In this document: one piece after another, positions 1 to 45,900 of the stretch
Numbering within the stretch: position 1 is the first letter of the stretch
Layout of the letters: the number at the start of each line of letters is the position of its first letter
NCBI GenBank assembly: GCA_964366625.1
Contig: CAYIUH010000001.1
Location: forward strand, 1 to 45,900
DNA length: 45,900 bases
Direction of reading: 5' to 3'
From: an uncultured Candidatus Saccharibacteria bacterium
GTDB taxonomy: Bacteria > Patescibacteriota > Minisyncoccia > Phycocordibacterales > UBA9973
Position numbers and translations under genes: made by a program
The notes under the pieces: generated by a model
Databases searched by the model: none
What the model saw: only the letters and a program-made list of their open reading frames with translations
Told to the model about the DNA's origin: nothing

Positions 1-2
1 AA

Positions 3-149
3 TATATGAAATGGATGAGCACGCAAGTTAAAAAAGGAAGATTTTTATTTTGCCCGAATGGAAGCCATATGAGTATGTGGGACGATCAGAAAGTTTTTTT
101 TGATGGCGTAATAAAATTTGTAAAAGATGTTGATGAAGGAAATTTTTGA
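3..149 (+). CDS. 3' end (partial) of an alpha/beta-hydrolase, proline-iminopeptidase-like
   Basis: Frame 3 is open from the window edge to TGA at 147-149: ...GRFLFCPNGSHMSMWDDQKVFFDGVIKFVKDVDEGNF*. The GSH..W/YDDQ context resembles C-termini of prolyl aminopeptidase-type hydrolases. Recognition is from memory only. Confidence 0.4.
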   Translation, partial: YMKWMSTQVKKGRFLFCPNGSHMSMWDDQKVFFDGVIKFVKDVDEGNF

Positions 150-174
150 AGATTTCTGTTGAGCGAGATAAAAT

Positions 175-200
175 AAAAAAGGGACTTAAAGTCCCTTTTT
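175..200. terminator. Bidirectional rho-independent terminator between convergent genes
   Basis: AAAAAA-GGGACTT-A-AAGTCCC-TTTTT. The GC-containing stem (181-187 / 189-195) is flanked by an A-run and a T-run. It lies between the plus-strand stop (149) and the minus-strand stop (224). Confidence 0.7.
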
Positions 201-223
201 GAATTTGAGTAAAACAGGTTTAA

Positions 224-1798
224 TTAATAATCAAAGTATAAATTTCGGAAAGAACTTCGCAAACCAATAAAAGTAGTTAAATTATTTTGAGTTGAGTTCT
301 TGTTTTTTTCTCTATTATATAACAATCCAACTTCAACTCTTAAATTTGTAATTGGATTTATAATATAATTTATTGAAGTCTCAATGAATAAAGAATTATT
401 TTTCAATCCTTGTAATAATTTATTGCCATATTCAAAAGATCTCGTTTGATAGGATTTAAATATATCTCCCCCAAAATTATAATTTGCAGTATCCAAACCG
501 GAATTTATTTGATTTACTTTAAAAAATAAATTAATATTTTCAAATTTAAAATTTATAAAACCAAGAAGTTCATTCATATTTGCACCAGTTGGATGCGCCA
601 ATGGTTGATAATAATTTCCATAATTCGTAATAGGATTTACTTGCGAGAAAGTAAATGGCATTACATGATTATATTCTAATAGATAATTAAATCTTCCAGT
701 TTTAATTTTTTCAAATCCTCTCAAGCCCAATTGAAAAGCATATTTATTTGCCCAATAACCAGAATTTGAAAATAATTCTTTCAGAGTAAATTCATCAAGT
801 AAAAATTGCGCATATAAATTTTGTTTGTGGCTTAAATTATATTTTACATTTAATGCAACTATTGCATTATCTGCTGAAGCATTTTTTCTATCAACAGGCC
901 TTAAAAATAAAAATGGATTCATGTATGTAAAATCAAATCCTCTTTTAATTGAATTATGAGAATCTGCCCATGTCATTGACTCAAAAAAACCAACAGTTAA
1001 ATCATCTGTAATATTCCAATCCAAGTAATGAAATAAAAACCATTTTCTTTCAAAGCCAACTAAATTATTTACTATCCCATTATTAGGATATAAAATTTGA
1101 CTGATTGAAGAAACATAAACAAATGGTTCAAATGAAAAAGTAAATCGCAGAAAAGGATAATTTGAAGAAGCGTCTGAAAGAATTACAGATCGATAGCCAT
1201 CACCAATAAATTGTTTGTCGTAAGCTAATAAAAAATTTAAATTATTAGTTGGCGTGTACGATAAAATACTTTTACTATACGCCCAATCAATTACACTTGA
1301 TTCAGCAAACATATCGGCTTGCCCGGGCACAATGCCAATTTTTTTTACTTTCTCTTCGTAATATTTTGGAAACTTTGCTTGATTTTCATAAAATAAAGTT
1401 GAGAAAAATAAATTATTTAAAATATCTGATTTAAGTTCAAAACCTCTTGTATTTATGTAAATATTTCTTTTGCCATTTATATCTCGTCCAACCTGGAAAT
1501 CGGGATAAAAGTTTATAATTGTTTTTTGATTTTCAAATTTATACTCTATCAAATTCTCACTAAATATTTTTCTATGTGAAAGTGTTTCCGAACTATCAAT
1601 TGTAATTTCAGATAAAGCGTTGTAAATGCTATCTGTAATTGGGTTTGGGGTAAAAGGATAAATTGAAGAATGAATTTTATTATTTGAAATGTATAATTTT
1701 TGTTTCTCGGTAAAATGTATATCAATAATAATTGGAGAGTTTATTTGAGCAAATGTTTTACTAAATAAAATTAAAACTAATAAACTAATTTTTTTCAT
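224..1798 (-). CDS. Outer-membrane beta-barrel protein, possibly Wzi-like capsule-assembly protein
   Basis: 524-aa ORF with signal peptide MKKISLLVLILFSKTFAQ. It is Tyr/Asn/Gly-rich and ends in an aromatic C-terminus ...FRNLYFDY, typical of OM barrels. Its start overlaps the upstream Wzy-like gene by 14 nt. The functional assignment is a guess. Confidence 0.55.
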   Translation of the reverse strand: MKKISLLVLILFSKTFAQINSPIIIDIHFTEKQKLYISNNKIHSSIYPFTPNPITDSIYNALSEITIDSSETLSHRKIFSENLIEYKFENQKTIINFYPDFQVGRDINGKRNIYINTRGFELKSDILNNLFFSTLFYENQAKFPKYYEEKVKKIGIVPGQADMFAESSVIDWAYSKSILSYTPTNNLNFLLAYDKQFIGDGYRSVILSDASSNYPFLRFTFSFEPFVYVSSISQILYPNNGIVNNLVGFERKWFLFHYLDWNITDDLTVGFFESMTWADSHNSIKRGFDFTYMNPFLFLRPVDRKNASADNAIVALNVKYNLSHKQNLYAQFLLDEFTLKELFSNSGYWANKYAFQLGLRGFEKIKTGRFNYLLEYNHVMPFTFSQVNPITNYGNYYQPLAHPTGANMNELLGFINFKFENINLFFKVNQINSGLDTANYNFGGDIFKSYQTRSFEYGNKLLQGLKNNSLFIETSINYIINPITNLRVEVGLLYNREKNKNSTQNNLTTFIGLRSSFRNLYFDY

Positions 1799-2969
1799 TT
1801 TTACTAATGTTGTTTAATATAATAGAGATGAATATTATTTTCATAAATGAAATATCCCCAATAAATAAACCATAAAACGAGTATAGAATAAAGAAATAAA
1901 ATAATACATCTTTTTTAACGATTAAAGTTTTTAAAGTATTTAAAAATAAATATGTAAATAATGTAATTCCGATTAATCCTGTTTCAAGGAATAATTCTAA
2001 AAAAATATTATGCGGATAAAGTAATTGAGCTGCGATCTTACTTACTGATGGATAGCCACCAATACCAATCCCAAAAATAAAATTATTTTTTATAACTTCA
2101 ACAGATTCCCTCCACATTATTAATCTTGCTCCAAGCGAGGCATCATTAGAAATAACACTTTTAGATAAGCCCTCAATAATTTTAAATCGATCAACGGTAA
2201 TGTTGCTAAATAAATATTTATCCGCAATTTGAATAATAACAAAAACAATAATATAAAAAAGATAATCCATCTTCAGATTTTTATTTTTGTAATTAAATAA
2301 ATAATACAAAACTAATACTATGTGAACTCCGTAATATGCCGCTCTTAGCGCTGTTAAATAAAGTGCTAAATAAATAATAAAATATATCGAATAATAAAAT
2401 ATTCTTTCTTTTACACTTTCAATTTTAATTGAGTGATACAAAATGATATAAGTAATTATTGAAAACGCAAGATACCTACCTAACCCATTGTGACTCCAAA
2501 TTAAAAAACTTTTAGTTCCATCATATTTTATTGGCCACAAGTAAAAAAGTATTACAGATAGAATTATCCCAGTTAAAATAATTATGTAAGCGAACTGTTT
2601 TAAAATTTCTTTTGATGAGTTTTCTTTTAAATATAAAATTTTTATACTTATTGGTAAAATAAAAATTGTTAATCCTAAAATTTTAGAAACGCCATAAACA
2701 GTAACTGGAGAATAAAATAAAGTTGTAACCAAATACAAAATAAAAATAAAATAAACCAAATTATTTTTAACTATCCTTTTTGCAACTTCAATAATTTGCT
2801 TATCTAAAAAATAATAAGTGCCAATTAAACTGATCAATGGCATTAAAATAAAAGTTGAAATATAAATTCTGTTTTTAGCTGTAGCATGAAATACAAATAT
2901 CTCAGCACATAGAATAAAAAAAATAATAAAATCTTTTTTATTCTGATTTATATAATTTAAAATATTCAA
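1785..2969 (-). CDS. O-antigen ligase/polymerase family membrane protein (Wzy_C-type)
   Basis: 394 aa and strongly polytopic. It has a periplasmic-loop signature followed by ...LYPHNIFLELFLETGLIGI..., as in O-antigen ligase/Wzy family proteins. Confidence 0.7.
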   Translation of the reverse strand: MNILNYINQNKKDFIIFFILCAEIFVFHATAKNRIYISTFILMPLISLIGTYYFLDKQIIEVAKRIVKNNLVYFIFILYLVTTLFYSPVTVYGVSKILGLTIFILPISIKILYLKENSSKEILKQFAYIIILTGIILSVILFYLWPIKYDGTKSFLIWSHNGLGRYLAFSIITYIILYHSIKIESVKERIFYYSIYFIIYLALYLTALRAAYYGVHIVLVLYYLFNYKNKNLKMDYLFYIIVFVIIQIADKYLFSNITVDRFKIIEGLSKSVISNDASLGARLIMWRESVEVIKNNFIFGIGIGGYPSVSKIAAQLLYPHNIFLELFLETGLIGITLFTYLFLNTLKTLIVKKDVLFYFFILYSFYGLFIGDISFMKIIFISIILNNISKNEKN

Positions 2970-3032
2970 TTAATACTTGTTAGTTTAAGACTGATGGGAT
3001 AAAACGGTGGGATGATGGGGAAAACTTTCTGC

Positions 3033-4949
3033 TTAATTAAAGATGTGTCCAGGCTTGTATTCTTTAACTAATTTGCTAATTTGCGCAATTATATTTTTTT
3101 TATTCCCTTCATTTGCAGATTCAACTAATTGCTCGATTTGAGTTATAAATATTCCAAAAGATTTATCAATATCTAATTCTCCATTAGTAATATCTTTTGT
3201 AATAAATATTTTTTCATTTAATGTTTTAGTAATCTTCTCGCTATCCAAACTAAGTTCTTCAAAAAGTTTTTCCCCAGGTCTTAAACCAGTAAATCTTATT
3301 TCAACTTTATTTAACGATTTTCCACTTAACAAAATTAAATTTTTTGCTAAATCAATTATTTTTATTGGCTCTCCCATATCCAATGTAAATATTTCTCCTC
3401 CATTTGAAAGAGATGAAGATTGTATTACAAGTCCAGATGCTTCAGGGATTGTCATAAAATATCTTGTAATGTCTGGATGAGTAACGGTAACATGATTATT
3501 TTCTTCTAATTGTTTTCTGAAAATTGGAATAACGCTTCCTCTACTTCCTAATACATTTCCAAATCTTACCGCTGAAAATTTCCTTTTATATTTTGAAGCA
3601 TATTTTTTTATTATCAATTCAGCAATTCGTTTTGTTACACCCATTGTTGAGGTTGGATTCACAGCTTTATCGCTTGATATTAAAATCAAATTTTTAACAT
3701 TATGTTTTATTGATAATTCACATAAGTTCAATGTCCCAAGAATATTATTTGTTACTGCCTCAGAAATATTTTCCTCCATTAAAGGAACATGTTTATGCGC
3801 CGCGGCGTGAAATATTAAATCGATTCTATTTTCAGAAAATACTTTTTTCATTCTTTTAGAATCTCTTATATCAGCAATTATGGATTTGATTTTTACTTGG
3901 TTTTGATTTAGAAATAATTCGTTTTGAATTTCAAAAATTGAATTTTCTCCATGCCCTAATAATATTAACGAGGCAGGTCCCATTTTTATTAATTGTCGAC
4001 AGATTTCTGAACCTATTGAACCCCCAGCTCCTGTTACTAAAATATTTTTTCCATTTATTTCTGTAGAAATTTTTTCAAAGTCTATTTTTTTTGCTGGTCT
4101 ATTTAATAAATCCTCAACGCTTATTGGTCTTAATTGTTTTATACCAAAAGTGTAATCAAGAAATTCAGCATAATGTGGCAATGTTTTTATACTAATATTT
4201 AAAGGAGTTGCAACTTCTGTGATTTTTTTTATTTTAGTTCCGTCTAAATTATTGATTGCAATTATAATTTGATCAGCAGAATATTTTTCTATTGCTTGTG
4301 CTAAAAAATCTATATCACCTGCAACAATTACTCCGTTTAGATATTTTTTTAATTTTATAGGGTCATCATCAAGAAATGCAACAGGATAATATTTCGATAT
4401 ATTCGAATCGGTGATTTCTCGTAACAATCTTAGCCCAGATGATCCAGCACCAATAATGATTGTATTTTTTTTATCTTTTGAATTGCCATTTGTTCCAATT
4501 GTTTTTGCTTGATTTAAAATTCTGAAACTAAATCTAATTAATCCAAAATAACTTAGTGTTAAAAAAACATCAATTATAGGGAAAGAAAATGGGGGTATGT
4601 TTTGTAAAACATTAAAATTAATTCGATTTATGTTTAAAGTTATTGTTTCGATTACAAGAATAAAAAATCCACCGGAAATTATTCTTGAAAATTCATTCAG
4701 TCCAGCAAATCTCCAAAATCTAGAATAGAGTTTTAGAAAATAAAAAATTGCAATCTTTACGAAAACCAAATAAATAATAAATAATTGAAATTCCCTATTT
4801 GAAATATTTATCGATTCAAATCCACCTCTTCTAATTACAATTGAAGCTAAAGGAGTTAATAAAAAAACAAAAATATCTAATAAGAGTAGATAAAAATTTC
4901 TCTCAAAAGAAAATTTAGACATGGTGTGGTTTTGATTTTTCGTATCCAC
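3033..4949 (-). CDS. Membrane-anchored nucleotide-sugar 4,6-dehydratase/epimerase (CapD/WbpM/PglF family)
   Basis: 638 aa. N-terminal TM helices are followed by two Rossmann segments (IIIGAGSSG; ILVTGAGGSIGSEICRQL). The MGVTKRIAE catalytic motif and FGNVLGSRGSVIP are typical of the CapD family. Confidence 0.85.
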   Translation of the reverse strand: MDTKNQNHTMSKFSFERNFYLLLLDIFVFLLTPLASIVIRRGGFESINISNREFQLFIIYLVFVKIAIFYFLKLYSRFWRFAGLNEFSRIISGGFFILVIETITLNINRINFNVLQNIPPFSFPIIDVFLTLSYFGLIRFSFRILNQAKTIGTNGNSKDKKNTIIIGAGSSGLRLLREITDSNISKYYPVAFLDDDPIKLKKYLNGVIVAGDIDFLAQAIEKYSADQIIIAINNLDGTKIKKITEVATPLNISIKTLPHYAEFLDYTFGIKQLRPISVEDLLNRPAKKIDFEKISTEINGKNILVTGAGGSIGSEICRQLIKMGPASLILLGHGENSIFEIQNELFLNQNQVKIKSIIADIRDSKRMKKVFSENRIDLIFHAAAHKHVPLMEENISEAVTNNILGTLNLCELSIKHNVKNLILISSDKAVNPTSTMGVTKRIAELIIKKYASKYKRKFSAVRFGNVLGSRGSVIPIFRKQLEENNHVTVTHPDITRYFMTIPEASGLVIQSSSLSNGGEIFTLDMGEPIKIIDLAKNLILLSGKSLNKVEIRFTGLRPGEKLFEELSLDSEKITKTLNEKIFITKDITNGELDIDKSFGIFITQIEQLVESANEGNKKNIIAQISKLVKEYKPGHIFN

Positions 4950-4973
4950 TTTTTTTATTTTATTAAAATTAAG

Positions 4974-5522
4974 TTAATGTTTGACTCCTCTTCTCATTAG
5001 CACTAATATAAATGTGAGCAACACAATCTTTATATCAAACCAAAAAGATTTGCATTTGAGATATTCTTTTTCAAACTCTACTTTGGCCTCAATTGAAATC
5101 TCATCACGACCATTAATTTGAGCCCAACCTGTTATTCCCGGTTTTAATTTATCTATTCCTGCTGCTATTCTAAGTGACATTAAATCATCTTGATTATATA
5201 AAGCAGGGCGAGGACCGACAAAAACCATTTCACCTTTAATGATATTAATAAGATTAGGCAGTTCATCCAAACTAAATTTTCGCAGAATGCCACCTATTTT
5301 TAATAAATATTGAGTAGAATTATCCAATAAATGTGTGGCGACATTCGGCGTGCTTTTCTTCATTGTTCGAAACTTGTAAATCTGAAAAAAAGTATAATTA
5401 ACGCCAACTCGTTTTTGCGTAAAGAAAACCGGGAGACTGTCTTCAATTAAAATAGCAATTGAAAGTAAAAGAAATATGGGTGAAAGAACTATTAAAAGAA
5501 AAAGGGCGGCAATTCTATCCAA
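4974..5522 (-). CDS. Small initiating phosphoglycosyl transferase (bacterial sugar transferase, PglC/WbaP C-domain type)
   Basis: 182 aa with one N-terminal TM helix. Motifs: QKRVGVNYTFFQIYKFRTM and DELPNLINIIKGEMVFVGPRP. Confidence 0.85.
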   Translation of the reverse strand: MDRIAALFLLIVLSPIFLLLSIAILIEDSLPVFFTQKRVGVNYTFFQIYKFRTMKKSTPNVATHLLDNSTQYLLKIGGILRKFSLDELPNLINIIKGEMVFVGPRPALYNQDDLMSLRIAAGIDKLKPGITGWAQINGRDEISIEAKVEFEKEYLKCKSFWFDIKIVLLTFILVLMRRGVKH

Positions 5523-6729
5523 GATTACTGTTTTGTTTAAAGGTTTTTTCTAAATTGTCTAAAAGAAGTCTCTTGGAAAAACTCGAATAGTATAAATCAC
5601 GAGATTTTTTTTCCATTTCAATTTTATGTTCTTTAGTTAAAGATTTAAGAACTAATGCATTTTCTGCTAACGCTTTATAATTGCCAGCCTCTGTAGATAT
5701 CCCAATCTTATTTTCGTTTATTATTGAATTTGCCTCCCCATTAATTGCGCCTAAAATTATTTTACCTGAAGATAAATATACTTGTAATTTAGCTGGAACG
5801 GTTAGATTAAATACTGCAGAATTGTTTAAAGTTAAAAGCATGACATCAGCTTGCTTAAAAAAACTAGGCATTGTCTCTATTGGATACCTTCCGTATATAT
5901 AAACATTTTTTAATACCCTCGAATCAACCTGTTTTCTAACCCAATCAAGCTTTCTTCCTTCACCAATTATTATCCAATTTATCTTTTCATTTTGAGTTAA
6001 CTCAGCAGCATTTAGAATTGTTTCAAAATCTTGAGCCTCTCCAATATTACCAGCAAACATTATATTAAAACCATCAGGTATCTTAGGAATATCAAATTCT
6101 TTTGTTGATAACTCTTCATATACACTCTCGGCCCAATTGGGAAAATATAAAACCGTCTTTTGGGGTGCTCTTTGATTAATATATTTTTCGAAAGACTTAG
6201 AGCTTATTAAAATGTAATCGGCTTTAGAATAAATATATCTAACTAATTTATCTAGCGCTCTGATTACAATTTTATTGCGTATCCTTAGAATAGCAGTAAG
6301 GGACTCTGGCCATAAATCTAAAACCCAAATATATAATTTAGCGTCCTTGTTCTTTTTCCTTGCCCAAATTGCCGGTAAGGACATCGTAATTGGTGATAGC
6401 TGTTGAACAAATATTACTTCGAACTTTTCAACTAACTTAAACGTACAATATGGATATGAGAACAAGAAAAAGGAGACATAATTTAATACTAGATTCATTG
6501 CTCTGCCATCTCCTCTTGGGTATGTTGGGATTCTGATTACTTTTGCACCATTTATATTCTCTTTTTGGACACCCCAGAATTTATACCCATCATAAAATTT
6601 TCCTATTGGATAATTAGGCTTGCCAGTTAAGACAGTTACATCGTGCCCTTTTAGAACTAAATCAAACACCAATTCATTTCCTCTGAATGTTTCTGGATAG
6701 AAATATTGAGAAACAAATAAAATTTTCAT
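5515..6729 (-). CDS. wbuB: GT4 glycosyltransferase, WbuB-like (L-FucNAc transferase type)
   Basis: The N-terminus MKILFVSQYFYPETFRGNELVFDLVLKGHDVTVLTGKPNYPIGKFYDGY is the characteristic WbuB pattern. It lies directly downstream of fnlABC-type genes. Confidence 0.7.
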   Translation of the reverse strand: MKILFVSQYFYPETFRGNELVFDLVLKGHDVTVLTGKPNYPIGKFYDGYKFWGVQKENINGAKVIRIPTYPRGDGRAMNLVLNYVSFFLFSYPYCTFKLVEKFEVIFVQQLSPITMSLPAIWARKKNKDAKLYIWVLDLWPESLTAILRIRNKIVIRALDKLVRYIYSKADYILISSKSFEKYINQRAPQKTVLYFPNWAESVYEELSTKEFDIPKIPDGFNIMFAGNIGEAQDFETILNAAELTQNEKINWIIIGEGRKLDWVRKQVDSRVLKNVYIYGRYPIETMPSFFKQADVMLLTLNNSAVFNLTVPAKLQVYLSSGKIILGAINGEANSIINENKIGISTEAGNYKALAENALVLKSLTKEHKIEMEKKSRDLYYSSFSKRLLLDNLEKTFKQNSNLG

Positions 6730-6733
6730 CTTT

Positions 6734-7873
6734 TTAAATTTCTCTCCAAACAGTTCGTTTAATATAATCTACATAACTAATAATAATTCTCACTACCTTA
6801 TCAGATACATTTGGCATGGAATAATCTGCAACCCTTCTAAATGATCTTCCCTCTCCTCTCTTTTGAAATTCTATTTGGATCAAACCTTGCAAAATTCTAT
6901 CTGGATTTAATCCAACCATCATCACTGATGCTTCTTCCATTGCCTCAGGACGCTCATGCGCTTGTCTGATATTTAGGGCTGGGAAATTCAAAATTGAAGA
7001 CTCTTCAGAAATTGTTCCGCTATCAGATAGAACAGCCTTCGAATGTAATTGTAAAGCATTATAATCATTAAACCCTAATGGCTTTAATAGTTGAATATTT
7101 TTATGTAAGCTCAATCCTGCAGTGTCAATCATCTTTCTTGTACGGGGATGAGTACTTACAATGACAGGTAAGTCAAATTTATCTGCAACAAGATTTAATG
7201 AATTAATCAATCCATTAAAATTAGATTGATTATTAATATTTTCTTCCCTATGGGCTGATACAACGAAATATTTGTGTTTTTCTAAAGCTAGACGATTTAA
7301 TACATCTGAAGCCTCTATGGATGACATGTAATGATTTAGTACTTCAAACATTGGTGAGCCAGTTTTTATAATTCGGTCAGCCGGCAAACCCTCTCTTAAC
7401 AAATATTCTCTAGCTATAGCACTATAGGTTAAATTAACATCCGAAATATGATCAACAATTTTTCTATTGGTTTCTTCTGGTACGCGTTGATCAAAACAAC
7501 GGTTACCAGCTTCCATGTGAAATATAGGGATATGGCGTTTTTTTGCTGGAATGGCACACAAGCAGCTATTTGTATCTCCTAAAATTAAAAAAGCATCAGG
7601 TTTTAATTCTTCCAACAATGGATCTATTTTAATTAAAATATTTCCAATTGTTTCGATACTAGTAGCTCCTGCTGCATTTAAAAAATAATCTGGCTTTCTA
7701 ATATCTAAATCATCATAGAAAATTTGGTTTAGTTCGTAATCATAATTTTGCCCAGTATGAACTATGATGTGTTCAATAACTTTAGATTCGTCAAGTTTTG
7801 CCATTACTCGAGAGAGTCGGATAATCTCTGGTCGCGTTCCAACAACCGTCATTACTTTTAAGCGTGCTTTCAT
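6734..7873 (-). CDS. fnlC: UDP-N-acetylglucosamine 2-epimerase (non-hydrolysing), FnlC/Cap5G/WbjD type
   Basis: Motifs: VMTVVGTRPEIIRLS, HMEAGNRCFDQRVPEE, SDSGTISEES. I moved the start to ATG 7873 (MKARLKVM...), because the 10 extra codons in the ORF track fall in the cassette flank repeat. Confidence 0.85.
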   Translation of the reverse strand: MKARLKVMTVVGTRPEIIRLSRVMAKLDESKVIEHIIVHTGQNYDYELNQIFYDDLDIRKPDYFLNAAGATSIETIGNILIKIDPLLEELKPDAFLILGDTNSCLCAIPAKKRHIPIFHMEAGNRCFDQRVPEETNRKIVDHISDVNLTYSAIAREYLLREGLPADRIIKTGSPMFEVLNHYMSSIEASDVLNRLALEKHKYFVVSAHREENINNQSNFNGLINSLNLVADKFDLPVIVSTHPRTRKMIDTAGLSLHKNIQLLKPLGFNDYNALQLHSKAVLSDSGTISEESSILNFPALNIRQAHERPEAMEEASVMMVGLNPDRILQGLIQIEFQKRGEGRSFRRVADYSMPNVSDKVVRIIISYVDYIKRTVWREI

Positions 7874-7891
7874 ATATTTTAGCTTTCGGCG

Positions 7892-7918
7892 TTCAGCAAT
7901 CAACTATCAGCTGACTGC
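7892..7918. repeat. Flank repeat (downstream side) of the four-helix-bundle cassette
   Basis: TTCAGCAATCAACTATCAGCTGACTGC. It shares the direct 8-mer CTGACTGC with 8302-8328. It also shares two inverted matches with 8302-8328: the 10-mer TCAGCAATCA/TGATTGCTGA and the 9-mer ATCAGCTGA/TCAGCTGAT. Confidence 0.7.
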
Positions 7919-7930
7919 ATTCTGCTTATG

Positions 7931-8293
7931 TTATTTTTTTCTTATTGTGCTAATTAACTTAGCTAACATTTTTTTTATTTCTTGTATCAAGGTATTCGTT
8001 TCTAAATATTGAACTTTAGATAGGTATCCTAATTCAAAACATAAAAGTAACAAATACTCAGTTTCACTTGCAGAACCAAAAGCGATTTGTAGAAAACGAG
8101 CAAAATCAGCATCACTACCTCGCCCACAACCTTCTGCAATATTAATTGGAATCGAAGAAGAAGCTCTTCTAATCTGAGAGGTTAATCCATACATTTCTTC
8201 TTTTGGAAAATTATTTGTCTGTTTATAAACAAACAAGGCTAAGTGATGTCCTTTTTCCCAAACTAATAAATTTCTAAAATCTTTCATTTCCAA
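7931..8293 (-). CDS. Four-helix-bundle protein (23S rRNA intervening-sequence protein family, TIGR02436/PF05635-like)
   Basis: 120 aa: FRNLLVWEKGHHLALFVYKQTNNFPKEEMYGLTSQIRRASSSIPINIAEGCGRGSDADFARFLQIAFGSASETEYLLLL. This is the canonical motif string of the family. Confidence 0.85.
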   Translation of the reverse strand: MEMKDFRNLLVWEKGHHLALFVYKQTNNFPKEEMYGLTSQIRRASSSIPINIAEGCGRGSDADFARFLQIAFGSASETEYLLLLCFELGYLSKVQYLETNTLIQEIKKMLAKLISTIRKK

Positions 8294-8301
8294 CTGTTTT
8301 T

Positions 8302-8328
8302 TCAGCTGATTGCTGATAACTGACTGCC
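8302..8328. repeat. Flank repeat (upstream side) of the four-helix-bundle cassette
   Basis: TCAGCTGATTGCTGATAACTGACTGCC. It is the partner of 7892-7918. It contains stop codons in several frames (TGA, TAA, TGA). Confidence 0.7.
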
Positions 8329-8337
8329 AACAGCTTA

Positions 8338-9456
8338 TTATACTCTTTCAAAATATGTATCTGAGTCATTGGAATCATAAAATTCATTAATCCAAAATAT
8401 TGTATACAAATCTTCATCGCTAATATTTGTAATATTGTGCGTGTACCAAATTGGCATATCCACATAGGCTGGCTCGTCGCCAGATAAATAATAATTAAAT
8501 ATTTCTGAAGTCCCTTTTTTTCTTAATTGTATTAATGCTTTACCATTGATTACTGAAAACCTTTCAATTTTGCGGGTATGAAAATGATTGCCTCTTGTGA
8601 TTCCTTTTTTCGTCGTAGAGAAGGAAACTTGCCCTCCGGTTTCTTGTCTTATTATTTCAACAAAATTTCCTCTTTCATCAACATTGTTTTTATACTTAAT
8701 AGGAAAGTGATTTGTTAAATTAAAATAAGATCGGAATGTATTAAACAAATTCAACTCAAATGCAGATTGAAATTTTGGAATTTCTCCATTTTCAAAATAC
8801 TTGCTTTTATATTTTAATAGTAGTTCTAAAATTTGCGAAACCCTGTATTCGTCGGTATGATCAATCTTGATTAAAGTTTCTTTTTTTATTGATTCAAACT
8901 GCTCAATTATTTTTTTTATTAAATCGTCAATATAAATTAGGTTAAGATTCGCATCAACTTTAATTTTAGGAGTTTCATTATTTACTAATTGATGACAAAA
9001 GGTTGAAACAACTGAATTGTAGTAAGGAATGCCAAATGATCCAAATACATTAGGAATAATTAGCCCTTTAAATTTTGCCCCGCTTTCATTAACCCAATTA
9101 TTAAACAATTCCCTTGCAGCTTTTTTTGAATTGCCAAATGGATTATCGCTCTCCTCTTGTATTGAAGATGAAAAAACAACAATCCCTTTAAATTTAGTTC
9201 GAATAAATGAATCAACTAATTTAGTTGCTAATTCTAAATTAGTTTTATAAATAAACTCTATATCATTGTGTCTATTCACACCAGCAAGATGAATTATAAT
9301 ATCACATTTTGATACAAATTCATCAAGCAAAATTTGATTTTCAAAGTAATCTCTCTGAAAATCAATTAGCTCGTATTCATCTTTTAATAGAGACAATCTA
9401 TTATATAAGTGCCAACCAATTAAACCATTTTTCCCTGTTATGCCAATTTGTAACAT
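8338..9456 (-). CDS. fnlB: FnlB/Cap5F/WbjC-type reductase-epimerase of the UDP-L-FucNAc pathway
   Basis: 372 aa. An N-terminal SDR-like Rossmann (IGITGKNGLIGWHL) is followed by a C-terminal cupin-like domain (GNHFHTRKIERF). Size and position between fnlA and fnlC fit. Confidence 0.75.
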   Translation of the reverse strand: MLQIGITGKNGLIGWHLYNRLSLLKDEYELIDFQRDYFENQILLDEFVSKCDIIIHLAGVNRHNDIEFIYKTNLELATKLVDSFIRTKFKGIVVFSSSIQEESDNPFGNSKKAARELFNNWVNESGAKFKGLIIPNVFGSFGIPYYNSVVSTFCHQLVNNETPKIKVDANLNLIYIDDLIKKIIEQFESIKKETLIKIDHTDEYRVSQILELLLKYKSKYFENGEIPKFQSAFELNLFNTFRSYFNLTNHFPIKYKNNVDERGNFVEIIRQETGGQVSFSTTKKGITRGNHFHTRKIERFSVINGKALIQLRKKGTSEIFNYYLSGDEPAYVDMPIWYTHNITNISDEDLYTIFWINEFYDSNDSDTYFERV

Positions 9457-9458
9457 CT

Positions 9459-10505
9459 TTAATACTGATATTGTCCCGATGAATCTGTGTCACCTAAAAT
9501 ATCTCTTCTAATGATGGGTAATTTTAATAGTAATTTTTTCATCCCTTCAACATCTAATATTGTGGTATTGTTAGAGTGATATTCATTTGAGTTATTAACT
9601 TCCGGTGTGCCTTCTGAAAAATATTTATTGTAGTTTAAATCCCTACCATCGGCAGGAATTCTAAAGTATTCTCCTAAATCTTCCGCCTTTAACATATCCT
9701 CTCTATTTACCAATGTTTCATATAATTTTTCTCCGTGCCTTGTTCCGATTATTTTAATTTCACTTTTAGATTTATACAGTTCTATTAAAGCCTGAGCCAA
9801 TGTGCCAACTGTAGCTGATGGTGCTTTTTGAACAAATAAATCGCCCTGTTTTGCATTTTCAAAAGCGTACCAAACTAAATCAACTGCATCTTCTAATGTC
9901 ATCATAAATCTTGTCATATTGGGATCTGTCAAGGTCAACGGTTTGTGATCCTTAATTTGATCAATAAACAATGGTATCACAGAACCGCGAGAAACCATTA
10001 CATTACCATATCGTGTCAGACAAATCGTGGTATCAGCCACATTCCGCGATGAGGCAATTGCCACCTTTTCCATCAAAGCTTTAGAGATACCCATTGCATT
10101 GATAGGATAAGCAGCTTTATCTGTACTTAAACAGATTACCTTGGCAACCTTACTTGCAATAGCAGCATCGATTACATTCTGCGTGCCGAAAACATTTGTT
10201 TTCGTGGCTTCGATCGGGAAAAACTCACAAGAAGGAACCTGTTTTAAAGCCGCTGCATGGAATACATAATCAACCCCGCGCATTGCGCGTTCAATGCTAT
10301 GGTAATCTCGGACATCTCCAATATAGAACTTCAGTTTTTCATTTTTAAGCTGAGTCCTCATATCATCCTGCTTCTTTTCATCACGGGAAAATATGCGGAT
10401 CTCCTTAAAATGATCCGTTTGCAAAAAACGCTGTAAAACAGCGTTCCCAAATGAGCCGGTGCCTCCTGTTATTAAGAGAGTTTTATTTAAAAGCATATTA
10501 TACAA
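9459..10505 (-). CDS. fnlA: UDP-GlcNAc 4,6-dehydratase/5-epimerase, FnlA/CapE/WbjB type
   Basis: Motifs: LLITGGTGSFGNAVLQRFL, FHAAALKQVPSCEFFP, LSTDKAAYPINAMGISKALMEK, YGNVMVSRGSVIPLF. It lies next to fnlB. Confidence 0.85.
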   Translation of the reverse strand: MYNMLLNKTLLITGGTGSFGNAVLQRFLQTDHFKEIRIFSRDEKKQDDMRTQLKNEKLKFYIGDVRDYHSIERAMRGVDYVFHAAALKQVPSCEFFPIEATKTNVFGTQNVIDAAIASKVAKVICLSTDKAAYPINAMGISKALMEKVAIASSRNVADTTICLTRYGNVMVSRGSVIPLFIDQIKDHKPLTLTDPNMTRFMMTLEDAVDLVWYAFENAKQGDLFVQKAPSATVGTLAQALIELYKSKSEIKIIGTRHGEKLYETLVNREDMLKAEDLGEYFRIPADGRDLNYNKYFSEGTPEVNNSNEYHSNNTTILDVEGMKKLLLKLPIIRRDILGDTDSSGQYQY

Positions 10506-11465
10506 TTATACAATATTAATAATATCAGGGAAGAATAATTGTCTTATATCACGGGAGAGCTTCTTGATGCGAAATACAATGTTATTATTATAAATATCGT
10601 TCTTGGGGATAATCACCTTTACCTGATATTTCAATAATGAATGAATATAAGGCACGTAAATTTCCTCAAGAATGATTTGATTGGTAGGCACCAATACTCT
10701 ACTCAGGTCACTACAGAACTTATTTTCTGATATTTGCTTTAAATTTGCAAAATGATAAAATATGAGCCTTTCATTATCAACAAAAACATTCTGCTCTGAG
10801 ATTTTCAATTTATAATTACCAATATTCCAAATAGCCAAATTAGCTCCTTTATTATGTAATATTTTCACTCCATGATATTCATTTGGCCAGGCATCTAAAT
10901 ATTTTTGATCAGCATATTTTCCATCTTCTAATTGCTGGTAGCACCATTTAATACAATTCTGCATCCAATCATTTAAACATCGAAGTCCGTTTTCATTTTT
11001 TCTGAAACTTATCCACCCTACATTAAAATTTCCATATATCTTATTTCTTCGTGAAAACCAGTGAAATCGATGCTCAATAATTCCTATAGATTCATTTCCC
11101 AGTTCATCAAATAACGGTAATGGAGAGCTATAGAAATAAAGGTCGGCATCCAAATAGGTTAACAAATCAACTTCTTCAAAATATTGAAAAACATAATAAC
11201 AAGTTGCGGGACTACAAGTGTAAAAATATTCCACTCTACTCCTGTTAAATTTTGCACCAATCAAATTTGGAATTGCGTTCTCTAATTGCTCGTGAGGAAT
11301 TAAAACTGCATTATTTAACTCTTGTTTACCAAGATGCTCACATGAATCAGCATCCATGCAGAACATGAAAAGTTTAAATTCCCCGGCATGTTTAACTAAT
11401 GAATGGTATAGTGATAATGCATGCCCTGTATAATTTATGCCAAAATGAGTACAATAATACTTCAT
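10506..11465 (-). CDS. Putative nucleotide-diphospho-sugar transferase (GT8-like GT-A fold)
   Basis: 319 aa. N-terminus YCTHFGINYTGHALSLYHSL, DxD-type motif YLDADLYFYSSP, and NVGWISFR. It is a paralogue of 17777-18751. Confidence 0.5.
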   Translation of the reverse strand: MKYYCTHFGINYTGHALSLYHSLVKHAGEFKLFMFCMDADSCEHLGKQELNNAVLIPHEQLENAIPNLIGAKFNRSRVEYFYTCSPATCYYVFQYFEEVDLLTYLDADLYFYSSPLPLFDELGNESIGIIEHRFHWFSRRNKIYGNFNVGWISFRKNENGLRCLNDWMQNCIKWCYQQLEDGKYADQKYLDAWPNEYHGVKILHNKGANLAIWNIGNYKLKISEQNVFVDNERLIFYHFANLKQISENKFCSDLSRVLVPTNQIILEEIYVPYIHSLLKYQVKVIIPKNDIYNNNIVFRIKKLSRDIRQLFFPDIINIV

Positions 11466-11518
11466 AATTGTCTTAAGACTAAGAGCTAAAGTTCCAGAAC
11501 ATAAAATGTTATTGCCTT

Positions 11519-12601
11519 TTAAAAAGAATTTATAGTTTCTATTACCTGTAAAATATCATCCGAAGTATGAAAATAGGAAATCGGTAAGCTCAGGGTAGTT
11601 GCATGTATTTCTTCAGAAATCGGGTACTCACCTTTAATAATATCTTTCATCGCTTTTTGTCTATGCGGCGCAATAGGATAGTGTATTTCAGTTTTAATCT
11701 CATGCTTTAACAAGTATTCCCGAAGTTGGTCACGTTTAGGATGTCTAATATTAAAAATATGATACACGTCATAATATTCGGGATCGAAAATAGGTTTTAT
11801 AAAGTCATCCTTAAGATTCTCCAGATAAAGATTAGCCAGATAACGTTTATGATCGGTAATTTTATCCAATGAAGCTAACTTAATAGTTAAAAACCCTGCC
11901 TGGACTTCATCTAACCTGGAGTTATACCCTATATATTCATTATTGTATTTTATTATTGATCCATAATTACGAAGTGTTCTTAATTTTAATGCCAGTTGAT
12001 CATTATTCGTAGTAGCTGCTCCCGCATCGCCCAAGGCACCCAGGTTTTTGGTAGGATAAAAACTATGTGCCCCAAAATCTCCAAAAGTACCTGAGATCTG
12101 CTCTTTAAACTTTGCACCATGTGATTGCGCACAATCTTCAATTACACGTAAATTAAACCTATTGGCAACGGAAAGAATAGTATCCATCTCACAGCATTTT
12201 CCGTAAAGATGTACCACCATTATGGCACGGGTATTTGACGTGATTTTTTCCTCAATCTTAGAAGGATCGATATTATACGTATTAATATCAGACTCTACCA
12301 ATACTGGCTTTAGGCCATTTTGTACAATTGAAAGAATTGTAGCAATGTAAGTATTTGAGGGTACGATGACTTCCGATCCCGCAGGAAAATCGAAACAACG
12401 AAGTGCTAAACTAAGAGCATCAAGCCCATTGGCTAAACCGATGCAATGTTTTGACTTCGTAAACTGAGCATATTCCTGTTCAAATTTTTCAACATTTTTT
12501 CCCAGAATATACCAACCTGTTAAAAGTGTTTCATCGAATTTTTTCTTAAAGGATTCAAAAAAAGACTGATTAAGTCTTCCTAAGTTCTCGTATTCAATCA
12601 T
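11519..12601 (-). CDS. DegT/DnrJ/EryC1-family PLP-dependent sugar aminotransferase (FdtB/WecE-like)
   Basis: 360 aa. Motifs: [39 protein letters not shown] (PLP-Lys region), NYGS..KY. Confidence 0.85.
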
Positions 12602-12609
12602 AGTTGTTA

Positions 12610-13308
12610 TTATTCTATTGCTTGTAATAAAAAAAATCTATTTTCTGCTTTATACTCTTTGACCAATCTGTAATGCTTCCCCCAAAGCCTTTTAAATGCG
12701 CTTTTTGAACGTGCATAACCACAAAACACTCTGGATTTTCCTTTTAAAATACTCACCAGTAAGATCTTTAATTCAACAAAAAAGATTTTATAATTTAATA
12801 ATTCTGCCGGGATGAACCAGATATATTTTATACCCGCGTTCTTACATTTTAAAAATAAGGTTTCAAGTTGTTGATCGTCAAATTCTGTATCTATCCTGGG
12901 AAAGATCATCAGAAAACTTTCGTTGACAGGGAAAACATCCCTAAAAGCATCAAGCTTCAAACAATCATCAAAAATATTATAACTTTTCAGCCTCAATACA
13001 CTTGAGTTGTAATCAGAAACTATTACTGATAACTTCGAAAATTTTTTGATCTGGTATTCCAGTGAGGCTATTCCACATCCTATTGAAAAGGCTTTGTGGA
13101 TTTTTAACTTCTCGGTTTCATTTATAATGATTTCGGTGGCTTTAGATGGGCTTAGGGTATCAACTTTTTTTAGGAATTCTTCACGTGAATACGGCAGAAA
13201 ATAAGGTGCTTCAGATTCATCGTTTCTCAATGCCTCCCAGTTCAGGACCTTAGAAGAATTATTAAAAAGACTATAATGTTTTATTCTCATAATCGATGTT
13301 AATTTCAC
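12610..13308 (-). CDS. Hypothetical protein, class I SAM-methyltransferase-like
   Basis: 232 aa. It has a possible motif I ([12 protein letters not shown]), an acidic end of beta-2 (VIVSDYN) and [11 protein letters not shown]. The assignment is weak and made by eye. Confidence 0.35.
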
Positions 13309-13325
13309 TCCTATTTGTTTTAAAC

Positions 13326-13697
13326 CTAATCATAGGTTTCAAAAATGTAGTCGTTAGGGTTATAATATTCTGAAGCAAATACCATCAATATGCAATCTTT
13401 TGTAAATAGATCCATCCAATGATGATCCTCTGGTTGAATAACCAAGCATTTAGATGGTTTATCTAGGGTAAAATACTGTACTGGTTCATTTTTACCACTT
13501 TGAACAAGTATCCTGCAACTCCCTTTAAGACAGATTGCCGCCTGTATAGTCTGTTTGTGACGGTGATTACCACGCGATGAGTCATCCACACCATATATAT
13601 AAAAAACTCTTTTGATTTCAAATGGCAGTACTTTCTCAACTACAGTCAAATTCCCTCTTTCGTCGGTAAAGGTTTTCAAATCTAATATATTTGGCAT
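13326..13697 (-). CDS. FdtA/WxcM-like cupin, NDP-4-keto-6-deoxyhexose 3,4-ketoisomerase type
   Basis: 123 aa: DLKTFTDERGNLTVVEKVLPFEIKRVFYIYGVDDSSRGNHRHK. This is the typical FdtA/WxcM C-domain motif string. Confidence 0.75.
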   Translation of the reverse strand: MPNILDLKTFTDERGNLTVVEKVLPFEIKRVFYIYGVDDSSRGNHRHKQTIQAAICLKGSCRILVQSGKNEPVQYFTLDKPSKCLVIQPEDHHWMDLFTKDCILMVFASEYYNPNDYIFETYD

Positions 13698-13730
13698 AGG
13701 TTATGATTAAATTTATGTGTTTATCTTATG

Positions 13731-14900
13731 TTAATAGACTGAATATGCTTTCTTGATTGCCTCGGATATGATATTGAATTGATTTTGTGGATTAAAATTT
13801 TCCTCTATCATATTAATGCAAGCCGCCGCCATTAATTGCTTCTGATTCCCCCCCACAAAATTCTCTATAGCCGCTGATAAACTTTCAACTTTGTTTTCTT
13901 CAAAGTAAAACCCGGTTTTATTCTCTATAACTGATTCTACTTCCGGCATTTGATTACTAAAGTTGTTATGGGTGATTACTGGGGTACCTAATGACAGGCA
14001 ATGAATAGCTGTTAATCCTACATTTCCCGGGGAAACGCAGCAATCGGACAGCATAATAAATTTAGAACTTTCTGCATCATTATAACAGGAGCCATGAAAG
14101 TAAAAACAATCTTCAAGTTTAAATTCGTGGATTTCAGAAAGAAGTTTTTCTTTTTCTTGGCCATCACCAATTAATATACAATTAAACTCGTTTCCTTTAT
14201 CCCTTTGAAGGCGAATAGCGTTAATCAACAAAGAGATCTTTTTTCTTTTTGTGAGTCTGCCTATGAAAAGCATAGTCGGATAATGCTCCCTATCGGGGAA
14301 GAATTTTTTCTTTAGTTGAAGCAAGGTATGCTGATCCTTATTCGCATAAAGCATTTTATGAGTACGATAATCTAAAGAATTATATACAGTGAATAATCTA
14401 ACTGCATTAAACCCCATATTAATTAGAAGCTTTCTTGCCCTATTTCCATATAGAAAATGATAATCAGCAATTCGATAGAATAAAAGTCGAATGTTTTTCT
14501 TAAAAAACCATTCGTTTCCATAATAGCCGTGACCCCAAAAAAAAACTGGATTCCCCCTGATCTTACATATAGCTGCTGCCAACCATGTTGAAATAGTGTA
14601 CATATCACCGGCAAAAACATATACATCAAATTCGTTTTTAAGAACCAATTTTACCAAGCCAAATTGGTAAACCAGAATTTTTGCTAAGTATATATTTTTT
14701 ACAAAATACCAAACCGGGGCTTCTCTGTCATTGGTTTTTAAGAATTCAGTTGGGTCAATCGTCTTTATACCTTCATGCCCTTTGGAAGATGTAATAAAAG
14801 TATATCTAATATCTCGCGCCTCTAATAACTTATCCCATAATGGCCTAATATATAAAGGAGCTATATTATTGAAGATACCGACCCGAGTCACGTTTTCCAT
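13731..14900 (-). CDS. GT-B glycosyltransferase (GT4/GT1-like)
   Basis: 389 aa. Motifs: LFIGRLTKRKKISLLINAI, ILIGDGQEKEKL. There is a C-terminal E-x7-E-like region. Confidence 0.7.
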   Translation of the reverse strand: MENVTRVGIFNNIAPLYIRPLWDKLLEARDIRYTFITSSKGHEGIKTIDPTEFLKTNDREAPVWYFVKNIYLAKILVYQFGLVKLVLKNEFDVYVFAGDMYTISTWLAAAICKIRGNPVFFWGHGYYGNEWFFKKNIRLLFYRIADYHFLYGNRARKLLINMGFNAVRLFTVYNSLDYRTHKMLYANKDQHTLLQLKKKFFPDREHYPTMLFIGRLTKRKKISLLINAIRLQRDKGNEFNCILIGDGQEKEKLLSEIHEFKLEDCFYFHGSCYNDAESSKFIMLSDCCVSPGNVGLTAIHCLSLGTPVITHNNFSNQMPEVESVIENKTGFYFEENKVESLSAAIENFVGGNQKQLMAAACINMIEENFNPQNQFNIISEAIKKAYSVY

Positions 14901-14941
14901 TCACCCAATTAATATGACTAATACAGTGCTGAAGGCTAATG

Positions 14942-15832
14942 TTAGTTCTCCTTTAAAGATATTTTTATTTCATTTAATCCATGGTAATTCTTGGATCTGG
15001 CAACAATTAGCCCATCTATTGAAAATGTTTTATCAACATCAATATCTACCAGAATTAAATAATTCTTACTACTTAAAAAATTCAGGCAGTCATAATGTAC
15101 ATCATTCGCATGAGTGGAAATGAACAAATATCCAATTTTGTCCTTATCTATAAAACTCTCAGCTCCCTTTAACATTTCAAATTCATAGCCTTGGATGTCT
15201 GAATGTAATATATCTATGAAATCAATATTATTTGTATTGACAAAGTCATCAATATAAATCGTTTCCGGGGAAGTAGTCTTATCACTTTTTGAAGAAACAA
15301 ATGCATTCGTAAAGTTGCCATTCATTTTATTCAATTTAAAATTTCTTATACCAAAACCCATATTGAATTTATCTGGCTCAACCATGTAATTTTTTGCGTT
15401 TTCTACCTCCGAATTAAACCACATGGAATAAAATGACCAAAAAGCACCAAGTTCAACCATTGTGGCATCTTTTCGTATGCCTGCTTTTAGGACTTCCTGG
15501 AAAACATATTCTTCTTGAGGCTCATGAACCCCTTTATTGATTATTAACTGAGTAGCTACTTCTGGTCCATAATAACTTCCTAAGTGGATTTTCAATCCAT
15601 TATGCATTATCTGTTTGCCTTTTACAACTTTTCCAGCATCTGCTACTCTGGTAATATGTTCATTGTCTGGACAATTTTTAACATCTTCTATCCGCTTTTT
15701 CCATATTTCGCTTATTGGATTATCGAGTATGAATTTATCAAAAAGGCCAGAAGAAGCGAGATTATAGGCAACAAAACTTCTTATAGAATGGTTGTTCCTA
15801 ATCAATTGTCTGAAAAACTGTATAATATTCAT
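14942..15832 (-). CDS. FkbM-family SAM-dependent methyltransferase
   Basis: 296 aa. MVELGAFWSFYSMWF (motif I-like) and IDFIDILHSDIQGYEFEMLKGA, the FkbM hallmark. Confidence 0.6.
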   Translation of the reverse strand: MNIIQFFRQLIRNNHSIRSFVAYNLASSGLFDKFILDNPISEIWKKRIEDVKNCPDNEHITRVADAGKVVKGKQIMHNGLKIHLGSYYGPEVATQLIINKGVHEPQEEYVFQEVLKAGIRKDATMVELGAFWSFYSMWFNSEVENAKNYMVEPDKFNMGFGIRNFKLNKMNGNFTNAFVSSKSDKTTSPETIYIDDFVNTNNIDFIDILHSDIQGYEFEMLKGAESFIDKDKIGYLFISTHANDVHYDCLNFLSSKNYLILVDIDVDKTFSIDGLIVARSKNYHGLNEIKISLKEN

Positions 15833-15856
15833 TTTATTTTGTTCAGGTATATTTGA

Positions 15857-16846
15857 TCAGAAATACGCATTTACCTGCGTAAGGTCATCTGCTACAACTA
15901 ATTGACTATCCGGAGTAAATATTGGATGGTTGGTTTCAATCAGGGAATCCAGTTTGTACTCTTTTTTCCGCACTAATTTTACTGCGTAAAGTACCCGCCA
16001 TATTCCACGCAAAAGCAAACTTGCAATTTGCCATTTTTTTATATATCTAAATTTGAGTTCTATTCCCCGAAGATAATCCCTACGACAGGCGGAATATATT
16101 AAGCGATAATTATCTAGTATATAATCTGCATCAGAAACAGTTAGCAGGCTATATCTTCCCGCCACCAAAAGATTCTGCCGAGCTTCTGAGCCATAAAACA
16201 CGAATTCTTCTTTCCCATGAATGTGATTATAATCATGAAATTGATGTAATGCTATAACTGATAATGTTCCGTCAATAATTGGATAGCGATTTTGTTTGCA
16301 AAAAGACAATAATGCATTGTCATATCCCCCCCGGCCGATTGCAATCTGACTCAATCCTTGCCACATATTCCTGGTGAACATAAAGTAGTCGATCCCGGTA
16401 GCTTCATGAATTTTTATTTGATTTTTTTCAAAAAGTTTTTTAACCAGATGGCTATATTCATCAGGATGTGGGTCTACTATCACACCTGGAAAAAGGTCAA
16501 TTCTTTGCCCGATAAAAAGGAACTTATCAAACTGTATAACCTGAGATGCCTTATATATCCCTGATAAAAGAATATCGCAATTTAAATAAACCTGGACATC
16601 GTATTTTCCATGCTTTCCCGCGTGCTCAGCAATTGCTCCAAAATATGGCGCCCCACTAGGTGAAGAGGTGATGTTTTTTACTATGCTAACATTCAGTTCA
16701 CGACCAGCTTCTTCAATACCTTCTGAGTCACCATATAAAATAACTTCGGCACCCTTAACTGCTAGTAACCAGCTCCTGATTGCACGGTACTGGTTTTCCT
16801 TGTCGTTTCCTATGAAAGGTTTCGGGCTTGATAAAAAAGTAAGCAT
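15857..16846 (-). CDS. Hypothetical GT-A-like glycosyltransferase
   Basis: 329 aa. MLTFLSSPKPFIG..NQYRAIRSWLL...VILYGDSEGIEEAGRELNV... YLNCDILL. It resembles an uncharacterised nucleotide-sugar-transferase family, recalled from memory. Confidence 0.4.
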   Translation of the reverse strand: MLTFLSSPKPFIGNDKENQYRAIRSWLLAVKGAEVILYGDSEGIEEAGRELNVSIVKNITSSPSGAPYFGAIAEHAGKHGKYDVQVYLNCDILLSGIYKASQVIQFDKFLFIGQRIDLFPGVIVDPHPDEYSHLVKKLFEKNQIKIHEATGIDYFMFTRNMWQGLSQIAIGRGGYDNALLSFCKQNRYPIIDGTLSVIALHQFHDYNHIHGKEEFVFYGSEARQNLLVAGRYSLLTVSDADYILDNYRLIYSACRRDYLRGIELKFRYIKKWQIASLLLRGIWRVLYAVKLVRKKEYKLDSLIETNHPIFTPDSQLVVADDLTQVNAYF

Positions 16847-16938
16847 TACAAAAATTTTCTTTATAAATTTAAAACCTTACCGCTTTAATAACCAGCTAAA
16901 GAAATCAGGTTTAATGAATTTCACTGTATCAAAAAAAT

Positions 16939-17664
16939 TCACAGTTTTTTCCTTTTAAAAATGCCATCAACTTGTAATAACTGATCCGTATTTGGATCAG
17001 AAAAAACACTATTCATAGAAACAATCATAAACCCAAGTGATTCCAGGTATTTTATCATATCCAGAAAAAGCGGGACATCTTTATATAATGGTGCCAGCGA
17101 TAATTCTATTTCAATTGCCTCAACCTGATCAAGAATTTTATCAGCACCTCTCAGTACAAACATTTCAAATCCCTGAACATCCACTTTTAAATATATCCGG
17201 TCACTTGCCTTAATCTCTTTACCCAGGAATGAATTTAATGCTCTTACTTTTATTTTTTCTTTTGAAACAATAGCGCTGCTCTGCATAGCATTCAGATGCA
17301 CGTCTGTCATTGGAAGTAATGAACTACTGGTAATATGTCCGGAAACATTCATCTCCACTTCGCCATCTGATTCTCCCAAAGCAATGTTGAAACTATCCCA
17401 TTCAGTATCCTTATCAGATTTTTGATTTAGCAACTTAAATGATTCTCCCAGAGGTTCAAATGAAATAATACGTCCTTTATATCCGGCTTCACGAAGCTCA
17501 GCAGCATACAACCCCTCACTCGCACCAATATCCAATACAAGATTAATGTTTTGTTTATTAATGATTTTAATCCGGTTAAGCTCAGGAAAATTATCAGAGT
17601 GATACCGGCGAAAGTCATAACCTATTTTGCGAAATAATCGATGAACTGCAATTTTTAATCCCAT
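16939..17664 (-). CDS. FkbM-family SAM-dependent methyltransferase
   Basis: 241 aa. Motifs: VLDIGASEGLYAAEL and IYLKVDVQGFEMFVLRGA. Confidence 0.7.
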   Translation of the reverse strand: MGLKIAVHRLFRKIGYDFRRYHSDNFPELNRIKIINKQNINLVLDIGASEGLYAAELREAGYKGRIISFEPLGESFKLLNQKSDKDTEWDSFNIALGESDGEVEMNVSGHITSSSLLPMTDVHLNAMQSSAIVSKEKIKVRALNSFLGKEIKASDRIYLKVDVQGFEMFVLRGADKILDQVEAIEIELSLAPLYKDVPLFLDMIKYLESLGFMIVSMNSVFSDPNTDQLLQVDGIFKRKKL

Positions 17665-17776
17665 AGGTATTTTTCTTTTTTATATAGATCTAAAGTGATA
17701 ATTATATGTAGTGCCCGACTTAAGTGAGCCACGATAATTGATGATTGATATTTTATACAATATTGTTAACAACTGG

Positions 17777-18751
17777 TTAAGTAACTATTTCCCTTTTCTT
17801 AACCCACATAAAATGTTTCAATGGTTGTCTTCTTATCAGCCTGCCTGCAATATAGCGCCAGGGAATTCCAGTTTTTGTAAATTCAATTTTAAAATTGTGG
17901 TTAAATATCATATTTCTGGCCTCGATCAGTGAATTAATATAAGGCCGGTATATAATGTTCAGAACAGATGTAGGCAAATTAACGTTAAACCCACTCATAT
18001 ATACCAGTTGTGAGGAACAAAATCGCAATGCATGGAAATGAAAACAAACCAATGGTTTGTCAGCAATAAAAAAGTTTCCGTTATTATCTGCACTTAATCC
18101 ATATTTAGCTACATTCCAGGGAGCTGCATTGATACCTATATTATTACTGACTACCACCTTATCAAATCGTTCGGGCCAATCGTTCAGGTATGCCTGATCT
18201 CCAATCTGGCCATTTTCATATTTCCAATAGCACCATTCGATACAGCGCTCACGCCACCAGTTAAGACAGCTCAACCCTGCCTGATCCGGACGAAAAGCCA
18301 TAATTCCTACATTATAAATGCCCGCCTCTTTATCCTCAAACTCAGGAGAATAATCATGAGGAACTATTAATATACTCTTCTCACCTAATTCCTCAAGTAT
18401 GGTCTTTGGAGAAGAGTAAAAGAAAGTATCAGCATCCAAGTATATGAGAACGGGTATAGAATTATCCTGCCGGAAAATATACAACGGTAAACTTGCAGTA
18501 CAAGTCCAGTAATATTCTACCCTTGTTCTTGATCCTTTTGTGGCAATTAAAGCTTCATCATTTTTTTCAAACTCCTGTTCTGAGATCAATCTTGTATTTG
18601 GAAGATTTAATGATCCCAGAATTTGGTAAGTTTCTTCATCAAAGCATAAGATCCAGAGGACAAAAGAATCTCCTGTTTTTACAAGAGATGAATAAAGTGC
18701 CAACCCCCTATGTATATAATTAATATCAAAATATGTACAGAAATTTAGCAT
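17777..18751 (-). CDS. Putative nucleotide-diphospho-sugar transferase (GT8-like), paralogue of 10506-11465
   Basis: 324 aa. Motifs: FCTYFDINYIHRGLALYSSL, YLDADTFFYSSP, NVGIMAFR, GDQAYLNDWPE. By eye it is collinear with the other copy at roughly one third identity. Confidence 0.5.
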   Translation of the reverse strand: MLNFCTYFDINYIHRGLALYSSLVKTGDSFVLWILCFDEETYQILGSLNLPNTRLISEQEFEKNDEALIATKGSRTRVEYYWTCTASLPLYIFRQDNSIPVLIYLDADTFFYSSPKTILEELGEKSILIVPHDYSPEFEDKEAGIYNVGIMAFRPDQAGLSCLNWWRERCIEWCYWKYENGQIGDQAYLNDWPERFDKVVVSNNIGINAAPWNVAKYGLSADNNGNFFIADKPLVCFHFHALRFCSSQLVYMSGFNVNLPTSVLNIIYRPYINSLIEARNMIFNHNFKIEFTKTGIPWRYIAGRLIRRQPLKHFMWVKKREIVT

Positions 18752-18852
18752 GGAAGATTGTGATTTATCTTAGTTACAGGAAAAATTGAAAAATAGTTGA
18801 TAAAATAAGAAGATCAGAAAGTAAACATTTTATAATTACTGCTCCCGAAGAT

Positions 18853-20679
18853 CTAAGCTTTTTCAAAAATGTATGTTCTCTGGGAAAACTCTTCACCATT
18901 TACAATATCAAATGATTTCTTAAGGGAAAGATTGCTTTCAGTACACATTTTAATAAAATCATCCTCATTAAAATGTATTTCAACACAAGGAATGCCATAG
19001 GCCTTCTTTTTATAATATTGAATTGGTCCATGTACAATAGGTGTTCTATGAAAAACAACCCAACTTTTAGCTATCCTGGCGGATTCTATAATAGCTTTCT
19101 CATATTCCAAAATATGCAACAGACAGCAGCCAGATATTACAATATCAAATGAAGAATCGCCATAAGGCAATGAAGTAGCATCAGCTACACGAAATGTTGC
19201 ATCGGGATATTTTTTGGTAGCCTCACTAATCATCACAGGAGAATAATCTACACCCGTATATCGAATTGGTTGCCCGAGCAGGTGAGAAAGTACCTCATAA
19301 TAATACCCCGTACTGCACCCAATTTCTATAATATCTTTTGTTTCACCTTTTATAAAATGTATACAGTCAGCCAGAACGCGAAATGGTATAATAACTTTTC
19401 CTTCATACATACGAGCTAACTCTTCATCGGTCAATTGTCTTTGTATGGCCGGAATAGGGGGTGATTTCCACCCATCAGTAAGTTCCTGTGAAACTTGATT
19501 GGCTTCTATATGTATCAAATCTCCTCTACGCCTTTTTTTAAGCGCTATAATCATACGGCCCAAAAAAGACTTTTTTAGCCTGTTCTTAGCTTTATAAAGC
19601 CCCCGATCAATGGGGATAAATGATTTCAACATTAAACACTGAAACCGATAACGCCATTTCGCAAGTAATCTGTCTGCATCATTCATGTCTCTTAAATTCA
19701 CACCGGGGTATTGACCTGCATTAACCACTTTTAACATTTCAATAACCTGAGTAGGATGACTTCCCTTAAATCTTTCCAGCCAGCTTATATAATTATACAT
19801 CATATGAACTCTAAATGGTTTGCCAATAGTTTTATAACAGTTTGTAACCCATTCATTCGCTTTCTGGAGTGCGGCCGTCCATTCTGCACCAGCGTAATAG
19901 CTGCATTTTTCTGTAACCTGTTTTGGAAAAAGAAGCTCATAATGATACATATAAATTCCTTTAGCTCTCATATCTTCAGGCGTTAGCCATTTGAATGTGC
20001 GGAGATCCCTGGATTGATCATCCAGAATAGTAACGGGCCTATGAGTCAGATATTTGTAACCAGGACCCCACGAAAAGATTCTATGCACTGTAAATTTATC
20101 TAAAAAATAACCGTTAACAATGTAACCGGGCGAGCCCCAAAATGTATACATTGAAAAAGAAATTGCTTTTATTTCAGAATCATCCGATAACATTTTTGTA
20201 ATTCTGTCCATATCGTGCTCCATATAAAATTCGTCAGAATCAATCTGCCATAAATAGTTGCCGGTTGCTCTTTTGGCATAAGCTTGTGACATCTCATCTT
20301 TTTCCTGCCAAAAACCATTAGGATAACCTTCGTCCTCAGCAGTAATAACTGTCACTTTATTTTCAGGATCTTCTTCCGCCCGGAAACGTCTGAGAATATC
20401 CAATGTGTTATCCTGGGAATGCCCGTCTTCAAATGCAACATATTTTGCGGAGGGAGCAGCGCCCTCTACCACTATAATTTGATGTGCATAGGGGTAAAGT
20501 GCCTTCAAATTGTATTTAATAAATGGCATACCATTTAATACAATCAGACCAAATGTAATCCTGACCTGATTTCTGTCTATGTCATACGAAGTAAGATCGG
20601 GTAATGCCCCCAGATTGATATTTAATTCCGTTACCATTTGAGTTTTTAGATCTGTAGGATCAAATTTGTTAAAATTCAA
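18853..20679 (-). CDS. Fusion protein: N-terminal GT2-like glycosyltransferase plus C-terminal class I SAM methyltransferase
   Basis: 608 aa. The N-half has IIVVEGAAPS..., a DxD motif WQIDSDEFY. The C-half has IIEIGCSTGYYYEVL, GVDYSPVMI and FDIVISGCCLLHI. Confidence 0.7.
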   Translation of the reverse strand: MNFNKFDPTDLKTQMVTELNINLGALPDLTSYDIDRNQVRITFGLIVLNGMPFIKYNLKALYPYAHQIIVVEGAAPSAKYVAFEDGHSQDNTLDILRRFRAEEDPENKVTVITAEDEGYPNGFWQEKDEMSQAYAKRATGNYLWQIDSDEFYMEHDMDRITKMLSDDSEIKAISFSMYTFWGSPGYIVNGYFLDKFTVHRIFSWGPGYKYLTHRPVTILDDQSRDLRTFKWLTPEDMRAKGIYMYHYELLFPKQVTEKCSYYAGAEWTAALQKANEWVTNCYKTIGKPFRVHMMYNYISWLERFKGSHPTQVIEMLKVVNAGQYPGVNLRDMNDADRLLAKWRYRFQCLMLKSFIPIDRGLYKAKNRLKKSFLGRMIIALKKRRRGDLIHIEANQVSQELTDGWKSPPIPAIQRQLTDEELARMYEGKVIIPFRVLADCIHFIKGETKDIIEIGCSTGYYYEVLSHLLGQPIRYTGVDYSPVMISEATKKYPDATFRVADATSLPYGDSSFDIVISGCCLLHILEYEKAIIESARIAKSWVVFHRTPIVHGPIQYYKKKAYGIPCVEIHFNEDDFIKMCTESNLSLKKSFDIVNGEEFSQRTYIFEKA

Positions 20680-20745
20680 GCAAGAATATGCTCGCCGAAT
20701 ATAATGTATAGAATTGTACTATGTGTCCAGAAATAGTAACCGCTT

Positions 20746-22065
20746 TCAAACGATACTCACGTTATTATCCAACTTTAAATTATCGTTCTGCATAAAAGAC
20801 TTTACACTTGCGGTTTCGAAACGTACAGGAGATAATGCGAGAATAAACACCAGGGTACAGAAAGGGGTTTCGATCAAGGCTGGATTGGCCATTGCTCCCA
20901 TTAAAAAAATAAATAAAGTTATTAGCCTGGCCTGATCAATTAAACTGTTAGGATTAGACCTCAGATAAATGATCAATCGACGAAACGCAATGAAGATAAA
21001 ACCAAAGTACCACATGCTTCCGAACAATCCATATTGAGCAAGGCTATCCATAATACCAGAATGCAGCCCAACAACATTTTTACCATCTTCCCGTGGCCCA
21101 TAAAGACCTACACCAAAGAAAGGATGCTCCAAAAAACTATTGATAGAGACTTTCATTAAAGTAGCTCTTATCCGGGGATCATTCTCATCAGTAGGCAATT
21201 CAGCCTGATATGTAAAAATAGTACCGATTTTTTCAGCCATAGCTCCAATTTGCGGCTGTTCGCTGAAATCATAAAACTTAATACATAATGTGATCAATAA
21301 AAAAATGAAGGAACAGATCAAAATAAATTTTACCTTTTTTTTAATTGAAAAAAACAATAATCCTGCGAAACCAGCAAAAAGCAAAATGATCGATGCGGCA
21401 AATGTTGATATTATAATCATTAAAGAAATTGAAATACACATAACATACAAAAATATCCTAAATAGCCACTTCTGCCGTGATGCAACAGCTATAAAACAAG
21501 GAATTGAAACTGCGAAAGACATAAAAAATCCCCAGGAGCCAAACCATGTTATTTCACCAGTACCAAAGTCATAAAGTTTGGCTATAAAGGGGTAGGAAAA
21601 CAATATTGGTGTCACATATATGGCATTCAGACCATAAATTATCAATAAGAAGATAACCGATCTGTTGTAAGCTTTTATACTATTTTTCAAGTGAACAAGT
21701 ACTGTAGTATAAAGACATAGCAGAATTAAAGATTTTACAAAATTATCATATGCCATGTCACCATTACCGAACAACAAATGAAGGACATTTACTATGGTAA
21801 ACATGGATAATAAAAGTAAGTCCAGAGAATGTGCAATGATTCTTTGATATGCTACAGTTAATGCATTCCTGCCAAAAAAAATAAGTGTTATGATCCAAAT
21901 ACCAAGGATAATAATCTGTCCTTTTATTTGTCCCATGATCTCAAAAATTCCTTCACTGGACAGTGTGGCCCAAAATAGTAGCATAACAGCCCAAGAAACT
22001 AATGAAATTGAATCCATCTTCTGTCCACCTGTTGACCACCTTGAAGATAAATTAGCCATTACCAT
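20746..22065 (-). CDS. O-antigen polymerase/ligase family membrane protein (second Wzy-like)
   Basis: 439 aa and polytopic. It has a large loop followed by ...GLHSGIMDSLAQYGLFG..., the Wzy_C-type signature. Confidence 0.65.
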   Translation of the reverse strand: MVMANLSSRWSTGGQKMDSISLVSWAVMLLFWATLSSEGIFEIMGQIKGQIIILGIWIITLIFFGRNALTVAYQRIIAHSLDLLLLSMFTIVNVLHLLFGNGDMAYDNFVKSLILLCLYTTVLVHLKNSIKAYNRSVIFLLIIYGLNAIYVTPILFSYPFIAKLYDFGTGEITWFGSWGFFMSFAVSIPCFIAVASRQKWLFRIFLYVMCISISLMIIISTFAASIILLFAGFAGLLFFSIKKKVKFILICSFIFLLITLCIKFYDFSEQPQIGAMAEKIGTIFTYQAELPTDENDPRIRATLMKVSINSFLEHPFFGVGLYGPREDGKNVVGLHSGIMDSLAQYGLFGSMWYFGFIFIAFRRLIIYLRSNPNSLIDQARLITLFIFLMGAMANPALIETPFCTLVFILALSPVRFETASVKSFMQNDNLKLDNNVSIV

Positions 22066-22069
22066 ATAT

Positions 22070-23293
22070 CTATTTCAAATCAAGATAAAAATCTACCAGG
22101 CGCTTACTGTTATACTTCAGTGTTAGCGATTCAGGTAAATTTATTTTAGTTTGTGGAGTATGTTTACATTGCTCTGCTATGTCTTCAAGAGAAGTCACCA
22201 CTTTCCCATTCCCATACCGCTCAAGAACGAACCGTATAAATCTGGCATTTTGGGTAAGTGTAAAAAGACCGGCTTCCATGTAGTCAAATAATTTGGAAGG
22301 CAAAAGGCCATCACCCATATGGTGAAAATAAGTTATGCCTTCATCTACAAAATCAACCTGGGTCGTTGATATTATTAATCCATATTGATACCTAGATATT
22401 TCAGAGATCAGTTCAAGAGGTGATACCACATTATGTATGTGAACATATTTATCGATCAACTCCTGGGTCACAAAAGCTTTCATATTTTGTTGCATTTCCT
22501 CTACTATGTGCTGATGGGACGGATAAATATGCAGGTGAACTTGCTGCGCACTGAGTATAGCTCCAAGGTCATATTGAAAAGCTTCAACTGATTTAGGATC
22601 AAATTCAATACTCCCTACATAAACAACATGTATTCCGTCAGTTAACTTCGCATGTTTCTTAAATTTTTCCTTAGGCCAGCAATACTCTGAAAACAATATT
22701 TTTGGTGGGAGATTTTCTTTCAGATACTGTACACGCAAATCGCGACAACAAAGACCGTTTGCGTTTAAATAACAATACTGCTCCAATGCTATTTGTTGTT
22801 TATAGCGGTTTGAAATGACTTCTTTAACCATTCCTGTTAACAAGTCATAATTATCAAACACAACCTTCCCGGGCTTATACTTGATAAAAGTATAAGCTAC
22901 CTCAAAATTATAATTTGAAAATATATGATATACTACAGGCGTGTATTCGGAAGCTATCTGAAGTGCATCGAATTCATTTTCAAATTTCTTTGTTTCATCA
23001 AAAGACTCAGACAGATCAAAAGAAAGATTATTTCTATGTAGCAATATGACATTCCATCCCATTCCTTTTAACGCGAATCCAATTTTAATGGGGCGTCCAT
23101 TTAATTTGTCACATATAAAGACCGCTTGATTTCTGGAACGGGGTTGCCGGTACGCTTGCTCAGCTGATCTTATAGCATGCCTCTTTTTAAACGCCCGATA
23201 GGGAGAAAATAATATATTAATAAAGCGGTCAAAAGATCTTATAAAAACCCATGAAAGGACTAGCTCTTTGACTCTGTTATAGATGGTTGACAA
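22070..23293 (-). CDS. Hypothetical protein, distant GT-B glycosyltransferase-like
   Basis: 407 aa with a TTG start. HVVYVGSIE and LPSKLFDYMEAGL resemble the GT4 C-domain/E-x7-E region. The assignment is weak. Confidence 0.4.
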   Translation of the reverse strand: MSTIYNRVKELVLSWVFIRSFDRFINILFSPYRAFKKRHAIRSAEQAYRQPRSRNQAVFICDKLNGRPIKIGFALKGMGWNVILLHRNNLSFDLSESFDETKKFENEFDALQIASEYTPVVYHIFSNYNFEVAYTFIKYKPGKVVFDNYDLLTGMVKEVISNRYKQQIALEQYCYLNANGLCCRDLRVQYLKENLPPKILFSEYCWPKEKFKKHAKLTDGIHVVYVGSIEFDPKSVEAFQYDLGAILSAQQVHLHIYPSHQHIVEEMQQNMKAFVTQELIDKYVHIHNVVSPLELISEISRYQYGLIISTTQVDFVDEGITYFHHMGDGLLPSKLFDYMEAGLFTLTQNARFIRFVLERYGNGKVVTSLEDIAEQCKHTPQTKINLPESLTLKYNSKRLVDFYLDLK

Positions 23294-23356
23294 TTCTTAA
23301 TTTTATAATGTGTCTTTGCAAAAATATATGAAGCCCCTCATTGTGATTTCCTCACA

Positions 23357-24208
23357 TTATAGGCCGATCTTTTTGCATAATAAACCGTAGCCTACTATAT
23401 CTTCACCTTTTACCTCATATATACCGCTTTTATCATCAAATTTTGCAACCAGCAAATATTTTTCCTGTATTTGATTAATTAATTTGGTCTCTGATAAAAA
23501 GGTAAACGGGTATTTAATTAATCTATCTGTATATCCTTCGGGTAGTTCTCCAATCCCATTCGAACTCAACATTGATGACTGAATAGTTAGAACATCTCTG
23601 TTGCTTCTATTCATACCAAGTCTGTTAAATAACAACCATTTTGCATTGCAATTTAAGACCTCAGATAAATATTTTGTCGGATTGTCCACATATTGTAGTG
23701 TTCCTGAAGTATGAAGAAGATCAATAGTACCCAGCTTATCCCTGGCATCGTCAAAATTATCAAAAAAGGAAAGCTCGTCTGTTTCTAACTCCTTTGCAAA
23801 CTTCACCATTGTTGGTGTTTCAACAACGACTCAATTAAATTTTAATTTCTTATCAATAAGACTTCTAAGATGAAAATAATGAGCACCGCAAGCACCCCCA
23901 AAGTCTAAAACATTAATATTTTTCGATTGATTTTCAATCACGGGATTAATTATTGATAGTAAACTATAAGCCGTTGTTCCCCATATAGGTATTATTTCGG
24001 ATTGAATCTTTTCTGAGAACCGTTTAGTTTTTAAAAAAATAACATCAATAAGTTCTTCTTCTTCATAAGCATTAGTTGTGCATAAATTTAAAGCGTCGTT
24101 GTAATCAATAAAAATCCTGGAAGAATTTTCATCGGACTTATTGGTTAATGCTTTTCTAAGCCCCTTTAAAATTATTGGTGGAATAAAATCTTTAATTATT
24201 TTTTTCAT
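23357..24208 (-). pseudogene. TIGR04325 (LIC12133-type) methyltransferase interrupted by a single in-frame TGA
   Basis: ORFs 23831-24208 and 23357-23809 are in the same frame and are separated only by TGA (23831-23833). The read-through sequence is ...VLDFGGACGAHYF..KLKFN*VVVETPTMVKFAKE...LLHTSGTLQYVDNP..., which matches the family layout. Confidence 0.6.
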
Positions 24209-24259
24209 TTTACTCTTTATTTCACGTTTTTATTAACTCAATTTTTATTTTACTCATAA

Positions 24260-25684
24260 TCAGTTAGTATGCCATTTCTTACGGCACTTGTTCCAGATAA
24301 AAATTACGACCGGCATAAAGAAGACATTCACTGTAAAATATCCTATTGCCATGCCTGTCGCTGAATAATATTTGCCCATCAGGAGAGTAGACGAACCAAC
24401 AATACAAGCATAAACTATTGAAAAAATCATTAAGGGCTCTTTCTTATGAGCTCTCAAATATGTAGAAAAAGGAGAAGATATGATATAAAGAAGTTGCGCT
24501 GCTAAAAATAATCCGGTTGGTAATGGTGGGAGAAGTCTTTGTGCAAATTTTCGGACGACGACATTATTCACATTGTTTATTGAAAACACCATTAACCATA
24601 TTAAAAAAGCCACTATAACGGAAACGGACAAAACAATTCTCGTTGTTTTCCAGAATTGTCTGTCTAATTCGGCATACTCTTTTTTCGCAATTAATATACC
24701 GAATACAGGTGCTTTAGGAGAGAGCCATGATGATGAAACCAAACCCAATATTACAACTAAACTCCATGTCATTCCCATTTGCCCGGCCAAAAGCGGGCCA
24801 TGATATTTAAATAGTACAGGCACAAAAAACGAAAAAATAAAATAGCCGCTTATCCATGATAATGCAATCCTCCATTGCATGGGCAACATATCGTTCCTCC
24901 AGTTTATTTTAGGTCCATCAATTTTTGAATAAAGCAAGGTTTTAAAAAATTGCCAATACCCCTTACGCAAAAAAATCAGGGAAAAAATAACTGCTGAAAT
25001 AGCTGATATTACAGTTGTCCAGAGTTCTGCCCCCAGTAACATACCCACCCAAATACTTATGCTAGCTAATAGCCCTTTATAAAACCGGAACGTATAGAGC
25101 CTGCCTACCTGGTTACAACCTTCCAATAATGACCAGACTGGTACAAGGCATATAGAAATACCTTCAATTACGCATAAAGTGAACCATGACGAGCGCCAAT
25201 GCACGCCTGTATTAGGAGAAGTTGAAAAAAATATATAGCCACCTATCCCAACTACAATGGTAACCAGCAGCCCTCCTATGAAGTACCATTTTGAAGCAAT
25301 AACCGCGATGCTTGAAAGGCGCGATAGAGAATCTTTATCGCCTTCGATGTGGCCAGACTCATTTAATTTTAATTTTGACCATTCATGGCTGGCAAACTGG
25401 ATAATAACGGTTCCAAGCCCTAATTCTATAAACACCTGCAAAGCAAGTATCATAGCGAAAGTGTAATAATACCCTTGAATTTCCGGGGTAAATTTGGTTG
25501 CGATAAGAATTACCGTAACCGGCCCGGAGCACAGCCCCCAAAGCTTTGTTATGAGACCATAAAATACTGCGCGATCTAATTCAAGCCTGTTAAGGGCTCC
25601 CATTATCCTCAAATTCAAAAAAGCCAAATTTGATTTACGCTGTTTAATTGTAATGTCTCCATTCTTATCATCCATAGACTTCAA
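24260..25684 (-). CDS. wzx: Polysaccharide/O-unit flippase (Wzx, MOP superfamily)
   Basis: 474 aa with about 12-14 TM helices and no soluble domain. Its position in a Wzy-containing locus fits. Confidence 0.65.
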   Translation of the reverse strand: MKSMDDKNGDITIKQRKSNLAFLNLRIMGALNRLELDRAVFYGLITKLWGLCSGPVTVILIATKFTPEIQGYYYTFAMILALQVFIELGLGTVIIQFASHEWSKLKLNESGHIEGDKDSLSRLSSIAVIASKWYFIGGLLVTIVVGIGGYIFFSTSPNTGVHWRSSWFTLCVIEGISICLVPVWSLLEGCNQVGRLYTFRFYKGLLASISIWVGMLLGAELWTTVISAISAVIFSLIFLRKGYWQFFKTLLYSKIDGPKINWRNDMLPMQWRIALSWISGYFIFSFFVPVLFKYHGPLLAGQMGMTWSLVVILGLVSSSWLSPKAPVFGILIAKKEYAELDRQFWKTTRIVLSVSVIVAFLIWLMVFSINNVNNVVVRKFAQRLLPPLPTGLFLAAQLLYIISSPFSTYLRAHKKEPLMIFSIVYACIVGSSTLLMGKYYSATGMAIGYFTVNVFFMPVVIFIWNKCRKKWHTN

Positions 25685-25687
25685 TAT

Positions 25688-26401
25688 TTAGATGATTTGG
25701 CTCTTTGGAGGAAATTCTTTTAGCGCAGCTTCGTAACTTTCAATTGTTCCAATATCCCGATGATATACTTTATTTTCAAAAGTATAAATTCTGCCCATAT
25801 AATTTGGAATAACATCATTACTGAAATCGATCACCTCTTTTCCGGTTTTTTCCAGGAAATCTAAAACCCCTGGCTCAAGTATATATACTGCACCATTAGC
25901 AAGGTTACCCGGAGGATGTTCAACCTTCTCATGAAAGGCAATAAGAACATCGTTTTCATCCAGTTCAACAATCCCGCAAGTTTTCGGTACATCTGTATGA
26001 AAAGTCATCATGGTTATTTCAGTTCCTTCAGGCCTGGTTTCATGCCTGCGAATAAAAGCGGCCATATCAAATTTTGATAAATTGTCTGCATGAATTAAAA
26101 TAACAGATTCATTATCAAAAAAATCCCGATTCTTCAGCAATGTTCCACCGGTGCCTAATAATTCCTCTTCATAAACAATTGTAATACGTGATTTATACTC
26201 TTCCTGTTCAAGGAACGATTTAACCTTTTCGGCAAGAAAATGGGTATTCACAAGGATATCATTTACACCACCCAAACTCAGCATTTCCAACCATAATTGC
26301 AGTAATGGTTTACCATGAATATCCACCAGGCATTTAGGAATATGGTTAGTAATGGGCCTTAAACGGGTTCCATAGCCGGCAGATAAGAGCAATGCTTTCA
26401 T
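25688..26401 (-). CDS. Sugar-1-phosphate nucleotidylyltransferase (short NTP_transferase type; HddC/MurU/LicC-like)
   Basis: 237 aa with MKALLLSAGYGTRLRPITNHIPKCLVDIHGKPLL. The ATGA start/stop overlaps the upstream kinase gene. Confidence 0.8.
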   Translation of the reverse strand: MKALLLSAGYGTRLRPITNHIPKCLVDIHGKPLLQLWLEMLSLGGVNDILVNTHFLAEKVKSFLEQEEYKSRITIVYEEELLGTGGTLLKNRDFFDNESVILIHADNLSKFDMAAFIRRHETRPEGTEITMMTFHTDVPKTCGIVELDENDVLIAFHEKVEHPPGNLANGAVYILEPGVLDFLEKTGKEVIDFSNDVIPNYMGRIYTFENKVYHRDIGTIESYEAALKEFPPKSQII

Positions 26402-27897
26402 CTATTATCTTCTTGTTTCAATTCGAATGCTATTTCTTTGGTGGTGATCGGTATGTTTCCAATTCTTCCTACCTGGCAAGCTGCGGCTAAGGAGCCCAAA
26501 TAGGCACTTTCCCAAATTGTAGCTCCAACTGCTAAAGACATAGAACAGCAAACCAAAAACGAGTCGCCTGCACCAACTACATCCTTCGGAGAGGTATTAA
26601 GGGCGGGGAGGCGGTCAAATAGATACTTTTCTTCTTCAATATAGGAAGTATGAATCAGGATTCCTTCATTCCCTAATGTGGTTACGATATTTTTTGCATC
26701 AGCGATATTTATAAGTGTCTCGGACAAAAAAGCCAATCCCGAACCAAAATCACGTAACGCCAGGCGGGTCTCTCTTTCTGTAGGGGTAAGTAGTTCCATA
26801 TGTTTGAACCTTGAGACATCACCCAATTGAGAGGATGATTGGCTATCTGCTACCATTAAAATATTTCTGTTACTGCAATATTCTATCACCTCGTCTACCA
26901 GGGATTGAGGAAGGCACCCATAATTAAAATCAGAGAATATTACCAGGTTTGCATTTTCGAGTTTCTCTATGATCGCCTGAAGCATTTTTGTTGAAATATC
27001 TTTTGTGATATCCTGCTGCCTCAAATGACTAACCCTTAAAAGGGTCTTCCCATTCGCCCTGAAGCGTTGCTTCAGGGAAGTTGGTCGGTTCTCATCTTCA
27101 AAAAAAAGTGTTTCTACACCGTATTCTACCAATTTTGACATGGCAAATTCAGCGGTTGCATCTTTTCCGGTAACTGTAAAGAAATTCACTTTAGCACCCA
27201 AGCCCGCCACATGCGCTGCGACTATACTGGCTCCTCCAACAAATTTTTGTGTATCAACGGGAGTAACCACAATAGTGGGATCCTCTTGCGACATACCCAG
27301 TGCGTCACAGGTTATATATTCGTCGACAATTAGATCGCCAATAATAACAACTTTTAGATCTTTCCACTTAGAAAGTATCTTATTCAGCTCCCCAAAGCGA
27401 ATATTGTGCCTTTTCAGAAAATCATCCGGTTTAATTATCGTTGAGGGATTGAATTCCCTGAACTGCTGCCTTAACAGATCAAGCGAGGAAAAAGTAATAT
27501 CACCTGAGCTAAACAACAATTTCCCGCCATAACCATCCACGGCTTTTTGCTCATGATTTTCCTGGAACTCATATTCGGTTCCTTTTACAACTATAACCGG
27601 TTTAAGAATACTGATAAAATCTACAGGACGGTCATCCAGTATAAATGCATAATTCACAAAACTGATGGATCTTATACCTTCTAATCTCAGCTCTTCGGGA
27701 AGGACTGCCCCCTTAGATGTTTTATTATAAACACCAACGACAAGAAAATCACCACATTCAGCTGCAAATCTTAACAGCCGCAAATGCCCCGGATGAACAA
27801 TATTAAAGTTACCCGATACAAAAACGATCCTGTTACGAGATTTCGTTTGCTCTAAAATCTGTTTTAATGCAATTTCCGAAGAAGAACTAAGTTTCAC
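26398..27897 (-). CDS. Bifunctional cytidylyltransferase-fold nucleotidyltransferase (N-terminal) plus pfkB sugar kinase (C-terminal); a domain-permuted HldE/RfaE-like protein
   Basis: 499 aa with a GTG start. The N-domain has FVSGNFNIVHPGHLRLLRFA (HxGH). The C-domain has VVIIGDLIVDEYI, GGASIVAAHVAGLG and DVVGAGDSF (pfkB signature). Confidence 0.75.
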   Translation of the reverse strand: MKLSSSSEIALKQILEQTKSRNRIVFVSGNFNIVHPGHLRLLRFAAECGDFLVVGVYNKTSKGAVLPEELRLEGIRSISFVNYAFILDDRPVDFISILKPVIVVKGTEYEFQENHEQKAVDGYGGKLLFSSGDITFSSLDLLRQQFREFNPSTIIKPDDFLKRHNIRFGELNKILSKWKDLKVVIIGDLIVDEYITCDALGMSQEDPTIVVTPVDTQKFVGGASIVAAHVAGLGAKVNFFTVTGKDATAEFAMSKLVEYGVETLFFEDENRPTSLKQRFRANGKTLLRVSHLRQQDITKDISTKMLQAIIEKLENANLVIFSDFNYGCLPQSLVDEVIEYCSNRNILMVADSQSSSQLGDVSRFKHMELLTPTERETRLALRDFGSGLAFLSETLINIADAKNIVTTLGNEGILIHTSYIEEEKYLFDRLPALNTSPKDVVGAGDSFLVCCSMSLAVGATIWESAYLGSLAAACQVGRIGNIPITTKEIAFELKQEDNR

Positions 27898-27923
27898 GCT
27901 AATTTTTTTTGAAATTAATGCCG

Positions 27924-28814
27924 TTAAAGTGCCGGCTCAGTAATACCATTACGGATATTCTCCGCAATTACAGGGATCTTATCGCGGACAAGTACCTGTG
28001 GGTTCCAACCGGTTAACTGATTGGCTTTGCTGATATCAAAAGCAAATCCTACATCTCCACCCGACATATCCGTTAGATCGGCATTTGGATTTGCTCCCAA
28101 AATAAAATCCTTTAAACAAATCATATTTTGATCTCCTCCACCCGCATGTATTTTATGACCAAATACTTTCTTTTCACAAAGTAATTCCATCAGTCTGCCT
28201 AGGTCATCGGTATGCAATGGATCTCTAAACTGCAAACCTCCCTGAGTTAGAGTAACCGGTTTATTATTAACAGCAGCCCTCACTAGTGAAACAACCCAAT
28301 TTCCGGCTGGATGATCATAATCTGTATAACAGGTAGTTAAACGGATGACATTACTATAAGGATGTGATTCAGAGATGAATTCAGAAATAATTTTAGACTT
28401 CCCATAAAAATTAAATGGAACTAATGGAAATTCTTCGCTCACTAGAAACTTTGGGCGGTAACCATCTTCTGTTTTAATGATATCATCTTCAGTATACACT
28501 GACCCTAATACCTCGCGGGTCGACATTTGGATCCACATGATTTCAGTTCCCTTTAAAATATTAGCCAGATGCCTCGCACCTCCCACATTAATGTGATCAG
28601 TCGGGGGCCCCACCTGGAAAGTAGCTGATTGCCTATCGGCCGCTACTGACAAATTGATCAGCATTTCAATGCCTTCTTTAACTAGGAAATCTGTGGTGAG
28701 AGAAAATAGGTCATCCTCGATATCCCATCCTACAACTTCATTATTATTATTTTTGAAGTATTCATGAAGGCCCCTGCCTAAATACCCTTTATGGCCGATT
28801 AGTAAAATTTTCAT
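27924..28814 (-). CDS. NAD-dependent epimerase/dehydratase/reductase (extended SDR)
   Basis: 296 aa. MKILLIGHKGYLGRGL Rossmann fold and FYGKSK (YxxxK). Confidence 0.7.
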   Translation of the reverse strand: MKILLIGHKGYLGRGLHEYFKNNNNEVVGWDIEDDLFSLTTDFLVKEGIEMLINLSVAADRQSATFQVGPPTDHINVGGARHLANILKGTEIMWIQMSTREVLGSVYTEDDIIKTEDGYRPKFLVSEEFPLVPFNFYGKSKIISEFISESHPYSNVIRLTTCYTDYDHPAGNWVVSLVRAAVNNKPVTLTQGGLQFRDPLHTDDLGRLMELLCEKKVFGHKIHAGGGDQNMICLKDFILGANPNADLTDMSGGDVGFAFDISKANQLTGWNPQVLVRDKIPVIAENIRNGITEPAL

Positions 28815-28877
28815 TTTTATATTTGCTTGTTTCTAATATGAGTAATCTTTTATATACTTTTTAAAGAGCACCTGAGT

Positions 28878-29630
28878 TTACATTCCGCCACCATCAATAC
28901 CTATAATTGATCCGGCAAAAAATGAAGCCAGGTTCGAGCAAAGGAAGGCAACCATTGGCCCTATATCTTCACCGGTTCCCAAACGGTTGATCGGCAAATG
29001 ATTCTTAAAATATTCCTGGATTGCCTCCGGATTTTCTCTTTGTAACTTCGCAAAGTGCCTTCCTTCTGAGAAAATAGCCCCTGGGGCGACTGCAGAAATA
29101 ATCACATTGTCTTTTGAAACTTCCCTATTTACTGCTTTAACATAGCCGTCTAATGCACACTTAGCAGATACATAAGCAGCATAGCCATTATACGTTTGAG
29201 TAGAAAGTGTGGAAAGCTGCACTATTCGCCCCCATTTACGTTGCGCCATTCCAGGCATAAATGCAAGATTGAGCGCATGAGAGATACCCACGTTAAAATA
29301 CCAGACCTTCTGCCAATCTTCAACAGAGCCCATTGCAGGAACTCCAAAAGAGCCTCCAAGGTTATGAACCAGAATATCTGGTTCACCGTGTTTGGAGGTA
29401 ACATATTCAACTAATTCGGAAATCGCATTCTCTTTCATTAAATCAATCGCAAAGCAGTCATGCTTACTTTCTCCATTTAATTCTTTTTTTACATTTTCAA
29501 GCTTTTCCAGAGTACGACCCACGAGAATCACTTTTACCCCTTCGTCTGCCAAAGAAATAGCGATCGCCTTTCCAATTCCCTGGCCTGCGCCTGTTACTAT
29601 TGCTAGTTTATTTTCAATGTTTAAATTCAT
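28878..29630 (-). CDS. Classical SDR oxidoreductase (FabG-like)
   Basis: 250 aa. Motifs: AIVTGAGQGIGKAIA, YVSAKCAL, and the C-terminal IGIDGG. Confidence 0.8.
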   Translation of the reverse strand: MNLNIENKLAIVTGAGQGIGKAIAISLADEGVKVILVGRTLEKLENVKKELNGESKHDCFAIDLMKENAISELVEYVTSKHGEPDILVHNLGGSFGVPAMGSVEDWQKVWYFNVGISHALNLAFMPGMAQRKWGRIVQLSTLSTQTYNGYAAYVSAKCALDGYVKAVNREVSKDNVIISAVAPGAIFSEGRHFAKLQRENPEAIQEYFKNHLPINRLGTGEDIGPMVAFLCSNLASFFAGSIIGIDGGGM

Positions 29631-29667
29631 AATTTATTATTTATAGAAAAACGTATTTAAATGGATG

Positions 29668-30186
29668 TCATGAATATTTTTCAAAAAAAGAACGGATACC
29701 TACCTTATCCCCTAATTCAGGGGCCCAATCAGCAAACAGACAATCATTTTCAGCAAAGGGCCCATTGGTAATTTCAAGGAGTGTAACAAACTCACTTTTA
29801 ATTAAGGGAGTGTGCCAGGCGTCGGTTATTGATTTTAAGTAAAATTGTTTTCCGCTTTCAAAATTGCCCATTTCGATCCTGTCGGTAACATGCCCGTTAT
29901 CATTGAAATAAAGTATTTCCATTTCACCTTCGATGATTAAGTACGATTCTGCTTTTGCTAAATGCTTATGCGGTCTTACGTAGGTATCCCTATGAAAGGT
30001 GATCATCATCTCATGAACGAGGTCATTTTTATCCTGATGAAAACATATCCGTGCCCTTTTAGTATCTAGCTCAGAGGCAATCTCTCTCTCTGTAGTTATA
30101 TCATTAGCTGTTATACTGGCAATACCATTATGAAAGGCTGTATATACTACACCTGATCTATTATTTTCTGGCCGGACGGGACTCAC
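29668..30186 (-). CDS. Cupin-fold protein, WbuC-family-like
   Basis: 172 aa: RARICFHQDKNDLVHEMMITFHRDTYVRPHKHLAKAESYLIIEGEMEILYFNDNGHV. This resembles the WbuC cupin pattern, recalled from memory. Confidence 0.5.
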   Translation of the reverse strand: MSPVRPENNRSGVVYTAFHNGIASITANDITTEREIASELDTKRARICFHQDKNDLVHEMMITFHRDTYVRPHKHLAKAESYLIIEGEMEILYFNDNGHVTDRIEMGNFESGKQFYLKSITDAWHTPLIKSEFVTLLEITNGPFAENDCLFADWAPELGDKVGIRSFFEKYS

Positions 30187-30223
30187 TAATTAGGTTCTAT
30201 GAGAAAATTTTCGCAAATATTAA

Positions 30224-31468
30224 TTAGACTACACTTAATTCAGGAAGAGGTATAATGAACTTTCCACCATGATCCGCAAAGGCTTTATTATTTGCCATGA
30301 TGGCATCCGCATAATTCCATGCAAGGATAACTACATAATCAATATCCTGATTTACCAGTTCAGCTGATGGCAATACTTGCAAATGGCTCTTGGGGCTGAA
30401 CAGGTATTGTTTTATTTTATTATCATCAACCAAAAAAAGCAACCTTGCTGAAAGTTCAAAATGCCACATCAGTGTAGTAACTGTGGTAGAAGCACCGTAA
30501 CCAGCTATCTTTTTCCCATCTTTTAAAAGCTGATCCAGAAGTTTGTTCAGCGCTTCCTTCCTTTTCAGTATATCATTATTGTACTTTATAAAGATATCTC
30601 TCTTATCGAGGCCTCTTTCCTGCTCCGTTTGAATATAGGACTGTACAATCGGTTCAACGTTATGCGCCTTTGATTCAATCCTTTTCACAAAACAGCGGAT
30701 AGAACCTCCTTTTGACCTATTCTGAATAATATTGAATATTTCAAGCCCTTTGTTTGCAAATGCTTTTTGAAGAGGATTTATAGAATGGTAAGATACGTGT
30801 TCATGATAAACGGTATCAAAAAGAAATTTATCTACAATATCAGCGAGGTAGGATACCTCAAAAACAAAGATCCCATTTTCATTTAATATCCTTTCGATGC
30901 CGCTTATAATATCTATCAAGTTATCGCTGTGTGCAAACACATTATTTGCCACCACAAGATCAGCCGACCCATACTCATTCAAAATTTGTTTGGCTAGCTC
31001 ATCTGTAAAATAAGTAGGGAGTGTTTCTACTCCGCTTTCATTTGCAGCTTTGGCAGCATCAATGGCAGGGTCGACACCTAACACCCGAATCTCTTTTTCT
31101 TTTAAGTTCAACAAAAATGTGCCGTCATTACTGCCGATCTCTACAGCAAAATCATTCTCTTTAAGTCCAAAAGTATTGATTATTTCAGCAGAATATGTTT
31201 TAAAGTGCTCAACGAGCCCCTTAAAATTAGAGGTAAAGAAAGTATAGTCCCTGAAAAGGAGATCCGGGTTAACTACATAAATGTTCTGAACATGACCGCA
31301 ATCTTCACATAAATAAAGATCGAGCGGATATGCTTCCTGCGGCTCATCTAATTTTTCCTTACTCACATAATGATCTGCAATAGGGGAAGGATTAATATTG
31401 ACAACCAATTTCAGATTAGTGGAATTACATAATCTGCATGTACTCCTTTTTGTTACTGCGTCATTCAT
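30224..31468 (-). CDS. NDP-sugar C-methyltransferase (TylCIII-like: Zn-ribbon, class I MT and C-methyltransferase C-domain)
   Basis: 414 aa. Zn ribbon CRLCNS...CEDCGHVQ. SAM motif AVEIGSNDGTFL, GVDP, VANNVFAHSDN and YHEHVSY. Confidence 0.75.
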   Translation of the reverse strand: MNDAVTKRSTCRLCNSTNLKLVVNINPSPIADHYVSKEKLDEPQEAYPLDLYLCEDCGHVQNIYVVNPDLLFRDYTFFTSNFKGLVEHFKTYSAEIINTFGLKENDFAVEIGSNDGTFLLNLKEKEIRVLGVDPAIDAAKAANESGVETLPTYFTDELAKQILNEYGSADLVVANNVFAHSDNLIDIISGIERILNENGIFVFEVSYLADIVDKFLFDTVYHEHVSYHSINPLQKAFANKGLEIFNIIQNRSKGGSIRCFVKRIESKAHNVEPIVQSYIQTEQERGLDKRDIFIKYNNDILKRKEALNKLLDQLLKDGKKIAGYGASTTVTTLMWHFELSARLLFLVDDNKIKQYLFSPKSHLQVLPSAELVNQDIDYVVILAWNYADAIMANNKAFADHGGKFIIPLPELSVV

Positions 31469-31471
31469 TAC

Positions 31472-32197
31472 TTATATTTTTTTAATTGATCTTGCAATAG
31501 ATTCGGGCCAAACAAGTGATAATCCACCGTCAATGTATAAATTTTGTCCGTTGACATACCTTGCCTGATAGCTGCACAAGAAAGTAACGACATCACTAAT
31601 TTCATCTGCCGTTCCTAATCTTTTTAATGGAACGATGTCTTTGTAGAGGTTCATCAGTTCAGTTTGACTATTATAAAAATCTTTAGATTCTTCTTTTATA
31701 AAAGTAAATGGAGTTACAGCATTTGCTCTTATCCCATTTTTGGCTAGGTTAACCGCATAATAGCGCATTAAGGTATTCATTCCAGCTTTGCCCATATGAT
31801 AACTTAAGGCCTGGCCTTCACCTACGTATTCGCCAAAAACTGAACTGACAAAAAGGATTGCATTGTCATCAGCAGAAAATTTATCCTGAAAAAATTCAAT
31901 GATTAGTTTGGAAGCTGTGATGCTCACATCTATCTCGCCGACCCATGAGTCACCAGAACCACGGTAACGTTGGGAAAATACCAGGTAGTTTATTTTACCC
32001 GCCTGAGATATTTCTTCCAATACGCCATTAACTGCATCTTTATCTTCAATATCCGCTGCAAAGTAGTTTACGTTTTCGATTTTGTTTGCCGGAATACTTC
32101 TTGAAATAACAAAAACTCTGTCGCCCCTTTCTACTAGTTTTTGGGCAACCGACCTGCCTAATCCTTTACTTCCTCCGATAATAACTGAATGTATCAT
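31472..32197 (-). CDS. Classical SDR oxidoreductase
   Basis: 241 aa. Motifs: VIIGGSKGLGRSVA, YHMGKAGM, IDGG. Confidence 0.75.
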   Translation of the reverse strand: MIHSVIIGGSKGLGRSVAQKLVERGDRVFVISRSIPANKIENVNYFAADIEDKDAVNGVLEEISQAGKINYLVFSQRYRGSGDSWVGEIDVSITASKLIIEFFQDKFSADDNAILFVSSVFGEYVGEGQALSYHMGKAGMNTLMRYYAVNLAKNGIRANAVTPFTFIKEESKDFYNSQTELMNLYKDIVPLKRLGTADEISDVVTFLCSYQARYVNGQNLYIDGGLSLVWPESIARSIKKI

Positions 32198-32208
32198 ATG
32201 ATATATAT

Positions 32209-33378
32209 TTAAATGCTTATTAATTTATTATCAAAAGCTGAATAGAACTTTCCACCATCTTTTATCATATCCTTTTTTAGCCCCATGACTTTTACCTGGC
32301 TCTCAGGGTTCAGGACTAAAATACAAATATCAGTTTCCGATAGGAATGATGAACCTTTTATTTGAATTGAAGAACCCGGCATAAATAGATCCTCCTTATC
32401 TTTTGAATCATCGATAACATAAGAAATGTATTCTTGTAGTCCGAAAAGATTGATGTATTTAACCGCAAGGTGACCTGCTCCAAAAACGGCAATCTTTTTG
32501 CCTGCTTCTGTATTAGCTTTAAAAAAATCCAGGTGCACTCGCTTTGTTGCGTCAAAGTTATTACTAAACGTATCAACGGCGGCTATTTCATCTGTGATAT
32601 CTACCTCATTATCTACGGTAACTATATTATCATGAATAGCTATTACAGCAACAAGAGAATCTTCTAAGGGAGCCTCATAACGGTATATATGAATTACTTT
32701 ATGACCTTGATTTTCAAAAAAGTACCTTAATGTATGTTCAGTAAAATAAACGATATGCTCTTCCCACATAAACGAATAATTATTTTTAGCCAGGAATTTT
32801 GAACTGTCAGGAATTTCAAATATAAGATATCCGTCAGTTTTTACCTGTTTGGTAATTCTGGTCAGAAACTTTCTCATATCATGTGCATGCTCCAATACGT
32901 GGCGCACAATTAAAAGGTCCGCATCCAACGATTGCTCGTTGCCTTCTGTAATAATTTGTTGAATTGTTTCGAGCCCATCAAACTGATCTTCCCCACTTCT
33001 TTTTTCAAAATTTGGAGCATGACCTATATTTTTAAATCCTTTTTTCTCAATCCGGTCAAGTGTCGATTCATCTTTATAGGTCAGTCCCGCTATTTTACTT
33101 TTAGTATCAATACCAGGAAGTCTAACCAGTTTTTCTACCAGATCATCAAGATGAAACTCGGGCTCGTTATATCTTATCCAGCTGAACCTCGACCTGACCA
33201 TTTCTATAGGCATTGGGTCAATCAACTGCAATAATCCACAGCTGTTGCAGATACCTAACTCTAATGAATGAGATTCTTGATCGGCATCATAAGTCACCTG
33301 GTACCGGTTACTTGGGGGCTGTTTGCCAAAATCTATTTTTGAAACAACTGCTTTTGAATTACAGGATTTACACTCCAT
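32209..33378 (-). CDS. C-methyltransferase-like paralogue with degenerate SAM motif I
   Basis: 389 aa. Zn ribbon CKSCNS...CNSCGLLQ. It is collinear with 30224-31468 (VRHVLEHAHDM, WEEHIVYF). The position of the GxGxG loop reads KIAGLTYKDES. Confidence 0.55.
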   Translation of the reverse strand: MECKSCNSKAVVSKIDFGKQPPSNRYQVTYDADQESHSLELGICNSCGLLQLIDPMPIEMVRSRFSWIRYNEPEFHLDDLVEKLVRLPGIDTKSKIAGLTYKDESTLDRIEKKGFKNIGHAPNFEKRSGEDQFDGLETIQQIITEGNEQSLDADLLIVRHVLEHAHDMRKFLTRITKQVKTDGYLIFEIPDSSKFLAKNNYSFMWEEHIVYFTEHTLRYFFENQGHKVIHIYRYEAPLEDSLVAVIAIHDNIVTVDNEVDITDEIAAVDTFSNNFDATKRVHLDFFKANTEAGKKIAVFGAGHLAVKYINLFGLQEYISYVIDDSKDKEDLFMPGSSIQIKGSSFLSETDICILVLNPESQVKVMGLKKDMIKDGGKFYSAFDNKLISI

Positions 33379-33396
33379 TTTATTGATTAAACATTA

Positions 33397-34449
33397 TTAA
33401 AGTTGAATAAGGCATCGACCCTGAATGGTTCCATTTCTCATACCTGCAATGGCTGAATTTATATCGTCGAGACTGAAAGTATCTGTGATCAATTCTTTTA
33501 ATTTCATCTTCTCCTGATTATAGAGATTGAAAAGTCTTGGAATATCTTCATTAGGCTGGCAATCTCCGCCATGTGAACCGGTCAAAACCTTCCCGAAATG
33601 AAGTGGAAGGGAATAAATAGAAATATTGTTACCAACTCGGGGAACCCCAACAAGAATCACCCTACCCTGCGGCTTTGTAATCTTATAGCCCAGTTCAATT
33701 ATTCCAGGAGAGCCTGTATTATCAATAAATACATCCGCTTTACTGTTTTTTAGAATCTCTGTGATTGCAGTACCAGCATCTTCATCTAAGCTATTTATTG
33801 TGTGTGTGGCTCCCAATTGCTTTGACAGTTCGAGCCTGTTATTATAGATATCAACAGCAATAACTGGGTTAGCGGAAACCATGTTAGCAGCCTGGATAAC
33901 ATTTAATCCAATTCCTCCAGCACCAAATACAACAACTGATTCTCCGATGCGAACCCCTGCATTATTTTCTATTATACCGAACCCGGTTGTCACTGCGCAA
34001 CCGAACAGGGCGGCTACAGGCAGATCACTATTATCATCAATAACAGTTAAACGGTTCTCTGAAACAATCGAATAATCACTAAAAGTAGTGATCCATCCTG
34101 CATTTACTCGCCTCCCCTGCCATGAATAAACAGGTGGCTCACCCTCAATGCCCGCACCTTTACGCCAATGCAAGACCACCTTTTGTCCAGGTTTTACATG
34201 CTTTACTCCAGGGCCAATACTAATTACCGTACCTGAGCCTTCATGGCCTAATAAATGAGGTAAGTATTTATCCTCACCTTTTGCACCATCAATCTCCCCT
34301 AGCTGTGATCCGCAAATACCACTAAAATGTATCTTAACCAACACCTGGCCAACTGCTAATTCCTTAGGGGTGTCTATATAATCTATTACCAACGGCTTTT
34401 TTTGCTCTACTAAAATTGCCGCCCTTATTTTTTCCGGGATAGTATTCAT
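33397..34449 (-). CDS. Zn-dependent medium-chain dehydrogenase/reductase (ADH-like)
   Basis: 350 aa. Motifs: GICGSQ, GHEGSGTV, VVVFGAGGIGLNVIQ. I see no structural-Zn Cys cluster. Confidence 0.8.
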   Translation of the reverse strand: MNTIPEKIRAAILVEQKKPLVIDYIDTPKELAVGQVLVKIHFSGICGSQLGEIDGAKGEDKYLPHLLGHEGSGTVISIGPGVKHVKPGQKVVLHWRKGAGIEGEPPVYSWQGRRVNAGWITTFSDYSIVSENRLTVIDDNSDLPVAALFGCAVTTGFGIIENNAGVRIGESVVVFGAGGIGLNVIQAANMVSANPVIAVDIYNNRLELSKQLGATHTINSLDEDAGTAITEILKNSKADVFIDNTGSPGIIELGYKITKPQGRVILVGVPRVGNNISIYSLPLHFGKVLTGSHGGDCQPNEDIPRLFNLYNQEKMKLKELITDTFSLDDINSAIAGMRNGTIQGRCLIQL

Positions 34450-34459
34450 ATTTAACAGG

Positions 34460-35131
34460 TTATTCGAAATAGATAAAAGAATAATCGCCAGTATAGCCTG
34501 TGAGCTTAAACCACCACTCCCATTCTTTTGGATTATTAAATGCTTCGCAGGTAACCTGCCAATACAATAAATTGGCTTTTTCTATTTCATTCCTGTATGA
34601 TTCTACGCATAAATAACTTCTTCCTTTACTTACTCTTTGTATTTCTTTAAGAGCGTCATAAAGATCAAAAGACTCCAGGTTATGCAAAGTATTCAGGGAG
34701 TATACAAAATCAAAAGAATTGTCTTCATAAGGCAATTTATTCGCATTGCCAAGAGTGATGAACTCGCGAATCTCCTCTTTCGAATTTTGATAAGCGTACT
34801 CAGAAACGTCTAAGCCATACACTTCGATCCCAGGCACCACCTTTGTAAAATCGAACATCAAAAATCCCTTTCCACATCCAATATCGAGTATTTTATCGCC
34901 GGCCTTTAAACCATAATGATCAGCCATTGCTTTGGCTACTTTTTCCCAGCGGCCCTCCATATAGCGATAACCACCATAGTTGACCCTGCGGTCGCCGTCC
35001 CAATAATCGAAGGCCCACTGTTTACCCAGTTCTGCCGCACGTGCTTTTGGATACTCCGGATCATTTACCCGGCCGAGATAATCGCGCTGTGTACTTTTAT
35101 GCACAACGGACATGAAATCAATGTACGACAT
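34460..35131 (-). CDS. Class I SAM-dependent methyltransferase (Methyltransf_11-like, glycan-locus type)
   Basis: Motifs: ILDIGCGKGFLMFDF, GLDVS, FDFVYSLNTLHN. I set the start at ATG 35131 (MSYIDF...). This gives a 14-nt overlap (ATGTCGTACATTGA) with the upstream gene, rather than the 22-codon extension in the ORF track. Confidence 0.75.
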   Translation of the reverse strand: MSYIDFMSVVHKSTQRDYLGRVNDPEYPKARAAELGKQWAFDYWDGDRRVNYGGYRYMEGRWEKVAKAMADHYGLKAGDKILDIGCGKGFLMFDFTKVVPGIEVYGLDVSEYAYQNSKEEIREFITLGNANKLPYEDNSFDFVYSLNTLHNLESFDLYDALKEIQRVSKGRSYLCVESYRNEIEKANLLYWQVTCEAFNNPKEWEWWFKLTGYTGDYSFIYFE

Positions 35132-36164
35132 TGGTTTTATTTTGAAAGGTTTGTAAAATATCAGCCGCTTTTTGAAGCTGGTTTTTTTTAAAGGCAACTA
35201 CCTCGAGCCCAGGATTCGAGAATTTTCTTCTTTCAAGGTGCACCGGCAGAAAAATATTCATCGCTATACAGGCCCATTTAATATGAAATAGGGGGAGCAA
35301 AATCCTCGCTCTTTTTTTTAAATAGTTCTTTTCTGGAAGTTCAGAAAATGCAAGGCTAAGAAAATATTCAAACATTTCTGCAGGAACAGGCACTTGTATC
35401 TGGGCAAAGAAGTCGCCCGACATTTTCGCAGGATCATCCCATCCTGCATATTCGAAGTCCAAAAATGTAAGTTTTCCAGTTTCTGTGGTTAACGCATTAT
35501 GAAATCCAAAATCCGAAGGTGATAAGACCTTGCAGGCAACAGGTAATTCTTCATTTAGTCCTATTTGCTGGATACCACAGGCAGTGTGAATGTTGGACAC
35601 CAATTCTACCCAAATTGACTTCATTCTATTAACCAGAACCAGGGCCCCAATATCTTCCTGCGATGACGGTATAATAGCACTTAACTGACCAATACGATCA
35701 TCAATTAATTTAATATGTTCAGCTATTGAAAAACAAGCTTCCGAAGCATTTGGCAAATAAACCGAATCAGAATGTGATGCTTTGCTGTTTAATTTCTTGA
35801 AGAAATCAGCAGCTTGTTTAACTTCGTTTTCTGATATTGATTCTTTATTCAAAGGCTTTCCCTGAATATATTCATATAAAATAAGTTTACTAACAGGATC
35901 GGCTGCAAGTATACGTGGAGTAAAGCCCGGGGCGGCTTTTTCAGCATACCTGATAAAAGCTAATTCAGTATTAAACCGGTCTCGAAGGTCACCTTCGTTC
36001 TGGAAAAAATATTTTACAAAAAAAGTATCTTCGCCAGCATGTAAAAGATAAGTGCGGTTATTGCCAATGCGATTATAGGGCGTCAAAGTGAACGGAGTAT
36101 CCTGATCCTTAACCTTCATTAAAAGTGTCCTCACTTTTTCCGATATATTGTCCAGTTCCGCCAT
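35118..36164 (-). CDS. APH/choline-kinase-fold phosphotransferase (small-molecule or sugar kinase)
   Basis: 348 aa. LSPSDFGFHNAL (catalytic loop D..N) and LTFLDFEYAGWDDP (the DFEYA motif of choline/ethanolamine/sugar-1-kinase relatives). Confidence 0.7.
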   Translation of the reverse strand: MAELDNISEKVRTLLMKVKDQDTPFTLTPYNRIGNNRTYLLHAGEDTFFVKYFFQNEGDLRDRFNTELAFIRYAEKAAPGFTPRILAADPVSKLILYEYIQGKPLNKESISENEVKQAADFFKKLNSKASHSDSVYLPNASEACFSIAEHIKLIDDRIGQLSAIIPSSQEDIGALVLVNRMKSIWVELVSNIHTACGIQQIGLNEELPVACKVLSPSDFGFHNALTTETGKLTFLDFEYAGWDDPAKMSGDFFAQIQVPVPAEMFEYFLSLAFSELPEKNYLKKRARILLPLFHIKWACIAMNIFLPVHLERRKFSNPGLEVVAFKKNQLQKAADILQTFQNKTNVVH

Positions 36165-36770
36165 TTATAACAAATCTTTCGAAATCTGGCCCCAGGAACT
36201 CTTGATCTTTAATTCAGGAAGATCAATTGAAGAATGATGCTTTTCGGGATCAAATAATATCCTGTCAGTATTCATTGGGAATGATCCGTTTAACAGAATC
36301 TCAGGAAGATCATCAATGAAAGTGTTGCACCCGCAGTCAGTTATCCGATTAATCTTATCTTCCTTAGTGACTTCAAAGAAATAATCTGAATCTGAAAACA
36401 AAGGCTTTCCATCTACCCATAAATGACTTTTGATCCACTCTTTCGCAGATAAATGAAGGTCGTACTTTTCACCAAGAAAAGGATATTTTGTTTTATGGCT
36501 AATAATCAGAAGGTGGTGCCCAAGTTGTTTAGCAAGGCTCATAAATTCAATTGCACCGGGATAGGGATGTGCTTCCTGCATTCTTTTGCCATATACATAA
36601 CCCTGCATCTCAGTCCATTGGTCCTCTTTATCTATACCCCTGAGATAATTGCGAACCGCAACCTTATTAACTGCAGTTGTGGGCGGGACCATTTCCTGTT
36701 CAATTGCAACTTTATAAAAAAGTGCATCGTAACTTACAATTGTATTATCAAAATCAAGCCCTATCAGCAT
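36165..36770 (-). CDS. HAD-superfamily hydrolase (putative sugar-phosphate phosphatase)
   Basis: 201 aa with N-terminal motif I LIGLDFDNTIV. It abuts the kinase gene with no gap. Confidence 0.65.
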   Translation of the reverse strand: MLIGLDFDNTIVSYDALFYKVAIEQEMVPPTTAVNKVAVRNYLRGIDKEDQWTEMQGYVYGKRMQEAHPYPGAIEFMSLAKQLGHHLLIISHKTKYPFLGEKYDLHLSAKEWIKSHLWVDGKPLFSDSDYFFEVTKEDKINRITDCGCNTFIDDLPEILLNGSFPMNTDRILFDPEKHHSSIDLPELKIKSSWGQISKDLL

Positions 36771-36776
36771 ACTATT

Positions 36777-37700
36777 TTAAAGAGATTTAAACCGTTCGGT
36801 TATTTTTGATGCGATATTGTTGGCTACTAGTCCATATTTATCTCTTGCATATTCTTGCGATCCTATTTCGTGCATGAACTCATCAGGTGTACCAAAACTT
36901 AAATGGGGAACAGAAATATTTTGCAAGGAACGCCACTCCGCTACTGCTCCGCCGAGCCCTCCAATCAGGCCATGTTCCTCTACCGTAACCAATAATTTGA
37001 ATCGCCCAGCCGCTTGCTGCAAATAGGTTGTATCCATCGGTTTAATAGTATGCATACTTACCACTTCTGCTGATATTCCACTTTCAAAAAGCAGGTCAGC
37101 TGCTGCAAGTGCCTCAGGCATGATAGTTCCTGCAGAAATAATAGCCAAATCCTTTCCTTCGCGTACGGTAATTGCCTTACCGATCTGGAATGAGGTCAGG
37201 TCATTATGAATTTTGGGTTCGCCCTTTTTTCCTATGCGGATATAAACAGGTGTATCACCTTCAAGCGCCTGCTTTAAAGCCAATTTTAACTCCTCAGCAT
37301 CGCAAGGAGCTATTACACGCATACCAGGAAGTGTCCGTAGTATAGCCAAATCCTCCAAGGAATGATGGGTGGGGCCCAAGTCTGCATAAGATAATCCCGA
37401 TCCTGTACCTACAATAATTACCGGGGCATTATGGTAGCAAACATCTATTCTTATCTGCTCAAAACAGCGGGTTGTTGTAAAGGGAGCAATCGTATATACT
37501 ATCGCCCGCAATCCTGAAAGAGAGAGCCCGGCTGCCATACTCATCATATTAGCCTCAGCAATACCACAATTATAAAATCTACCTGGATCTACTTCTTTAA
37601 ATTTATCAAACAGCTTATTTCCAATATCCCCTGATAAAAGGACTATTCTATTATCCGTTTTAGCAAGATCGGTAATTACCTCTGCAAATGCATTTCTCAT
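36777..37700 (-). CDS. Transketolase, C-terminal (pyrimidine-binding) subunit of a split enzyme
   Basis: 307 aa. Motifs: LSGDIGNKLF, FYNCGIAEANMMSMAAGL, GPTHHSLEDLAILRTLPGM. Confidence 0.85.
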   Translation of the reverse strand: MRNAFAEVITDLAKTDNRIVLLSGDIGNKLFDKFKEVDPGRFYNCGIAEANMMSMAAGLSLSGLRAIVYTIAPFTTTRCFEQIRIDVCYHNAPVIIVGTGSGLSYADLGPTHHSLEDLAILRTLPGMRVIAPCDAEELKLALKQALEGDTPVYIRIGKKGEPKIHNDLTSFQIGKAITVREGKDLAIISAGTIMPEALAAADLLFESGISAEVVSMHTIKPMDTTYLQQAAGRFKLLVTVEEHGLIGGLGGAVAEWRSLQNISVPHLSFGTPDEFMHEIGSQEYARDKYGLVANNIASKITERFKSL

Positions 37701-37704
37701 GTTA

Positions 37705-38535
37705 TTATTTTATTCCCAATTCAATTTTAGATCTTTCTACTTCTTCTGCATTTGGTATCCGGTAGTGCCAGTTATTATCATCTTCCATAAATGAAACCCC
37801 TTTACCTTTTACAGTGTGGGCGATGATAGCAGTAGGTTTACCGTTCTCTGCAGGAAACTGGCCAAAAGCCTCCAAAAGCTGATCGATATTATGGCCATCA
37901 ACTTCAATTGTGTTCCAGCCAAAGGCTTTCCATTTATCAGCCAATGGATCAAGTGCCATAACATCCTGACTCCTGTCTGTCGCTTGCCATTTATTAAAAT
38001 CAATAATCACACATAAATTACTGATCTTTTTACCCCCTGCCAACATAGCAGCTTCCCAAATAGAACCTTCATTACATTCCCCATCACTCAATAAAGCATA
38101 TACATTGTATGCTTCTTTCGTTATCCGGGAAGCAAGCGCCATGCCCACACCCATGGGCATGCCATGACCAAGTGAACCAGTTGCAGCTTCAATACCAGCC
38201 AGGTAATCCGGAGTAGGCGGATGCTCGGCAAAAATTCCACCATCTTCACCGTAGTTATCCAACCATTCTTCCGGATAAAATCCACGCATGGCTAATACCT
38301 GGAAAAGAGCCGGGGCACCATGGCCTTTACTTAATATAAACCGGTCACGATCAGAAGACCTAGGATTGGTAGTATCTAGTTTCAATACTGAAAAGTAAAG
38401 TGTTGCGAGAATATCTACACAGGAAAGGCATGAGCCCAAATGAGGCATACTCGCTCTGTGAGAAGTTTCAATAATCCTAGCTCTTAGTACCCGAGTCTTT
38501 TGCTGAATATCGTCTATTAAAGTCATTTTAAACAC
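37705..38535 (-). CDS. Transketolase, N-terminal (ThDP-binding) subunit of a split enzyme
   Basis: 276 aa. Motifs: HLGSCLSCVDILATLYF, ILSKGHGAPALF, GSLGHGMPMGVGMA, LLSDGECNEGSIWEA. The ORF-track start is GTG 38535. ATG 38526 (MTLIDD) is an alternative. Confidence 0.85.
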   Translation of the reverse strand: MFKMTLIDDIQQKTRVLRARIIETSHRASMPHLGSCLSCVDILATLYFSVLKLDTTNPRSSDRDRFILSKGHGAPALFQVLAMRGFYPEEWLDNYGEDGGIFAEHPPTPDYLAGIEAATGSLGHGMPMGVGMALASRITKEAYNVYALLSDGECNEGSIWEAAMLAGGKKISNLCVIIDFNKWQATDRSQDVMALDPLADKWKAFGWNTIEVDGHNIDQLLEAFGQFPAENGKPTAIIAHTVKGKGVSFMEDDNNWHYRIPNAEEVERSKIELGIK

Positions 38536-38560
38536 ATTATTTGTTGAGAATAGATGAAAT

Positions 38561-39508
38561 TCATAATTGGGCTAAATTCAGATGCTTCATCCATTTTACT
38601 GTATAGCACTGATCATTTTCTACAAGTTTTCCTGATTCATACATTTCAGTTATCTCATTAATTGCGTCATCAACGCCAAATTCCTGGCGGAAGCCTGTAT
38701 TTAAAAGCTTATCAGAATTTTGTCTGTAGGAACGAGGGTCATTTGAGGCTGATACTTCAATTTCTGAAGGAATCTTTTTAGCTACCCGTTCAGCTATATC
38801 GAGGATGGATATATTTTCGAAACCTGCATTATAGGTGCCAGAAGGAATAGCAGGATTTGCCAGAAAGTGTTGATACACCCTTATCATATCCTTCATATGA
38901 ATATTCGGTCTTGTCTGATTTCCGCCAAAAACCGTGATCTTACCATTTTTTAAGGCCTGGAAGGTTAGCATGTTAACACTAACATCTAATCGCATACGTG
39001 AAGAGTAGCCGCATACAGTTGCCGGGCGGATACAATGTACCTGCATTTGATCCTTGTAACTAAGCAAAACTCGTTCAGCAACCATTTTCGTCTTATTATA
39101 TACAGATATTGGCATCAAAGGAAGATCTTCTGTAACCTGAGGTTCATCTTTTACACCGTAGACACTGCCGGAACTGGCATAGATAAACTGCTTCACACCC
39201 ATTCTTGCGGCTTTATCAGCTAATTGCTGTGCAGCCAATACGTTTACTTCCCAGGAAAGGGTAGGGTTTAGCTCTACAGCAGGATCATTGGCGATATTGG
39301 CCAAATGTATAATTGCATCTACCCCTGCCAATGGAATAATTTCTATGTTCCTTACATCATCTTTAATCATGACCAGTTTTTCGTGCGGCTGCAAGTGATT
39401 TCCAAACCATTGCGTATCCAATACAATAACATGGTGCCCATCTTTTGATAAAGCTTCTGTGAGAACTGTTCCCACGTAACCGCAACCACCGGTAACTAAT
39501 AATTTCAT
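38561..39508 (-). CDS. NAD-dependent nucleotide-sugar epimerase/reductase (extended SDR)
   Basis: 315 aa. Motifs: MKLLVTGGCGYVGTVL, SSGSVYG, YNKTK. Confidence 0.75.
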   Translation of the reverse strand: MKLLVTGGCGYVGTVLTEALSKDGHHVIVLDTQWFGNHLQPHEKLVMIKDDVRNIEIIPLAGVDAIIHLANIANDPAVELNPTLSWEVNVLAAQQLADKAARMGVKQFIYASSGSVYGVKDEPQVTEDLPLMPISVYNKTKMVAERVLLSYKDQMQVHCIRPATVCGYSSRMRLDVSVNMLTFQALKNGKITVFGGNQTRPNIHMKDMIRVYQHFLANPAIPSGTYNAGFENISILDIAERVAKKIPSEIEVSASNDPRSYRQNSDKLLNTGFRQEFGVDDAINEITEMYESGKLVENDQCYTVKWMKHLNLAQL

Positions 39509-39515
39509 TTCTTAT

Positions 39516-40508
39516 TTAAGGTTTATGTATATATTCATTAGGAAGGTTTTTCAGTACATCAAGGTTATTATCTACCCAATTTAGAGTATCAATAAGGCCT
39601 TGCTCCAAAGAAATATTGTCCTTCCATCCTAGGGAATCACGTAAATAGGAGCTTTCCAGCAAATAGGCCTGATCCTTTCCAAGCCTTTCTTCGGCTACGT
39701 CTACAGCCTCACTAAACTTAAGGTCCATCATTCTACAGATCTCATCTACAACATGCCTGATTGAAACAGAATCCCGTGTAGAAATATGGAAGGTTTCACC
39801 AGGGGTACCATTCAGGGCAATTTTATAAGTTGCATCAGCAACATCTGATATATGAATAAACGAACGCACACTGTGCCCGCCACCATGCAAGGGCAACCTG
39901 ATACCCAGACGGCCAAATAACATGGTTCTCGATATTATTCGGTATAACTGCTGTCCAGGACCATAAACATTAGCAGCCCTTGTAAAAACAACAGGAAATT
40001 TATAAGCTTTGAAGAAACTCATCAGATGAAGGTCGCACGCTGCACGAGAAACAGCATAGGGGGTGCTTGGAGCAAAATTAAAGTGCTCTTTTTGCCATCC
40101 ACCTGTACTTCCATAGGCTTCAGGTGTGGTGACATGTACATACTTCTTTAAGAAATCACATTTGCGTAGCCGATCATGAAATTTTACCTGAGCCACTACA
40201 TTGGTTTGGTACCAATGCTCTGGCTGTAGCCAGCTTTGTGCCACCATCCCCTGTGCAGCAAAATTCACAACATGGGTAGGGCGGAACTCGTTGATAAGCT
40301 CCATTAATTCATCTAATTGGTGATTCAGGTCTATAACTTTAAATGCAAAATTGCCAAGGCTATCATGCGAGGCATACGGTAAAAAAACATTGTCAGGCTG
40401 CTCCGACCTGCTCACACCAACTACATCTAATTCCTCCTGTAATAAATGGTCGACAAAATGAGATCCGGAAAAAGAGTTACTACCGATTACAAGAAATTTA
40501 TTTCTCAT
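39516..40508 (-). CDS. NDP-sugar 4,6-dehydratase-like extended SDR with atypical motifs
   Basis: 330 aa and collinear with RmlB-type dehydratases. The Rossmann motif reads IGSNSFSGSHF and the catalytic motif reads PYAVSRAA (YxxxR; codon CGT). Confidence 0.65.
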   Translation of the reverse strand: MRNKFLVIGSNSFSGSHFVDHLLQEELDVVGVSRSEQPDNVFLPYASHDSLGNFAFKVIDLNHQLDELMELINEFRPTHVVNFAAQGMVAQSWLQPEHWYQTNVVAQVKFHDRLRKCDFLKKYVHVTTPEAYGSTGGWQKEHFNFAPSTPYAVSRAACDLHLMSFFKAYKFPVVFTRAANVYGPGQQLYRIISRTMLFGRLGIRLPLHGGGHSVRSFIHISDVADATYKIALNGTPGETFHISTRDSVSIRHVVDEICRMMDLKFSEAVDVAEERLGKDQAYLLESSYLRDSLGWKDNISLEQGLIDTLNWVDNNLDVLKNLPNEYIHKP

Positions 40509-41080
40509 TATTTGATTTCATTAGTCGGATTTAAACTTAACCATTGCATGCACATATGTCCGACAATGGTTTGAAGATCTTCAGAAATCTGCATATCATC
40601 CACAGGGAAATGAATAGGCACTTGCGCAAGACTCTTGCATTTACCTCCTGAAAAACCCAGAATTGCAAAGGTTTTCATATTCATTTGATTACCAACCTCC
40701 AATGCTTTAACAACATTCGGAGAGTTACCACTACCGGAAAGAACGATAAGAACGTCGCCAGCGGAAGCTTTTACTTTTAGCTGTTGTGAAAAAATGTATT
40801 CATAACCCTCATCATTTGCAATGCAGGTTATAATTGACTGATTTGCAGGTAAAGCATCAATACGTAAGCCAATACCACTCTTTTTATCTATACCATAATT
40901 AAAATCATTGGCAAGATGTATGGCATTGCCCGCACTGCCGCCGTTACCACAAATGAATACCTGCTTTTTATTGGTCCATGCATCCTGTAGGGCAACCGCT
41001 AATAGTTCGATCTTGCCTGTCACATCTCTATTGAGGGCTAAATTCAATCTAGCTATATAATCCTGGTAATGTTTTTCCAT
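40508..41080 (-). CDS. gmhA: SIS-domain sedoheptulose-7-phosphate isomerase-like (GmhA family)
   Basis: 190 aa. Motifs: VFICGNGGSAGNAIHLANDF and LSGSGNSPNV. A TAATG stop/start overlaps the downstream gene. Confidence 0.75.
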   Translation of the reverse strand: MEKHYQDYIARLNLALNRDVTGKIELLAVALQDAWTNKKQVFICGNGGSAGNAIHLANDFNYGIDKKSGIGLRIDALPANQSIITCIANDEGYEYIFSQQLKVKASAGDVLIVLSGSGNSPNVVKALEVGNQMNMKTFAILGFSGGKCKSLAQVPIHFPVDDMQISEDLQTIVGHMCMQWLSLNPTNEIK

Positions 41081-41107
41081 CCGCTGGTTTGTTTTTTATA
41101 ATTAAAA

Positions 41108-42028
41108 TTATAATCGGGCATCTACAATATCCCTGTTCAAAAAAGACTTGGTATCAAAGATCACAGCGCTTTCATCCTGTTTTATCGACCGGTAATCGAT
41201 CTCGAGGAACTCCTTGTGCGACACTGCTAGTATAATGGCATCGTATTGGGTATTAATCTCTCTGATCAATGTTATTCCATACTCTTCCAGCACTTTATCT
41301 TTTCCTGCATGTGGGTCATACACATCAACTGAAAGTCCGAATTGCTTGAGTTCTTCATAAATATCTATCACGCGTGAATTGCGTATGTCGGGACAGTTTT
41401 CTTTAAACGTAATTCCCATCACCAAAACTTTTGAGCGATTAATAGAAATGCTTTTTTGAATCATTAACTTAACAACTTTGTTTGCAATGAATTTCCCCAT
41501 TTCGTCATTCACTCTTCTGCCGGAATTAATCACATCTGAATAATAGCCAAATGTTTCAGCCTTGCTGGTTAAATAATACGGGTCAACGCTTATACAGTGC
41601 CCGCCCACCAAACCCGGTTTGAAGGGAAGAAAATTAAATTTTGTTCCAGCGGCTTCTAAAACTTCTGTGGTATCAATATTCATCCTATCAAAAATTAAAG
41701 CCAATTCGTTTACGAAAGAAATATTCAAATCGCGTTGGCAATTTTCAATCACTTTTGCTGCTTCGGCTACTTTTATGGATGGCGCTTTATAAGTTCCGGC
41801 AGTAATAATTGTTTTGTACAGTTCATCTACTGTTTCTGCAATTTCGGGAGTTGATCCCGAAGTTATTTTTTTAATTTTAGTAAGCGTCCTTTCTTTATCT
41901 CCGGGTACAATTCTCTCTGGTGAGTAGCCGCAATAAAAATCTATATTGAATTTTAATCCACTTTCCTTTTCCAATATTGGCACACAATCGTCTTCCGTAC
42001 AACCAGGATATACTGTGCTTTCATAAAA
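41108..42028 (-). pseudogene. 5'-truncated nucleotide-sugar dehydrogenase (TviB/WbpO/Cap5O family) remnant
   Basis: Family homology (FYESTVYPGCTEDDCVPILEKESGLKFNIDFYCGYSPERIVPGD...) begins abruptly near 42028. The N-terminal Rossmann domain (about 120 aa) is absent. The only in-frame start is GTG 41983, and the upstream sequence is non-coding. Confidence 0.7.
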
Positions 42029-42198
42029 ACCCTTTTTTATTTTGTAAATTATTGCTGTTTAAAAAATTGTCAAATCGTTGAATAACACATTACTCATTCG
42101 AATAAAACCCTGTCATATACCTGTAATTATAACAATAGCTTTCATGTTTCCGTGAAAGATCACTTTCTAAATGTTATTAATGAAAATTGTTTTTAGAA

Positions 42199-43398
42199 TC
42201 ATTGAACATGGTTAATAATTTTTTCGACTACAGTTTTACCTATTGCAAGCGAAGATGTTGCCGCAGGTGATGGTGCGTTACAAACATGAAGCACACGCTT
42301 CTCTTCAACAAAAAGAAAATCATCGACCAACCCACCGTCCCGTTCACACGCTTGAGCACGTACACCGGATCCTCCTTCATCAATATCGTTAATATCTATT
42401 TCCGGAATTAATTTTTGCAATGCTTTTACAAAAGCCGCCTTACTGAACGAACGATGAAATTCTCCGAGTCCCGTTCGCCAATACTTTTTTGCGATGGTAT
42501 GAAATCCGGGCCAAGAAAGTGTTTCATACGAATCACGCAAACTAAAATCACTTTTCTTATATCCTTCTCGTTTGAAAGCCAGCACCGCATTGGGTCCCGC
42601 TTCAACACCGCCGTTGATCATTCTTGTGAAATGAACACCAAGGAAAGGAAATGTGGGATCGGGTATGGGGTAAATAAGATTCTTTACTAAATACTCTTTT
42701 TCTTTTTTTAGCTTGTAATATTCGCCTCGGAATGGAATAATTCGCAGCGGCAAATTTTCCTGTGTCATTTTTGCCACGCGATCAGACATTAAACCGGCAC
42801 AACTTACAACAAATGATGCGGTGTATGAATTCTTTGATGTTTCTACTGCAATCTCATCTTGTGAAGTATGCAGCTTCATTACTTCTTCCCCGCACTGAAT
42901 CTCTCCACCTAATAAAAGCACCAGCTCCGAAAATTTTCCAATAACATCTGCATAATCAATAATTCCTGTTTGAGGCACATGAATCGCTCTTATACCGCTC
43001 ACGTGAGGTTCATGTTCGCGTATTTCTTCTTTCGACAAAAAGCGAAGATCTTTTAGTCCATTGGCTACACCACGATGATATAATTCTTCCAGCATCGGAA
43101 GTTGGCTTTCTTGAGTAGCAACAACAATTTTTCCGCATAATTCATACTGCACATTATTTTTATCACAAAATTCCAACAACTGCTTATAACCATTAATGCA
43201 ATTTTGTGCTTTTAAACTTCCCGGTTTATAATAAATTCCGGAGTGAATGACACCGCTATTGTGGCCTGTCTGGTGTTGACCAATTGATGATTCTTTTTCC
43301 AAAATCATCACTTTCAAATTTGGTCTTTGCTCTAATACGCGTAATGCTGTAGCGAGTCCAACAATACCGCCGCCAATTATTATTAAATCGTATTGCAT
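42199..43398 (-). CDS. lhgO: L-2-hydroxyglutarate oxidase/dehydrogenase (FAD-dependent)
   Basis: 399 aa. Motifs: YDLIIIGGGIVGLATA, HQTGHNSGVIHSGIYYKPGSLKA, FRGEYYKL, LIYPIPDPTFPFLGVHFTR, GPNAVLAFKREGY, CNAPSPAATSSLAIG. It matches the E. coli LhgO pattern closely. Confidence 0.85.
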   Translation of the reverse strand: MQYDLIIIGGGIVGLATALRVLEQRPNLKVMILEKESSIGQHQTGHNSGVIHSGIYYKPGSLKAQNCINGYKQLLEFCDKNNVQYELCGKIVVATQESQLPMLEELYHRGVANGLKDLRFLSKEEIREHEPHVSGIRAIHVPQTGIIDYADVIGKFSELVLLLGGEIQCGEEVMKLHTSQDEIAVETSKNSYTASFVVSCAGLMSDRVAKMTQENLPLRIIPFRGEYYKLKKEKEYLVKNLIYPIPDPTFPFLGVHFTRMINGGVEAGPNAVLAFKREGYKKSDFSLRDSYETLSWPGFHTIAKKYWRTGLGEFHRSFSKAAFVKALQKLIPEIDINDIDEGGSGVRAQACERDGGLVDDFLFVEEKRVLHVCNAPSPAATSSLAIGKTVVEKIINHVQ

Positions 43399-43429
43399 TT
43401 TAATATAATACTTTGAAGCTTATAAACTT

Positions 43430-44381
43430 TTATATATTTGCCTTAAAATAATTAACTGTTTTTTCCAACCCATTTTTTCTACTCACTTTCGTCTCCCACT
43501 TTAAAATATTTCTCGCTTTTGCGATATCAGGCTGACGAATTTTTGGATCATCAATAGGAAGTTCATTATATACAATTTTGCTCTTGCTGTTTGTCTAAAC
43601 TACTCCGAAGGAGTGGCTGCGCCATAATCTCTTTTGCTAAATCAAGCATTGTAATTTCTTCCGGGTTACCGATATTCATCGGTAATTTATATTCAGACAT
43701 CATTAATTTATAAATCCCATCAATTAAATCTGAGACATAACAGACACTTCTTGTTTGAGAGCCATCACCAAAAACTGTTACATCTTTTCCACTTAAACAT
43801 TGCGAAATAAAAGCGGGAATTGCGCGACCATCATCAATTCTCATTCTTTCACCATAAGTATTAAAAATTCTGACAATTCTTGTATCAACTTTATGAAAAT
43901 TATGATACGCCATCGTCATCGCTTCGGCAAATCGTTTTGCTTCATCATAAACTCCGCGGGGTCCAACTGGATTTACATTTCCCCAATATTCTTCCGGTTG
44001 CAGATGAACTTCCGGATCGCCATAAACTTCAGATGTAGATGCAAGTAAAAATCTTGCGTTCTTTGCTTTTGCAAGTCCCAAAGTATTATGTGTACCAAGT
44101 GAACCTACTTTTAAAGTTTGAATTGGAAGTTTTAAATAATCAATCGGGCTTGCGGGCGATGCAAAATGCCAGATAAAATTAACTTCTCCCGGAAGATCAA
44201 TAAATTTTGTAACATCATGTTTAATAAAAGTAAAATTTTTATTATCAGATAAATGCTCGATATTCTTTTCACTTCCTGTTAAAAGATTATCAATGCAAAT
44301 TACAGAATGACCTTCTGAAATTAATTTATCGCACAAATGCGAACCTAAAAATCCAGCTCCTCCTATTACAATACTCCTCAT
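43430..44381 (-). pseudogene. uxs: UDP-glucuronate decarboxylase (UDP-xylose synthase), frameshifted near its 3' end
   Basis: The ORF 43566-44381 ([23 protein letters not shown]) loses family similarity after ...LAKEIMA. The conserved C-terminus [54 protein letters not shown] is encoded in another frame, ending at 43430. The total span of 952 nt is 3n+1. Confidence 0.75.
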
Positions 44382-45700
44382 TAGTTTCTACCAATACTAT
44401 AATAGATAAAACTTAATTCTTTCATAATTTTCGGTTCAAAAATATTTCTTCCATCAAAAATTAATTTGTTTTTTAATTTTGATTTTATAATCTCAAAATC
44501 GGGATTGCGGAATTCATTCCATTCGGTTAAAATCAAAAGTGCTTCTGCATTATTTAAAGCGTCGTAAGGGTTGTTACAATAATTAATTGAATCTTTTAAA
44601 TAATATTTTGCAGTTTCATTTGCAGCGGGGTCGTACGCACTAATGGTTGCGCCAAGAGATAATAATTTTGTAATTATTGAAATCGATGGCGCATCTCGCA
44701 TATCATCTGTGTTTGGCTTAAATGACAAACCCCAAATAGCAAAATGTTTTCCTTGAATGTCATTTTTAAAATGTTTTAAAATTTTATTTACTAAAATTTC
44801 TTTCTGTTTTTTATTTACTTCATCAACAACTGAAAGTAATTTAATTTCACATCCAACATCGATTGAGGTTTTAATTAACGCTTTTACATCTTTTGGAAAA
44901 CAGGAGCCACCATATCCAATTCCAGAAAATAAAAATTTTTTTCCAATCCGAGAATCATTTCCAATTCCTCTTCGCACTAAATCAACATCAGCGCCAACTA
45001 CTTCGCAAAAATTTGCAACTTCATTCATATAAGTAATTCGCATTGCGAGATAACTATTGGCAACATATTTCGAAACCTCAGCACTTGCAATATCCATTTC
45101 AATAATTCTTTTATCAATTCTAAAAAATGGATCGTATAATTTTTTTAATCTTTCCATTGTTACAGGATTACTTGCGCCAATGATTACTCGCTCGGGTTTC
45201 ATAAAATCTTCAACTGCAAATCCTTCTCTCATAAATTCTGGATTAGATGCAACATCAAAATTTCTAACACCATATTTTTTTATTTCATCAAATACTTTTT
45301 GCGATGTGCCAACTGGAACCGTACTTTTATTTATTATAATTTTTGATTGTGCATCACCGCCATTTTCGGAAAATATTTTTCCAATTTCATCAGCGACTTT
45401 TAAAACATATTTCAAATCGGCTGAGCCATTTTCATCTTGCGGAGTTGGAAGTGCTAAAAAAATAAATTCGGATTGTGTTACTGCATATTTTAAATCATCT
45501 GTAAACTCAAGTCGATTTTGTTGAATATTTCTTTGAAATAAAATATCCAATCCCGGTTCATAAATTGGGATTTCCCTATTTTTTAGTTTGGCAAGTTTTT
45601 GTGGATTGTTATCAACGCAAATTACATGGTTTCCAGTTTCGGCAAAACATGTACCAGTAACTAATCCGACATATCCAGTACCGATAATTGCAATTTTCAT
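44381..45700 (-). CDS. ugd: UDP-glucose 6-dehydrogenase
   Basis: 439 aa. Motifs: [52 protein letters not shown] overlaps uxs. Confidence 0.9.
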
Positions 45701-45726
45701 TTATTTTTTTGTGCGAAGTATTTGTT

Positions 45727-45871
45727 GAACTCCTCACGGAGTTCGATTATTTTTTTTATGTTTTTTCTACCAATATCAGACTCCTATTTGTCCGCCATCT
45801 ATTTGGCTGGACGGAGTCTTTTCTAATATTGTTGCAGGCAGTTCAATCCCGTAGGGATTGTATGTTGGTAG
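45727..45871. other. Palindrome-rich, probably structured non-coding region upstream of ugd
   Basis: Four perfect 7-bp inverted repeats. (1) GAACTCC-TCAC-GGAGTTC at 45727-45744. (2) AGACTCC (45778-84) with GGAGTCT (45813-19), with a nested pairing GTCCGCC/GGC(T)GGAC. (3) CAATCCC-GTA-GGGATTG at 45844-45860. (4) An outer pair CTACCAA (45767-73) with TTGGTAG (45865-71). Confidence 0.45.
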
Positions 45872-45900
45872 ATGTATAAAACCAAAGTCAAATTGTTGCA

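Follow-up and report, generated by a model that had tools for sequence, protein, structure and literature searches.

We propose that a 15-kb block of genes in the window (the whole 45,900-nt stretch of DNA analysed here) is one functional unit, in which a mobile, conserved core and lineage-specific tailoring genes together make one unusual nucleotide-activated sugar for a Wzx/Wzy polysaccharide. This reading, to which we give a tentative probability of about 0.45, is based in part on a gene content and order that recur across phyla. The product is probably a methylated sugar derived from a heptose, with an extended chain or a branch, and destined for a surface polysaccharide.

A conserved cassette within a polysaccharide locus

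The block (25688-41080) is an operon-like set of 17 sugar-nucleotide genes. An ORF check found all 17 contiguous, co-oriented genes of the original prediction on the minus strand at their predicted positions, with junctions ranging from short overlaps to 64-nt gaps. Pfam and NCBIfam profile searches, used for the family calls, bore out the gene list (Table 1); the HAD phosphatase was recognised by its motifs and structural model instead. The block sits within a Wzx/Wzy polysaccharide locus, and a profile search placed Wzy_C at 20746-22065. A flippase follows the cassette in the window and also in two other loci. This context suggests that the product of the block may be exported as an O-unit. 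A DAO-family oxidoreductase is also encoded upstream of the cassette, in the same orientation, in six further loci and is possibly an extra cassette member.

Table 1. Genes of the block and its immediate neighbours
Feature	Position	Strand	Place	Matches and remarks
DAO-family FAD oxidoreductase	42199..43398	-	just beyond block	PF01266
GmhA-like SIS sugar-phosphate isomerase	40508..41080	-	core	PF13580; TIGR00441 113 bits, under cutoff 209
Atypical RmlB-like extended SDR	39516..40508	-	core	TIGR01181 181 bits, under cutoff 365
Extended SDR, nearest Cj1427-type nucleotide-heptose C4-dehydrogenase	38561..39508	-	core	GxxGxxG, S, YxxxK motifs
Transketolase N-terminal (PP-domain) subunit	37705..38535	-	core	PF00456
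Transketolase Pyr+C subunit, altered substrate pocket	36777..37700	-	core	PF02779, PF02780
HAD-superfamily phosphatase, novel subfamily	36165..36770	-	core	201 aa; HAD motifs DFDNT, SHKT, IDDLPE
APH/choline-kinase-fold small-molecule kinase	35118..36164	-	core; family marker	PF01636, weak
Class I SAM methyltransferase	34460..35131	-	core; most conserved member	223 aa; multiple Methyltransf Pfam matches
Zn-dependent MDR alcohol dehydrogenase	33397..34449	-	core	PF08240, PF00107
TylCIII-type C-methyltransferase paralogue	32209..33378	-	accessory	PF08421, PF13489, PF08484
Classical SDR	31472..32197	-	accessory	PF13561
NDP-4-keto-sugar 3-C-methyltransferase homologue	30224..31468	-	accessory	Methyltransf_13/14, TylCIII-type
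WbuC-family cupin (DUF6016)	29668..30186	-	accessory	TIGR04366 121 bits, over cutoff 42
Classical SDR	28878..29630	-	lineage-specific accessory	PF00106, PF13561
RmlD-like extended SDR reductase	27924..28814	-	lineage-specific accessory	PF04321, PF01370
Reversed HldE-like fusion: cytidylyltransferase-like (N-term), PfkB kinase (C-term)	26398..27897	-		CTP_transf_like, PfkB
Sugar-1-phosphate nucleotidyltransferase (NTP-transferase)	25688..26401	-		PF00483
Wzx-like flippase	24260..25684	-	directly downstream of block	NF041503 match 5e-11, 42 bits vs curated cut-off 300

Conservation of the neighbourhood was assessed in 46 genome loci that extend 8 kb or more to either side of the APH gene (full loci). 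In 41 of these, the APH gene was accompanied by the RmlB-like gene, both transketolase halves, the HAD phosphatase and the class I methyltransferase, and 35 of the 46 contained the MDR dehydrogenase and the Cj1427-like SDR in addition. The core has a constant order: Cj1427-like SDR, GmhA-like isomerase, atypical RmlB-like SDR, split transketolase, HAD phosphatase, APH-fold kinase, class I methyltransferase and MDR dehydrogenase. It often also includes the reversed fusion and the NTP-transferase, and its size across bacterial phyla is 9-11 genes. Matching gene order was found in Herbaspirillum, Polaromonas, Coxiellaceae and Rhodocyclales MAGs, Planctomycetota, Verrucomicrobiota, Cyanobacteria and Acidobacteriota; the last four phyla, Proteobacteria and others carry the cassette. 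This recurrence indicates that the arrangement is more than chance. Since the flanks vary between loci (Wzx/Wzy, Wzm/Wzt or housekeeping genes), the cassette moves as a module, and we take the core to be horizontally mobile. Both C-methyltransferases, the cupin and the additional SDRs are a variable tailoring module. After homology searches, the genes were seen to travel together as one cassette rather than to split into unrelated known pathways.

In many proteobacterial loci, the 9-gene core has no kinase/nucleotidyltransferase fusion in the surrounding 10 kb. This counts against our reading: the activated precursor would have to be supplied from another source, unless the core acts on sugar phosphates. 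Outside Proteobacteria, the cassettes carry their own SIS gene and a GmhB-type HAD next to the fusion. The original prediction could name no characterised pathway for the block, and in our searches, too, neither a characterised pathway nor a named homologue came up for the cassette; its homologues are labelled 'hypothetical' or 'aminoglycoside phosphotransferase'. Full-text literature searches turned up no account of a cassette of this kind and yielded one lead, the Bradyrhizobium gdh cluster (see below).

The split transketolase and the HAD-APH pair

The N subunit matched the split transketolase 6yak (E = 1.7e-69), and the equivalents of E. coli H26, H66, H100, D155, N185 and H261 are retained in 49-57 of 57 family members. 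The Pyr+C subunit matched 6yaj (E = 8.7e-61) and retains E411 and H473 (E. coli numbering). All ThDP, Mg and donor-side residues are in place. Compared with the E. coli enzyme, H461 is replaced by G in 60 of 60 Pyr+C family members, D469 by L in 54 of 60 and R520 by K in 60 of 60; these are the residues that bind the phosphate and the C2-OH of normal transketolase substrates. The Ser385/345 position, outside the E. coli local alignment, is apparently Lys, judging from the alignment to 6yaj and from the human sequence.

These replacements bear on the parsimonious route of the original prediction, in which the transketolase boosts sedoheptulose-7-P for a standard nucleotide-heptose route, followed by 4,6-dehydration, epimerisation/reduction and C-/O-methylation; the product would be a methylated 6-deoxyheptose. 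The GmhA-like, PfkB, cytidylyltransferase-like, HAD and NTP-transferase genes that speak for this route are all there, as are the RmlB-like SDR and the 3-C-methyltransferase homologues, and no cofactor or catalytic His residue of a true transketolase has been lost. However, the loss of the phosphate- and C2-OH-binding residues throughout the family makes a mere supply of sedoheptulose-7-P appear unlikely. Moreover, hosts would own a housekeeping transketolase, yet 43 of the 46 loci carry the cassette copy (median identity 57-60% across phyla, range about 40-75%). The route also leaves no role for the MDR dehydrogenase, nor for the HAD-APH pair where a GmhB-type HAD also occurs, and neither the Asp of T-D-E nor the Lys of Y-x-x-x-K is present in its RmlB-like enzyme. 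We consider it unlikely.

The HAD phosphatase gave no Pfam, NCBIfam or PDB sequence match. Its predicted structure has a HAD fold (pLDDT 95.6) with 5'(3')-deoxyribonucleotidases, rather than GmhB, as the nearest folds (TM ~0.7). K51, D218, N223 and D236 of the APH-fold kinase are invariant. The nearest folds of its model (pLDDT 92.8) are choline and ethanolamine kinases, LicA, APH(9), NahK and MtnK (TM 0.5-0.6), the family comprises 2,722 clusters (50% identity) at E <= 1e-30, and a PDB sequence search found no relatives of this protein either. As judged from sequence, neither protein appears to have a characterised relative. The HAD gene adjoins the APH gene in all 46 full loci and HAD-APH fusion proteins occur in many other genomes, which argues that the two act on one molecule.

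The resemblance of the APH model to choline/ethanolamine kinases and LicA would also fit a non-sugar alcohol substrate. It is one point in favour of an explanation with at least two products: a nucleotide-heptose with C-methyl tailoring, and a small phosphorylated alcohol or alditol substituent made via transketolase, HAD, MDR, methyltransferase and APH. Activation of the substituent would fall to the NTP-transferase, on the pattern of the LicA/LicC phosphocholine, CDP-2-glycerol or CDP-alditol pathways. The weak PDB similarity of the class I methyltransferase to phosphoethanolamine N-methyltransferases points the same way, as do the two kinases and two nucleotidyltransferases and the match to the CDP-2-glycerol gene set (Gtp1-3), which consists of an MDR dehydrogenase, a kinase and an NTP-transferase. 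However, the NTP-transferase goes with the fusion and not with APH, and 32 of 46 loci lack it; the genes for the transketolase, HAD, APH and the methyltransferase are found within 8 kb of the RmlB-like and Cj1427-like SDRs in 40-46 of 46; and no LicD- or TarK-type phosphotransferase family was found among the conserved neighbours. This makes separate products quite unlikely.

Heptose-type, oxidoreductase and methyltransferase genes

The GmhA-like isomerase (26 of 46 loci) retains H61, D94, S119 and S124 of E. coli GmhA, with E65 replaced by D and T120 by G. The fusion matched RfaE domain II over residues 17-129 (70 bits, cutoff 181) and RfaE domain I over residues 176-490 (195 bits, cutoff 345), the opposite of the domain order in HldE. 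Thousands of proteins share this architecture, and other phyla have a divergent version. The NTP-transferase, which adjoins the fusion wherever both are found (14 of 46 loci have it), matched ManC, RmlA, MurU and HddC types in NCBIfam, each under its own cutoff. None of four proteins (GmhA-like, RmlB-like, fusion and NTP-transferase) reaches the curated cutoff of the family that it resembles, a point against our reading.

The SDR at 38561 (42 of 46 loci) had 6vo6/6vo8 as top PDB match (E = 1.4e-34); we take 6vo6 to be Cj1427, a heptose C4-dehydrogenase. PMC10680097 describes how Cj1427 functions. Given this match, that of the fusion to the heptose-7-P kinase 4e84, the RfaE-like domains and the SIS and GmhB-type HAD genes of non-proteobacterial cassettes, a nucleotide-heptose would be a reasonable starting point. 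The HAD in the heptose core of the original prediction is not GmhB-like.

The predicted RmlB-like dehydratase was borne out as a family resemblance, with dTDP-glucose 4,6-dehydratase 6bi4 as top PDB match (E = 3.6e-41), and not in its motifs. The family (44 of 46 loci) has GSNSFSG, T-P-E and Y-x-x-x-R, whereas the usual RmlB motifs are T-D-E and Y-x-x-x-K. With Y-x-x-x-R in place, dehydration is a candidate role only. The MDR dehydrogenase (38 of 46 loci) is nearest to class I/III ADHs and has no structural-Zn loop; the equivalents of the catalytic Zn ligands (C46, H67 and C174, horse-liver ADH numbering) can be recognised in its sequence.

The class I methyltransferase has a median identity of 65% across phyla, and a PDB search found no specific relative. 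Its start is most likely ATG 35131 rather than TTG 35197; this gives 223 aa, in line with 222-223 aa in the gene calls of homologues. The 3-C-methyltransferase homologue (26 of 46 loci) aligns end to end with 4rv9 (D-mycarose 3-C-methyltransferase, E = 3e-77), TcaB9 and 5t64. Since these enzymes use NDP-4-keto sugars, a keto intermediate is indicated. Its paralogue, whose position varies, occurs in 23 of 46 loci. The SDR at 31472 (15 of 46) is a probable ketoreductase, and the cupin (23 of 46; PF19480 in precomputed calls) is possibly an epimerase or isomerase. Apart from four relatives of the window (L001, L002, L003 and L006), the SDR at 28878 turned up in L068 and, with weak matches (23-32% identity), in L021 and L050 only; the RmlD-like reductase is limited to the same four close relatives and L068.

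A proposed pathway and its relation to known systems

In the first stage of the single pathway that we favour, a stage that homology supports, the GmhA-like isomerase and the PfkB domain would act first, then a phosphatase, and then the cytidylyltransferase-like domain and/or the NTP-transferase, converting a heptulose phosphate to a nucleotide-heptose. For the second stage, we infer every substrate. The Cj1427-like SDR, the atypical RmlB-like SDR or both would oxidise C4, a step that 4,6-dehydration may or may not accompany, and the MDR dehydrogenase might make or reduce a further carbonyl. The split transketolase could take a two-carbon ketol unit off a ketose phosphate and place it on a nucleotide-sugar carbonyl, giving chain extension or a C-glycolyl branch; this two-carbon addition, the alternative in the original prediction, fits better than the supply role. 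The APH-fold kinase would add a phosphate to an intermediate, to be removed later by its partner HAD, and the class I methyltransferase would add one methyl group. In a third stage, specific to the window and likewise backed by homology, the TcaB9/MtmC-type 3-C-methyltransferase and its paralogue may C-methylate the 4-keto intermediate, and the WbuC cupin and three reductases may epimerise and reduce it.

A single linear pathway does not readily accommodate two kinases and two nucleotidyltransferases. Both rounds would be accounted for by a 'reverse' logic as for AHBA/kanosamine, in which a tailored nucleotide sugar is released by the HAD, re-phosphorylated by APH, isomerised by the SIS protein and cleaved or rearranged by the transketolase to a modified sugar phosphate, which the fusion and NTP-transferase re-activate. 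The aminoshikimate route uses the same enzyme classes in that order (HAD phosphatase RifM, kinase RifN, split transketolase Rif15A/B and an isomerase), and the HAD model resembles nucleotidases. However, the core has no RifK/RifL-type aminotransferase or oxidoreductase, so long a pathway would be a wasteful way to make a polysaccharide precursor, and its direction of flux is an assumption. We regard it as highly improbable.

One lead points to Bradyrhizobium, where an 11-gene "gdh" operon is needed for the C10 sugar bradyrhizose. This operon may be an instance of the cassette (7+2+1 carbons), in which case the block may be syntenic with a locus whose product is chemically defined.

Gene content and genomic setting

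All 17 open reading frames (ORFs) predicted for the block at 25688-41080 were found in place on the minus strand, with junctions ranging from short overlaps to 64-nt gaps. Profile searches against Pfam and NCBIfam upheld nearly all of the family assignments made in the original prediction. For the class I methyltransferase the likeliest start is the ATG at 35131, giving a protein of 223 aa that matches all homologues. The whole window is a single polysaccharide locus with co-oriented genes.

Features of the locus. Block genes are placed by their left coordinate; gene counts cover the 46 loci that extend 8 kb or more to either side of the APH-fold kinase gene.
Feature	Position	Strand	Loci	Remark
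Glycosyltransferases, FkbM methyltransferases, FdtA, DegT aminotransferase, FnlA/B/C				farther downstream of block
Wzy	20746			directly downstream of block, with Wzx-like flippase
TIGR04325 (LIC12133-type) methyltransferase	23357-23809	minus		short ORF matching C-terminal part
TIGR04325 (LIC12133-type) methyltransferase	23831-24208	minus		adjoining short ORF matching N-terminal part
Wzx-like flippase	24260			directly downstream of block
NTP-transferase	25688	minus	14/46
Reversed HldE-like fusion	26398	minus	34/46	count for either type of fusion
RmlD-like	27924	minus
SDR	28878	minus
WbuC cupin	29668	minus
C-methyltransferase	30224	minus	26/46	count for this type
SDR	31472	minus
C-methyltransferase	32209	minus
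MDR dehydrogenase	33397	minus	38/46
Class I methyltransferase	34460	minus	44/46
APH-fold kinase	35118	minus
HAD	36165-36770	minus	46/46	201 aa
Transketolase C	36777	minus	43/46
Transketolase N	37705	minus	43/46
Cj1427-like SDR	38561	minus	42/46
RmlB-like SDR	39516	minus	44/46
GmhA-like isomerase	40508	minus	26/46
UDP-glucose/GDP-mannose dehydrogenase fragment	41108-41983	minus		upstream of block; central and C-terminal domains, NAD-binding N domain absent
DAO-family FAD oxidoreductase	42199-43398	minus		just upstream of block
UDP-glucose/GDP-mannose dehydrogenase	44381-45700			intact gene

The DAO-family oxidoreductase may be an accessory member of the block outside its originally drawn limits, and the dehydrogenase fragment resembles a shortened paralogue of the complete dehydrogenase at 44381-45700. 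A UDP-glucose dehydrogenase is thus encoded upstream of the block together with the oxidoreductase. Judged from their profile matches, the two TIGR04325 ORFs appear to be one split or frameshifted gene. The split is probably no assembly error, since the same two gene calls occur in two independent assemblies (loci L001 and L003). The G+C content rises from 0.23-0.33 at the left end of the window (1-12000) to 0.37-0.42 over the cassette (25500-40500), consistent with a mosaic locus containing a horizontally acquired cassette. A scan of the window found promoter-like sites at the number expected from shuffling and terminator-like sites slightly above it (22 versus 14.5, sd 3.7); neither marked operon boundaries. 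The APH protein of the window has an exact database entry, MEK7818993.1 ('hypothetical protein [Bacteroidota bacterium]'), and identical proteins are present in groundwater and other metagenome assemblies.

Conservation and spread of the cassette

The block is not a mosaic of unrelated pathways. As the original prediction had supposed, its genes belong together: they form a conserved cassette and travel together across genomes. The reversed cytidylyltransferase-PfkB fusion has thousands of homologues of the same architecture at about 60% identity. Around such homologues, one in a Herbaspirillum MAG and others on two metagenome contigs, the genes of the block recur in unchanged order. Scanning one genome per species with an alignment of the APH kinase yielded at least 566 genomes with an APH relative. 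The carriers comprise Beta- and Gammaproteobacteria (including cultured Herbaspirillum and Jezberella strains and one Polaromonas genome), Coxiellaceae MAGs, Planctomycetota, Verrucomicrobiota, Cyanobacteria (Microcoleus), Elusimicrobiota, Acidobacteriota, Gemmatimonadota, Omnitrophota and one archaeal MAG. Among 1.84 billion representatives, the APH family amounts to 2,722 clusters at 50% identity (E ≤ 1e-30).

We defined three layers of the cassette by a tblastn matrix and all-against-all ORF clustering over 80 fetched loci. The core, in its usual proteobacterial order, consists of the Cj1427-like SDR, GmhA-like isomerase, RmlB-like SDR, transketolase N, transketolase C, HAD, APH, class I methyltransferase and MDR dehydrogenase. 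A frequent addition is the kinase/nucleotidyltransferase fusion with or without the NTP-transferase, and a variable accessory module contains the two C-methyltransferases, the WbuC cupin and the SDR reductases. Identity across phyla is 55-77% for the class I methyltransferase and has a median of 57-60% (range about 40-75%) for the transketolase. The flanks vary: many Proteobacteria have Wzm/Wzt ABC transporters there, L004 has housekeeping genes, and Wzx/Wzy occur in the window and in two other loci (L006 and L024). Six further loci (L011-L014, L016 and L028) have a co-oriented DAO-family gene upstream of the cassette.

Shared synteny with Leptospira or Coxiella regions had been suggested for the block. 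The cassette is indeed present in uncultured Coxiellaceae MAGs (L011, L013 and L014). No Leptospira occurred among the 80 fetched loci; the sole Leptospira link is the TIGR04325 methyltransferase, outside the block. Two of these Coxiellaceae loci (L011 and L014) contain two GmhA-like genes, one adjoining the fusion and the NTP-transferase and the other flanked by the SDRs of the core, a hint that the core enzyme could act on another substrate than the heptose-pathway isomerase.

Some carriers deviate further. In five loci from Oscillatoriales/Microcoleus (L030, L033, L036, L037 and L039), the MDR gene is replaced by genes for two conserved proteins of about 268 and 156 aa without a Pfam match, and the cyanobacterial cassettes are followed by large TPR-sulfotransferase proteins with no classical O-antigen genes there. 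The only match in a plasmid search was a distant variant on pDCAR1 of Solidesulfovibrio carbinolicus (L089, NZ_CP026539.1, 85653-114513). It has a HAD-APH pair (28% identity) next to a transketolase N/C pair, to which a further transketolase C-terminal gene is added. The surroundings also encode a PfkB protein of about 509 aa, radical SAM proteins and several class I methyltransferases. The pseudaminic-acid genes pseB, pseC and pseF and a NeuB-like gene are nearby as well, which points to a related module for nonulosonic-acid chemistry.

Enzymes of the block and a candidate pathway

The putative heptose-pathway enzymes of the window diverge from their characterised counterparts. The GmhA-like isomerase scored 113 bits against TIGR00441 (cutoff 209); relative to E. 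coli GmhA it keeps the Zn/catalytic residues H61, D94, S119 and S124 and carries E65D and T120G. The fusion lacks the HldE architecture: a CTP_transf_like domain (residues 27-116) precedes PfkB (182-482), the reverse of the HldE order. Its scores were 195 bits for RfaE domain I (cutoff 345), 70 for domain II (cutoff 181) and 168 for NF008454 (cutoff 521). The PfkB half is nonetheless nearest to RfaE domain I and the heptose-7-P kinase 4e84, and the N-terminal half to RfaE domain II. Cassettes of other phyla have a divergent fusion of the same domain order, often beside its own SIS gene and a true GmhB-type HAD (PF13242), which supports a nucleotide-heptose start.

The Cj1427-like SDR has normal S/YxxxK motifs and its best PDB match is 6vo6/6vo8 (1.4e-34, 123 bits), which we take to be Cj1427, the GDP-heptose C4-dehydrogenase. 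The RmlB-like SDR is nearest to dTDP-glucose 4,6-dehydratases (TIGR01181, 181 bits; cutoff 365), but its family conserves T-P-E and Y-x-x-x-R rather than the T-D-E and Y-x-x-x-K of RmlB. C-methyltransferase 30224 has the three-part architecture of the TylCIII/TcaB9 type (PF08421, methyltransferase domain, PF08484). Residues 9-414 align to 4rv9 at 3e-77, and it also aligns to TcaB9 and 5t64; this homology to the sugar 3-C-methyltransferases MtmC, TcaB9 and KijD1 spans the whole protein and implies an NDP-4-keto intermediate in the window. C-methyltransferase 32209 contains the same three domains with weaker scores.

The HAD protein matched no Pfam or NCBIfam family. It carries the HAD motifs DFDNT, SHKT and IDDLPE, and its model is a confident HAD fold (pLDDT 95.6) nearest, at superfamily level, to 5'(3')-deoxyribonucleotidases, not of the histidinol-phosphatase-like GmhB type. 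Cassettes of other phyla often carry a GmhB-type HAD in addition to it, so the GmhB step alone does not account for the novel HAD. The APH kinase keeps all catalytic residues (model pLDDT 92.8), and its fold neighbours, related at the superfamily level alone, are small-molecule kinases (choline/ethanolamine kinase, LicA, APH, NahK and MtnK). Neither APH nor HAD had a significant PDB sequence match, and we found no solved or named relative of either; APH-family members with names carry generic labels alone (hypothetical protein, aminoglycoside phosphotransferase, thiamine-kinase-like). The two genes adjoin in every locus, and many independent representatives encode them as one protein of about 530-630 aa with HAD in front, which argues that the two enzymes act on one molecule. 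One APH-family member, P0452 (734 aa), has a 410-residue N-terminal extension matching neither Pfam nor any window protein.

Both subunits of the split transketolase are nearest to the Carboxydothermus split transketolase (6yak, E = 1.7e-69 for N; 6yaj, E = 8.7e-61 for C). Residues were read from a family alignment of 57-60 members against E. coli TktA, whose numbering is used here. The ThDP/Mg-binding motif (GDG...N) and the catalytic His are present, and the cofactor and donor-side positions H26, H66, H100, D155, N185, H261, E411 and H473 are kept: H100 in 49/57 members, the remaining cofactor and catalytic positions in every one. Of the residues for the substrate phosphate and C2-OH (H461, D469, R520 and S385), three that contact the distal part of ordinary substrates are lost: H461 is replaced by G (60/60), D469 by L (54/60) and R520 by K (60/60). 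A Lys of the window enzyme stands at the Ser of 6yaj that, judged by the human sequence, we presume to be the Ser385/345 equivalent; E. coli R358 and S385 lie outside the local alignment. From this pattern the acceptor pocket appears to be remodelled, which predicts that a normal ketol (dihydroxyethyl) unit is transferred with an unusual molecule as its acceptor or donor; a nucleotide-sugar carbonyl is the obvious candidate.

On the parsimonious model of the original prediction, the product would be a methylated 6-deoxyheptose, with the transketolase merely supplying sedoheptulose-7-P. Such an enzyme would be expected to keep H461, D469 and R520 and not to travel with the cassette across phyla, and we consider this model unlikely.

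We favour, at a probability of roughly 45%, a general scheme of three stages: a nucleotide-heptose, then two-carbon addition and methylation, then tailoring. The first stage, read from homology, would lead from heptulose phosphate through heptose phosphate, heptose bisphosphate and heptose-1-P to the nucleotide-heptose. In the second, which is inferred, C4 would be oxidised by the Cj1427-like and/or the RmlB-like SDR and a second redox step performed by the MDR enzyme. The specialised transketolase would put a two-carbon ketol on the nucleotide-sugar carbonyl, the APH/HAD pair would phosphorylate an intermediate transiently, and the class I methyltransferase would contribute one methyl group. 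The third stage, specific to the window and again based on homology, would comprise 3-C-methylation, a second C-methylation, epimerisation by the cupin and ketoreduction, before the finished sugar passed to the glycosyltransferases and Wzx/Wzy.

Alternatively, the block could make two separate products, one of them a phospho-alcohol or alditol substituent. For a comparison with LicA/LicC or CDP-2-glycerol, the APH fold is nearest to choline kinases and LicA; an NTP-transferase is present and is not linked to APH across loci, and no phosphotransferase family recurred among the cassette neighbours in the fetched loci. We regard two products as quite improbable, and an AHBA-like reverse order as very improbable.

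Bradyrhizose and known nucleotide-sugar systems

A possible link leads to bradyrhizose, an O-antigen sugar of photosynthetic Bradyrhizobium that is immunologically silent. According to Busset et al. (2016, PMC4743980), the bradyrhizose O-antigen needs an 11-gene 'gdh' operon of perfectly syntenic 'sugar modification' genes, loss of the dehydratase-like gdh abolishes it, and the genes for bradyrhizose synthesis are stated to be unknown. The alphaproteobacterial locus L038 has exactly eleven cassette genes. Bradyrhizose is a ten-carbon bicyclic sugar in which C1 can be engaged in ring closure by OH-4, by OH-5 or by OH-9 (PMC9912281); we deduce that this requires a quaternary C4 and a C4-C9 carbocycle. 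The ten carbons equal heptose (7) plus a transketolase unit (2) plus a methyl group (1). Gene number, structure and carbon count together make a link plausible. Identity of the cassette with the gdh operon, compared by gene number and carbon count, is suggestive only. No Bradyrhizobium occurred among the best 80 or the best 120 listed APH matches, including those with the L038 APH as query. Even with a link, the window's own product should not be bradyrhizose itself, because two C-methyltransferases, a cupin and three reductases come on top of its core.

It is a speculative and rather unlikely proposal that the 9-11-gene core is a pathway for bradyrhizose-type, inositol-fused (carbocyclic) C10 sugars spread over many phyla. 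On such a route, a nucleotide-heptose would be oxidised at C4 and at the terminal carbon, the specialised transketolase would add C8-C9 to the nucleotide-sugar aldehyde, and the APH kinase would phosphorylate the new terminal hydroxyl. C-methylation of the activated carbon by the class I methyltransferase would give C10. An intramolecular aldol like that of inositol-phosphate synthase, C9 onto the C4 ketone, would close the carbocycle, and the partner HAD would then take the phosphate off. The extra C-methyltransferases of the window could yield a still more substituted relative.

Nucleotide-sugar pathways are well known; unprecedented among those described are a dedicated transketolase with a putatively remodelled acceptor pocket, the fusion of HAD and APH in some genomes and a class I methyltransferase strongly conserved across phyla. 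Solving the cassette would give function to thousands of genes of environmental and plant-associated bacteria, would reveal a new way to build higher-carbon or branched sugars and may answer how bradyrhizose is made. The cultured carriers Herbaspirillum, Jezberella and Microcoleus make it directly testable; among them are Herbaspirillum huttiense LMG 2199 (L043), H. rhizosphaerae UMS-37 (L062), Herbaspirillum sp. GW103 (L083), Jezberella montanilacus (L027) and Microcoleus isolates (L033). The finding could become more remarkable if the carbocycle model is true, or less so should the Bradyrhizobium operon turn out identical and the genes serve an already known sugar.

The full-text literature searched described no characterised counterpart of the cassette. 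None of the 80 fetched loci had a chemically defined product, and E. coli genomes, whose O-antigens are all chemically known, gave no DNA match to the cassette. Three other chemistries were set aside. For MeOPN-type phosphoramidate synthesis, glutamine-kinase-type genes are absent. WbdD-like methyl-phosphate capping is possible for APH and the methyltransferase but leaves the transketolase and the SDRs unexplained. As for cyclitol (valienol-type) pathways, no Pfam-scanned gene matched a sugar-phosphate cyclase family.

Taken together, these sequence comparisons suggest a block that works like a nucleotide-heptose tailoring pathway yet departs from HldE architecture, GmhB type, RmlB motifs and transketolase substrate residues. 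The ADP-L-glycero-D-manno-heptose pathway (GmhA, HldE, GmhB, HldD) has in common with it the RfaE-like domains I and II and a GmhA-family isomerase; the window differs in its reversed domain order, sub-cutoff equivalog scores, non-GmhB HAD and many extra enzymes. The GDP-heptose pathways of the C. jejuni capsule use GmhA, HddA, GmhB and HddC, followed by the C4-dehydrogenase Cj1427, a C4,6-dehydratase, C3/C5 epimerases and C4 reductases (PMC10680097, in which 'transketolase' does not appear). Common to both, on the proposed scheme, are a start from sedoheptulose-7-P, a nucleotide-heptose, a 4-keto intermediate and tailoring by cupin and SDRs. The Cj1427-like SDR of the window is most similar to 6vo6, and its NTP-transferase has HddC-like similarity. 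The kinase differs, being a PfkB domain behind a cytidylyltransferase-like domain in the window and the GHMP kinase HddA in C. jejuni, and the transketolase, APH-fold kinase, novel HAD, MDR and class I methyltransferase core is the cassette's alone.

Two-carbon branching of NDP-4-keto sugars by ThDP enzymes occurs with YerE (yersiniose A) and E1-like enzymes (aldgarose, eurekanate). Their families are acetolactate synthase or pyruvate dehydrogenase E1, and the donor is pyruvate. As in the cassette, a ThDP enzyme stands beside a 4,6-dehydratase-like SDR and ketoreductases in a deoxysugar cluster, and a ThDP-bound C2 carbanion attacks a nucleotide-sugar carbonyl, as proposed here. The window enzyme is instead a true split transketolase. 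It keeps the His residues that presumably bind the donor C1-OH, so that a dihydroxyethyl (glycolaldehyde) unit is predicted.

The lincosamide octose pathway, with LmbR transaldolase, LmbN isomerase, LmbP kinase, LmbK phosphatase and LmbO nucleotidyltransferase, follows a common logic. A C-C transferase makes a higher ketose phosphate, which a GmhA-like isomerase, a kinase, a HAD phosphatase and a nucleotidyltransferase convert to an NDP higher-carbon sugar. There, a transaldolase transferring a C3 unit and a kinase of another family serve an actinomycete antibiotic cluster, whereas here a transketolase belongs to a widespread polysaccharide cassette.
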